Shown piece by piece: positions 1 to 64,000 of a stretch of 64,000 nt of DNA. Below the pieces are notes generated by a model. That model saw only the letters and a list, made by a program, of their open reading frames with translations, searched no databases and was not told where the DNA came from. The translations under genes were made by a program, and so were the position numbers. Source of the DNA: Vicugna vicugna (taxonomy: Eukaryota); the NCBI GenBank assembly GCA_013265495.1, contig MU057724.1:744001-808000 (forward strand). Direction: 5' to 3'. The first letter of the stretch is position 1. Each line of letters starts with the position of its first letter.

Positions 1-736
1 CTGCTGTTTGCGGGGCTCAGTGTCTCCGGAAGATGCAACCTTGGTTTCTGCGGAAATGGCCTTCCCTCCACCCCTCAGCCCCAGTTTTCTATGGCTTTTC
101 TCTTTAAAGGTCTGAGCAGCTAAACCCAGGAGTCACGGAAACCTTTACCACCTCCATTTTTTGAAACTGTTGAAAATTCTGCCCAAAGACTGTAATTTAA
201 TCCTCGTTCTTAAATAATAGTAATAGCAGCACGTGTGGACGTGGCCGCGCCGGGCGAGCGGGGCCGCCGTGGTTCTCCTGCTGGACGCCTTCTGCGAGGT
301 TCTCTGTCGGGTGTAAGTGACCGGCCGTCGGTAAAGCCACGCCCAGTCTCTGTGGTGTGACGGACGCTACTTCTCCTGGTCCCTCGAGGTGGGCGTTATC
401 AGACGTTATCGGGAAACACTGGGCGATATCTTGCCGTCAGAGAAGAAGAGAGCAGCGCGTCCAGGCCCCTGGGCTCCCACAGCTCCCAGGACTTTGAGGC
501 TCGGGGTGGACAGCACCGTCGGCAGAAGGTGCTGGTGCAGACGGTCTGACGTGCGGGTGACGTCTGGACTGTGGGCGTCCCTGCGGGCATGACTGGCAGA
601 CGTGGTGGGAGGGGCTTCTCTCAGATCCTGAGCGTCCATTGAGCGCCTGCTGTGTGCTCCACATGCTGTGGCCGTGAGGGCTCCATCGCTCAGACCACCA
701 CCACCCAGGACTTCGACCCTGGAGTGCAGACTCAAC

Positions 737-800
737 CATCCATTCAACAGTTATTAAGCACCTACTGTGTACAAGGCAGACACAACTCCGTGCTGGTACA
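737..800 (-). mobile_element. LINE-2 3' tail fragment
   Basis: catccattcaacagttattaagcacctactgtgtacaaggc resembles the reverse L2 tail cattcaacaaatatttattgagcacctactatgtgccaggc. Confidence 0.55.
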
Positions 801-3140
801 CTTAATGTATTTCAGAACTCAGCGCGGTTCTGATTAGTTGGCAAACCTAGGAACTCATCGATTCACTACACGAAAAGTGAGACTTGTCCGACCCTGTCTG
901 TCCCCTGCCGGTACCTCAGTGCCCGCAGTCCTCTGTCGTCCCTGGGCCCCCACTGTTAGGGGAGGCCAGCCTCGCAGGGCTACGTGGTGAGTCCGCCCAC
1001 CTCTTCTACCCGGCGGAGAGGAGGCACGATGCTGAAAAGGGGAGACGGCTCTGGAGGGTCAGCCGTTCGGAGAGGGTGAGGGCAACACCGAGCGAGCGCT
1101 GCTTGTCCTGGGCAATCCTTGCCGAGAGGGAGTGGGGCGGGCGGGCAGGAGTGGGGAGTAGGGGCGAGAGAGCGGCCGTGGGTTTGAAAGGTGGGCTGTG
1201 TCCGTCCATCGCTCGCGGCGAGCGCGGACGGTCTCCCCGCGGCAGGGAGGCTTGTCACCAGCAGTGGCGATGGTCTGATCCCCCGGCATCTTCTTCCAAA
1301 TCTCTGCAGGACCCGGCTGACATCATGCTGTGCAGTCAAGATGCTCTAAATTGTGCTCTGCAAACCGTGAGGCGTCTCACGGGCACAGATCAGTAGTTTA
1401 TCCGCTACCAAGTGTGGGGGACTGGCCACTGCTGTCACACGGGAAACGTGCACGCATTTAGGGACCAACGAGAGGTGAGGGGGACAGCGGGCCCCTAGCT
1501 CGCACTTCCGTTTTCATACTGAGATAGGAAACCCCGGGCTGTGGCTCTTTCTTCAGTTGCCCTGGAAATCTGTCCTAGTTTTTCAGAAATAGAATATTCC
1601 ACTTCAGAAATAACACTCAGCCTTCCACTGAAGACAGCATGGATTGATTGCTGTCCCTGCCGCTGAGCTCTGCAGGGCGGTGTGCTCTTGGGGGCGCTTC
1701 TTCTGTTCATCTGGAAAGCCCTTTATGTGAAAAATGCACGCCAGCCCCACGCCCCTTCCATGAGCTGCTGGAACGCCCTGCATTAAAGGCATGCAGGGCG
1801 CTCCGCAGACGCTCAGAGACCCCAGACTGGAGTCCGGGGACTCACCTTTCTTCTGATTTGCAGTTGGAAGCATTTTGGAAGTTGGAAACGTAATTAAAAA
1901 CGACAAGAAACAGGTGATCCCTTCCTAACTTTCCCAAAACGATGCTATTCCAGGAAACGTAGGAGTCCGCTGATTGCAGAGGAACTCTGGCATCGCCCGA
2001 GGTACTGCTTGCAGTTTTGGACTTAGAGTTCCTAACCGTTTGCGAACCTATTGACTGTCTGCTGTTCAGGACGTGCCCTGCTCCTGGGTGACGCTGCCCT
2101 GTGCGTCCAGCAGTGTCTGTCCTCACACGTTCGCCGTGCCCAGTGGTCCAGACCTCCTGTGCTCTTGGAGGCGTCCTTGGAGAGAAGCCGTCAGGCCACC
2201 TGGCACCCCGCCTTCCCCGCCCTCCTGCAGGTAATTACCCTCGTAACGCGGCAAGAAAGGGCCTGAACCAACTGCCAGGCATGTTTGCAGGTCGTGGCTC
2301 CAGCCCTAACACAGGCTCTTAAACGACGCCCTGACACTAGGTTCCCAGACTGGAACGCAGCCAAGTGATTCTTAATTCATATAATTTACACAGCAGTGTG
2401 AATGGCTGACTCCAAGGGCAAAACACAGCAGAGGTCTGAGGGAAACAGTCCACACTGAGTTGCAAAATCAGACGCGATTCCACTTCCTGGGAGACTGGAA
2501 TGATCAGCCTTTGGAAGGGTTTGCCTCCTGTTCCTCTGCTTCAATGAGCGTTTGGAGGGCCTGGGACCAGACGGACGGGTGAGAGCGCCAGAGCTCCGCC
2601 CACCCCCACCGGGCGGCAGGTGCAGATGCGCGCCCTCCTCCAGGGACCACCGGCCGGTGGTGACGGGCTCAGTGGTGCTGCAGTAACCGAATTATTTCAT
2701 AAAGTGTGTTAGTGGAATTGAGCATAAGTCGGCACTGCGTTTTTTAAGGGGTAGTAAGCCATTAGAAGGGGGTTTGCCCGGAGGCGCACTTGTTCACGGA
2801 GCTGATGTGTGCCGCCGGCAGTGTGGTGTGGGACGTCGGGCTGTGGTCACTGACAGGAGGAGGGGGAAGCCAGCCTGTGACCTGGACATGCTCCCAGCCT
2901 GGGCAGGCGTGCCCAGGAGACCAGGAGCTTGTCACGTTCACATCCTGCGACTTCTGGTATGCGTTTCCCTCTGCAGTCCAAGGCCTTTCATTTTCCTGGA
3001 AGAGCCTTCCCTTTGCTCATCCCAAGGTTTCCGGGGCCTCTTGTGCGCTGCGTGCCGCCGGGGGGCCAGCTCTCCCTCCTGCCCCGGGCCCTCCCCGCGG
3101 CCGCATCCCAGCACTGCCGCTGCCAGCGCCCGCCTGGACA

Positions 3141-3316
3141 TTGGAAACCGGTTGGAGGTTCCTCAAAAAACCAAAAACAGAACTTCCATGTGACCCAGCA
3201 ACCGCCCTCCTGCGCGTTTATCCAAAGGAAATGAAAACACCGTCTTGCAGAGAGGCCTGCACCCCGTGTTCCTTGCAGCATTCGTCACGATGGCCGAAGT
3301 GTGGGAACCACCTAAA
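3141..3316 (+). mobile_element. LINE-1 (L1M) fragment, ORF2 3' end region
   Basis: ggaggttcctcaaaaaaccaaaaacagaacttccatgtgacccagcaac...tatccaaaggaaatgaaa matches a hallmark L1 segment. Confidence 0.8.
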
Positions 3317-3690
3317 TAAATACTTTCTAAGGTGAAATGGAGAGGTTGTAAATGTACCATTTACACAGACGTTGCTTTATGAGCTACAGGGTGAGCTCCC
3401 TGGGGACCGGCTCCCCGCGGGGTCGCAGGTGGAACGTGGGCTCCTCCCCACTTCACGTGGCTTTCCCAGCTTCCCAGACACATCCTGAGAAGGAAATTAA
3501 GACGGAGTCCGAGCTTCGGTGGCTGCTCAGCTGTTTTGATGTCTGTCAACAGCCTGCCCCTTTGCACCTCGTCACAGGGAGTGCCGGCCAGCTCTGCGGT
3601 GGTTTTGCTCTGGGAGGAGAATTGCCCCCATTGAGAAGCAGGAGTGGAGGCTGGTGTGGGACGTGCAACCTTGCGTTTTCGAGAGGCGCC

Positions 3691-4063
3691 TGCTTTGGCT
3701 TGAGTTGTGCCCCCAGAAATTCCTGCACTGCCGTCCTCATTGCCAGGACTTCCAACTGTGATGGTATTTGGGGGTGGAGCCCCTGTAGATGTCATCAGTG
3801 GAGGTGAGATGTTCCAGTGTAAGGCGGTGCTTATGAAGGAGACCTTCGGACACGGATGTCCACACGGGGGAGGCCACGTGACAGCAAGGTCTCCTACACA
3901 CCAGGGACGCCAAGGACACCAGCAAAGCCCCGGAAGGCGGGTTTGTCCCTGTGCCCTTGGAGGAACCAGCCCCCGACATCTTCCCTGTGAACTGAGGGTA
4001 CATTTCCATTGTTTGAGCCGCCCGTCCGTGTACCTGCCGCCGCAGCCCTTGGGCTCTAACACA
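3691..4063 (+). mobile_element. MLT1-type MaLR solo LTR
   Basis: Starts tgctttggcttgagttgtgcccccagaaattc (MLT1 tgttatgggctgaattgtgtccccccaaaattc); internal gtatttgg, gaaccagccc; ends ttgtttgagccgcccgtccgtg...ctaacaca. Confidence 0.7.
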
Positions 4064-4399
4064 GCATCCAAGGGAAGGTGGCAAGTAGGCTCCGAAGTCT
4101 GGGCTCTGGGGCAGCAGGCCGGGCTGGAGGTAAAGGTGTGGGGGCCATGGGTGTTCAGGTGGCACCTGGAGCCACGAGACCAGAGGACGTCACAGGAGCG
4201 AACGGAGCCGGCGGGGCAGCCGGAGACGCGGCCGTGCTCCCCGGTGGCACGAGGGGTGGGCGTGTCTTCCCCTAGGTGACCCGGAACCTGGAGCGTGTCT
4301 GGCACGGGGGCCTCTGGTGACCACTGTCAAGTAGTGAGTGGCTGTCACCCGTGAGCTCTGCCGCCGGGGGGCAACTGTCCTCGTTTGTTCCTGGCTGTT

Positions 4400-5930
4400 T
4401 CGTGCAGCACGTGCACTTACAGGTGTCGCCTTCAAGCAGGTGTTTTAGGGTCTGCAAGGTAGCTGCCTACTCGCGTGTTCCTGGAAGCCTGTTCGAGCTC
4501 TCTTCCTGTTTCGCTGTCTCCTGGAGTGTCTCCCGTCCGTGCATCTGGATCTCCACCCTCCACAGCTGCGAGATGCTCCATCTTCTGGATGTAACACAAT
4601 GCAATAAACATTCCCTCTCCGAGAACAGTCAGGTGTTCTCCAGTCTCGTAGCTACAGCGGGTGTTTCCACCCTGACACGCTCCCTCCCCCGCGGTACAGA
4701 CGCATCCGCAGAATGAACCTGCAAGCGGGGTCTCGGGCTCAGCGGGTCTGCGCGTTGTGATGGGGGCTGGTGTCTCTGCCCCGCAGGCGGTGGGCGACAT
4801 GCATTCTCGCCAACGCCTGGGCGCCCGGCCCAAGCCGCGTCCCGTCGGGCCTTTGACCTTTGTTGTCAGCTGGGAGGTGAAAGGCTGAATTTCCGTGCAG
4901 CTTTCCTTTGCACCCAGTCTCACAGGGAACTGAGCACTTTTTCGCGTGTTTAGGAACTGCTTGACTGTCATCTTTTGTCAGCTGTTATGTCTTTGGCTTA
5001 TTTTCCATGAGTTTATGGAATCTCTACGTGTTAGGAAATCGGCCTTTTCTCTGTGGATCAAGTATTTTTTTTTCCAGCCTGCCCTCTGCCTTTGCCTCTC
5101 ACTTACGATGTTTCGACATGAGTGCTTCATTTTTACGTAATGAAGCGTGTTAGTCCTGTGCACGGCTTCTGAGTGTGTCTCATAGCTACCGCCGCCTTTG
5201 CTCCTCTGATGTGGGAAAACAGTTCTCTCCATGTTCCTCACAGTCCTTTTCCATCTTCGCTCGTGGCCGACGTGGCTGATTCATTTCGTGTCCTTGGTGT
5301 GAATCCTGCATTTTCTCCCCCAGATGACAACTCGTTCGTCGTAACGGCAGTCACTGAGTGACCGTTATTCTTCCCCTACAGCGTGAAGTGATTCCGTCAT
5401 GTAACACGACATTCGCAGGTGTGCTGGGGTCTGCACCAGGAGTTCTGACTCTGCCCCGTTGCTCTGCCTGGTCGCTGTTGCCTGAGGCCCACGCTATCTA
5501 ATTGTCACGGCTTTGTTCCTTGATTATTTTCTGGAAGCATCAGCGCCCACTTTTTTCCTTTTTCCCCAGAATTTTTCTTGTTTCTTTGGTTTTTGAGGGG
5601 ATTCACCCAATTTCAAAGTTGTCCCACCAGATTTTCAATGGGAGCATGTTACGTTTTAGACTTACTTAGGATGGAGAGCGTCTTGGAAACAGTCGTCTTA
5701 ATCACACGTGTGCTACAAGCGCTTCCGTGGGTTTGTTTCAGCCCCGAGGAGGCAGCTGCGACCTCCGCGTTCGCGCGCTCCGCCGTCTCCTGACCCACGA
5801 GCGTGAGGCTTCCCCCGGGCTAGCCGTGGTTTCTCGCGGGTTTCTGCGTGCAGGGGCCCCGACAGGTCACGGGGTGGTTTATAGTCACGTTAAAGTGAGA
5901 ACTTCCGTGTTGTGACTGAGATTCATACCT
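4400..5930 (-). mobile_element. Old LINE-1 (L1ME-like) 3' ORF2/3'UTR fragment, heavily diverged
   Basis: Colinear recall matches, e.g. gggctcagcgggtctgcgcgtt ~ gggtcaaagggtatgcgcatt, gagcactttttcgcgtgttta ~ gagcatcttttcatatgttta, acggcttctgagtgtgtctcatag. Boundaries approximate. Confidence 0.6.
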
Positions 5931-6554
5931 GGTGTAGGGGCGTAATCGAGGCGCAGCTTGTCAGCCAGGACCGCGTGCACGGAAGGCTTGCCCTCGGGAC
6001 AACCCATTCAGCTGTCAGTGAGCAGGGATTGCGTGGCAGGGTGAACACGTTTGCACGCCCCGGGGCTCACTGACTTCCCCAAGACGTCTCAGAACAGTGT
6101 GTGTGTTTATGAATGAAAGTCTAACTGTAGTGGACAACGGGGACGCCCCCGAGGACAGTCTCAAGTGTCGTGTTTTATGGTAAAAACCCTGCTTTAGTGG
6201 TTTTCATCACGGTAATGAAGGACAGGGACCTATGTGGAGCGTGGCCTGCCGGGTGCTCCCCCTGGGAAAGACCTAAGGTTTCTTCTAATTAGCCTGACGA
6301 ACTGTTTGCTGTCATTTCAGCCACCTGAGTGTGGCGTTTCCAGGAGCCCTTGGAAAACCGCGGCTCCTTCAGCGCGTCAGTTCCTTCCTCCTGCTGAAAA
6401 AAGGTGCGTCCTGCATTTTAGAGCATTTCCCACACAGTTAACAACGTGCGAGGCTGACTAGCCCGGGACCCGTGTGCCTCCACGAGGCCGAGTGGGCTCC
6501 TGTCTGAGCTACGGACAAGCCCCTGACCGGCCGTCAGGGCTGGTCCTTAGACAC

Positions 6555-6576
6555 GGGGGGCGGGGCAGGGCGGGGG
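6555..6576 (+). other. G-quadruplex-forming motif
   Basis: GGGGG-C-GGGG-CA-GGG-C-GGGGGG. Confidence 0.6.
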
Positions 6577-7870
6577 GCGCCGGCTCACCTGTTTTGGAGG
6601 GACGGGCTGGGAGGAGTTGAGCTCAGCCACAGGAGAGGGGAGAGGAGCCCAGATCTTCATCAGAACAGGCAGACGGAGCAGGGACTCGTATCAGTGGGCA
6701 CAGATTTTGAGGACACGGTGAAAAATCTGAGGTGGATGTGGGAAAACTCACCTGCCACGGATCGCGCCGTCTCCAAGGAAGGGGCACCGAGGTCGTTTCA
6801 GGAGCTCCCCCACGTCGGAAGCGCAGGGGCGCCCCTCGATTCACTCACTGGGTCCTGGTCTCTTTCAGGCCCAGCCTGCTCGGGGCCTGGCGGAGAATGC
6901 GGCCGAGACTGGAGATGTGTCACGGGACATTCGAGAGCAGCTGAAAGAGGGGGAATGGGGACGGCCGCATTTTAAACGCGCCGGAGAAGTGGGTGCGGGG
7001 ATCTCGGTGACGGCTCCATGTCGGCCGCTCTAACCGAGGAGGCAGCCTGCTCGCCCCCAGTCGCTCGTCCTGCACTGAGAAACCCAGCCTGACGCTGCAG
7101 AGAAACAAGCATTTTTAAGTTTGCACGCGCATTCTGCTCTTTGTAACCCTGGGTTTACTCGCTGGTACGTTGCGTACAACCTTTATGTCCGTCCGGGGAT
7201 GAGAGACTGGTCTGGAAACCTCCGTTTCGGTGGTGCGCTCGTCCGGCGTTGGTGTGAGATTCACGCTGGTCTCAGACAGCGAGGTGATTGCTAGTCTCTG
7301 TTTTCTAATCTTTGAGAAGATTTGTGTCTCCTAAAACTGGGAAGAAATGAGCAGTACGTGGACGGTCGCGCAGCCCCCACTGGGGCCCTGCCCGGCTCTG
7401 GGACTGAAGCCCTTTGCTCGCTGCTGGGAGCCTGCTCGGTCTGCAAGGTGGACGCTGTGCCCGCCTGACTTCTGGCGACACTCGTTGTGGACATTGAGTT
7501 CCACCTGCTTTTCCTCACCCATGCGAGCCCGCTGAGCCAAGGAGACACGTCAGGAACATCGTGGGGTCCTCACGCTGCTTCACACAGCTCAGTGGAAGAG
7601 CAGGCGGCCCCAAACCCAAGGGGGCAAATGCATCCTCGGAAGGTGATGAATGGGAGCAAACAGGGACCCGTGGCCGCAGCCAGGCAAGGGCGCGGGCAGC
7701 CCCCCTGCGGGGCAGCGAGCCGGGTCCCGCTGTCCTGCCAGGCACGCGGAGCAGCCCCGCCCCGCCCTCCTATCCACCTCTGTCAGCGAGCACGGTGACC
7801 CTCGGGGACACGTCCAGGGCGGGACGCTGGCAGACGGACGTGAGAATCCTTCCAGCAAGGCTGAGGTTTC

Positions 7871-7980
7871 TGGGGGAGCGAGGAGGGGTAATTAGGTCTA
7901 TTTACTTATTCAGTGGAGGAGGTCCTGGGGGCTGAACCCAGGACCCCGTGCCTGCTAGGCATGCACTGTACCACTGACCC
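7871..7980 (-). mobile_element. Camelid tRNA-derived SINE (Vic-1-like)
   Basis: ggggtaattaggtctatttacttatt...ggtcctgggggctgaacccaggacc...gcatgcactgtaccactga; homologous to the copies at 31758 and 41893. Confidence 0.8.
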
Positions 7981-8812
7981 CGAGTTTTTTTTTTTTTTCT
8001 TGAAAGGACACTTAAGTTACAAAGCGCAGGCACGCAGACGCGCTGCCCATTTCACAGGGCTCCCCTTGGGGAGGCGAAGGTGGCGCTGGGCTGGCCCCCC
8101 GGGTCTGCGCTGAGGGGAGCCCCCCTGGCTGCGGGACCACCATCCTCTTTTGTTGACTTAGCTCTCTTTTCTGTCTTGACTTTGCACTTTCTCAGGGTGT
8201 TTTGGGATCACATCCCAAGTAAACTCCATGCACTTAGATCCCCACCTCGGGCTGCTTCTGGGGGGCCGGCGGCAGGACCCTGCGTCCCCCTCAGGGCAGC
8301 AGGGCCACCGCCACGCTGGGGCTGGGGCTGGGGACGGAGCCCCGTGCTGCCTGCGGGCGGCTCTGCGTCTGGTTCTCTGTGCTCGCGGCACTGGGAGGAA
8401 GGGCGGTGGGCGGGGGCGACAGCTCCCTGTTGGAGGATGTTTAGATTGAGTTCAGACTTGATTTCAGTCTGAGTGCTCCGTCTTTAAACAAAATAGCAGC
8501 TGAGACATTTCCAAATGGATTGTTTTCAGTAACTTGTAAACTCTATTCTACACATGTAGTTTGCAAAGGCGTTTGCTGCCCAGAAAGAGTTCTCTCTGGT
8601 TAACCCTGGAAAAAGCAGCGGGTTCAGCACGTGCAACGTAAGATCCTTGAGATCGAAGCTCCTCAGGCTTCTGGCAGACAGACAGACAGTCAGACAGGCA
8701 GCCATCTCCACCCCCGGCCGTGACTCAGGCCGGTGGGAGTTCTTCCAGAAAGCAAGCCCTGGGGAGAAGACCGAGGGAGTGCGTCAGAACCTCGACCTGC
8801 TCCTTCTGTGTT

Positions 8813-8870
8813 TCATTTATTCACGGAGTGTTTACTGAGCATCAGGTGTGCTAAAGGCATCGGCCCACTC
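8813..8870 (-). mobile_element. LINE-2 3' tail fragment
   Basis: tcatttattcacggagtgtttactgagcatcaggtgtgctaaaggca. Confidence 0.45.
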
Positions 8871-10201
8871 AGTTGTGGGCTAGGCTGTGTGACATAATTT
8901 TGAGGACTCAGCCGGTTTGACTTCAAGTTTGACTCCTCTTGTCTGCTTTGTGTGCTTCCAGCTTACTTCTCATCCACTAGTGGACGGACTTGGAGGAGCT
9001 ATCGGCCTGCATTCGCCTGGGCCAGAGGCGGGGTGGATGGAGGCCCGTCGGGGATCTGAGGGGACATGGGCTGTGAGGAGCGCCCCTCCGCCGTCTGCAT
9101 GCCTGGGGCGCGCCGGGTGCTTTGGGAAGGGAGACGGGCAAGATGATGCACATTTTCGCTGGACCTGGGACGGAGCTGAGAGGCTGAAGACCAGGCTGGG
9201 GAGCTGCCCGCTGACCCGGCGCGAGAAGGTGCTGAGGGCGCGAGGCCAGCTGTGCTGCGGGGACCAGTCGCCGGCCCAGGCCGCCGCTCGGGATGCAGCA
9301 GCTCACCCTCGGACAGGCTGCGCGCCGGGCAGTTCTGCAGGGAGGGGCTCTGCCGCTCGGGCCCCTCAGAGACAGGCTGCTGGGGCCAGCACCGTCCTGA
9401 AAGCGGTCGGCTGGGGGTCACAGGGAGAAAGACCCCTGGAAGGTCCTGCGTTGGCAGCTACGTGTTTGGCTGGGACTTGTGACTCGTAGGGCGGAACAGT
9501 CACATGGTCTCGCCCACCCGAGAGAATGTCCGACGTGCGGGCCCACGGGGAAGGGCCGCAGGCGGTAGGGGCAGCACTGGCGGTGCCCCCTCTGTCTTTC
9601 CCCTCGGGGGCTGCAGGCCTGGCCAGAACACTCGGGCACCTGGTACCATGAGCACACGTGTTACAGAACACACTCTCTCCTCCTGCTCAGGAAAGGTAGT
9701 GTCTGTTGATACGGTGTCTGGCAGCATCCGGGTCATTTATTTGAGGAAGAAGATAAACTTTACCGTATCAACTGGTGTGAGCAAGATACGGAATAATGTG
9801 ACGATTTCATTCCTGCACATTTTTCCTTTTAAAGGCCAATCAGAAAGCCTCACCGTTCTAAGGGAAAGAAGCATGTTGGCTTCCAGTCATCTAACAAATC
9901 ACTTGACTCCTTTTTCGGTGCTGAGCTAGACGACGTGCCAAGACATGGTAATTAACCGAACCGAGAGAGAAAGGGGAGAGAATAGACATTTGTTCTGAGC
10001 GGGTGTTACGCAAACCTGGATGCGCGCTGTCCACCGGGCAGGCGTGATGCGTCTTGTTGGGTTTGGTGCGAGGAGCAAGCTGTGGGTTACCTGGGGAGCG
10101 CTGTCCCCACCCTCGTACAGAGCGCGGCGAGAAGTTTACAGGTTTCCCTCTGTGACAGTGGTAGCCACACAGCTCGACCCGGGAGGGAAGGAAGCCCCAG
10201 T

Positions 10202-10330
10202 NNNNNNNNNNNNNNNNNNNNNNNNNNNNNNNNNNNNNNNNNNNNNNNNNNNNNNNNNNNNNNNNNNNNNNNNNNNNNNNNNNNNNNNNNNNNNNNNNNN
10301 NNNNNNNNNNNNNNNNNNNNNNNNNNNNNN
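10202..10330. other. Assembly gap (129 N)
   Basis: Run of N bases. Confidence 1.
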
Positions 10331-11604
10331 TCTCTAAAGTCCCTGTTCTCTGTTCTCCCCAGGGCGACACTCCTGCCACCCTCATTCTGAAAGGAGGTCG
10401 CGTCACATGATTCTTAAGCGCTGGGCGTACACCTGGGTCCCTGCACTGGGGAACAGGCGGGGGTCTGGGTTTCTTAACCTTCATCGAGAACCGCTGCTGC
10501 AAAGCTGTGTGTCCTCTCCCCCATGGCTGCCCTCTCTGGTTCAGGCTTGCAGAGGAGGCCCAAACTCCACTGTTTGATTCAGTTACATGAGCATCTGGGG
10601 GCATCTGCTCTCGGCCCTGTATTCACCCCTGACGACAGTAAACATTAGAATCCTGGCCCGTAAGGAGCTTGGTGTGTCTCGAGAGAGACTGGACTTATGA
10701 GCAGCTGTTTAAGAGCACTGGGGGCACCTGCACCCCAGGCATCCTGCCCTTTCCTGAGTCCAGGGTGACACCTGGGGGGGCTGCCTGGTCCGGTGACTCC
10801 CGGCAAGACAAAAGCGTGGAGGCTTCTGAGTGTCTGAGGGTCACTGCCAGCCCCGCTGCAGGTATGGCCGGCCTCAAACTGGACGCCTTACCTCCTTGGT
10901 CGCCGGATTCGAGTCTGCATGACGAGCTCCGGAGATTCAGGCTTGTTTCAGTTTCCACGTTCGGCCTGCCCCGAGACGCGCCTGTTCGAGGCGATTGCGT
11001 CCTTTCTGGAAGTGGAGACCAGATATGGCCGGGTCTGGGCTCGCTCAGGGCCCTGCTCTGTTTTGCAGGGAGGCACGTCTGGGCTTTTCCCTCCCAGGAT
11101 GCTTTCCGTGCACACCTGGGCTTCAGGAGTCCCCCGCCCGGGGCGGTGCCCCTGCAGCCCAGCAGCCGTCAGGAGGTGCCCTGTGCTTGGCCGATGAGTC
11201 AGTGGGGCTGACCTGCTTGTGTTCTAAGCGGAACCCTGGCTTTTTGCCACAGCCGACGGTGATGTATTTGTTTCAGGACAGAGTACCTCGCTACTAATGA
11301 CCCTCTCCTGACACATCTCTTAGTGTCTGGCCCGCTGCTGTGAAGGACCCGGCCCTAAGGAGAGCGACAGCGTGCGGGACAAGTCAGATGGACCCAGCGG
11401 ACGGCGGCATCGGGCTCCTCCCGCAAGAAGCCGCCGGCGAAGACATGCATGCAGAGAGAGGCCTACACGGGCCTGGGGCCCCCTTCCGGGCGCTCACGGC
11501 TCAGGAGAGAGCGGCTGGCCTCCCTGGCCGCCCCACCCCCAGCAGCACAGCCTCCCCTGGGCCCTGGACGGCAGGGCAGCTCCCCTCCTGGCATTAACAC
11601 TTCA

Positions 11605-11760
11605 GGGCCTGGACGTGGCGAGCTTCCCCTTCACTCTCTGTGGGACTTGGACATGTTTCAGCCTCATCTACCCCTCTGTGTCCTCATCTGAAAAGTGCAG
11701 AAGGTACAGCCTCCAGCAGCCAGGATGGAAGTCCACGTGAGACCCAGTGAGGCCGTGGGC
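11605..11760 (+). mobile_element. MIR SINE fragment
   Basis: ctctctgtgggacttggacatg...ctctgtgtcctcatctgaaaagtg resembles the MIR core ctgtgtgaccttgggcaag...tcctcatctgtaaaatg. Confidence 0.45.
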
Positions 11761-11841
11761 GCCGCCTCTGCCTTCATTCTGGGGGGCTGCCCGGTGACGG
11801 CTGAGCCTGGGCTGCAGGCACGTTCAGTAGTCGTGTCGCTG

Positions 11842-12161
11842 CAGACGGTCCCCGACTTGAGGTGGTCTGACTTAGGATGCTCTTGACTTGATGATGGTGT
11901 GAAAATGATCCACGGTCAGTGGAAACCAGACGTTGAAGTGTGAATTTTGCCCCTTCCCCGGGCAGCGATGCAGGAGACACGGCTTGTGACGGTGGGCGGC
12001 CACCCCAGTCGCTTCCGAGTGCTCGGAGCCCGGGTCGGGTGGGCTGGGCCGAGCTGCGGTGCTCGGGAGGTCAGGTGTGCTGAAGGCACTTTTGACCCAG
12101 GGTATTTGAAACTTCCGGTGAGTCTGTTGAGATATGAGCTCCTCATAAGGGGAGAATATCG
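11842..12161. mobile_element. Tigger-derived non-autonomous DNA transposon (MER47-like)
   Basis: cagacggtccccgacttgaggtggtctgacttaggatg...gatggtgtgaaaatgat...gtggaaacc matches the recalled end cagatggtccccgacttacgatggttcgacttacga; far end ggagaatatc ~ gaggagcatctg. Confidence 0.6.
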
Positions 12162-13090
12162 TCCGCTTGACAACGGCTTTGTTCAAAGTTCACCCTGCGC
12201 CGTCCATCCAGAGCTAGTCACGGATGACACTGACGTTCAGTGTGCATTTGTATTTTTAAAAAAAACGCTTCGTATGCGAGGATAGCGTGTGCTAATATTA
12301 TTAGATGATTCTGCTTGACTTCTTAGTAGGTTTACAGACTAGACGTACAATACGTGCAGATCTGACATTCTGTCCGTCCGACATGTTAACGGCTGCTCAG
12401 AGGAAACTGGGAGAGACGTGCATACGAGTAATCCAAAGTTTAGTTGCCCTGAAAGATAAGATGTGCTGGTTGGAAGGAATTCTCACTGCACACGGTTAGT
12501 ACTCCCTGGGATGAACGGTGCCAACGTGAAGTTTACCTGGAGGACTGCAGGATAAAGTTAACACGAATACGTCGACACTGCAAGTATTTTTCCCGCTCCG
12601 TTCTCCTCCTGGAGTCCGGGAAGCCCTGCATTCGCTTCTTTATGTATGAGCCATCTTAGCTGCCAAAAGGAATGGAAACTGCAGCACAAAGTGAGACGCG
12701 GAAGGTTTGGGAACAGGGTTTGAAGTGGGGGGTGGCATTCTCCCACCTCCTTACCCCGAGGGAGGGGACAGTGGGAAGCGGGGGCTGGCCGCGGACGGGC
12801 TCCCAGCAAACACGGGGCCTCAGTGAATTCCCAGGGTGGGAGGTGGGTGGGAACGGAGGCAGAACAGCCCACGGCCCCCTCCAAGTGGGCGGAGAGACCG
12901 GGGCTTCAGGTCAGCAGGTGTGGGGGAGGAAAGCACACAGTCTACACCGGAGATCCCCCGGTTCTCGGCAGAGAGAACCCTGCCTCCAGACCACTGTCAC
13001 TGCTCTTGTCCATCTGTGTGTGCATGTCTTGTGTGGATGGTCACCTCGAAGAGAAACAATTCACATAAGAGGATGTGGATTAAGAGGAGC

Positions 13091-13313
13091 TAAGTCGGTA
13101 TCCGCAGGCCCCAGACTCCCAGTTTACCCCCCGCCCCACCCCCGCCCCCAGTAACTGCGCGTCTGTGTTCTACGTCTGAGCCTCCTTCTGTCGTGTAATA
13201 GTGACCCGCCGTGAAAAAGAGTGTGTGTGTGGATATGTAGTAACTGGGCCACTGTGCTGAACACCAGACACTAGCACAGCGTTGTAAGTCAACTCTATTT
13301 CCGTTTTTAAAAA
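13091..13313. mobile_element. Short 5'-inverted LINE-1 3' end (artiodactyl-type tail)
   Basis: 13091-13200 is antisense L1 3'UTR (ccagactcccagttt...cagtaac...tctacgtctgag). 13205-13313 is the sense L1 terminus (tgaaaaagagtgtgtg...caccagacactagcacagcgttgtaagtcaactctat...aaaaaa). Confidence 0.7.
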
Positions 13314-15609
13314 ACAGGGAGAAGAGAATTAAGTTGCAGACTGGTTTCCAGCAGGTCCGGGTGGGCAAGGTCTTACTTTTTGGCTCCTACCCGTGGATTC
13401 TTGTAAGGACGGAAATCTACTACGGGGGCAAAATCCGTGTGGACCATGTAAGGTCGACGCCAAAAAACTCCCTTCCTCAGTCTTTACATACAAATTCAAA
13501 TCCGGCTTGTGTGAAGGTGGACACCGCTTTGATGGTCTCCCAGCTGCGGACCCTCCGCTACAGACACAAGACCTGAGGTGAACCAGCGGCATGTTTTCCT
13601 GCTCCGTTTTCTTTCCTCTCGCCCTTTCCTGCCTTGGAGAAGCTGACGAGGATGAGAGTGGAGTCTCGTGATGGGAAGTGACCGGAACTAGCGGTATCTC
13701 TTCGCCTGAAATGTAACAAACGCGGCGACGTAGAGACTCCCTGAGCGGAGCTCCGGGGCTTGCCGCTGCGGGCTTCCAGCCGGGGCCGGGGCAGCGCTGT
13801 CCCCCCGCCCACGGAGGGCTGTCACCCTCTCCAGCCCCTGCTTGGAGCGCTTCAAGGCAGAGCAGTTTTCTCTTGGAGGCAGCCCCCGCAGCGCCTTGCC
13901 CCTCCTTCGCTCCCGAGCCGCTCGCTGCCTGAGGCAAGATGTGGACAATCCGGGGACTCCTGGTCCTCTGCTCACACGCGGGGCCAGCGTTCTCTTTCCA
14001 CTGTTTGATGTAAATATTCATTAATATTTTGATAGCAGCTCCAAAGGGAGGAGGCTGGGGTCACCAGCAGAGAACGCCTCATATTTGGCAAAGGAAAAAA
14101 ATCAGGTCTTTCTTTTTAAAAGTTGTTTTGATGACCTGGCAGCAAACACATTATTCTCTTAAAAGAATCCCTGGTGTTTCTCACATTGTGGGCAAGTTTT
14201 GGTGAGCACGAAGTGTATTGGGATTTTTTGGTACGACGCAGACGTTGAAAGCATGGGCTGCGAGTCTGCACAAATGCGTGTTTGGTTCCTAGTGTGACAG
14301 TCCCCAGACCCTGGGAGTGCAGGAGCTGGCGTCTCCACGCAGCCCGGCCGCCCCGGACTCAGCCAGTGGGACATGAGCGGGACTCCCACCTCCAGCACTG
14401 TGAGCTACACGTCTGTTGTTCTGAACCCCTAGCTTGTTCTGGTGCAGCTGGAAGCAGACACGTTGGCTCTTTGAGCTCCCAGTGGGGTTTGTGTGTGAAC
14501 GGTGCTGGGCACCCTGACAGGCAGCCGTTTCCGGAGCCCCAGGCCCCAGGCAGAAAGATGCTCTCAGAATTCCCCACCGCTGTGTGACGGTTGGCCTGTG
14601 CTGACCCTCCGCCAGCCAAGACATGGACGATGGGAAAGCCCGCCTCCTTCTTCCTCCCCGCCAGGGGCCCGGCCGGAGCCCCAGCCTGGATGTTCACCAT
14701 CTTCACTCAGTGAGCCGGGCTGACGACCGGGTGTCCCGAATCACTGTCATCTTGGTTTTAATCCAGCGTGTGGAGCTTTGGGCCCCTTGGGAACTTCAGC
14801 TCCAAGACCCTGGGGTCGGCAGGGAGCTGGGGAGCCCTTGAGATGCTCTGGAGACAGCACTGTCCTGAGGTCCAGGCCTGCGGTCCCGCTGTGGCTGCCA
14901 GAGCTGGGTCTGAGCCGCGCCAGCTTCCTCTGTCTGCTCCCCTGAGACCACGTCCAGCCTCCTCCCCTGACACACTGCCTCCAGCCGATTTCAAGCCTGT
15001 TCTCGGAGTGGCCCCGGCGACAGAAGGGCTTCTGACGTGCGGAGGGCGGGCTTCCCAGGGAGCCGTGCTGGGTGATGGAAGGCGCGGTGGGCACGCCATC
15101 TGGGGATGGGAAGCGTCCCTCCCAGTGGACAGCGCCCTGGACGCGGCTGTACTTCAAATCCGCTCGCCGAGTCTTGCCGTCTTGATGTCTTTAACGTTCC
15201 AGTTCCCCTGCCAGCTCTCAAGAGAGTGACAGGAGTGCACTTTCTCCCCCAGGCTCTGTAGCTGCCAAGGAAAATAGCATTTGACATTTTACCACTGTAA
15301 TGATTTGTTCAATGAATTGCGGAGAAAAAGTGGGAAGTGAGAGCAACGCTGAGGTTCATGCAAAGGTGATGTTGATGGCGGGGCGGGGCCGGGGCTCCGC
15401 CAGCAGCACCATTGGGGCAGCACCCTCCCGGGCCTCCACCCGTGAGCCCTGCCTGTGGGGCCGAGAAGGACAAGTGCCCCCCAAGACCGCCCCCACCCTA
15501 GCTCTGGGTGGGTGACCCCACTAGTGTCCTTCTGTCCGTCTGTCCCTCCCACTGCACACAAGTCAGGCACCTTCTGGAGACTCGTGTGGGGCTGGGTGAG
15601 ACCATAGGA

Positions 15610-15811
15610 GTGTGTATGTACCTACTACATACGTGTGTGCACGTGCATGTGTGTGTGTATGCCCGTGTGTATGTATGTTGTGTATATATCTGCATGTGTG
15701 TATGTTGCATGTGTGTATATGTGTGCATTGTGTACGCATGTATGCATGGGTGTATATGTGAGCATGTGTATGTGAGCATGTGTGTACGTGTGTGCATGTG
15801 TGTACGTATGT
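15610..15811. repeat. Degenerate (TG/TA/CA)n alternating purine-pyrimidine microsatellite
   Basis: About 200 bp of gtgtgtatgtac...gcatgtgtgtacgtatgt. Confidence 0.95.
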
Positions 15812-17327
15812 ATTTTCTTCCCGCATGCTGTTTACATATGAGGGGACCCTGGGCGGAAGCGCCCAGCCGAGGCAGCTGCATGGCCACAGCTGCACCCTCT
15901 TCCTACTTTAACCCTTTGCATCCCTGACTGTTTCTCTGAGGAGGAAAGATAGAGCCTTAAGGCTCAGATTCCTTGTGGGTAACAGAGCAGGACTTTCTCA
16001 ACGGACCTTGCGGCATCAGTGCTCAAATAACAGCAGGGGTCATTGTCCTGTGGCAGCATCAGCGACCAGGCAGGAGGTTCGGGGAAGAGGAGGGCCCTGT
16101 GCCGGAGGAGCTGGCAGGCTGGGGCGTGCACCGCATTCCTCCCGCAGGTGCCAGCTTCCCGCTTGGGTCCCCAGGCCAAAGCCAAGTCCCAGCCGTGACC
16201 ACACACCCCCTCCCACCTGGGTGGATCAGGCTGGACAGGTGACCGCTCTTCTCTGTTCTGCCATCACAGGTGCCGCATTCCTGAGCACAGCGTCACCCTG
16301 GCCCGTGCTGGGTGGGGTGGGGGGCCTGCCCCGCAGGGAGGGGAGGGCTGGGCGCCAGGGCGTTGGCTCAGCCTGGCCTCACTGTCCCTGCAAGGCAGGC
16401 TCAGGCCATGACGAGGTGGAGATTCAGTGAGCTCTCTGGAAAGGACCAGCGTCTGTCCACGTGGAGTCTGATGACGGTTTAAAAAATTTCAGACGACATC
16501 AGCATAAAAAGTCAGTTTCGCACATGCCTGTTGGAGGGTCTGCGGGTTTCTTTCTCCTCCTGACGCCTGCTCCCTGGAAGCCAGGGCCCAGCCTCGCTGG
16601 GAGGGGCTCCACAGTCTCACAAACCCCGGGGGCTGTAAGTGAGAGGTGTGGAGGCCAAGCCCGCAGTGGGACCCACCCCGTCACGTCCTCGGCCGTTTTC
16701 CCGACAGTCCTCGCACTGAGATGCCACGCCCACCAGTGTCCACACCAGGCTCAGCGTCCCCCAACGGTCGTAACCTTTCCACCGCCAGACGCCCTGTCTC
16801 TGAGAAGGTGCTGCCCACGCCGCGCGGCAGGGACAGGGGCCTGGTTACTGCTGCGCGGGCAGCTGTGAAACAGAGGGGGCTGGGGGAGCAGTGGGGGGCT
16901 GAGGTGGTGAGAGGACAGACAGCCTGGACCACGGGGTGGCTTCTTGACCCAAGAGTGCTGTGCCATCGGTCGCTTGCTAAGTGAGCGGTAACACACCAGC
17001 TCCTCAGCAGCAGGCTGTTCCCACTGCCGTGAGAGATGTATGTCGCTTTCTACAAATCCCCCTCAGCCCTTACGTTAGACACATCCTTCTCATCAGACTG
17101 ACCTCCATGCTTTCAAATGGTTACAAGGGAGCCATCCCACTGCCCCCGGTTGGTGTCCAGGCCTCCACCGCCTGGCCCATCTCTCTCCCACCTTCCAGCC
17201 CCCCGTCCCCCACCTCCAGTGCACCCCTCGCCCCTCTGCCCCCACACGGGACTCAGTCTGCTCCGTTCTGCTCTCTGGAACCCCTCCCACCACGTCTTGG
17301 TCGCCTCCTTCTTAACCCTCTGAGACG

Positions 17328-17790
17328 TTTTCCTAACAGACCTTATTTTTCAGGACAGTCCTAAGTTCACAGCAGAACTGAGAGGAAGAGGCCGAGATTT
17401 CCCACGCCCCTCCTGCCTCCTGCTCACCCCCGCCCATGGTCAGCACCCCCCCCAGATGGCAGGTCTGTTACAGTCCATGAACCACACTGACACGTCATGA
17501 GACCCGGGTCTGGGGCTCACTCCAGGGCCCGCTCTCTGGTGCGCAGCCTCTGGGTTTGGACATGTTGTGTCGTGTATCCACCCTATGGGACTTCTTTAGC
17601 CCCCAGGCGATCCTGACCTCTTGCTCACCTACCTGTCTGCCTGGCGGTTGTAAGGGCTTCCCTCGTGTGTGATTTCCTTCCAACGCCACGGTTTGCTGGG
17701 GAAGCCCTGCGTGGTTAAAACGTCCCCATCCCCGGGGACGTGCTTCAGGGCGCCCTCTGTGGCCATCGGAGGTCGGTGTCAAGAAGTGTT
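17328..17790 (-). mobile_element. LINE-1 (L1MC-like) 3' end
   Basis: agaccttatttttcaggacagtcctaagttcacagcagaactgagaggaag...gagatttccca...ctgacacgtcat...gggtttggaca matches the recalled L1MC1-type tail. Confidence 0.65.
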
Positions 17791-18028
17791 TGCCAGTGCG
17801 ACTTTCCTCTGTCCACCCCGTGGCCCACACCTCCTCCTGTGTTCTCTCCTGCGCAGGTCCGTTACTTGTCGCGCAGACTTTAATCCCTTCTGTTGCCCAG
17901 TATTCTCTGCAGCTGAACTGCCCGACACGGCGCTGACCGCAGGGGCTGTTTAATTCTGAAGGACTTAAAGCTGAGTCATGTGACAGTTTAGCTCCTAGTG
18001 GGCCAGCCACGTGTCGTGTGGTCAGCGT

Positions 18029-18070
18029 GTACATGTGTCATGGCCACTAGTACGTGTGTCATGGCCACTA
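18029..18070. repeat. 21-bp tandem duplication
   Basis: gtacatgtgtcatggccacta / gtacgtgtgtcatggccacta. Confidence 0.9.
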
Positions 18071-19119
18071 TGCTGGTCAGCACTGATTCCAGAACATTCT
18101 CATTATTGCAAAAACCCCTGGGACAGCATTGCCACACATTTAAAGGTCACTACACATCATGATCTTTTAATGCTGGAAAACAGGCCAAAGGCCCCACACT
18201 CTGCCCTGACAGTGAACTGTGAAACGTCCACTTTCCCTTCCAACGTTACCGAGCCAATAGGTCGCCTTATAGCAAACCTTGTTCTGCCTGGAGTGTGACC
18301 GTTCGATTTTGGTAGCATTTTCTTTCTTTCTTCTTTCCTTCTTCTTCTTGTTTATCAAACTAAACAGAGTGTTAAAACCCAAACGGTGTTTATGCATTAA
18401 GTTCATACTCTGGAACAGATGAAAGTTGTCTCCTAAAAAATGGGAGACCCAGTGCGAGTAGGGGTCACAGACGGAGGCCTGGGGTTTTGGTCGGAGAAGA
18501 AAGTTCGGGCATGTTTATTATCAATTTGTAATTATTTGACTTCTGCTTTCACAGAGAGGGAGAAAGTGGCCTCCTTTTAAAGGAAGATGTAATTCACTTC
18601 AAGTTCAAAACTACACCCAACAGAAACAGCTGTGTCCATATGCTGCTTCGAAATTATTTTCTAAGTAGTGACACTAAAATTAAACTTTATGTTGGAAAGA
18701 AACCCACCGCTGCCTGAGGACCACGGGCGCCCTCCTCACAGACACGCCTTTACCTGGGTTCTGCAAGACCCCCGGAGGGGGCAGGGGCAGGTGGGCCAGG
18801 GTGCCAGTGCCTGTCACGGTGGGAGTCACGGGCCGCGCAGGGCGGGGGGCGGGACAGGCCCTCTGACTCACGCTCGCGTCCGCCTGATGGACTTCCCTTC
18901 CTGCTGGGGAACCAGGACATTTCTAGAACCAGCATGCATTCTCTTCACCTCTGACACCTTAAGAGCCAGAAGACCGTGGTCATCTTCTGTGTTTCTTCCT
19001 GATTAAGATCAAAGTGAACTTCCTCATGCTTTGCACTGGGTCTGCTGCTTGGAAAAGCAGGCTGGCTCCTGGAAGCTCTGATACAACATTCAAAGGACTG
19101 GGTTTGAAAAAAGAATTCT

Positions 19120-19475
19120 CTGGAAGGGTAGTCGACTGGCAGTGTCAGTGTCAGGTGTCCAGCAAAGCAACTCGGTTGCACATACACATGTGTGCACGTG
19201 AACATTTCTCAGATTCTTTTGCATTCTGTCATTGCATGAGATTAAATCTAGCTCCCTGTGCTCTGCAGCAGGCCCTTGTTGTTTATCTGCTCTGTGCACA
19301 GTAGTTTGTATCTGCTAATCCCACGCTCCTGATTTATCCGCCCTCCCCCTCCCCTTTGGAAACCGTGTTTGTTTCCTGTGTCTGTGAGTCTGGCTCTGTA
19401 AATAAGCTGATGTGTGCTATTTTTTGGCTCCTTAGGAGAGGTGAGGTCATATGCTATCTGTGTGCTCTGACCTCA
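19120..19475 (-). mobile_element. LINE-1 3' end (L1_Art/L1MA9-like)
   Basis: tcaggtgtccagcaaagc...tccctgtgctctgcagcagg...tagtttgtatctgctaatccca...gtctgtgagtctg...gtaaataag. Confidence 0.75.
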
Positions 19476-21029
19476 GTAGGGAGGCCTGTGTTCAGTGGAC
19501 TCTCACCTGTCCCCACAAAGCACCCCAGGTCCTGGAGGAGTAAGCCGGTCTCAGTTCAGCAGACAAATGCAGGTGCCGTGATGTCATCTTCCCCTTTGCT
19601 TTGACATCAGTGGCTCTGCGGCCACGTTTGTTTTCTGTGGTTCGGCTCCTGCCACGTGAGGCCCAGCAGACCCGGGACCACGTCACATGTGGTTCCTTCA
19701 TGGACGACGATGTCTAGGGTTTGCAGGGCAAGATCTTCACACGGATATTCAAGTCCAGCTTTCTTTTTTCTCTCTTTTTTTAAATTACCAGTCAGGGGAC
19801 TTGATATTTCCAGACACACTCAAGCCTGCCCCTCTCTTCCTGCCGGACAGACACATGAACGCTCAGCTCTGCTGTCTGTGAGCCGGCTCCTTCGGGGTGT
19901 TCAGGTCCGCACAGAGCAGCGGACTCCCCAGCCCGAGAGTGGGGAGGGGCCTGGGGGCACGGGGACGCGGTTCCACAGACACATAAGAGCCAGAGAGGAA
20001 AACGTGCAGGACACTGCTCCTCCGGGCGGGTCCTCTTCTCAACAGCGGTGTTTCCTAAGCAGCAACTTTGCTGAGAAGAACTTGTTACTCACGCAGCTGT
20101 CAGCGGAGGGACTTCGCAGTTTAGGGCCACGTGGTGATCATACAGCTGGTCTGTAAGTTGGTTGTTTCAAAGGTGGAGTTCGTTTTCTTGTGGAAATGAT
20201 GTTATTGGCAGTGGCTGTGTTCCCAGGTCCGCCAGTAGGCTCAGGTCTAATCCTGGGAGAGGGAGATCGGGTTCCCGGCTGCCTCCAGTGACCCGGGTCC
20301 CGGGGAGCCCACCCCTCTGCGCCCTGCCAGCAGGGGTGGGGGCAGGCAGGGGGGACCAGACCGGAGTCCTGGAGGCCAGGCCCTCTCCGAGGGCTCCCAG
20401 GTCCAGATCCTGGAAGCAGCCGCAGGGGAAGGGGGCCCGTGATGGGGCTCCTGGTGGCACTGGCTTCAGGCTGGGAGGGCTGGGGGCGCCTCTGGACACG
20501 CTGACTCAAAAGCACTGGATCCTGAAAGTGTGCGTGTGACCCACAGAGAGGCAAGAACATGAAAACCAAGGAAGGAGAGCGAGGACCCAGACAAGCACGT
20601 GGCGACACGGCCCACCCCAGCCCTGCGTGCCGCTGACAGCCCTCGGTGGCCCTGCATGTGCCAGAACAGACAGAAGCTGGCGGGAGAGGATACAGCGCAG
20701 CGCCCAGCAGCACGCTGCCTGCGAGAAGCCCTCCTCCGGCTCCCAGGGCGCACGAGGGCCAGGACGCTGGAGTGGCTCCCCGGGCGGGTGCAGGCTCTGC
20801 GGGCGGCAGCCGGTCCGGGGTCTCCGACCCCCCGGGCGGAGGACTACACATGGGCGGGGGGCCTCGGGACAGGAACGGCCTGGAGGTGACCACCCGTTCC
20901 CACGGGGCTGCAGAGCCCGGGGCACTTGCCACGGCGGAAACAGCAGTGGGGGTGCCTGAGGGGCAGGGCCCGCTTTGCATGCTAGCCAGGCCCGGAGACT
21001 CGTGAGCCCAGGAGGATAAGTACGCCCCC

Positions 21030-21215
21030 AGCCTGGGCCCCGGCGGCCTGGCCTTGTTGGGAACAGGGTCTTTGCAGAAGTGACCAAGTTCAGGGGGGGT
21101 CTTATCCGACATGCCCAGTGTCTTTGTAAGAAGAGGGAAGCCTGGACACAGACAGACACACGGAGAACCCCATGCGACAGCAGGGCCTGGGGTGACGGGT
21201 GTACAAGTCAGGGGG
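21030..21215 (+). mobile_element. MLT1-type MaLR LTR fragment
   Basis: gggaacagggtctttgcagaagtgaccaagtt...gtctttgtaagaagagggaagcctggacacagacagacacacggagaacccc. Confidence 0.6.
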
Positions 21216-24200
21216 CTCGCGTGTCAGAACAGAGTGCCTGACCCCCGAGGGCTCGAGCCGAGACGCGTGGCAGCTGAGAACAAAAACGAGAATTGGTCCC
21301 ATAAATAAGTTTTGTCAGGTGCTGTTCTCCAGCAAGATGCCAGTTCAGCGCAGGTGTGTTTTCTTTGACGTATGAAATGGTAGAGGTGCAGACAGGTCCT
21401 AGACTGGCTGTGATCGGAATGTGCCGCGAAATGAAATCAATGATATCAATGCTTGTTCTTATTAGTAACGCTCGCCAGAAGCCTGTTGTTGAGATCTCAC
21501 TGTGCCAGCCGTGGTCACTGCTGCCGGACGCCCGCCTGGCCGGGGGCCCCGTGAGGCGTCAGGGTCCCTCCTGGTCGGGTCACCGCCTCCGTCCCCCTTT
21601 GAGGAATAAGTAGGAAGAATAAAAGGAGAAGGAGCATTCTTTACAGCTTGTGGGGGTCTTGGCAACTTTCCATCCTCGTCAGGACCCAGTGTGTGGGCTA
21701 CTTCCTCGCTGGGCTGTCTTGCCGCTCGTGCTGGGGGAGGTCGGGCTCCCAGGCCCCGAAGCCAGGGTCCAACTGAACGTCCTATGCGTAAAGGAATTGT
21801 GTGCTCAACGGAAAATGCCAGAAGATGGTCCTGGAGCCCATGTCTGTGTCTGATTATTGATCTGTAGGTTCAAAAAGCAAGGCTGCTTTCCAAACGCCGA
21901 GAGCAGCAAGTGACCGCTGGCAGCACCTGGATCTCGGCCGCTTCCCCTTAGCAGGTCCTGTCACACTGAGATGGGGCCGAACCGACGTGGGCGTCCAGAC
22001 ACCTCGCCTGGCACTGGACAAGGTAGAACCATGTAGTAACGTGGAGCAGGGAGACTGGCCGTGGAGAGGGCGCAGGGATGGAAAGTCATGGAGTGGCCTG
22101 AAGGAGGCAAAAATGTTCTTTATCCTGAAGACTAAGTGATTTGCTCCTACGAAAATAGTGAGAACGAATCCCTAATGGAACAGCTGGTGGGTCTAAACCT
22201 GAAAATGCTCCTTCGGGGCCCCTGCCCTTTCTTCAAAGTCAGCGTGTGCTGGAAACGCAAGAAGAAATTCCTCGATGCCTGTGATTACAGATCACCCCCG
22301 TTCCTCTCATTTTTAGATTACGTGTCACTCTCGAAGGTTTAATCATTTTGGTTCCAAGTTAATGCATTTGGGAGTGGAGATAGAGAGCAAATCCTAAATT
22401 GTTTAAAAAATAATATTGATGCTACACTGCAAGGCTGTGCTGTGTCTCCTCTTCTTTTTTTCTTGTTAAATCTGGCTGGACAGTTTAGGACACTTCCTTG
22501 GTGTGACCCTGGTTAATCAGTGGGACTCTCCAAGGTGGGTTTGCACACAGCTGGTTATGGGTGGTTCTCGGGCGCTGGAGTCCTCCTGGGTTAAGAATCA
22601 GAGTCAGCGGTAACAGTTGCACTGCGATTTTTTTTTTTTTTTTTTACCCACAAGAGTTTGGATTAATAGGCTCGCTGTTCAGTTTAGAAAAAAAAAGTCC
22701 ATTAAGTAGACACATCCAGTCTGTTCTTTGAAATCAGTGTAGCCACAGCCCTCAAATTGATGGTGGGGCTGGCTGGGAGATGGAAGTGCGCTCAGACGTG
22801 GGGGACAGATGGTTTACGTGAGTTGAGATGCAGGGACCCGAGCGTCCGCCGCGCCCTGTCTGCTCAGCCCCCGGCCTGAAGCTCCCGGCCAGCCGGTGCC
22901 GAGCTGACCCGAGGGAGCCTTCACCCCGTCCCCGTCACCCAAAGGTGACAGTGACGCTGGGGGAGTGAACACAGCCAAGCTTTAGCCTTAGATGCGAATG
23001 AAACTCTATCATTCCAATTATCATCTCAAGTTCTCCGTTTCTGTCTGCAAACAAAAGTATCCTGAATGTTACCTCAGTTTATCGTCAACCAGCCAGACCC
23101 TCCCGTACGTGTGATGCTTAAAGAAGTAGTAGCACATTTGGGACCGAAGTTGCCACACGTGGTGAATTGTCCTTTTAATTCAATGCCGGGGACCAAAAAG
23201 GAGAAAAGTCCTTTAAGTGAAACCTTACTTTTGCTTTAAACAGCCCGGATCTTACTGAAAAGACACGTATTTTCCAAACCAAATCAGTTTAAATTTCCTA
23301 CTTTATTTAAAGTGTTTCTCCAGTGAAAAAGATCCCCAGTTTTGTTCTTATCGCGCTTGGCTGCTTCCGTCCTTGCTACAGGTGCTGTCCTATAGTATGA
23401 TGTTCATGTGGGATGTCGCCCGAGGGGGTGGGGTATTGTGATAAAAAAACCACGAACAAAATGTAGCTTCCTGAACAGCCGTCGAGTGCGTTGTCGCTGT
23501 CTGCTGCCAGCCTGAACGTTAATTTAAGCTCTCACGTTGAAACGGAAGGTGTAAATGTGAGCCAGGTGTCTCTGTTTTGTTCATTAATTTTATTACGTTG
23601 GGATTAAATTCGGGTCTAATTTTTTCCTAAATATTTTATTTCCTTGTAGATTCTCCTGCGCTTATAAAAAACAATGAAGTTCCCGGTGCCTTTTGCTCGT
23701 TTCTTCCGGTGCCGACCCTCGCAGGACCGAAGCAGTGTTCCCGCAGCCCGGGTTCTGACCTCAGACGCGGAGACAGAGGCTCCTCATGATGAGACCCCCT
23801 CCCCCAAGGCGGCTCTACCGGAGCGCTCGCCCACGCCTGGCCCGCCCTGCCCTCGCGGCCCCCCACTGCTCTCCACCTCTGTGAACCTGCCCTTTCCCGG
23901 TGCTCAGGGACGGAATCCCACAGCGTGTGGCCGGCTGAGCAGCCCTTGTCCCTCCGCACACCCCCGGCCCGGCAGCTCTGCGTGCGCCCTGGCGCCCGTC
24001 TCTCCCAGTGCTGAGCAGAGCCCCCGGGGGGGGCGGCCTGCGCTGTGTCAAACGGCGCCCGCCGGGGGACGTCGGGTGGCTCCTGTCTGGGGCAACTGCA
24101 CACGAAGTTGCTGTAGACATTCAGGGTCAGATTTCGTGGGACACAAGTTTCCATTCCTCCAAGTTAAATGCCCCAGAGCGCGGCTGCGGGCGCGGGGGAG

Positions 24201-24789
24201 CCGGCTGTGCCGTTTCCTAAGAGGGTGTGGGGTGACCCGGCTTCTGCACACCCACGGCATTCCGTGCTGTCCTTCTTCATTCTAGCTGATCCAGCACGTG
24301 TGTGGGGATACCTCCCTGTGGGTTCATTTCCGTGACAGCTAGAGAAGTCGAGCGTCTCACGTGCACGCGTGCCAGCCGTAAGTCCTCTTCCCTGGAGGGG
24401 CTGTCCGCGCCCTCCGCCGACGGTCTGACCGGCTCAGCTGTGTTCCTGCTGTTGAGGGCGCCCCATGGACTCGAGGCACTAATCCTCTGTATCCAGTGTT
24501 TTCCCCAGATTGGAAGCCCGTCTCTTCTTGCTTCTCACAGCATCTTTGCCGGAGAGTGTTCTCAATGTTTGTCAGCTCCTCCTGGCTTCTTCACACCGCC
24601 TCCCAGGCTGCGGCTCTGTGCGTCTTCCTCAGCGGTCGCGGCAGGAGTCGCCGCGTGGGTGCGAGTCTCGGTCTGCAGGAGCCGCGTCGCACGGATTCCC
24701 GCGAGGGGTGGGAGCCGGGCATCCCCGCCCTCCCTTGACGCACTCACGTTTTCTTTTTTCAATATTTGTAATTTGCTTATTCTCTTTTT

Positions 24790-24955
24790 AAAAATCTTTT
24801 TGACATTTAAGCACAGTCAGTTCAGTGTTGTGTTGCTTTCTGGTGCCCAGCGTCATGTTTCAGCCACACACACACCCAGATATTCCTGTTCATGCTCTTT
24901 TCCACTGTAGTTGCTACGAGACACTGAACCCAGTTCCTGTGCTGGACGGAAGAGA
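24790..24955 (-). mobile_element. Camelid/artiodactyl-type LINE-1 3' terminus
   Basis: aagcacagtcagttcagtgttgtgttgctttctggtgcccagcgtcatgtttcagccacacac...ctgaacccagttcctgtgct; same family as the 58472-58702 copy. Confidence 0.7.
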
Positions 24956-25144
24956 CGTGCGCCTCACTCAGCGTGGTTCTCTGAGGTGTCACTTCAGCAC
25001 ACCAGGCGGTTTTATAAGGCCCGCCGCGACCGTTAAGTGTGACTCAGGTAAATCCCAAGAGGAAGTGTCTGCTCGGTCCACCCCGATCTCACCCATCCTA
25101 AGGTTCCTGTCTTGCTTCTGAAGTTCTGAGCCTTCCTTCATGTC

Positions 25145-25770
25145 ATTTCCTTTCTGCCTGAGGAGCATTCAGGGTCCCTCCTGGAGGGGCTGGCTGGCCG
25201 GCAACACTTGCTCTGAGTTTTCGTCCCAGCCCCGCCTCGTTCCTGGGGGACGTTTTGCCAGTTTCCGGCTCCCCTCTCTCGGCCACGATGCCTTCAGTTA
25301 AGAGATCCGTTTTCAGGCAAATCGGCGTTTCTCTCTGGTGGCTTCTAGCACTTCTCCCTTTGCTTTCACTTTTGCTTTTCTGCAGGTTCACGTGATGCGT
25401 CCTGGCTGGCTTTCCACGGCTCCTCGTTTCAGGTTCTCTTAGCTTTCTGAAAACCAAGGCTGATGGCTTTCACTTCCCGCCTCTGGGACGCTTGCTCGGT
25501 TACTTCCTTGAGACTCCCCAGCCCCTGCCCCTTCTCTCCTTGGGGGCCCTGGTGACCGTTGGCCCCGAGACGCTCTCCACCCCATCCTGCCGGCTCTCCC
25601 TCCTCTGCGCAGGCAGAGCAGTGCTGCCCACTGGTCCGAGTCCAGCGGTCCTCCCGCCGACGGCTCCACGCTGCTCCTGAGCCCACTCGGCCTGGCTTCA
25701 CTCTCCCCGTGGTACTTTCAGCTTTATGATTTCCATTTGTAACTTCTCTTTCTAGTTTCTTCCTATTTTG
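25145..25770 (-). mobile_element. Old LINE-1 ORF1-region fragment
   Basis: ttctgcctgaggagc, tctctctggtggcttctagcacttctc, ctgctcctgagccca, atttccatttg are colinear with the recalled L1M ORF1 antisense sequence. Confidence 0.6.
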
Positions 25771-26160
25771 GGGCTATAGTCAAAAGTGAGCTACGCTGGT
25801 GCATTCTAGAACTCAGCCCCCAGGGATCAGTCAAGCACAGTCTGAAACACTGGGCTCTCCGGCTGACAGCTCCCAATCACGGGTGATTCCACTTCATCTC
25901 CGCCCTGAACCTGATGGGCAGCACACAGCCGAGTGGACCTGTTCTGGGCCCGGGGGGCAGTCCAGAGGGATTCCAGGCGATGATGCCCCAGCTGCGTGGT
26001 GGGGGACTGCGGCGGTGGAGGAAGGCCAGGGGCAGGTGGTGGGCCAGGCTCGCGGGTCAGCGCCCATGGTCTGTGAGGTCGGGACGGCGCGGAGGAGGTG
26101 AGCGTGGAACCTGTGTTGCAGGGAAGCCGTCCTGCACTCTCCTCTGAGCGGTCGGCGGCT

Positions 26161-26317
26161 GATGAGCTTCAGAGGAGTGCGGTGGCACCTGGGCAGGGGT
26201 GACGAGCTGAGGGGAGTGCGGTGGCACCTGGGCAGGGGTGACGAGCTGAGGGGAGTGCGGTGGCACCTGGGCAGGGGTGATGAGCTGAGCGGAGTGCGGT
26301 GGCACCTGGGCAGGGCT
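26161..26317. repeat. 39-bp minisatellite (VNTR), 4 copies
   Basis: Unit gacgagctgaggggagtgcggtggcacctgggcaggggt; copies 2 and 3 identical, copies 1 and 4 slightly diverged. Confidence 0.95.
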
Positions 26318-26889
26318 GTGAGGGTGCTGTCACCAGAGAGATCCTTCCAGCAGCCCTGGGGATGCTGCCCCGCCTGGCCTGGTGGGCAGCTGGCTTCAGT
26401 CTTGCGGTGTCTGCAGCAATCCGGGCCGGCGGGGCAGGAGGACGGGTTTGCGGGCGCAGCAGAGGGAACAGCGTCCCCACCAGCCTCTGGGAGTCTCAGA
26501 GCACGTGTCCTGGCTTCACATCCCACCAGAGACCCCACGGCCCCCAGACCCTGCTCTCTTCTGCCTGTCCTGGGCCGCAGAGCTCTTCTTTTGGTGGCTT
26601 AAGAGAAACAGGTACCCTTAGTGTGTACCTGCAGAGCTAGAATATTCTGCACGCTTGTGCGAAGTAAGCATGCAAACAGGGAGGAGGTCCCCGGCCGTGG
26701 GCTGGGTTTGAGGAAGGAGGTCGGGGGATACCCTGGTCCTGGGCTGCCACCGTCCTCCTCGGGGCTCCGGGCAGCAGTGGGAGGAGCTGGGCACACATTT
26801 CTGAGCTGCATCTCCGGGCTCCTGCCTCCTGGGGTGGGCGGACAGCCTGGGGTCCTGCGGGGCCAGGTCCTGCTCGGTGGCATGCAAGT

Positions 26890-27035
26890 GGTTTCGTCTG
26901 CGCTCTGCTCTCCCCTCTGAACAATGGAGATAACGGCAGCTCCCTTCCTAGGGCTTCACGAGGAGAAGGCAGGCGGTTTTGCCAAAGCGCGCTGAACACC
27001 TTGCTTGACGGTCAGCACGGTTACTGTTAATTCTG
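26890..27035 (+). mobile_element. MIR SINE fragment
   Basis: cccctctgaacaatggagataacggcagc...aaagcgcgctgaacaccttgcttgac resembles the MIR 3' half. Confidence 0.45.
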
Positions 27036-27493
27036 TACTGTGTGTGACCACTGCACATGGACAGGTGGCCCCCACATCTCGTGCCCCTTGGTGCCCACCT
27101 GAGAGCTCGCCGACTCTGTCTTTCCTGGGGACAGTCATCCCAGCTTGGATGGTCCCTGCTTTCCTCGCCGTTTTCAAGGCTGTCTGCCCCGAAGGCTGTG
27201 AAAAGCCCCTTTTTGGATTGTTGGAGAGGTGATGTGAATGCTGGGACCAGGTCAGCCGCGCCCACAGGCTGCGCCTTCACCCAGGGCTCAGAGGAGAGCC
27301 GGGAACAACGTGGCCGTTGTGAGCAGGGCCCCCGGGCGCGGCGGACGGACGCCTGGCCGTCACGGGATGCTAATCCTGTCGGTTCCACGTGCTGACCGTC
27401 AGCCTTGGGGAGAGGGGCTCCGTGTCTGCACACCCCACCCCTGCCGTGTTCAGCCCGGCTTCCCGCGACCGCCGTTCCAGCGGTGAGACCCTC

Positions 27494-28253
27494 AACTGGT
27501 GCAGCTGCTGTGGAAGACAGCACAGAGGTTCCTCAAGAACTTAAAAATGAAACTTCTGTGTGGTCCAGCAAGTCTACCTCGGGAACACGTCCAAAAGAAA
27601 CGGAAACTCTCACTCAGAAGATGTCTGCTTCCCTGTGCTCCCTGCACGCTGGTTACAACAGCCCAGACGTGGAAACAGCCTCAGTGTCCGGTGGTGGATG
27701 AACAGACAGAGAGGAGGAGGTGTGCACAGAAGGAACGCCGCTCAGCCGTAAGGAAGAAGCAAGTCTTGCATTTGCAGCAACGTGGACGGACCGTGAGGAC
27801 TTTATCGAAGTGAAAGACGTCAGACGGAGAAAGACAGGTTACCTATGATCCCGCTTGACTACGGAATCTTAAAACCAAACAAAGCACCAAACTCACAGAA
27901 AAGGAGATCAAATTTGTGGTTACAGAGGCTGGGGTGGGGAGCGGAAAGGAGGCGGCCGGAGGCGCAAACTTCCAGTGAGAAGGTCAGCAGGGTCGCGGGG
28001 TGTAACGTGCAGCGTGGGGAACGGGGTTAACGCTGCTGCCCGCTACACGTGGAAGCTGCTAGCAGAGTGAATCCCAAGGGTTCCCATCGCAAGGACAAAG
28101 GATTTTCCCTCTTTCCTTCTTTCCTTTCTATGGTAACTACGTGAGAAGACGGGTGCTAGCCATACCTTTCACTTGTATGTAAATCACACGGTCATGCTGG
28201 GCACCTTGACTGTATCCGGTGACACACGCCAGTTATTTCTCAGTGAAACTGAG
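27494..28253 (+). mobile_element. LINE-1 3' ~760 bp (L1MA9/L1MB-like)
   Basis: gaggttcctcaagaacttaaaaatgaa, ctcagccgtaaggaagaa, catttgcagcaacgtggacggacc, gtcagacggagaaagac, gtggttacagagg; terminal ttatttctcagtgaaactg. Confidence 0.85.
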
Positions 28254-31200
28254 ACGCAAGGGCTGCTGCGTCGTAAAGCTCCGTGCGTGGTGCTAACGTG
28301 GTGGCGATGCCGGCGAGGGGGACAGGGGCTCCCATAAGGCCCAGCGGTGCAGATTCAAACCGGACTGAGGTGAGGGCCAGGGGACGCCCTCAGACACGGA
28401 CCCACTGTCTGGCGTCCCTCTGAGCAGAGTCGCTGCCCAGGTGCAGAGGCTCTGCCCCCTTGTAGCCCCGCTGCTCGCTCTTGCTTTTCGCTCAGGAGAG
28501 GCTCGCTGGGATGCGTGGTTCGAAATCAGACGAAAAGAGAGGCATGAGGACGGGTCCACTACCTTTTTGTCTCTTCGTAGAAAGGGAATCGTTACTGGAC
28601 CTTCATCCTGCAGCTGTTTATATTCAAAAATGCACATTATAAAGTGCAGATTAGGTATGTGTTGGGTAATCTTTCCATCAAGTCAGCGGTGTGTAAATTA
28701 AGGGTGACAGTGTCAGGAGGGATGTCTGGTCTGCTTCTGTAGAAAATGCAGGTAGAACCCAGCTTCCTCTTAATGACTCGCAGAGACGAATTCTGCCGTC
28801 AGGCTGTTGAGCTTCGACGGTCCTCTGCTGTGCAGGGTCTAGGACCTAGCCCGTGTCACGGGTGGCGCCGCGTAGGACACGCCGCGTGCAGACAGGCTCC
28901 TGAGGCGCCAGGTGTGGCTCTGTGCGGGGTCTGACCCTCCGCGCTGTGAGCAGAGCTCACCGAAGGCGGTGAACGAGACGCAGGACGACCTCCGAACGTC
29001 GGGGCCTGGTGAGCATCATGCCGGTGGAACATCCCAGGGAGTCACGGAAGGGCTCGCTCGGAGTTAGAACGCGGACGGGAGGAGGGGACGCGGTGACGAT
29101 GGTGACAGACTTACCTGTGAAGCTGAGTTTTTCTCTCCTTGGTGGAACCGTGGTCCTCGGGGCACCTTTCAAAGGGAGCGTCACCAGGGGAGACGTCCCA
29201 CCTGTTAATGCAGATGCCGGTGAGCTGGCTGGGTCCACTCCTTAGCCAGTAATTTCCTAAAAGAAGAGAGCTGTGTTGGAACGTCAGAGCCGCCACGGTC
29301 CTGTGGAAACACCGTAGCAACAGGAGTCTTCAGAGAACAACTTGCCGTGCTCTTGCATGGTGACGGGGCAGCCACCCATGCAGCCTTCGTTTCTGAGCAC
29401 TTTTCTCAGAGTCGAGTTCAGGTGTAGAAATGCGTCTCCCAGGCGGCGCGGCCGCCCCAGGGGACTGGGACTCCCTGTTACACGTGCATGCGGACGGGAG
29501 GGCGACGGGAAACTGCCCCAGGGAGGTGCTTTTATTTGCTTTTGCAGTTAGGATTTTAGCAGGCGCCTTACCTCCGGCTCAGGTCTTTTTGTGGAAGGTA
29601 AAATATATTTTCGAAGTCAATCCAGGTACCCACCGGTCTATTTCCAGTTCTAAAATGCTTCTATTTCCTTATAAATACACAGACAGACTTGAATTTCTCT
29701 GTCCGTTCCCTTCTAAGGAGTGGAAGCCTGCCTGTGAGGAGAGGAGGCTGAGCGTGAGCCCTCTCCGTGGCTTCTGAGGACGCGCCTTGGCGTGAAATTC
29801 CTCTTCCCGTCAAAGTTTCCCAGGCCGTCCCTCCCCCTCCAGCTCGTCCCCCGGGCATCCTCCCCCCACCCCAGCCCCCGCCGTTTTGTGCGGCAGCCGG
29901 GCAGGAGCCCGGAGACCGTGGGCAGGTGTCGGCTCGCTCCTGTCTTTGGTGGTGTCCCAAACCCCACAGGGCGCAGAGGTCCAGGAAAAAATGTGAAATC
30001 AGCCACCCAAGTCGAATGGAAAATTTCAGGACGTGGAAAACAGGGGGACAGTGGAGAGCTGAGGTCACGGCTCAGAGTGATCTTTTGGTTTACCTGTTTA
30101 CCCAAAGCATTTCACCCATTCCATAGGAAAAAGGGGGGGGGAGAGAAAGTGAGAAGAAAAAGAAAAAAAACCCAGTTAATCTGTGTGGCAGGCTGGATTA
30201 CAAAGACCGTTTTGTTTACTTTACGCCATAGGTTTAGCGCCATCTCTGAGCCGTAGGATGACGTCTTGAGTTCTCCTTCCACTTTGTTCTGTGTGTCGTT
30301 TCTCCGAAATCCTTAAAGTGCACGTATTTACAAGGAAGTTGAAGCCACTGGTGCCTGGATATTCGGATTCCTTGGGAAATACTTTTTCCCGGGAGCGGGG
30401 CGCCCGTCGCTGGGTTGACGCGCTCTGTCACTGTGCGGGATCCGGAGGCCGCAGGAGGATGTCGGCAGACGTTCTGCACTGGATTCCTGGTCACAGAGAG
30501 AGAGGAGACCGGCGTTTCCTCTGACTGACCTCATCTGGGCAACGACCCAACGTAAACGCGGTCCCTGCGCTCCTCACATCCTCCGTGACGTCACGTGGGC
30601 CCCGGGTTCTCCACCTCCTCCCTCCTGCCCAGGACCCCTCTCCCTGCAGACAGTGGTCAGATCAGCCAGGTGTTGCTTTGCCCAGAGACCGTGTCTGGGG
30701 GCCCCCGGGAGGGTCTCGTCTGGCAGTGCTGTGACCCAGAGACCCCCGGGCTGTCCAGTTCTCGGGTGTCAGAACTCCTGGAATCTTCCAACACAGGAAG
30801 GAAAACTGGGGAGATCTGAGCCGTAGCGTCGCAGACCTCTGACCAGGAGAGACGTCTGAGAGACGCCTGGTTTCTGGAACACAGTTTGGGAACCGGGCGC
30901 TGTGTCCAGCCTGCCCCAGTGAGCTCCTTGGGGGAGAAGCAGGGTTCGGGCCTGCTTCTGGGAGAGTCTTCTCATCCATTCCTCACACGGAGCTGGCTCT
31001 TCCGTGACTCAGCTTTTCTTTGAAGAAAAGCTTCCTGGGACCCCCCCCCCAAACAACAAAAAACAAAAAAAGATTCTAGAAATATTTGTGGACGCTCAGG
31101 ACTGAATCTCAGTGTCAGCCGTTTTTTCCCTGGCTTGGCGTCTCCTCAGACTTCTGATGGTATTTTTGGAATGAAACCGCGTATTCAGACTCCAGTATGA

Positions 31201-31757
31201 AATCCAAAAGCCAGAATCGCCTGATACTTTTTCCCACAAGTGCGTTGGAACCACAGCAAATGAAAGGGCTCCCTCTCAGCCAGAGACCACTGAGGTGCTG
31301 GACAGAATGTCAGAACGATGAAGGTGACTCTGTCGGCTGATGGATGAACGCCCTTAGAGCTCGCTAGCGGGCACCAGGCTGTCGCGGGCAGAGCCGCGGC
31401 TCGCGGCGCCCGCGGGCCAGACACACCGCTGTCTCTGGACGGGAAGGGCACAACAGGAGCTGTGAATCTAGATTACAGACCCAAGAAGACGGACCGTCAA
31501 GTGTGAAATTAACATCAGCCAGCAACCTTGGGTTTCTACTGCATTGGCCTAAATTTCCAGGCCAAATACACGCATTAGGAGGCAGAGGTCTAAGTTATTA
31601 CTGGAATTCAGTGCCAGGGAAATCAACAGCGGCCGGCGAATGTGCCCGTGTGGGCCCCGCCCGCACTGGGCTTCAGCCCTCCCAGCCGGAGTTGTCCAGG
31701 AGCAGGTCGAACACTCCTGGTCAAATGCTACAAGGTCTGGTTTTTTCTTTTAAATTC

Positions 31758-31878
31758 TTTTGGGGTAGTAATTAGGTTGGTTTGTTTGCTTGTTTGTTTT
31801 GATGGTGATACTGGAGATTGAACCCAGGACCTCGCGCATGCTAAGCACATGCTTCACCACTGAGCTGTACCCTCCCCC
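31758..31878 (-). mobile_element. Camelid tRNA-derived SINE (Vic-1-like)
   Basis: gtaattaggttgg...ctggagattgaacccaggacctcgcgcatgctaagcacatgcttcaccactgagctgtaccctccccc; B-box GGTTCAATC on the minus strand. Confidence 0.85.
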
Positions 31879-32759
31879 AAATCTGTTTTTTCCTTAAAAA
31901 ATGTTTTTCTTTTTTAGTTACATACTCTACAACTTGCTGTGGGCAAAACCCTCTCATCAGGCTGTGGGAGAAATTCAAAATGAGTAGCAGAAATGACAAC
32001 TTATCTTTATTTCAACATGGAAATGTGGTTTCTCCAGATGTTTCTAATGTTCCAAGTAGGGATTTTCAAAGGCTGAACATTGCATCACGGCTGCCGGCCG
32101 AAAAGATTCTGCACAGGGATGTGTGTCTGCGACCCCCACACACAGACACTCACACGCCCCAGGACTGTGGACTGTGACCTGAACTGATGCACAAGCAGAG
32201 GATCTGAAGGAGGGCCACGTTTCTCCCTGGATGTCGTCAGACACGGACCCCAGGCAGCTGGCTTCTTTGTGGAACCGTTAAGGGTCTGAAGAGCCCTCAG
32301 CCATCCAGAGCATCTGGTGGCGGGTGAATCATTCTGAAAGCTGGTTCTCAAGACCACAGGGAGTCCGGGAGGGAACCTATGAGAAACATCGAGGGCCCCA
32401 CCCCACCGGACATCCCACGCATGCCCTCCCCCAGCACACAGGGGAGAGAGAAGGGCAGGGTGACGGGGTGGGACAGAGGCATCACAGTGCTGGAGGTGCG
32501 GCTTTTGTTTGAGTCACTTGTGTCGCGTCATCATGACACTCTTCTGCGGGGGGCGGGGCGGGGATGGTGGCCAGAGCCTGAGGCTTTCAGGGGGCGGCGA
32601 TGCAGGGGCGGCTGGCCCGATGGCTGCGAGAAGCAGCAGGATGATGTGTCCGTGTCCTGCCGCACCCTGCGCCACGCGGTGCGTGTCGGAGAACACCGTA
32701 CCACAGCGACAAGTCAGGTGGCTCCCACCATCAACCAGGTCATGTCTACTTAGGACACA

Positions 32760-33050
32760 AGTCATTCACTTGGGAACGCCTTCTGCTCGTCCCAGGGTCC
32801 CAGGAGTAGGCAGGGCACTGGGAGGTAAAGAGCGACCCCAGTCTCCACTCTTACGGAGGAGCTCGCAGTCCAGTGAGGAGGGGCCACGCCGGCAGACGAG
32901 TGTGCGGGGACCGCGTGCAAGCGCGGGTGCGGGCGGGGCGAGAGCCCTGTGCAGGGCGGGTGGGGGGTGGGGGGGCTTTGTGGAGGAGGGGGCAGCTGAA
33001 CCGAGACTCCGGGAACAGGGGAGGAACGAGCCGGATGGACGCAAAGTGGA
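32760..33050 (-). mobile_element. LINE-2 fragment
   Basis: cattcacttgggaacgccttc..., ggagctcgcagtccagtgagg, ggctttgtggaggagggggcagctgaaccgagac resemble L2a blocks. Confidence 0.5.
32954..32975 (+). other. G-quadruplex-forming motif
   Basis: GGG-C-GGG-T-GGGGGG-T-GGGGGGG. Confidence 0.6.
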
Positions 33051-36000
33051 GCAGGCCCTGGAGGCTGCTCAAGGGCTCCGTTTGTTCAGGAAACTACAAT
33101 TGTTCAGTGTTTCTGGAGTGTGCGAAAATATAAAATAAGCCGTTTATTTGTTGAGGAACCAGCAAAAGCTTGTGGGTTTGGGTAGTATCCTGACATGATC
33201 AGAAGCAGCCTTCGGTGTCAGATGCTGAGCAAACATTCAGTCTACGTCACTGTGTCTGGCTGCGTTAGAGAAAGACACAAAGCCAGCCCGCACCCCGGCT
33301 GGAGGTCGGGTGGGGCGTTTCCACGAAAGCCCAGCAGGCATGAATGCTTATCCAGCACACCCACGTCGCCCGTTTTCTTGGGCCCGTGGCTTTTCCTCAT
33401 TCGTCAGGGTCCAAGCCTAAAGCCACCACCGTATCGAGAGTCCTATCAGCGAGGTCAGGACTCGGATCAGAGCGACCTGAATGTTCCTCCACGAGTTTTG
33501 AATTTTCTGAGATTCGCTGATCCTGGGTTCCAGGCTTGCCTACCCTCTCCCTATGTACTGGGGCACAGACAACCCAGTGTGGTGGATGAACTTGCCGAGG
33601 TGTTTCTGGGGTAGGAAAGTCAGTTTCCTGGGGTCTCTTTACTTACACTTAGTAAAGATTATTTGTGACGGCAAGTGAATTAAACAAAACACGGGGAACA
33701 TGACAAAATATAATCTTGTAATTACTGGACATAAAAGCTCTTTTGGCCAAATAGAAACGGGATAGACAGTTTGATCTGGTTACTGAGTTCTTCTTTCCTG
33801 TCCTCCGCAGAGGTTGCTGGGGCTGGGCCCCCTGTGTGAGGTGGGGTTCGTGGCTGAAAACGCCCAGCACGGGCTAGTCCAAATCCAACATCCAGGAGAA
33901 GTTTTATTTTTTAACTTTTTGTGGGAAAGAGAGTAGAACCGGCACCTGAGTGGGCACAAGCCACACCTTTTCTCTGCGCTGCTGTAAACCGTGAGGGCTG
34001 GTGGTTCGGGGCGTCGCTGGATGAACTGGGTCGGCTGACAGGAAGAAGCCGGAACGGTCACCGAGGAGCGTCGTAATCGAGGTCCAGGTGGACTTGCTGC
34101 TGATACCAGCTCAGCTGCATGCGCGAAGGGTGTGCTGGACTTGGGAGACGGGCCAGGTATAGCACGAGGCCCGCAGGGGACACGCTGTCCGTCTCAGGAA
34201 AGCAAGAGCCTTCCGGTGGTGGGCGAGGCCAGCTCCGCCCGCGCCTTCTCCTGCTGGGCTCTCCTGGCACCTCAGCGAATAACGGCTTTCTGATCCTGGC
34301 GGAGTTGTCACCAGTGCCCACGGCCACCACACACTCCCCTGCTCTCGACTGAAGGGTCAGCACGCTAGCGACTTGCTGCCTCTGCGTGGCTCAGTCACGG
34401 GGGAGCTCATGGTGGAATTCATGGTGTCAGTGGCAACTGTATTTGTGAGGAAATCAGTGAGAATCTGCTTCTCACCTCCCTTCCCAACTCGGCTTCAGAG
34501 TGCTTTCCTGCCGGCTATCATTTTAATCCTCCTGATGGAATGAAAATTACTTTGGTTTTAGAAGTTCCTTTATCTTTGACACAGACCTGGATAAGAGGCA
34601 ATGTACCAGGGAGAAAACGCAGCATTAGGAGTCAAAGTTGGTTGCAGAGCAGGAGATAAGTGTTCTGTCCTTTGATTGTTTAAAATGTTTCTTTCTTTCC
34701 TAATTTCAGAAGTAACATATTCTTACAAGTAAGTGGGCACACTGTGTAAAGGCTTTGTACTGCAGGTGAAGCTTTTCCAAGTTCTTGCCAAACTCATTGG
34801 GTGAAGAGCTTTCTGTATGTTTTGTGGTTTGTGAATCTGAGAAGCATCATCGTGTTTCTCCAGCTCCTGGCATTGCTCGGGGGGAGACATCGGTGCTCGT
34901 GGGCCGTCAGCTACAGGCTTTCATCCACGATGGTGACGTGGTTGATCTCTGATCATATGCGTCGCAGGGGATTTTGTATTAAATGGTGACAAGGAGCAGG
35001 TGACACAGGCTGACGGAAGGAGGAGGAAGGCACTTTGCTAACACACAAGGGAAAAAATCATGCTTTCATTGGCTAAAAAGTACATTTTTGGCTCTCTTCG
35101 GAGTGCTGGTGTGAACAGATCGAAACCCGTGTTCAACTTTAAGGAAAAAAATGCCGATCCACTCTGTGTGCCACACCGTGGCCTGGGCTCCTTGCCCTCC
35201 TGGACTCAGTAGGAGGGCGGGGGGCTGAGCAGGGCTCCCTCGCCTTGGCTGGACTTGAAGCCACTGCGGGAGCACGGTCAGCCGGGTGGTGGAGCTCTGC
35301 CCTCCCCACCAGGCTGGGTGCTGGGACCGCAGGACCCGGACGGCCTGGATTACCCCGTGGCAGCCGCTGTCCATTCTTTCCAGAAAACCCTCTCATTAAC
35401 GTGTGTGTCACCAGACAGTGATTTCTGGACAAGTGAAAAGGCAGCGCCTTTCTTGTTTAAGATTTGAAATTGCAAAAAGAGAGTGGCCGCCTTTCAAGTC
35501 AGTCAGGACACCTCCCTGGAAAGTTACCTGGGCTGCTGGGGCTTGGCAGGGGCGCAGGAGGGAGCTGGCCCGGAGAGGCTCCCGCCGGCCCGGGCGGCCA
35601 GCCCCAGGGCAGCAGCTCCCCTGGAGTCCTGCAGATTTTCCTAAACTGTAAAAATCGAAAAGTTACCTTTTAGAATCGTCTTTTCTTCTAATTCTTTTTT
35701 ATTGCCTTTTTTTTTATTGCCTCAGGAAGGCAGTAACACAAAAGATCCTTTTACGTCTTTGATTTAAAACGCAGAATCCGAGCAGGGCTCGCCCGGCCGG
35801 GTGCAGGGAGGGAGACCTGTGGCTGGTCCGTGCCCATCCCACCAGTAAGAGGCCGGCTACTGCAAACAGGTTCCTTCATTTCAGCTTATAAACCCAGGAA
35901 AACGACCTAAAACCCTAATATGTGAAAATAAAAGGCCTGGATCCTCACCCGATCTAACTTTATAAGAAATCTTCACCTCTTTCCTTGTGTAAAACTTTTT

Positions 36001-37240
36001 ATCGTGCATAGAAGCCCCCCCCACCCCAACTGCCTTCCTTCCCCTCTGGATTTTATAGCGGGTTTTTTTCAGCTTAATTTCAAACTCTTTGAAGCCCCTG
36101 TGCTGTGAGCTGTTTTGTTAAAGGAATTTATGAAGAATTTGGGATCATTCAAGACAAGCATGTGCTGTTTCCTTTTAAGTGTTTCCCCGAGAGGTTTCTC
36201 AATACTTCTTTCCACTGGGCGCCTCGAACGGTGATTGCTTGGCCAAGGGCAGGATGCAACCGAGAGAGTGAGGAAGAGAGGGGCGTCTGAACCTGTCCGG
36301 GAGTTGTGACTCAGCACTCCGTGGCCCCACCTCCTCTGCTGCAACAGCCTCCCTCACAGCTGGTCCCCGACCACCTGTACCAGCCTCACCTGTGAGAAAC
36401 ACAGACTCCTGACCGCCGTCTAGTCCCCAGTTCTGGGCGTGGGACCCAGCCAGCTGAGTCCCCGCCCACCCTCCGGCTGACTCCGATGCTCTTCAGGTCA
36501 GAGAGCAGCCTGGGCTCCCCGCCCACATGGCCTCTGGACTGTCCTTGGAGCAAGGCTGCCTCCGTCCACCTCACCCCTGGGGCTGGGGAGAGACGGGCCT
36601 GGCTTCTCTCTGACTGCCTCTCTTCAGCTCACCCCAGGGCTGGAAGGGCCTCCGGTCCCCGCTGGGCTGAGGCAGACCTGGGATGTAGTCCTCCCCGCAC
36701 TGTGGGGGATGGGGAGAGGGATCAGTGGCCATCGGTGCTTCTGTGGGGCCCACGTGTGTGTTCAGGCCTGTGCTCAGGGGAATGTGTTTATCCAAAGCAC
36801 ACCCTGGACAAACACCACCAGGAGAAGGGCAGAAACAGGCAGCTCCACGGCCAGGAAGACACCCAGGTGCCCGGGTCAGGCAGGTGGGACCTGACTGATG
36901 GCCACTTAGAAAGGACGTCCACGCCCGTCCACCATTAGCACGTGGTGACGCTTTGTGGCATGTTTAACTGTGTTGACCCCAACCCTGACCCCATCCCCCC
37001 CCACTTCGTTAGCTAATTCCCGCAGAATTCGCCTGGTTATAGCTCAAACCTTTACTTCATTTAGATTCTGTCGGCTTAAGATGTGGTGGCCTCCATTTTA
37101 TTTGTTTTGACAAACATGGTTTTAAAATAAGTTCACTCTATAAGATAAGAGAACACGAAGTGATCAGTACACTGTCGATAATGTGAAATCTCACCAAAAG
37201 TTACTTAATATAAGAAATAGAGACCCCTTCGTTACACCTG

Positions 37241-37423
37241 CAGCTGGCCTTTGAGCAATGCAGGCAGGGTTTAGGGGTGACCAATCCCCCGCCGTTGAAA
37301 ATCTCTGTAACTTTACAGTTCTCTGTATCTGTGGATTCAACCAACTGCGCATCTAGCAGTGAAAAAAATCCGCATATAAATGGACCTGCACAGTTCAGAT
37401 GTGAGTTGTTCAAGGGTCAATTG
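37241..37423. mobile_element. Tigger1/MER2-type MITE
   Basis: Imperfect terminal inverted repeats cagctggcctttgagcaa ... ttgttcaagggtcaattg followed by TA; internal aaaaaatccgcatataaatggacctgcacagttca. Confidence 0.75.
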
Positions 37424-38309
37424 TATATTATTACATATTATTTACTCAACAATGTGCTTGTGAAGTAAAATGATGCTCAATTTAATTGTCTCTTATCCTT
37501 TTATTGTGTTTGGGCTAAGTTTAGGTATTATGAGATAAAAACATTTAAAAGAGAGGGAAGACTTACTTGTCATCAATTCAGAGAGAATAACCTTCTCCTA
37601 GGTAAGCCTGTTTGCAACTTTACATAAACATTAATAAGTAACACATAATTAAACTGAAGTGACACAGTGAAAGTAGCCTGGGAACTAGAGAAAAAATACA
37701 CCCACTAAGACTGAATTCCACTTGGCAGAGTGTCCGTATTTTAAAATGATACAGGGTCACCAAGCAGGGGAATCTGCACGGCTGCTCCCGAAGGGGCCAC
37801 GAGCATCTCGGGAGGAAGCCAGAGGCTGCCCAGGTAGGAGCCCACCTGACTCCCAGGGGAGCCGCCAGGTCCTGAGGGGCTGGGCGCTGGACCCTGCCTC
37901 TCGGCAGGGACACCTCACAGCCAGCTGTGACAGTGTGGCTGGTTCTTCTCCCTTTGGGGTGAAATCGCGTTTAGAAGCATCTCTGCAGCGAGCAGGCCCC
38001 CCTCTGTGGGGTGAGTAGAAAAAGCTGGTATGTTTCTGGCCCCAAAAATGTGGATGAGGATTGAGGAAGACGGGAGGCGTGCTTGGAAAATTAGAGCAGA
38101 CGTGCAAACACTGAAGCACAGCCCAGTCCCCCATTGTGCAGATCAGGGCTCACAGGTCAGGGGATGGGGGCAGGCGGTCAGGAGTGGAGGAGCTGCTTTG
38201 GTGGAAGTTTGTGTGGTCTGGTCTCCACCGCCCTCAGCTCGCGGCAGTGTTGAGGGTGTGGGGAGTGTGGGGGGTGTGGGACAGGGCCAGAGCTGGGCTG
38301 GGCCACATG

Positions 38310-38452
38310 GGCGAGGTTTCAGGATCAGCGGTACACGGGTCACCGGCGAACCGGGTAGAAATGCAGACTCCCAGGCCCTGCCCCGGACCCACTGCACCGA
38401 GACACCAGCAAGGCCCACAGGTGACCCTGTGCATGTGGGCTTTGACAGACGG
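38310..38452 (+). mobile_element. MER5A (hAT-Charlie) fragment
   Basis: tagaaatgcagactcccaggccctgccccggacccactg...caggtgaccctgtgcatg. Confidence 0.65.
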
Positions 38453-38699
38453 GGGACTGACCACCTCAGGCCTGCAGCTCAGCGAGGCCGAGTGAGGTCA
38501 AGTGGTGACCTGTCTCCTTTCTGCCAAATCTAAGTAGAAGACTGACCCCATCACGGAGGGCCTAGCCCCAGCACATTCGACGGAGAGACGGGCCGGAGCT
38601 GGGACCCACGAGAAACGTAATTACCACTCACTGCCTTGTTGAAAGAACGTGTCGCGGCTTCACCTAATCCCTGTCTTTCCTTCTCGCCCCTGAGAACCA

Positions 38700-39960
38700 G
38701 CTGCAGCCACCTCCTAAGCACGCGGTGGAAGAAGCCCTTCCGGGCTCGGGGTGGGGGCGAAGTCCAGCCCCGAATGACCCCTGGAGGAGGCCGTCCGTCC
38801 TTGTCCACCGTCCTGGCCGCCCCTCGGCGGTTGTCCAGGAAAGCGAGTTGGTGAAAACTCGAAGCGCCCCCCGGTCGCCTCTGCGCATTTTCCGGAAGGC
38901 CCGGCTGCGGCTGCGGGGACCAGAGGCGCCCGGCCCCCCACGTGCGGCTGGGACCCCCGCGGGCGCCCTCCGGCGGGGTCCCCCGGGCTGGCGGGGGGCC
39001 GCCGCGATGACTGCGTCCCGCAGGCCGCGGGGCTCGCTCTGGCCGTCCCCGCGGGCCTGCCTTCCCTCCTCGCGGGCCGTCCCGGCGAGGCGGAGCTGCT
39101 GCGTCTCGCCTGCCTTTGGCGGAAAGGCGAGGAGGACGGAAGCGGCGTGATGACAGAACGCTCGGCTTAGTTTCGTCCAGAACGTTTCCCGCGTCTAAAC
39201 GAGGGACGCCCGCTTGGGTGCGAATCCTGGCCGGAGCAGCCTTAGCCTTCGCGCAGTTCTCGTTGCCTCGTTACCCCGCGGCGCCCACGTCTCTGGTGGT
39301 GAGAGGAGCGGCCGTTCAGCTTGGAGGACTTCGTCTCGGAAGATGAAAGCCGGGCGAGGGCTGGGAGGCTGTGAGGGAGCCACGGTGGTCCTCGGAAGAC
39401 GGAGTGTTAATGGACAGAGGATGGAGACCAGCTGCTTTCCAGCTCCGGCGAGAGAGGAAGGGGCTGGCGGGCCCCCGGGGAGGGGGGCGGGGGAGCGGGT
39501 CCTGCTGGGGGCGGCGCCGGAGGAAGCGGGGCCAACGGGGTTTCCAGGACGCGCTGGAGCGGCTCTGCAGGCGGCTACACGTGCTGCGTAGCCCCCGAGC
39601 TGTGCTGCTTCCTAAGTGAACCCCTCAGCTGTTAGCTGTTTAACCTCAGGGCACGCGGTCTCCCCTCCGCCGCGCGCGCAGCCTGCGCGTCCCAGGCGCT
39701 CCCTTCCCCTGCAGGGGGCGAAGCAGGAAGGATTCGGTTTGGGCTTCCATTTTGCGGCTCACGGCCTCTGCTGTCTGTAGTATCTCTAACCGGAAAGACC
39801 AGCTGCGGAGAAGCCGTGGCAGCCGAGGCGACCCGGGAGCAGGCGTAGCTCCGCGTGGAATACAGCGTCGCGCACCGGGTGCCACGGCGTGCCGGCCCGG
39901 CAGTGCGGGGCCCGCCCGTCCCGCACTGTGCCGCTGGGGCTGTTCCTCGTTTACACGTCA
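38700..39960. promoter_or_regulatory. Orphan CpG-island-like region downstream of SNAI2
   Basis: Very dense CpG, several CGGAAG motifs, CTCF-like motif at 39708-39721, no associated coding exon. Confidence 0.6.
39708..39721 (+). promoter_or_regulatory. CTCF-like motif
   Basis: CCTGCAGGGGGCGA versus the core CCWSYAGRKGGCRS. Confidence 0.5.
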
Positions 39961-40377
39961 GGGACCGGGCCCCAAGGGGTTAAGTACGCTGCATAAGGAT
40001 GTAAAGCCAGTAATGTGAACACGTCTGTTGAATTCAAAAGCTGGTGCTTTTCCTACAATGCCACCCTGTCTCGTGTTATAGGAAACAAATTAAGGCTACT
40101 GAGAATGCTTATCAGAACGTGGACCTGCAATTAAAACCAGTTTTCAGAGCTCGGACTCTCAGAGTGTCTATCACACCTGGTCCACCTGCCCTGGATTTGC
40201 CTTTATTCACATTCTGAGCATCTTACCTATTCATGGGAGGCTGTCATCACTAAGTTGGGAGACACCAGTGAATTCGCTTCTCTCAAAAATTATCAAGACT
40301 CTTTGCAATAAAGGGGAATATGTGGAATTTATTTTAGACCTGCAAGCTATTTTTCACTAATTTCTCTTATTTTCTCC

Positions 40378-40470
40378 ATTTATTCATTCAGCAAACATTT
40401 GTGGATGTGTGTGTTCCAGAGGACGTGCTGGGTACCAGGAACTTATATGTTAAGACGCTCTGTCCAGTGA
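40378..40470 (-). mobile_element. LINE-2 3' tail fragment
   Basis: tattcattcagcaaacatttg...gtgctgggtaccagga. Confidence 0.45.
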
Positions 40471-40486
40471 AAAAGAAAGGTATCAA

Positions 40487-40507
40487 CAAAACAAAACAAA
40501 ACAAAAC
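40487..40507. repeat. (CAAAA)n simple repeat
   Basis: caaaacaaaacaaaacaaaac. Confidence 0.85.
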
Positions 40508-41892
40508 CTGCCACCTTGTAAGATAAACGCCCCATTGTAAATGATATAGAGCTCCCAGAAAGAGTGAATCTGGAAAAGTATTTAAACTATGTGACATCCA
40601 AGCCAGGTCTTATGTGCTATAGGACATGTAGTCAAAGGCCTTGTGAAAATGCTGAAGTCTAAGAAGTCACTGAGCTGTGTTTAGACAAAACCTCAACATG
40701 TGATGTACCATGTGAAAATAAAATATTTGTATCACAAATACACCGAGAACGGTGAGGACAAAGCGGAAATACATTGCAAAAATATTGCCACGGATTCTTC
40801 TTTAGGAAATTAGACGAATGAAGAGATTTTTCCTTTTAGAAAATTATCTGTTTGCACTTTGGACTTGCCTGCAGATGCACAGATGAGAGAAGGAACGTGA
40901 GCAGACGTGGTCCCTGGGAGAACCAGCCAGGTCACTGCAGGCTTGCTGACTCACTCACAGGGGCCCTTGTGGGGTATTTGCATGTATCACCTGGGCTGCA
41001 AACTTCCAGGCATCATTTGTACACCAAATGCACCAACTAAAGTGGTCTTTTTATGACTTTAGAATGCCCTAGACAAGCCATTTCTTTTGCATTTATAAAC
41101 TGCTTTCCAAATAATTTTGCCTTTGAGGTATATGTCCTGAGATGTGAAAAGAATGTTAGATGTAGAATATTCAACTGAAGGGTGTTTTTTTTCAGTTAAA
41201 TGCATACCTGCTTTCTACGTCGGCTAAAACTGAGATGTAACACACAGTGGAGTGCGTATGAGCGTTGAGGGAATGGTCCTGGTTTGCTTGTGGCCCGCAA
41301 CTAATCTGAGATGCCAGCTCTGGCTTTCATTTGTATCACAAGAACATTGGCAGGCAAAATGATTCTGCAAGTCCTGAGCCAACCAGAGAGAAGTGATTCG
41401 GAGTGGCGGAGCTGTCATCCCGTGAGTGCGGAATCTGGATTTAAACGCACAGCTCGGTGGCTGTCACAGCGCCCACAACCGCACGTGTACCTGTGAGTGA
41501 GTTCACCGTGTCCAGGGAGCATGTGCTGCTGTGTGGACTGGCTGGCTCTGTTGCTTCATCAGGTGCACGTGGGGTCTGGGTGGGGGCCTCTTCCAAATGC
41601 CATCAGGACCACCTTGACGTTCTCTCCCTGAGCCCTGCACCCATCAGACTGCTTCTTTTTTGTATCAGTCACTAGATACAGGGTTTTCTTTTCAGTTTAA
41701 TTTTCCAGCTTGTGTAATTGATAATAAATCCATTTTTCCCTGAACACTTCATGCAGATTTTCTATTTTTCCTATTACCTGACGTTTTTTCAAAACCTTCA
41801 GCTGTTCTAGGGACCTATATGATAAGCACTCATTACAACAAGTGAGAGGAACTTGATTTCATAGCAAACATAATAAATAAATAAAAATAAGC

Positions 41893-42006
41893 AGAAGGTA
41901 CAGCTCGGTGGTGGAGTGTGTGCTTAGCATGTGCAGGGTCCTGGGTTCAATCCCCAGTCCCTCCATCAAAACCAACAGATAGATCTAATTACCTCCCCCA
42001 AAAAAG
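41893..42006 (+). mobile_element. Camelid tRNA-derived SINE (Vic-1-like), ~300 bp beyond the SNAI2 poly(A) site, opposite strand
   Basis: aggtacagctcggtggtggagtgtgtgcttagcatgtgcagggtcctgggttcaatccccagtccctcc...ctaattacctcccccaaaaaa. Confidence 0.85.
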
Positions 42007-42314
42007 TTTTGAAAAGCAGTCTTGACTATTAACAATGTGAATATTTTTAGCATTCAGAAAGCGTGATTCTTGTTACAGAGATATGCTAACAAACTCCTAT
42101 TCTGATGTTGCCTTTCTGAATGTAACAGTATTATCTTAAGAGTAAAGAAAAAATACGGGTTGCTTATTCTAATCTATCAAAAAATAACACTTGATATTCA
42201 TGGTAAACACTGTTCACTTTTTCTCTTATGAACAAAAGAGACAATTCTTTGTATAACAGTTTGGCACTCATCATAAAGTCAGTCAAGTCTCTGAAAGTCG
42301 TATACAAACAAGAG

Positions 42315-43364
42315 ATTTTTAAATCAAAAATGTTTATTGTAAAAAAAAGAACCTTGAAAATTGCTTTTTAAAAAAGAGACATTGATTTCACAAGTCTTTA
42401 GGTTGTACGTAGGCGGCAGCTCTAGACAACCTCTCACTGTCACACAAAACTCATTCAATCATAGAAAAATAAACATGAATTTACACTGACTCGTCAACCA
42501 ACGCTGCTGTTCTTTAGAAAGGCACTTGGAAGGGGCTGTGTGAGTTGCATTTGTGGTCTGCATTTCACTTAGTTTAAGTACATGACAGTTTCTAAAAATC
42601 CTTTGTTGCACATAGTCCCATCTTTAGTTAATTGCAAAAAAAAAAAATAGAAATCATTAAAAAATCCATCAAAAAAAGGAAGACACGGAGTATGCACCAG
42701 GAATGTTCAAAGCTAGTCTTCCTCGTATCCCTCAAGGCACTGAATGTGTATTGGCGAAGAAAGGACAAAAAACACGTTTAATACATTCTCCTGTGTTTTT
42801 TGTAAAACTTGTTCTCCCTCTGTCTTAAAAAAAATACAGTTTAAAGCATCACGGGTGGGTAATCAAACCAGGCTTTCGTTCAAGGATGGTGACCAGACAT
42901 CACACATGTGATAAAGTAAACTTGGAACACTCCGTAAGGCACCTGAGAGAGTGTCTGGTCGATTCTCTTCCCATAGGAAATCTGATCACAAACTCCATTT
43001 GAGGCAATACTTTCCGTTGAAATGATTTGGCAGCAGTGTAAATCTTTGCGTTCTTTCTTGAGAAGAAGATGTGATGTGCTTTTTGCTTCATCTTTGAAGA
43101 CAAAGATCCTTGTCTTTTATCCCCTCGATCTAGCTATCAGGAAATAGATAGTAATTTTAAACTTCACATGGAAAGGATTAACTCTAAACACATGGATTCC
43201 GTGCTCGCGCAGCATGTGCGTGTGTGTACGTGTGTGTACGTGTGTGTGTGTGTACATATTGTTTGGTCGGTAAGCACAAGAGAAAATGCCTTTGGACTTT
43301 TACTTGTTGTTTGGAGGCGGAGTGAAGAAATGCCTTGTGTTCGAGTAAACACTGGCTGTGTCAC
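42315..43364 (-). other. SNAI2: SNAI2 3'UTR (3' end approximate)
   Basis: AT-rich segment after the stop codon with a CA-rich repeat (43215-43255) and several miRNA seed matches; ends shortly after AATAAA at 42338-42333. Confidence 0.85.
42333..42338 (-). terminator. SNAI2: SNAI2 polyadenylation signal AATAAA
   Basis: + strand TTTATT. mRNA context UUUUUUUACAAUAAACAUUUUUGAUUUAAAAA resembles the recalled human SNAI2 3' end. Confidence 0.85.
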
Positions 43365-43546
43365 TCAGTGTGCCACACAGCAGCCAGACTCCTCGTGCTT
43401 GTGCAGCAGGGACATTCTGGAGAAGGTTTTGGAGCAGTTTTTGCACTGGTATTTCTTGACGTCCGAGTGTGTCTGCAGGTGGGCCCTCAGATTTGACCTG
43501 TCTGCAAACGCCCTGCTGCAGTGAGGGCAGGAGAAGGGCTTCTCCC
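43365..43546 (-). CDS. SNAI2: SNAI2 coding exon 3 (zinc fingers 4-5, stop)
   Basis: CCAG acceptor at 43550-43547. 182 nt encoding (G)[62 protein letters not shown]. Total CDS 79+546+182=807 nt = 268 aa. Confidence 0.99.
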
Positions 43547-44411
43547 CTGGGGGCGGGGCGGGGGATGGAGAGAGAAAGACGGTCAGTGCTTTCAGAGGAA
43601 ACAAGAAGCCAGGTCACATTTATGAGTAACAGCTACATTTTGCCAAAAGAATGAGAAACAGCAAAACTTGATTACATTTCCCCAGAGTGCATACTTATTT
43701 CAATGTCTGGCCCTTTAAGATAAATTTGCACTTTGCCTTAAAAACAGCAAATTTTAAAAAAAAGAGAGAGAGAATATTCTGCCTGCTGCCAGTCACGCAG
43801 AAATAATTCCTGCAGCTCTGGGGCTTCACTGGTAGAGCACTGGCAGGTGCAGCTGAGGGCAAGCTCCTCCCCAAGCTTCCCAGCATTTCTCCTTTCCCCT
43901 CCTGCCGTGTTATAAGCGAGGCTGGACAGATGCCTTGACACCCTGCAGGGTGATTTTGTGCTAGGAATAGAAAATTCAGCAGCAAAACCCAAACCAGACC
44001 GACCATCAGAAGCAAATTCAGCCTTGCCACCCAGCTCGCTGGGGGGTGACAGGTGTCCCCTTCATCTGCCTGTCTGCACCCTCAGTTCAGCTAGCCACGC
44101 GTGTATTGCTGATTTCAGGGAGCTGCTTCACAGAAGCCACATTCCCGGACTGCCTTCCTGACTTTCTAACTGATCTTTGAGACCAAACCCTCCGAGTCTA
44201 CTTCCCAAAGCCTCAGTGCTGCTTGCGGCCTCTGGGGCAGAGGCTGTGAGCCAGCCCTTCGTGCCCCGACCACTTTCTGAGTCGGCAGGAAGAAGCTACA
44301 GATGGTCACCCATCATGGAAAGCACTGTGTCGCTGCTTCATGCAGACAGGACAGGCAGCCCCGAGCTTCCTCCTGTCGGACAGCAACGCCCCGTCCCCGT
44401 TTTCCTCTTAC

Positions 44412-44957
44412 CAGTGTGCGTTCTAATGTGTCCTTGCAGCAGCCAGGGCCTGGAGAACGCCTTGCCACAGATCTTGCAGACACAAGGCAAGGTGTGGGTC
44501 CGAATGTGCATCTTGAGGGCGCCCAGGCTGACATACTCCTTGTCGCAGTATCTGCAGCTGAAGGACTTCCTGGCCTGGGCGCCGCAGTGCAGCTGCTTGT
44601 GCTTGCCCAGCCCCGAGAAGGTGGAGTAGGTTTTGTTGCATAAATTGCACTGAAACTTTTCAGCTTCAATGGCGTGAGGGTCTGAGAGCTTGGACTGTAG
44701 TCTTTCCTCTTCATCACTAATGGGGCTCTCCGAGCCGCTGTGGTCCTTGGACGAGGTGTCAGACGGAGGAGGGGGACTCACGCGCCCCAGGGATGAGGGG
44801 TATCCGGATAGAGGAGACAGGCCGCTGGGCGGCGGGCCGTGGAACGGGGCGGCGGCGGCCCACACGGTGATGGGGCTGTAGGCTCCCGAGCTGAGGATCT
44901 CCGGCTGCGGGATGACGGGCACGGAGTAGCTCTCGTAGAGGTACGGGGAAACGATCA
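44412..44957 (-). CDS. SNAI2: SNAI2 coding exon 2 (SLUG domain, zinc fingers 1-3)
   Basis: CAG acceptor at 44960-44958. 546 nt encoding (V)[10 protein letters not shown]...[13 protein letters not shown]...[10 protein letters not shown]...[22 protein letters not shown](G). GTAAGA donor at 44411. Confidence 0.99.
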
Positions 44958-45662
44958 CTGCGGGGTGGGGTGGGGCGGGAGGAGAGCAAGGTGAAACAAC
45001 GTGGAAGCACCCTAGGAGGCGACTGGGCAACACGCACAGGACTTGAGGACCGGGGGGGGGGCGCGCTCGTGGGGAGGACGCGCGCAGGGAGGGCATTCCC
45101 TTCCCTCCCCCAGTGCTGGCGGTCCTTGTGCTTAAGGCATGTCCGCGGAGGGTCCCAGGGGCCGGCCCGGCCCTGCGGTCAGCGAGCGCGGCCGGGCCCG
45201 CGCCTTCGCCGTCCCCGGCGAGGGGGAGCCTCCCACCCTTTTGAAAGATACGGAAAAGTTGCTTCCATTTTCTGCGTGGGCTGCTGGCAGGGCTTACGAC
45301 CGTGAGCACAAAGATGTGCGTGAATCAAGCTGCTTTCTAAAGGAAGGGAGCCTTAGTACATGAAAAAAAAGGCAACAATTCACCCTTTACGCATCGCCTC
45401 ACTCATCCTCCACGTACTCATTATGCAAGTACGCACACGCTTCAGAAAATGACGTTGCAAGAGTAGAACGGAGTCGTCCTTGCCAGTTAGGAGTTTGAAA
45501 AGTTTTGAATTAAAACGGCCTAGATGATCAAAGGAACGCCCGCTCTTTCAGGTCGCCGTTTAGCGGCAGACAGCTCAGCCTCTCGCTCTTTTGGAACCGA
45601 AGCTGAGCTGCAGCGGACACCAGTATTTGTCTATTTACGGGCAGATAAAGGTCCCTGTTTAC

Positions 45663-45741
45663 CTGTGTGTGTGTCCAGCTCGCCATAGTTGGGCTTCTTG
45701 GAGGCGTTGAAATGCTTCTTGACCAGGAAGGAGCGCGGCAT
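45663..45741 (-). CDS. SNAI2: SNAI2 (Slug) coding exon 1, SNAG domain
   Basis: Reverse complement reads ATG CCG CGC TCC TTC CTG GTC AAG AAG CAT... = MPRSFLVKKHFNASKKPNYGELDTHT plus 1 nt (79 nt), followed by a GTAAAC donor at 45662. Confidence 0.99.
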
Positions 45742-45860
45742 CCTGCCGGCGGCGCGGGGCGCGGGGGCGCGGGGCGCGCGGTCCTACAGCATCGCGGCCC
45801 CGGCAGGTGCGCGCACGGCGCCGCCAGGTCGCGGGCTCCTCGCGGACTGAGCCCGCGGTG
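45742..45860 (-). other. SNAI2: SNAI2 5'UTR (TSS approximate)
   Basis: Contains GGGCTCAGT and GCGATGCTGTAGG blocks resembling the recalled human SNAI2 5'UTR. Confidence 0.65.
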
Positions 45861-48720
45861 GTGGGGAGGCCTTTTTTTCCTCCCTTTTGCAAGAAGGGTC
45901 CAATCACAGCCGAGAGGTTCAGATTTCAGCTCCTCCCTCTGGGACAGCTGTGAACAGAGGAAGAATCTGTTGTCAGACTAAATTATTCTGGTTCAGAATG
46001 GGTAGTTCTCCGGATTTCAGTGGAGAGGAGGAAGAGTGCTTAAGCATTTTCAGGAGAGGCCGTTTTCCTTCTTGAGCTCGCCGGTCGTTCGCGCTCTCGG
46101 AGAGAGAGAGCTGGATCCGCCGGACCGGGCCTGGCTTCCAGATGTGGGCTCCGTGCGCGCTGGGGAGGAGAGGGGGTCCCCCGGATCCCGGCCAGCCCCT
46201 GGGGTTTGGAGAGATTTTGCTCGCACGGGGACGGGACAGTTCACTCCTGGCTTTTGGAAAAGGAAGGTAGCGGCCAAGACAAAGCCTAGTGAGTGAGGAG
46301 TGGTCCCCGCAGGGGGCTTCCCGGCGCCACACGCTGGGGACTCGCTCACGCCCAGAGGCCCGGCACAGCCGGGGGCGGCACTTCCTCTGGAAATGAAGCG
46401 GTCCTGTCACCATATTAGCCATGGTGCTTGAAAGAAACGCTTTGTAGCCCCTGAAAGACCCGCTTGTGGGGAGAACCGGGCCACTGCAGAGATGAGAAGG
46501 AAGGAGGGGTTGATGTCACCGGGAAGGCGGAGAGCTGGCCACAAAGGCATCTGATAAGGGCCTGTCTCTTCTCCCGCATCGCGATGTATTTTTATGGAGA
46601 AAAAGCGTGAAGGGGCCTTTAGAGGCAACGATGTCGGTATTTATCTGCTTTTATGCGGCGGTGTTGCTTCAGCATAAAGTTGTCAAAACTCACCTGGGTG
46701 TCTGTCTGGGGTTTTTAATGAAACGACGCTGCTTTGCGTACTGTGGTTCAAGTTCTGAGCTAGTCTAGTAACCAGCAAAAATACTTTGATTTCGTCTCTG
46801 GGGTATTAAATCTTAAAAGACACCAAGGGGGCTCATTTTAAAGATGAAGTTTCAACCGTATTTTCAAGCATCTCTGTCCCGTCCAGACTTTCCTCCCTCA
46901 ACTTTGGCTTAAAGATTAAGGAAGGAACAAATTTGCAATCAGACCGCCCTGCCCTTGATTCTAACAGGTGCTGGGAGAAAAAAAAAGTGAAAAAATAACA
47001 GTGCGAAGTCAAGACTTGTAGGAGGGAAGTGCATGTCTGGCTGCACAGCTCCCTGATCTGGGGGTGCGGGAGTGGGGAGGAGTGAGCTGGGGAGGGCGGG
47101 CGCCAGGCTTCCTGGCTTATTTCAATGGTCCTATTTTTTTTTTCACCTCCCCAAAGTCACTAATTTAAACGCCAGAGAAAGGAATTTAGATGCATCTCTA
47201 TGTTAAAAGGAACAGAATTTGTAGGGTCATATGAATATGTGTGGGAATCCTCCCCAAACTATACCCTGGAGGGTACAACTCAGAGCAAGGTTTCCGCGCC
47301 TGGTGTCCCCAGGGCTCACGCAGATCCGCCCTGTTTACTGGAGCGGCAGCCTGCCTTGTCCCGCCCGACTGCTTCCTGCAGAAGGCACTTCTTGTTAGAG
47401 ATGCGACCCACTTGAGAAAACGCAGGTGCCCGGGGCTCTCATTTCTCCCTTTTGCTCCCCACAGAGTCTGTTCACAGCAGTGAGGAGTGGAGGACATTCT
47501 GGTGTTTCTTTGATGGTAATTACAACACAAGATCACCTGCTAAAGTGTATTTGAACAGTTCATGTCTAACAGTCATTCACTACTCTTGGAAAAACCCTTG
47601 GATTTGGATTAAGGATGCATGTCCAGGGGAGCTCATCACACAGACAGGAGTCAGAGTCAGAACATGTTCCCATGCCTGCTGTCTGAGGGGACAGCGCTGG
47701 GGGTCCTGTCTGAGGTGTGTCATCATACAGGTCTCTAGAGGCCTGTGTGAGGTTTGCTCTGCTCCCAGGAGGGGCTCGGCTCATCCTGGTGACACCAGGA
47801 TGCTGTTAGGGACAAGTGAAGGGCCTTCAGGTCCCCACCCACAGGCTAGCAGCAAGGGCCCTGCTCAGATGAGATGAAGGTTCTCGCCCCACAAGGCAGA
47901 GGGGCCATGTGGAGAAGCTGGCCTGGGTCGCTGACTCAAGATGCTCCTTCCTGAGGACAGAAACCTGAGCCAAGGCAGGATCTCAGCCTAAGTGTTTCAT
48001 CTGGGCAAAGCAAACCCAAGTGGGTTTTGTCGTGGAAGATGCCAGTCCTGGGTTGATATAGTCAGGCTCGCTGGGCTGGTGAGGGCAGGCGCTGGTCCTG
48101 AGATGTCAGCCCTGGTGGAGGAGGGGTGCAGGTCTCTGGTTTCTGAAGAGGCTGACAAGGATGGTCTGTGGACAACTTGGTAAACGAAAGGTCTGTGACC
48201 TCGCAGGAGGGCCGGCCTTCCCCGCAGGTCCCTGTGCTGGCAGGATTTCTCCTGGCCCTGGTCTTTCCCATGAAAGACATATTCTCGCCTTGCCAAAGAG
48301 GGGACGGGTCAGATTCATGAGATTAGGGACTGCACCTCAGGCTTGTTTTCTCGGCACAGAGATTTGTGGACACAGAGGTATTGAGGATGCGAGAGGCCGG
48401 ACGGATACTGACAGCCAAGTTAGGAAATAAAGCGTGTCCAGCCCCAGGAGAACCCAGGGCTTCACAGAGACAGGGAATCTGTCTTTTCTGCTTGTTTGTG
48501 GCTCCATCGCCCGGAGCAGGCGGGGGAGGGATGACCTCCCTGGAAAGATATGCAGTCGTGGAATGTGGTGGGTTTGACTGTGATGTCTGGAGAACATTAT
48601 AGTGCAGAACTAATAATTTAACTATTTAGATAGTAACAAAGTGGTTCTTGGGTGTGGCTTTGAAGTTCGAATGACATGTGATGTCCTCGTGCTTTTGTGT
48701 GCATCTGTATTTGTATGCAG

Positions 48721-48765
48721 ATGTGTGTGTGTGTGTGTGTGTATTTGTGTATATATATATATATT
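48721..48765. repeat. (TG)n-(TA)n compound microsatellite
   Basis: atgtgtgtgtgtgtgtgtgtgtatttgtgtatatatatatatat. Confidence 0.9.
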
Positions 48766-49329
48766 TGTATTTGTAGTCCTAATTCATAATCCAGCTCTGC
48801 TTCAGATAAAGTCAACCAACCCCTAAAAGAGAAATGAATGTTTCCTTTAGTACCTGGGTTTCTCCACCTGTGGATCATGTTGAATACTCTTCCTCTATTT
48901 GTTTTAGGATGATCTGGGGACAAACGCTTCCCCGTATAAAAGGGGAACCGTCAGCGGGTGGAGGACTCTGCTCCTCTATTCTGAGTTGCATCACAGGGAG
49001 GGTCCCTTTCCTCTGGGGATGTGGCTGTAACTCACGTCCACCTCAATGCACACGAGTGTGTCCGCTCAGCGAGGTGAGTGTGAGCATGAGTGTGTGTGTG
49101 TGTGCGCGCAGAACCCCGGGGAAGGGTGCTGTCAGGTGTCCTGGTGCTGTGTGACAGAGCCTGGTCCTTCCCACGTGCTCCCAGGGCAGCACCGGCTGCG
49201 CCCCCAGCCGCAGGGCTGTGTCTGTCCAGCTCCAGTGCTGTCCATGTAGGAAGCGCCCCGTTTGGTGCGTTTTAGCACCAAACGGAAAACCCGGCTTAAC
49301 ATGGGAGCAGCTTCCAGTGAGATGCACTT

Positions 49330-50260
49330 CGCGTCCAGTCACTGTGCTCGAAATCTCGTTTCTAGTTACGTGGTTTCCGCGCCCCCTTTCCGTCTGGGTG
49401 GCTGCAGCACGGCCGCGCGTCCCTCGCGGTCAAGGACACCCAGCTCCTCGGCGTGCCGTCCGTGCCGGGGGAGCGCCGCGCTCCTGGAGCCGGGCGGAGG
49501 CGCGCGGCCGCGGGCTTCCCCGCCCCGGCGCGGCGCCGGCATGTGTGGTCGCGCAGAGACCCCTGCCGGCGCCGCCGGGAAGGCGCCCTGCTTCGCTTTC
49601 CGGCCTCCGTTCCCGCGGGCCCTTAGCGGGGCCCGCCCCCTCGTGGACAGCGGGCGACTCGACACACCCAGGGCGTCAGCCCGCCCTCGCTGGTTCCCGG
49701 CCCGAGTTCCGGCGGACGTTACCTAAATCCTGAATTTTACTTCGTTCCCGATTAACAGTGACTGCGGCGTGTTCGGAGAAGCCCAGGAGGCCCTTGCACT
49801 TCGGGGCTGTGTAGGTGGTGCGTAGCGGGGTGGCGGTCACCGTCTGCGCCGCGGTGCAGGAAGCCGGCGGAGGCGCCGGCCTCGGGTCGGCGCTTAGTGG
49901 GCACCTCCGTGACGCCCCCTGCCCCGCTGCTGCCCCACCGGGCAGAGGTTTCAAGGCCGGACAAAGCACCCGGGGCCTCGGAGGGGGAGACGGAGCGGGC
50001 GCGCCCGTCCCCCTCCAGGGCGAGGAGCGCGGGATGCCGCTTGGTCTGCTAGGCGGGGAGGGAGACGACGCAGGCAGGTTGCCGGAGGTGCCGTGTGAGC
50101 CCGGCGGCGCGGGGCTCTCCGCCCTGCTCGCTTAACCCCGGAGCAGCCGGCCCTGCGGGGGGGGGGGGCAGTGGAGACACAGGCCAGGCCGCCGGCTGCT
50201 AAGGGCCAGGGGAGGGCATTGGCCTCCGGGCCGCTTCTCTTCAAATCCGTTACAAGTTGA
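49330..50260. promoter_or_regulatory. CpG-island-like region ~3.5-4.4 kb upstream of SNAI2
   Basis: Very dense CpG/GC and GC-box-like motifs; no recognisable coding content. Confidence 0.55.
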
Positions 50261-51968
50261 TTTTCCGTCCTAGGACCGCAGAGCAGAGCACACCTGTTAG
50301 AAAAGTGCCTTCCTACGTCCTCCTCCCCGCCCCCCAGAAGGCTCACACGCGGGTTTGTAGCCTTGGTGCGGCCCCTCCCACTTCCCACAGTCTCGCTGCC
50401 TGTCTTCCTCCTTCCTAAGTCACCTGGGGTCGTGGCTGCCAGACTTCACACCCGACACCATCCCCCAGGTGCTAGGTGTGACTCTGGGGAGTCTCGTGGC
50501 CAGGAGCCCGAGTGCTCAGCGAAGCGGCTGCGTGGTCTCTGCTCTGCCCTGGCTGGTCACCAACTGCCATCCCGTAAGCACCACGTGCTTGTCAGACCAG
50601 AAGGGGCTGGAAGTTACTTCAGTCTTTAATGGGGTTTTGTGGGGGCGGTAAGCCCATTAGTCGGGACGCAGAGCTTACAAATGCACTGGAGACATTCGTT
50701 CCACTGCCTGAAAGTGTCTCTCTCTGCAGACATGTGTGCGTGTATGTGTGGTCTGCACGTGTGGGGTGTGTGCGTGCGCCTGTGCACACGCGTGGGCCGA
50801 TTGGACCGCTCATTTACAAGAGGGGCCAAGGCCCTTCCTCGGGAAGGTTGGGGAACCTGCCCGTCAGATGTGACCCCGAACCAACCCTGAAACCGACCCT
50901 GGGTCCCCGTGGGAAGCGCTCCACCTGGCGGGTCTTGGACTCCGCATCCGAAGTGCTGCGAGAGTTGGGGAGAAGCCTGGAACAGGGACTCACGAGGAGC
51001 CCTCGGGTTTCAGAGGAAGACGGCGTGGCTGGGGCGGAGTGACAGAGGAAGTGTGAGCGCCTCCAGGTACCCCCGCCGACGCACGGGCGTCCAGGCCTGG
51101 AGGGTCCAGGGCACTGGCCCTAGAGGCAGCCGCACCGACAGGTGCCCAGGAGACTGGTGGGTGCCCAGGGGAGGGGCTGCGGCCCGGAATGAGGGGCTGC
51201 TGGACTCCTGGGTGCCCAGCGAGCAGCAGGCGGGCCAGGGCGGAGTTGCTCCCCGCAGACACAGGGGTGCCCAGGGGCCCGGCAGCAGGGGTCGGAGAGG
51301 CCAGAGTGGCGGAGGAGAACACCGGGTTCCAAGGGGGAACCGAACCCTTGTCCCATGGACCCCATGATAGCCCTGTGGGACCTGGGATGACTTCCAGGAG
51401 CTCAGGGCCTGGGTCAGTGGGCAGAATGGGGTGTCCCCGACATGCTGAGCAGGGACAGGGAGTGGAGAGGGGGGCGGCAGTTTGCGAATATTGCTGCCCC
51501 AGACCTCCACCCCGAGATGCTCGGTCAGTGCCTCGCCTTCCCCTTCCCTGGGGTCTGAGTCGTCCACGTCCACCCCGACGCTAATGCCAAGAGCCTTTCA
51601 GGCAGACTGAGACGCGTCAGGGCAATGCAGAGAAGCCACGTCTAAATCATGCTATTCTGATGGTCCCCAGTTTAGGTCCTTGGTCACCCCCTGGTGAGCC
51701 ACTTCCCAAGCAGGGTCTGCCAGTCACTCGGAGAACACGCGGCTCCTGCCGGCTTCTGTGGCCCCTGCTCACCCAGACAGTGCCGTCGCCAGCCCCTCGT
51801 AGGGGGGACACTGTTCACAAGCCCCACGATGGGGAGCTGGGCCCAGTCTGGCAGACCCTGTGGGCGTTTTGATTCACTACTGACAACTGTCTGTCCTGGA
51901 TAGAGACTCACTTCATACTCTGTGATTTCTTCAAAGTAGACATATTCTTAAACGCTGCCTGTTTAAAA

Positions 51969-51984
51969 ACACACACACACACAC
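51969..51984. repeat. (AC)8 microsatellite
   Basis: acacacacacacacac. Confidence 0.9.
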
Positions 51985-53169
51985 AGATACATACCCACCA
52001 GCAGAGTGATTTTTTTCTTCTAAATGTGCTCTTTGGCCTGCATTAAAAGTAAGTCTCCTCTGAAAGCTGGTGTCATAATGGGAGCCAAGCATGTGCTCAC
52101 TCGGCACCTTCAGACCTCGGATGTAAACCTCTCGCTTGTCCTGGGTGACAACTAACTGGTCCCCTCGCCCTCTATCCAGCTCCCGGACTGCAGAAGAGTA
52201 TTAACATCTCACGCTGAAGTCCTGTGAACGTGACCCCCTCCAGCAGCAAGAGGCGACTGGCTGACCGCAGAGACTAAGTCCCTTAGGAGCTGGGCTGGGA
52301 GTCTGCCCCCTCTCCCCAGCACAGCTGCAAAGGCCCAGGCTGGCTGAGGGATGCAATCCGTTCTGCTCTTTCCGACAGGAAGCTGGAGACCCCGTGAAAT
52401 CACTCACAAGTGACAGTGGGTGAGCGTCAAGGGCATGAGGACAATTCTGAAACGTCAAATTGTCTTGAATCCTTGGAATTACATCACCGGTGATGAGCAA
52501 TGACCAGACCCAGCCATGGCTGGGTGAGATTTTCCATCCGTGGTTGGTCTGGATGTCATCAGCATGAGGAGGAGGGGGTCCCCGAGATGGCTGCGAGTCC
52601 CCTCCGCCCTGCCACCTGCCACAAAGCACCAGGCAAGCCAGTGCCCGCACAGGAATGGCCACTGGCCCTGCGAGCAGGTCCACGTCCTCCATCAACAAGA
52701 ACCCCTCCCTCCCAGTGCCTCCCGTGGGGACCACCAGACACCTGCAACCACGCTGGCTCCTCCGCGTAAACACGTCCCTTGTGTCTACAGATGACAGCGA
52801 ACGTTTGTCCAGTTACATACAAAAAGGAATAAAAGGAAAACCCGCCCCGGGTAGCTGCTGTTTAAAGTCGTGGGCTCAGGCGAGAAGACACCCCCGAATC
52901 CCAAGGGCTCAGAGCCAGTCGTCTGCGTGGCTGAGACCTGGAATTCGTGGCAACTGTTCTCTTAGTCCGCTGTTTTTTGCAACGAGATGTTAGCAGAACA
53001 ACCGTTTATTAGCCTCCAAGTATTTGGAAATCAGACAATCACAGCCCTTATGCCGACTGGGTGGGTGTGTCTGGTCAAGGGCGTAATAAAGAATGACGTG
53101 ACCCAGACGGAGCGCCTGTGCTGACGGCAGGCTTTGAAGCGCAGTAGGTCTGGGTCTGATAATGACCGG

Positions 53170-53285
53170 TGTCACTGACTGGCTGAGTGACCTCAGGCGA
53201 ATTATTTAATTCCCGTTTGCTCATTGGTAAAGTAGGAGTATCGGTGCTATCCGGCAGAGCTGTGCAAGGACCTGAGATGAGGCGC
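53170..53285 (+). mobile_element. MIR SINE fragment
   Basis: actgactggctgagtgacctcaggcgaattatttaa...gtttgctcattggtaaagtagg. Confidence 0.55.
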
Positions 53286-54519
53286 ATGCGTGCAGACCAC
53301 AGGGCCCAGCGTGTGGGGCGATGGCACTGCCCTCCTGCAGGTGCGTGCTGTGCGCCAGGCGCTGTGCCGTGGTGCCCACGGGCTTCCCAAGGTAGCCGCC
53401 TGCAGGTCCTGCGGACAAGGATGGAGTCCGGTTCACCTGACTCCGGGGAGCTGTGCCCCGCGCCTCCCCCACGGGCCGGCTGACCTGCTCCGGGGAGGCG
53501 CGTTAACGGTAGCTCTCACTGTTAGCGACTGCGGTGCGACACCACTGTGTGACATCTTTTCTTGCTGTAGGAACGTTTTCACGAGGACCCGTGCCGGCCG
53601 TTAGGAGCCCGGCAGCGGCAGGCTGGTTCAGACACACAGCTGTTGCCTCTTGGAGCCGTGACTCTAGGGTGGCCCTTGGTCAGTTTTTGTTCTGCAGCAT
53701 CTTGTGTGGGGTTGGGGTAGAAGCAGTTCTGGGGCTTCTCCGAAATGAGATCCTGCCTCCACTGTCATTGCTGTAGGTTCTCAGGTTGGTGCTCATATGA
53801 CGGCACAAGAGGGCAGTGGGTCTGAGCCAAGGCAAGCGAGGAGACCTCCATCCCTTCCCAGCTGGAACTGGAGAGGACAGTCGACTGTTGTTAGGAGACG
53901 AGTCATTGCAGATTTGGGTATATTGCTGGTCGACCCAAGTCTTCCAAACTTAACAAGGGCAGCAGCCAAAGTCTCGGGTACCTTGGTCAGTCTGCAACAC
54001 AGGCGTCAGTGCCACTCCTGGGGCCGGGGTTCTGACGTGTGGCGGAGTCATCGCTCTGAACGCACTGCCGGAGCAGACGCGCTACGCTGTGACCGCTGCG
54101 GCGGCGCCGAGCACAGAAGAGCGTGCGCCCGGGGTGAATGGGGCGGGGCTGGGGGGCGGCAGACTGGGTTTCCCCTCTGCCCTGACGCCCGAGGATGGCT
54201 CCCTGGAGTTCACGCCTTCTACCCGAGGCGGCACGTGGGGCTTTGGAGGCCTTAACTGCTAGGTCAGATCATGACTTAGTTGACAAGTATTGAGGAAACG
54301 CCCAGCACGGACAAGGCCAGGCGCTGGACACCCGGGGACCCACGGTGAGCAGGGCTGAGCCCCGATCTCGGGAGCTTGCGGCTCGGGGGGCTGGGGGTCT
54401 CGTGCTCCTAAAATGCAAGCTACAGATGAGGGCAGTCGTGGTGGGCGAGGGGTGCTGCAGGAGTACATCAAGGAAAATCAGGCTTTCTTGGGAGTCGAGA
54501 TCCCTCTCTGCTGCAGCAA

Positions 54520-54750
54520 CGTTTGAACTGAGCTCAGAGGGTTGAGCAGCTGAGGGAGAGGCCGGCCGGGGGAAAAGACGTTCCCGGCAGAAGGAATGAC
54601 ACGCGGAGGGGGGCAGAGAGAGGCCCCGATTTAGGGCAGAGGGTGGACAGAAGGAGCCGCTAGTGAGGCCGAGGAGAGGGGCTGAGTCCAGGGCCGCTGT
54701 GGTCAGAGGTGTGGTCCGATTCTAGGTAAACGGGAAGACACTGGAGGAAA
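54520..54750 (-). mobile_element. LINE-2 fragment
   Basis: acgtttgaactgagctcagaggg...gggaaaagacgttcccggcagaaggaa...gattctaggtaaacgggaagacactggagg. Confidence 0.6.
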
Positions 54751-55149
54751 TCGTGTGTGCAAATACATATGCTGACATTTCACTGAAATAGAAAACGCTC
54801 TGTGTTCAGAGAGAAGCCAGCTGTCAAGCGTGAAAAGTGGAAGCCTCACCCTGGTGCCCCGACCCCGTCGCGCCCCTGGAAGCGCCGTGTCTGTTCTCTC
54901 TGTTGCTGGACGCGCCCTCTTGAGTGCGGATGGCCCTCCCGGACTCCTCCACTGTAAGCAGCGTCTACCGACTCCCCACCGTGAAGGCCGGGACGGGGCA
55001 GGCAGGGTTACTTTCCCACCTCCCTCCCTCACCGATTTGTGATGTTGGATTTTAAATGCAGTAATTCGAGGCAGAGAATTGGCACTGACACAGAAGCATC
55101 GCGAGAAGATCCCTTCATACGTTGTCTGCTTTGTAGGAAACCCTTCAAG

Positions 55150-55235
55150 GTCCGCGTTGTTACGAACACTTCTCGGACGCGGGGCCTTAGCACACGAGAT
55201 GCCCAGTGACCTCCCCAAGGTCACAGGCAGAATCT
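55150..55235 (-). mobile_element. MIR SINE fragment
   Basis: cagtgacctccccaaggtcacag ~ aagtgacttgcccaaggtcacacag. Confidence 0.5.
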
Positions 55236-56469
55236 GGACCATTTACAACCTGGCTTCACTCTGCTTTTTCCCGATTTGGGGCAGCTGGGACCGGTTGTCA
55301 CGACTGAGCCACGTGCTGGTTCTGACTGTAATTTATTCACAATCTACTGAGTCCTGCCGGGGTGTAAGTTAAGTCTGACGAGAGAGTCAGATGGATGCAG
55401 GTGAAGACTTTGTCATGTGCCTCCCTCTCGCCCTGAGTGGGAAGCCTTCCTTCCAGTGTTCAGCCTCCCCGGGGAAAGGCTGGCCCATGTGTCCTTCCAC
55501 CACCAAATGCCACTAAAAAGAATCAATTCCAATCATATTTTCTTCTACAGTTAAATCCGTTTTGTTTTGAGTTATTTCAAACCTAGAAGATCTTTCTGCA
55601 GGAACAGGACAGTGTCACAAATGCACGGATCACCCCCAGATGGTGCTTCAGGGCTGGTGTCCAGAGACCAGAAACCATTTAGTTCAGACGGCGAACATAG
55701 CCCTTCCTGTTGTTGGACCTAATCCTGCTGCGTGGTTGGCTTTGAGGGTTATTCAAGGAAGCCTGAAAGAATAATGACCTTTGCACGTACACCCCATCGA
55801 AGGCAAACGGCTTCTGTGTGGAGAGGGCGGGCTCCCCAGAGTCTTTCCAGCTTATTCCAGCTTGTCAGCTGGATGCACCGCAGGCTTAGCAGACCCGCTG
55901 GACCTGGAGTTTCACATGAGCACACCACCATGCGGGTTTCAGCGGGAAGTCGCTTCTGTGACTGAGGCTGTCCCACGTGCTTCACACGGAATAGTTTGTC
56001 CTTCAAAAGCCTGGAGGACAGTAAAATTTAAAAATAACAGTTGTTCTTTTATGTTCTGGTGTATTTATTTTTTCACTTTGTTTTTATCTTTTGATGTTTA
56101 AGAAATCCTAAGCTAATTGATGTTAACGGTACTGAGCAGCCCAGTGAGACCATGTTTCCTGGATCTGTTATTTTTGTGTGCGTATTACTGGGTGTTTTGT
56201 TAAAAGCTAAAAAATACCAGTTTTTAAATTCACCAATTATGTTTTCCCCTAAAGCTAATAGCTTTACTGGGGAGTCTTAGAAAAGAAAAAATTGCTACTG
56301 TCTGTTATATTTATTCTATTTACAAAAAATACACTGTTTAAAACTTTGTTAAGAATTGACATTTTTAAAAAAAATCTGGGAAGTGGAGGAAAAACAAGTT
56401 ACTTTGCTGTTCGCATTATAACAGAGCCTTTGGGAGCATTTTGTCGTGTTAATTTTCAAACTTCTTTCT

Positions 56470-56780
56470 CTGCACGTTTTATATTGTGTTATTGTATTTA
56501 CATCCAGGCAGAATTGCGTCCTTAGGATTTTCCTGTCAGTAAGTGCTCCTCAGGATTGTAACTGTAAATGATTACGTAATATTCCATCACAGGGAAGGAT
56601 CCTAATGTGTTTTAATATCTTCTCTCTGTGGACGTCTTCTTGTTTCCAAGTGCTCACTGTTACCAGCGATGCCACAGTACGTATGTTTGGTGGTAGAGAA
56701 AGCAGTCCTGGAAGTGCACTTACGCCAAGGGGTGTGAACTTCTTCACGGCTCAGGATGCAAACGGCCCAGACTCCAGCCA
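56470..56780 (-). mobile_element. Old LINE-1 (L1ME-like) 3'UTR fragment
   Basis: aatattccatc...tgtggacgtcttcttgtttccaag...tcctggaagtg...aaggggtgtgaac. Confidence 0.5.
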
Positions 56781-57009
56781 TTAGACTGAGGCGGCCTGTG
56801 CGCAGGGCCGAAGTCTGGGGGCAAGTTCCTGCAGCCACCCTGCTGTCAGCGGGGACGGCGTTGCCTTCCTGTTGCTGTTCTTTAGTACAAGGGAAAAAAG
56901 CATATCAGGGTTTAGGTTTTTGTTTGTTGGGTTCATTTAAGTTGTACAAGGCCCTCAGCTACTAAAGCCGAGCGCAGGACCCAGGTATTTCTGATCTCAG
57001 GGCTCCTTT

Positions 57010-57125
57010 CGTTAACAACCACGCTGTGCTTCTTCTGCGATCGTTCGCATCCTCACGGATGAAGCTGAAGCAACAGCCGTCACTGGGCTGTAATGAGTTG
57101 CACGAGGTGACACGAGGCATCAGGT
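57010..57125 (-). mobile_element. MIR SINE fragment
   Basis: taacaaccac...catcctcacggatgaagctgaagca...gagttgcacgaggtgacacg. Confidence 0.45.
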
Positions 57126-58207
57126 CTGGGGGCGTGTCAAACATGGAGCTCCCTCACACAGTGGCATCGACGTCTGCTGTTGTGTGCAGTCCCCGCTCAC
57201 GAATGTGTATATTTTCAATTTTCTCTATTTGTTCTAAAGATTAGAGAGCCCTTTGTTCTAGATCCTTTAAAAAGAAAATTCGAATTAACTATGTAGTGGA
57301 GCCAGCGTTTCCTGAGTGTCTGCTCTGGGATGCGTCCTCCCCTGGGGATCCTCTGAGTCTCCTGTTGGTGCTGCCCGCCGGGGTCTCCTGCACTTTCCTG
57401 CCCCACGAGAGCCCTGCCTGCACGCAGCCCAGTCCGAATAAACCCCCTGTGTCTGAGAAGTGTTTTCTCCCTCAAGTGCAAGAATGTTTTCTGGTTGGGA
57501 TGGACCCCCAGGAGCCCCAGTGAAGAGAGAATTCTTATTTCTCGGTAAGTTGCTTCTTTCAGTGCTTAAGTGCATCATTGTAAACGGACCTTAACTAAGA
57601 TACTAAATGACAGATGCTTCAAGTGATAAAAAGAAGCTATTTATCCCTTTTACCACAGGAGTGAAGGGCGTGGTTCACTATGGAGCCCCCTTGGGGTATT
57701 TTATCCACATTGAGCAACTAAAGTGTCCCCTGCGCACAAGGTCCCCTGTCAGACTCCATGGGACAGACAGTGAAGATGGTCCCCTGCCCTTGGGGGCTGG
57801 CCATGTGGTGGAAAAGTGGGGTGGGAGGAGCTCCGTAGGATGGACCCGAAGATGCCATCAGGTGCGTAAGGGCAGGTGCCAGGTGTCAACAGAGCTATGC
57901 CTTCTCCACACCCCTGTTCTTTGAGCAGTTCCCTTATTTCTCAAGTCATGCAAGTAGAGGTAATAGAAGTAACTGTCTGTGATAAACACATAAAAATCTC
58001 ACCTTCCAAACCAGTTTCCATGGAAACCAAAGAATAAGAATGGATGCATTATATATTCAACTGCTTTTGGGGACAATGCCATAAATCGATAGTTTTGCCT
58101 TTTATTTCAATTAGAATGCCTTACTATGTTGAATGTGAAAAGCATTTGGGCACACAGACTCTGGAACATGCTAAAATCTCTCCACTCCAATCATCACTTG
58201 CCGAAAC

Positions 58208-58300
58208 TATTCATTCACTAACAGTATTATTGGGCGCTTAGCATGTGCCGAGGTTTGAAGGTACAGCCCGTGAGACGGAGGACCTGACCGGTCATGAACC
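58208..58300 (-). mobile_element. LINE-2 3' tail fragment
   Basis: tattcattcactaacagtattattgggcgcttagcatgtgccgagg. Confidence 0.55.
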
Positions 58301-58471
58301 CCGGCTCTGCGTCGGGAAGGGGTCTGGGGACCCAAGGGCAGCGTCCCGTCCTGTGACATGTGTTGTTTTGCACTCTTTGTAATGGTCCCGCGTCAGGCTG
58401 ACCCATGGTTCTGAAATCCCTGCTGCCTGTCCTTTACCTTACTTCCTCTTTCAGCTGTTCTGTAACATTTT

Positions 58472-58702
58472 CCTTTTTACAGTTTTTATTAAGTTATAGT
58501 CACTTTACAATGTTGTGTCAAATTCCAGTGTAGAGCACAATTTTTCAGTTATACATGAACATACATATATTCATTGTCACATTTTTTTCTCTGTGAGCTA
58601 CCACAAGATCTTGTATATATTTCCCTGTGCTGCACAGTATAATCTTGTTTATCTATTCTACATTTTGAAATCCCAGTCTGTCCCTTCCCACCTCCCGCAT
58701 GG
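58472..58702 (-). mobile_element. Young 5'-truncated camelid-type LINE-1 with 13-bp target-site duplication
   Basis: tttttattaagttatagtcactttacaatgttgtgtcaaattccagtgtagagc...; flanked by tctgtaacatttt (58459-58471) and tctgtaacatctt (58703-58715). Confidence 0.8.
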
Positions 58703-59689
58703 TCTGTAACATCTTCATCAAATTCTAAATCAGTGAATTAAATCCCCGTCCATTTTGGTGGATGCGTCCACCTGAGGAGCTGGCAAACTTTATTGCAATC
58801 TTGGGGACATGCCTTGTTTTGCCATTATATAAAATATATAATTTTCACATATGAAAACAGATTAAACAGAAAATAAAAGTATATGAAATTAAAAAGTGTT
58901 TAAAAAATGTATGTAACTGAAGAGTGGTTCTTCAATTGCACGTATTTTATTATTGTAACTTTACATCAGTGACACTTTGATAAAAAATATTCTAAGAAAC
59001 AGACTAAAGATTACCTTTAAGTAAGTAGCCCTGACCAGAAATTCAAGAAATAAAAAGATGAAAATTAAAAATCTGGAAGTTTGTTTATTGGAAACAAATG
59101 TCAGAAAAAAATTCTGTCATTTCCCTTGGGGAAAAAAAGTTTGTTTCCTGGTGACTGTGGTTTTCGACAGAACCTGTGGCTTAGCGCGCTCGGTCAGGCT
59201 CACGTCGGCCGGCAGAGGGCAGTGTGGATTCCCAATCGGCCCAAATCTATAAAAAAACGAGAGAAAGTATTTCCACTTCCTTAATCCAAAACCTGACTGT
59301 AGTGGATAAAGTCCTAAAAGCACTTGGATTGTACACACGGGGGCCCATGGCATCTGATCGCCTAACTATCATGACAACGTATGGCAGTCAACTGAAAAAA
59401 GAAATCTGGATAATCGGCATTTTAGGGAAAAAAATCGGGAAGTGAGTTTGCTCGAAGCAAACACAGATTTCTACACGACAAAATTCACCATCATCCGGCG
59501 TTCAGGGCTGTAAGAGGCCTTAATTCACGGCCGTGTTCCTGATGAAATGCACGTCTGTGAACGGAACAGCGCTGCGTCTCGTGGTTCTAAGCTAAGCAAG
59601 CGCGTTGAAAACTGAAGCCAAGAAAAACTATCAAAAATCATTTCTGCGGGAAGGAAGGAAACAAGAGAAATGTGCCCTCTCGGTAGGTC

Positions 59690-60270
59690 CAGCTTCGCGT
59701 GGTCCACTTTGCTGCGCGAGTGAGGGCCCCACAGGAAGCGGAAACGGACCCGCCGGCCTGTGTCGCCCCGTCCCCGAGGCCCCCAGGCCGCGAGGCTCAG
59801 GAGGCCCACGGGGGGCCCGCGTTCGGCAGGCGGAGGCGCCGGCTACACCCCCGCCCCGACGGCGGTCGCCCCAGCACAGCAGCGGAAGCGCCTTTCGCGC
59901 CGGTGACGCCCCAGGCCACGGCGCTCTTGGCGCCCGCGCAGCGCGTGGGGAGGCGGGGCCGCCGCGCGTCTCTTTCCGGTTGTGCGCGTCTGCGTAGCTT
60001 GGGCCCAGCTCCTCACCGACCTGCTCCGCGTGCCGCCCGGTGCCGCGAGGGGACGAACAGAACCCGCCGCGAGGATCCAGCTCGGCTGGCGCGCCGCGGA
60101 CGCTGGCAGGGGCCCGGCGGGTGCTCGGCGGGCGTGGGCAGTTCAGTCGCGCCCATCAGCGCGCTGCCGGCCGGGCCCCGGGCGCGCGGAGAGCGGGGAC
60201 GCGCAGAAGAAGGGACGGAGCGCCTTCGCCCCTTCCGGCCCCGCGAATTCAGGCCGGGGCTTCTGTGAAA
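59690..60270. promoter_or_regulatory. CpG-island-like region ~14 kb upstream of SNAI2
   Basis: Very dense CpG with no recognisable coding exon. Confidence 0.55.
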
Positions 60271-60327
60271 TTAGAAGCGATTTTCAGGATAAACAGATCC
60301 ACATCCCTAGATGTGAAACGAACGTTT

Positions 60328-60760
60328 AGCAGTGCGATTGCTGGGCCAGACGCTGGTGCCGTGTTCTGGGTTTTAAAAAACTGCCCAACTATTTTTACCA
60401 TTAATGGCCCCGCCCACAGCTGGGGCGGGTGTCCTGTTTCCTTGTTTTCTCACTTTTCCGGTTCTTGTTGTAGACGTTTTGTACGCGTGGTGGCATCTCA
60501 CTGTGGGTTCAGTTTGCGTTTGTCTAGGGGCGAGTGGCGTGAACGGCCTTTCGCTCCCCGCCTTGCGCGCGCGGCCGCTTTCCGTGGCCATAACCTCGCC
60601 TTCCCGACGGCGGCTTTCCTTTCCACCCGTCCAGGCAGAGTGTCACACGGAGCCAAGGCTCTTCGTTCTGATGCAGTCCAGTTTATCAAATGTGTTTGTC
60701 AGACTATGCTCTAAATTGCCTTTCTAAGAACTCTGCCAACCCTAAATCTCAAAAACTTGG
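60328..60760 (-). mobile_element. Old LINE-1 (L1MB/MC-like) fragment
   Basis: gtgcgattgctgggcca, aaaaactgcccaactattttt, gtggtggcatctcactgtgggttcagtttgcgttt, ttctgatgcagtccagtttatc, tctaagaactctgccaaccc. Confidence 0.75.
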
Positions 60761-61236
60761 GGGAAGTCAGACATTTTTTTATGTGTTTTATCCTTGTTTC
60801 CTCTGGTTCTTGTTCTGTTTCTCTTTTCTTAACTTCCTTCAAGTCATCTGCACGTTCTGTGCGCCCGCATCTGAGATACTTGCGGTGTAAGTAGTTACGG
60901 TGCTTTGAACGCGCGGCCCATACAGCTGTGTCACACACATCCACGTGTGTGCACAGACACACGGGCGCAGGCGGAGAAGAGGGAAGAGATGTATTTGTAC
61001 GTATATTTGTGTTTTAATTCCCTGTTACCTGCGTCCCCGGAGTAAAGGCTGCAGGGAGGGGCCACCGCCACGCCCACATGCACGCCGAGTGGCCGGCACG
61101 TGGCCCAGAACGTGGATCGTGACCGGGGTGGCTGATTCGAGAGCGAGGACCCCTCGCTGGGCTGAGCGGGGGGCCGCAGGCAAGCAGCCCTCAGAAGGGG
61201 CGTTTGGAGGAGGCCGAGTAGGCTAGTGACACCGCC

Positions 61237-61250
61237 CCTGCAGGAGGCAG
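61237..61250 (+). promoter_or_regulatory. CTCF-like motif
   Basis: CCTGCAGGAGGCAG, one deviation from CCWSYAGRKGGCRS. Confidence 0.35.
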
Positions 61251-64000
61251 CCCAGCGCTCTGGGCGGACAGAGCTCCTACGGGCCGGAGACTGGCGTTCG
61301 TCAGGCGCGTAGGACAGCGTCCACGGGAGAACTAATGTCCAAGGGTGACAAACACCCGCCGTCTGCCGGAAATGCCGTGGCGACTTCAGCCCCTGCTTTC
61401 CGTTCTATTGTGGACAGAGAAGACACACCCTGTTGGCCTCAGGATTCCTCCCGAGACCACGGGATTCTTGGAAGCAAAAATAGCAGCGCGGCGCCTGGCA
61501 CAGAGCAGGCAGTCTGCACGCAGCTGCTGGGCTGGGCCGCGTGCTGGAAGGCTGGCTTCCCTCCTAGCCCGTCATCTGACGGTGACACGTGATCTCCACT
61601 TCCTGCATCACAATACGACTTCCCCAGTATTGCTTCAGGATTTGCTAGTGCTCGTCTGTGAGCTCAAGATTGGAACTTTTTCTTCCCCCTCAACTTGTGG
61701 GTGGTTTTTGACGTGTTTATGGGCTGTTGAGCAGTCAGTGTTGCTAAGATGCTGGGTGGGATCTAAAACACCGCTGGTCCCAAGTGGGCATTTGCCATCT
61801 CTGTTCTGAAGGGAAAAAATACTAGTGCGTCCCAACCTAGGCACGGGTTTTATTTAATTCCTGGACATTCTTCATTGTGCCTCTTGAAAGGATTACAAAG
61901 TGTTTCATTTTGTGATCTCAGTTTTTGATGAAATATTTATAAACTCTTTTTTATGAGTCTGAACAAACACTTGTGGGTTTTGGACCCTGAGTTTTCATAA
62001 ATATTCATTGAAAAACCATAAACACTTCATCCCTTGTATGGAAAATTTAATGAATTAAAAGTAACAAAGTGGGTAATTAAGAGAAAACAAACAGCATATT
62101 CCCATTAGATATGAACGAGTGGCTTCTGTTTTGTTTACTCTGAACCCATTACAGATTCTATGTTATAAAATAACATCTGTGAATTTGCTGTCATTGGATG
62201 TGTTGTAGCATGAACACTGCAGAAAAGATGTGCTAATTCTGTTAGAAATTCTCAATAAACTCAAAATCAATTCAAAGATACTTCAGTGTAGGGTGCTTCA
62301 CAAATGGGCTACATTCAGCAGGAATGTGAAGTGGCTGTGAGGCTGGACTGGTTCTTAATGATGAGGGAAGAGAGCTCTAAAGAAGTTCTCTGAAGGGAGC
62401 CCTTCACCTCTAACACGGTTCCAGGTTCTGTAATCCAACTCCAGTGGACACATCCCCGGAGACCTGCCAAGAGAGGCTGCAAATAGTTCATGATCTTTCC
62501 CGGACTCTCATGTGCAACTGGAGATGAACTTAAAAGTAAAAGGAGAGCGCCGGCTGGGTTAAACTGTGACAAGGGCCACAGTGTGTCATGTTTTCAAATA
62601 CACACACCAACTTGAGGATTCTTATGTATAAAACCTTGAAGGATATTTAAAATTTAACGACCCTGTTCTCACAAGGAAAGATAAAGGCCTAGGAGAAATG
62701 TATGCTGTCTTGCTCGCCGAGCACAAAATCCAGACCGAGACGGACTGGCTCCTGCTTCTCATTAGCCCTTCTTTACCAGCAGGTACGAGTGAAAACAGTA
62801 CACCGTGGGGAGCAAACACAAGGAAACTCGACTTGGTTCATATGATTAACTCAAAGCACAGTTAAACCTGGAACTCACCTCTGATTTCCAATTTTTAGTC
62901 CTGAAATCTGCACTACATTTCTTCCCAATTCTATGAAATAGAAATGGTCTTACTAACAAAGATGAACAATTTATAATTCAACGGTATATTATGCACCGTA
63001 GATTACAGTTTGTGACTCTATGATGCATTATTCAAATTCTGTGCTTAGACGTGCCCTGTTGCCGGAGGGTCCTCGCTGGAAACACGTGGAGGCAAAGGCG
63101 GTGGCAGGACCCCGAGGGAGGTACCCATCAATGCGTGCCCGTCTTGGAAACCAACAGGTGAAGAGCAGCTTGCTGGAGGGATTTCGTCAGCCTGACCGAG
63201 CAGGTTAGACGTACGTTCCCAGAGAAACGTGTTTTAATTAGAGCTTAAAGCAGCCTGAGCCCTCGTCTGATGGGGGCCCTAGGCTGACGGGGGTTGAAGC
63301 ACCTTCCTTCCCTCGGCTTGATGCTTTCCGGCCAGCATGCCACCTACCACGGGGCAGCTGAAAAGTTGCGTCAGCTAGAACAGTTTTGTGCTTTCATCGT
63401 GTGGGAAGGGGCCAGGAAAGAAATACATGTTTCAGTGTAACAAAGAGCCTTGAAGGAATCTAACTTCCGAAGCCTCCTTGCTCCGTGGGTCCCTGGGCTC
63501 CGTGCTGAGACCCCCTGACAAGGGGTCTTCACTCTGAGCACTGGTGATGTGATGATCCCCACCCCCTGGACAGCAGATAGCCTCAGGGGTGTCCCTCCAC
63601 CCCTCGCCCTGCTGGAAATACTGCGTCGCACAGTCGTCGAGATGGTGCTGCCGGACAGCTGCTCCCAGGGCCCCTCAGAACCAGACACGCCCAGGAGCCC
63701 AGCGTCGGCCGCTCCCACTCTGAGTTGCGTGAAGACGTGCAGGCTTCACAGACTCCTGCTCTGTCCCACTGTGACTCCTCACTCCCCCGGCGCAGTTACT
63801 ACCTGACCCCAGGTCCAGGTGCTGGGGACTGGCGGGGATGATAAAATAGAAGGAAAGACAAACACGTTTGGCCCTAAATAAAGTGTGGACGAGGGGCGGT
63901 GGCTGGTCAGAAATGGGGCCTGGGCAGGAATTATGAAAACGTCAGAACATCTGCACCCACTCACCAATAATCTAAAGTGAGTGTGGATTCGGGAACGGAG

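Follow-up and report, generated by a model that had tools for sequence, protein, structure and literature searches.

Judged by its sequence, the DNA that we analysed (a stretch of 64,000 nucleotides from Vicugna vicugna, here called the window) is the camelid SNAI2 locus, where substitutions from A or T to G or C (W>S) have long been fixed in excess of changes in the opposite direction (S>W). GC-biased gene conversion (gBGC) offers the most likely explanation for this excess, and we assign it a probability of about 0.8. The mechanism is already known, and the SNAI2 locus is a new example of it.

Composition of the window and the SNAI2 gene

SNAI2 consists of three exons and encodes a protein that begins MPRSFLVKK, has a SNAG motif at its N terminus and carries C2H2 fingers. 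A homology search with exon 2 alone matched Tursiops SNAI2 (E 3e-117, 93% identity), and the Pfam zf-C2H2 domain was present. The promoter has a CpG island at 44-46 kb (CpG observed/expected ratio, o/e, 0.73). The gene and the compositional features of the window are placed as follows.

45663..45741, minus strand: coding part of SNAI2 exon 1, with the ATG at 45741
44412..44957, minus strand: SNAI2 exon 2 (GC3 0.78, 33 CpGs, 93% identity to dolphin SNAI2)
43365..43546, minus strand: coding part of SNAI2 exon 3, stop codon included
1..64000, no strand: GC- and CpG-enriched domain by composition, a mosaic with AT-richer patches (55.3% GC, CpG o/e 0.63)
38001..40000, no strand: strongest GC patch (66% GC, CpG o/e 0.79)
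40001..43364, minus strand: AT-richer stretch with the SNAI2 3' UTR and downstream sequence (41-43% GC)
10202..10330, no strand: assembly gap that the contigs of four independent runs fail to span

Across the whole window (1..64000), GC content was 55.3% and CpG o/e 0.63, with 3070 CpGs against 9221 TpG plus CpA, and the DNA remaining after removal of the SNAI2 gene and promoter gave 55.6% and 0.63. The median CpG o/e of 500-bp windows (n=128) was 0.60. CpG-island criteria, taken here as sequence criteria alone (GC of at least 0.5, CpG o/e of at least 0.6), were passed by 58 of these 128 and by the window as a whole (0.553, 0.63). The 2-kb bin that forms the strongest GC patch here had a GC content of 34-54% at the loci of dolphin, Lycaon, elephant and bat. 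The stretch at 40001-43364 was AT-rich in all species compared and showed the smallest GC shift. The original prediction had described a locus-wide reversal of CpG decay; its W>S enrichment and CpG creation were upheld by the results below, but the uniformity was not, given the mosaic composition, the 18 of 128 500-bp windows below 45% GC and an L1 piece at 58474-58663 with 29% GC.

A composition of this kind could also mark a very large germline-unmethylated region at a Polycomb-regulated developmental gene, in which unmethylated CpGs survive, perhaps with the help of selection for CpG-rich regulatory DNA. In its favour, SNAI2 encodes a transcription factor of development and has a CpG island at its promoter, CpG o/e is high throughout the window, and hypomethylation could, as originally suggested, contribute to CpG retention. 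However, the surroundings of SNAI2 in horse, bat and elephant have 33-42% GC and an o/e of 0.1-0.4, so there is no conserved regulatory need for the CpG-rich state.

Self-comparison of the window gave almost no internal repeats, which made a comparison of copy against copy within it impossible. An Rfam search of the window had no match, ARAGORN reported a tRNA-Ala-like SINE head and nothing else, the three SINE copies in the window were too short for a substitution tally, and the telomere repeat was absent from the window. Contigs from four runs (labelled as four organisms, from four studies) cover the compared stretch, with differences at about 0.4-0.8% of letters among their long pieces. At the assembly gap, contigs from the left reach 47 letters in and those from the right 81-111 letters; since none of the four runs bridged it, continuity across 10202-10330 is unproven. 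The gap amounts to 129 N of 64,000, which leaves the composition result unaffected, and all claimed features lie clear of it.

Substitution bias at orthologous loci

We aligned the SNAI2 gene and 10 kb on each side with the loci of seven other mammals, polarised changes by parsimony, and called a change window-private when all seven other species shared the other base. In this global MAFFT alignment of diverged non-coding DNA, 4540 of about 22,000 columns passed the filter; the test spans 33.4-55.7 kb of the window, mostly in conserved columns, and the rest of the window is covered by composition and L1 pieces. GC content of the gene and its 10-kb flanks was 58/56/51% in the window, against 41/40/37% in the equid, 37/38/33% in the bat, 42/42/39% in the elephant and 45/44/37.5% in Lycaon, and CpG o/e was about 0.6 against 0.1-0.46 in the same four species. 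The SNAI2 loci of the pecoran, hippo and dolphin were likewise GC- and CpG-rich. Enrichment was absent in equid, bat and elephant, only moderate in the canid, and shared within Artiodactyla.

Window-private substitutions comprised 154 W>S and 17 S>W changes (p 4e-19; eight species, 4540 columns), equivalent to rates per site of 0.121 and 0.019 on the window branch and a GC* of 0.86. The bias was present among transitions (118 W>S, 17 S>W) and transversions (36 and 0), and GC-conservative window-private changes were few (8 between W bases, 10 between S bases). CpG turnover on the window branch, scored in a five-species alignment, amounted to 31 gains and no losses. The polarised alignments therefore bear out the directional, CpG-creating W>S process that was originally proposed, and its signature is the one that gBGC would leave. 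They also weaken the hypomethylation account, which slows CpG loss but makes no G or C: 36 of the 154 W>S changes were transversions, 115 created no CpG, and the CpGs that did appear arose de novo.

The same excess ran through older branches, with W>S to S>W ratios of 78:9 on the artiodactyl stem, 52:3 on the Cetruminantia stem and 19:0 on the Whippomorpha stem, and was reversed in the bat (33:109) and the equid (26:50). The series thus begins on the stem and continues strongly in camelids and more weakly in pecorans. Lineage specificity, which the original prediction had implied, did not survive this comparison: because the artiodactyl stem is already biased and the pecoran, hippo and dolphin loci are GC-rich, the bias is ancient within Artiodactyla by the prediction's own criterion of sharing with orthologues, and the label "camelid-specific" is not supported.

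Silent, replacement and non-coding sites all carried the W>S bias, and constraint weakened the GC shift: from about +0.17 where columns were unconserved, it fell to about +0.08 where conservation was strongest. In the SNAI2 coding sequence, where codons were counted per exon and in frame with split codons skipped, window-private changes were 12 W>S against 2 S>W at silent positions and 6 against 1 at replacement positions; silent changes on the artiodactyl stem were 17 against 0. Exon 2 GC3 was 0.78 in the window and 0.49-0.52 outside Artiodactyla. Seven window-private replacements were W>S or GC-conservative (T60A, T61A, A67G, L69P, D152G, S155A and K162R), and the sole S>W replacement was P38S. 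D152G and S155A lie in the linker between fingers 1 and 2, and K162R, within zinc finger 2, was the exception to conservation of the aligned finger regions in eight species. The artiodactyl stem carried M39V, A144G, N219S and one replacement at residue 67.

Could these counts be an artefact of mis-assembly or contamination, of misaligned orthologues, or of parsimony mis-polarisation at hypermutable CpGs? The unbridged gap at 10202-10330 and the retention of 4540 of about 22,000 columns from a global alignment of diverged non-coding DNA leave some room for this. However, contigs from four runs cover the stretch with differences of only about 0.4-0.8% in long pieces, the unambiguously aligned coding sequence carries the same bias, the identical pipeline yields an S>W excess in bat and equid, and most W>S changes lie outside CpGs. 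Parallel CpG decay is no explanation either, because a window-private call demands the other base in all seven species. We regard an artefact as extremely improbable and this reading as largely refuted.

A regional mutation process that supplies mostly A/T-to-G/C changes, through error-prone repair or replication timing, would make the bias mutational rather than one of fixation. Substitution counts by themselves cannot tell the two apart, and recombination may itself be mutagenic. Nevertheless, among the W/S singletons listed for five haplotype samples (40 of 68 sites, from assembled contigs and not reads), the minor allele was W at 16 and S at 5, the opposite of a GC-biased supply; since rare variants are mostly W in this small sample, mutation input looks AT-biased and fixation GC-biased. 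Moreover, the shift was half as large in constrained sequence, W-to-W and S-to-S changes were not raised, and the SNAI2 replacements were nearly all W>S, as expected where a fixation bias competes with selection. A mutational origin is, in our judgement, highly improbable.

L1 relics

Significant homology to L1 ORF2 or natural L1 DNA was found for six pieces of the window.

27483..27910, plus strand: relic of an L1 ORF2 3' end, with PDB, natural L1 ORF2 and blastn matches (51% GC and 18 CpGs in 27480-27900)
3142..3312, plus strand: relic of an L1 ORF2 3' end, with natural L1 matches
7118..7330, minus strand: part of an L1 ORF2 reverse transcriptase, covering aa 501-558 (52% GC, 15 CpGs)
24280..24534, minus strand: part of an L1 ORF2, covering about aa 1066-1115 (60% GC, 17 CpGs), next to the predicted L1 at 25145-25770
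19242..19425, minus strand: L1 3' end piece (47% GC)
58474..58663, minus strand: L1 3' end piece, not rewritten (29% GC, 0 CpGs)

The region at 27487-27810 (plus strand) matched L1 ORF2p residues 1147-1218 in PDB (E 1e-4) and natural L1 ORF2s (E 5e-11), and many natural L1 copies aligned by blastn to 3142-3295 and 27482-27910. The L1s originally placed at 27494-28253 and 3141-3316 are therefore genuine ORF2 relics, at 27483-27910 and 3142-3312. The two strings quoted for the first occur exactly once each, at 27736 and 27778, and the reported counts of 11 CpGs in 27721-27870 and 8 in 3181-3300 are exact. Other segments fared differently: for 4400-5930, 17328-17790, 25145-25770 and 60328-60760, also called L1, neither Pfam and PDB nor blastn and phmmer gave a match at E<0.01. 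Apart from the significant ORF2 piece at 24280-24534 next to the third, tblastn added only weak collinear scraps, at 4540-4985 and at 60723-60824 (both minus strand). These segments may still derive from older L1 families or from UTRs. Among ten stop-free pieces, Pfam recognised the SNAI2 zinc fingers only and no L1 domains.

A word-based protein search with an L1 piece gave a single match (P0001), which served as the seed for natural L1 copies; the resulting reference copies include metagenome contigs. Possibly human sequences, namely L003-L007 (bacterial assemblies) and L015, L032, L061 and L070 (human-gut or similarly named metagenome series), were dropped from all comparisons after a screen by length, GC and Alu start. 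L008, L009 and L039 were considered as young human L1 and rejected as such, because they scored just 1.3-1.6 bits per residue against human ORF2p (PDB).

Three-way comparison with natural L1 copies gave, on the window branch, 63-81 W>S against 15-23 S>W changes in the relic at 27483-27910 and 23-31 against 7-11 in that at 3142-3312. The per-copy tally that had been put forward as a check thus yielded a W>S excess of 3-5 fold in both relics, whereas the natural copies used as controls were balanced or S>W-biased. CpGs in the two relics were created mostly from CA, TG or TA, and none matched a CpG common to both reference copies. The piece at 19242-19425 had 12-22 W>S against 3-15 S>W changes, and at 58474-58663 the two were about equal. 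No DNA-level reference match was found for 7118-7330, which therefore has no W>S tally. L1-based support for rewriting thus comes from three pieces, two clear and one moderate. In a 42-sequence alignment the asymmetry was blurrier than in the pairwise and three-way tallies. The foreign L1 copies L012, L014 and L051 are likewise GC-shifted in that alignment.

The L1 CpGs, which stand opposite CA, TG or TA in natural copies, are a further point against germline hypomethylation. In addition, an approximate estimate from the standard gBGC fixation formula (assumed B about 3, CpG hypermutability about 12-fold) predicts a CpG/TpG ratio near 0.8, compared with 0.67 observed, so conversion alone would suffice for the CpG level. 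We consider an unmethylated domain a highly improbable main source of the bias.

Probable gene conversion at SNAI2, and known systems

Under gBGC, meiotic recombination would produce heteroduplex mismatches that are repaired towards G/C, and in a persistently recombination-active region conversion would mimic selection for G/C alleles. Over tens of millions of years, A/T-to-G/C changes have become fixed at this locus far oftener than the reverse, and conversion would drive GC towards an equilibrium near 85%. A CpG o/e of about 0.6 in neutral DNA, dead L1s included, would result because conversion opposes the loss of CpG to TpG and promotes the gain of CpG from TpG or CpA. Constrained sequence, such as the SNAI2 3' UTR and conserved elements, would resist and remain as AT-richer patches, and weakly deleterious W>S amino-acid changes would be fixed in SNAI2 despite constraint. 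The data establish the direction, size and phylogenetic timing of the bias and the classes of site that it affects; from these we infer both the recombination-linked cause and a high-recombination location. The camelid locus is probably near a chromosome end. Dolphin SNAI2 lies 1.06 Mb from one; in the hippo and the pecoran it now sits in the interior of its chromosome and the loci are nonetheless GC-rich, so past position effects or slow decay are needed there.

One close precedent is Fxy (Mid1) of Mus musculus, in which all 28 replacements are W>S (PMC2631073); its 3' half was transferred to the pseudoautosomal region (PAR), and very intense recombination with gBGC is the cause assigned to the W>S change (as summarised in PMC2631073). 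Both cases join a conserved gene and non-coding DNA in nearly pure W>S change at silent, intronic and replacement sites. However, Fxy acquired its changes in a few million years after a documented PAR translocation, whereas the SNAI2 bias dates from the artiodactyl stem, covers at least 64 kb and is known without a documented rearrangement or recombination estimate. Berglund, Pollard and Webster (2009, PMC2631073) describe biased-substitution hotspots, accelerated exons and HARs of primates, with an enrichment close to telomeres, and rodent proteins have undergone episodic gBGC (PMC12290510). There too, clustered W>S changes prevail over purifying selection, so that conserved proteins acquire fixed amino-acid changes, but those hotspots are mostly sub-kilobase and short-lived, while the SNAI2 domain extends over tens of kilobases and several deep branches. 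Primate 'BGC' CpG islands and the GC peaks of canids after PRDM9 loss arise from gBGC and not from hypomethylation. Like the window, they show island-like composition in neutral DNA, repeats included, through W>S fixation bias; they usually measure 0.5-2 kb, compared with about 45% of 500-bp windows over 64 kb here.

More tentatively, and with considerable doubt, the SNAI2 neighbourhood may have stayed stable throughout Artiodactyla, for over 60 million years, as a domain of recombination and conversion that far outlasted ordinary PRDM9-type hotspot turnover and, in camelids, pushed a neural-crest/EMT master regulator off its conserved sequence. The replacements in SNAI2 could carry a measurable functional cost or compensation.

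The SNAI2 locus is a natural experiment in the reach of non-adaptive fixation bias: gene surroundings that are AT-rich and CpG-poor in horse, bat and elephant (33-42% GC) have become DNA that mostly meets CpG-island criteria, dead transposons have come to resemble regulatory islands, and a deeply conserved developmental transcription factor has been altered. Branch counts at this locus offer a dated series on the persistence and decay of conversion domains. For annotation, CpG-island or accelerated-evolution calls in such regions of camelids and other artiodactyls should not be taken as evidence for function or for positive selection.

Base composition of the window

Across its 64 kb, the window has a GC content of 55.3%, a CpG observed/expected ratio (o/e) of 0.63 and a GpC o/e of 0.96, with a CpG o/e of at least 0.37 in all 2-kb bins. 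Leaving out the SNAI2 gene and its promoter gave the same result (GC 55.6%, CpG o/e 0.63). Over 500-bp windows, the median CpG o/e was 0.60, and 58 of 128 showed island-like values (GC ≥0.5 and CpG o/e ≥0.6). The original prediction had described a locus-wide rewriting of transposon fossils from A/T (W) to G/C (S). Elevated GC and CpG do extend across the 64 kb, but the domain is a mosaic: 18 of the 128 windows fell below 45% GC, chiefly at 40-43.5 kb, 56-59.5 kb, and 62-63 kb.

Downstream of the SNAI2 stop codon, at a distance of ~3.5-5.5 kb, lies the most GC-rich patch, 38001-40000 (66% GC, CpG o/e 0.79). GC in the matching bin is 54% for dolphin and 34-44% for non-artiodactyls. A conversion hotspot particular to camelids, or a new CpG island, may lie here.

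Direction of change in L1 relics

Pfam searches of the degraded pieces gave no L1 match. At 27487-27810 (+), the window matched residues 1147-1218 of L1 ORF2p in the PDB (E 1e-4), and a word search with the L1 piece returned one related protein, P0001, encoded on two metagenome contigs (L001 and L002) that carry an AT-rich L1 3' end (37% GC, CpG o/e 0.27). Further natural L1 copies were gathered by scans seeded with P0001. Among these, contig L008 holds a full-length L1 with an open ORF1 and an open ORF2 of 1280 codons. Possibly human L1 contigs (L003-L007, L015, L032, L061, and L070), which come from bacterial assemblies and from metagenome series named for human gut or the like, were excluded from all comparisons. 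Against human ORF2p, contigs L008, L009, and L039 scored 1.3-1.6 bits per residue, which rules them out as young human L1. The following pieces were recognized:

3142-3295: L1 piece, aligning to many natural L1 copies
27482-27910: L1 piece, aligning to many natural L1 copies
7118-7330 (-): L1 ORF2 piece (phmmer)
24280-24534 (-): L1 ORF2 piece (phmmer)
19242-19425 (-): L1 3' end piece (blastn)
58474-58663 (-): L1 3' end piece (blastn)

The first two had been listed as L1 from the sequence alone; the other four segments on that list (4400-5930, 17328-17790, 25145-25770, and 60328-60760) yielded weak collinear scraps but no significant L1 match. The two strings quoted in the prediction occur once each, at 27736 and 27778, and its CpG counts hold exactly, with 11 CpGs in 27721-27870 and 8 in 3181-3300.

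All tallies of direction used natural copies alone, in place of any consensus or repaired element. Pairwise against L001, 27483-27898 had 86 sites with W in the reference and S in the window and 28 of the reverse, and 3142-3312 had 37 and 7. For a three-way tally, a window piece was compared with one natural copy and L008, and a unique state was assigned to its own branch. The window branch carried 63-81 W>S and 15-23 S>W changes at 27480-27900, and 23-31 and 7-11 at 3130-3330, whereas control natural copies showed either balance or an S>W bias (6 W>S vs 20 S>W in L001, for instance). Where both references agreed, CpGs in the window L1s faced CA, TG, TA, CT or AG, never CG. The proposed CpG-creating W>S drift is borne out at these two L1s; the W>S excess is milder at 19242-19425 and absent at 58474-58663, which has 29% GC and 0 CpG.

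Three foreign metagenome L1 3' ends (L012, L014, and L051) have 46-51% GC and 5-13 CpG per ~300-500 bp; evidently, GC rewriting of L1 occurs in other hosts too. The window also holds three copies of a tRNA-Ala-like SINE, at 41894-41993 (+), 31791-31874 (-), and 7887-7977 (-), too short for a W/S tally. Contig word depth in the runs reached ~50,000 at 7794-7990, so this family is very high-copy.

Substitution at the SNAI2 locus across mammals

We compared SNAI2 plus 10 kb per side with the orthologous loci of dolphin, hippo, a pecoran, African wild dog, an equid, elephant, and a bat. In alignments, the window was closest to dolphin.

Composition of SNAI2 loci (GC upstream/gene/downstream; CpG o/e)
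Window: 58/56/51%; ~0.6
Dolphin: 56/52/48%; ~0.6
Hippo: 56/52/47%; 0.45-0.61
Pecoran: 50/53/44%; 0.27-0.62
Wild dog: 45/44/37.5%; 0.13-0.46
Equid: 41/40/37%; 0.17-0.26
Elephant: 42/42/39%; 0.23-0.38
Bat: 37/38/33%; 0.11-0.25

Substitutions per branch in the eight-species alignment (4540 columns passing the filter; derived state called only if the four non-artiodactyls agree)
Window-private: W>S 154, S>W 17
Artiodactyl stem: W>S 78, S>W 9
Cetruminantia stem: W>S 52, S>W 3
Whippomorpha stem: W>S 19, S>W 0
Pecoran: W>S 95, S>W 40
Hippo: W>S 64, S>W 17
Dolphin: W>S 45, S>W 17
Wild dog: W>S 91, S>W 28
Bat: W>S 33, S>W 109
Equid: W>S 26, S>W 50

Per-site rates on the window branch were 0.121 for W>S and 0.019 for S>W, giving an equilibrium GC of 0.86 (p 4e-19). 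Transversions on this branch numbered 36 W>S and 0 S>W, and GC-neutral changes 8 (W<>W) and 10 (S<>S). No CpG was created by 115 of the 154 window-private W>S changes; in a five-species alignment, the branch gained 31 CpGs (20 from TG or CA) and lost 0. Over the outgroups, the window's GC excess was ~0.17 where columns were unconserved and ~0.08 in those most conserved. A camelid-specific framing is not supported, as the bias is already present on the artiodactyl stem.

SNAI2 lies on the minus strand in the AT-richer centre of the window, with a complete coding sequence at 43365-45741 (-):

Exon 1 (-): ATG at 45741
Exon 2 (-): 44412-44957
Exon 3 (-): to the stop codon at 43365

A search with exon 2 matched named SNAI2 proteins at E 3e-117, with a best identity of just 93%. 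In the window its GC3 is 0.78; other artiodactyls have 0.69-0.72, and wild dog, bat, equid, and elephant 0.49-0.52. Window-private coding changes comprised 12 W>S vs 2 S>W silent and 6 vs 1 replacement changes. The W>S replacements are T60A, T61A, L69P, D152G, S155A, and K162R; counting also the GC-conservative A67G and the sole S>W change, P38S, window-private replacements in the camelid protein total eight, and the protein is otherwise nearly invariant. The artiodactyl stem had 17 silent W>S and 0 S>W coding changes, along with two W>S replacements (M39V and N219S), the GC-conservative A144G, and a further replacement at residue 67. Apart from K162R, conservation extends across all eight species in the MPRSFLVKK N-terminus and the aligned zinc-finger regions. 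At positions 20 and 29, the window shares states with a canid and an equid by homoplasy.

Probable fixation bias, recombination and mutation supply

The signature is one of fixation bias towards G/C. It is seen in all site classes, in transitions and transversions alike, with no rise in GC-neutral changes; it weakens under constraint, yet prevails over purifying selection in conserved SNAI2. In this signature the locus resembles published GC-biased gene conversion (gBGC) cases such as Fxy and telomere-near accelerated exons (PMC2631073), and a further case (PMC12290510). The polarised W>S excess across all site classes and the match to known cases support gBGC as the probable cause.

Taking bat and equid as near-neutral references, we roughly estimate a population-scaled strength (B) of ~2.9-3.4. 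The standard fixation formula with an assumed, roughly 12-fold CpG hypermutability predicts, by our own calculation, a CpG/TpG of ~0.8 at a B of 3, and 0.67 was observed. On this rough reckoning, hypomethylation may contribute to the CpG level but would not be required for it.

We infer a link of the bias to recombination. SNAI2 lies 1.06 Mb from a chromosome end in dolphin, and is chromosome-interior in hippo (94.8/174.7 Mb) and in pecorans, where the nearest end is ~20-22 Mb away. CpG has been lost from the pecoran flanks (o/e 0.27-0.34), which looks like a weakening of conversion in that lineage. No telomere repeat was found within the 64-kb window. A GC-rich minisatellite occupies 26174-26315 (39-bp unit, 3.6 copies, 98% matches); GC-rich minisatellites are common in recombination-active, chromosome-end regions.

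Four runs, on four labelled organisms, supplied the contigs used to examine variation and an assembly gap. At 7400-13300, the runs differed from the reference at 30-42 places per 5.9 kb (0.5-0.7%), which looks high for a mammal, and unpolarised W/S differences were ~1:1. Three reference-private A-for-G differences fall inside 23 bp (9226, 9235, and 9248). At those of the 40 listed sites (of 68) where one haplotype stood alone, 16 lone alleles were W and 5 were S. Rare alleles are for the most part new mutations, so these counts suggest that mutation supply has its usual AT bias, whereas fixation favours GC by 9:1. At the gap, 10202-10330, left contigs end at 10201 plus 47 letters of their own and right contigs begin at 10331, preceded by 81-111 letters. 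None of these contigs spans the gap, so continuity there is unproven; neither a claimed feature nor a reading frame to keep lies nearby.

The process of gBGC is itself well known, and a full-text literature search returned no paper tying it to SNAI2 evolution or to camelids. The feature is real, its probable mechanism is a known one, and the example is new, unusually large, and well polarised. What is new is the scale of at least 64 kb, the identity of the locus (SNAI2), the tracing of the bias back to the artiodactyl stem, and its effect on the SNAI2 protein.
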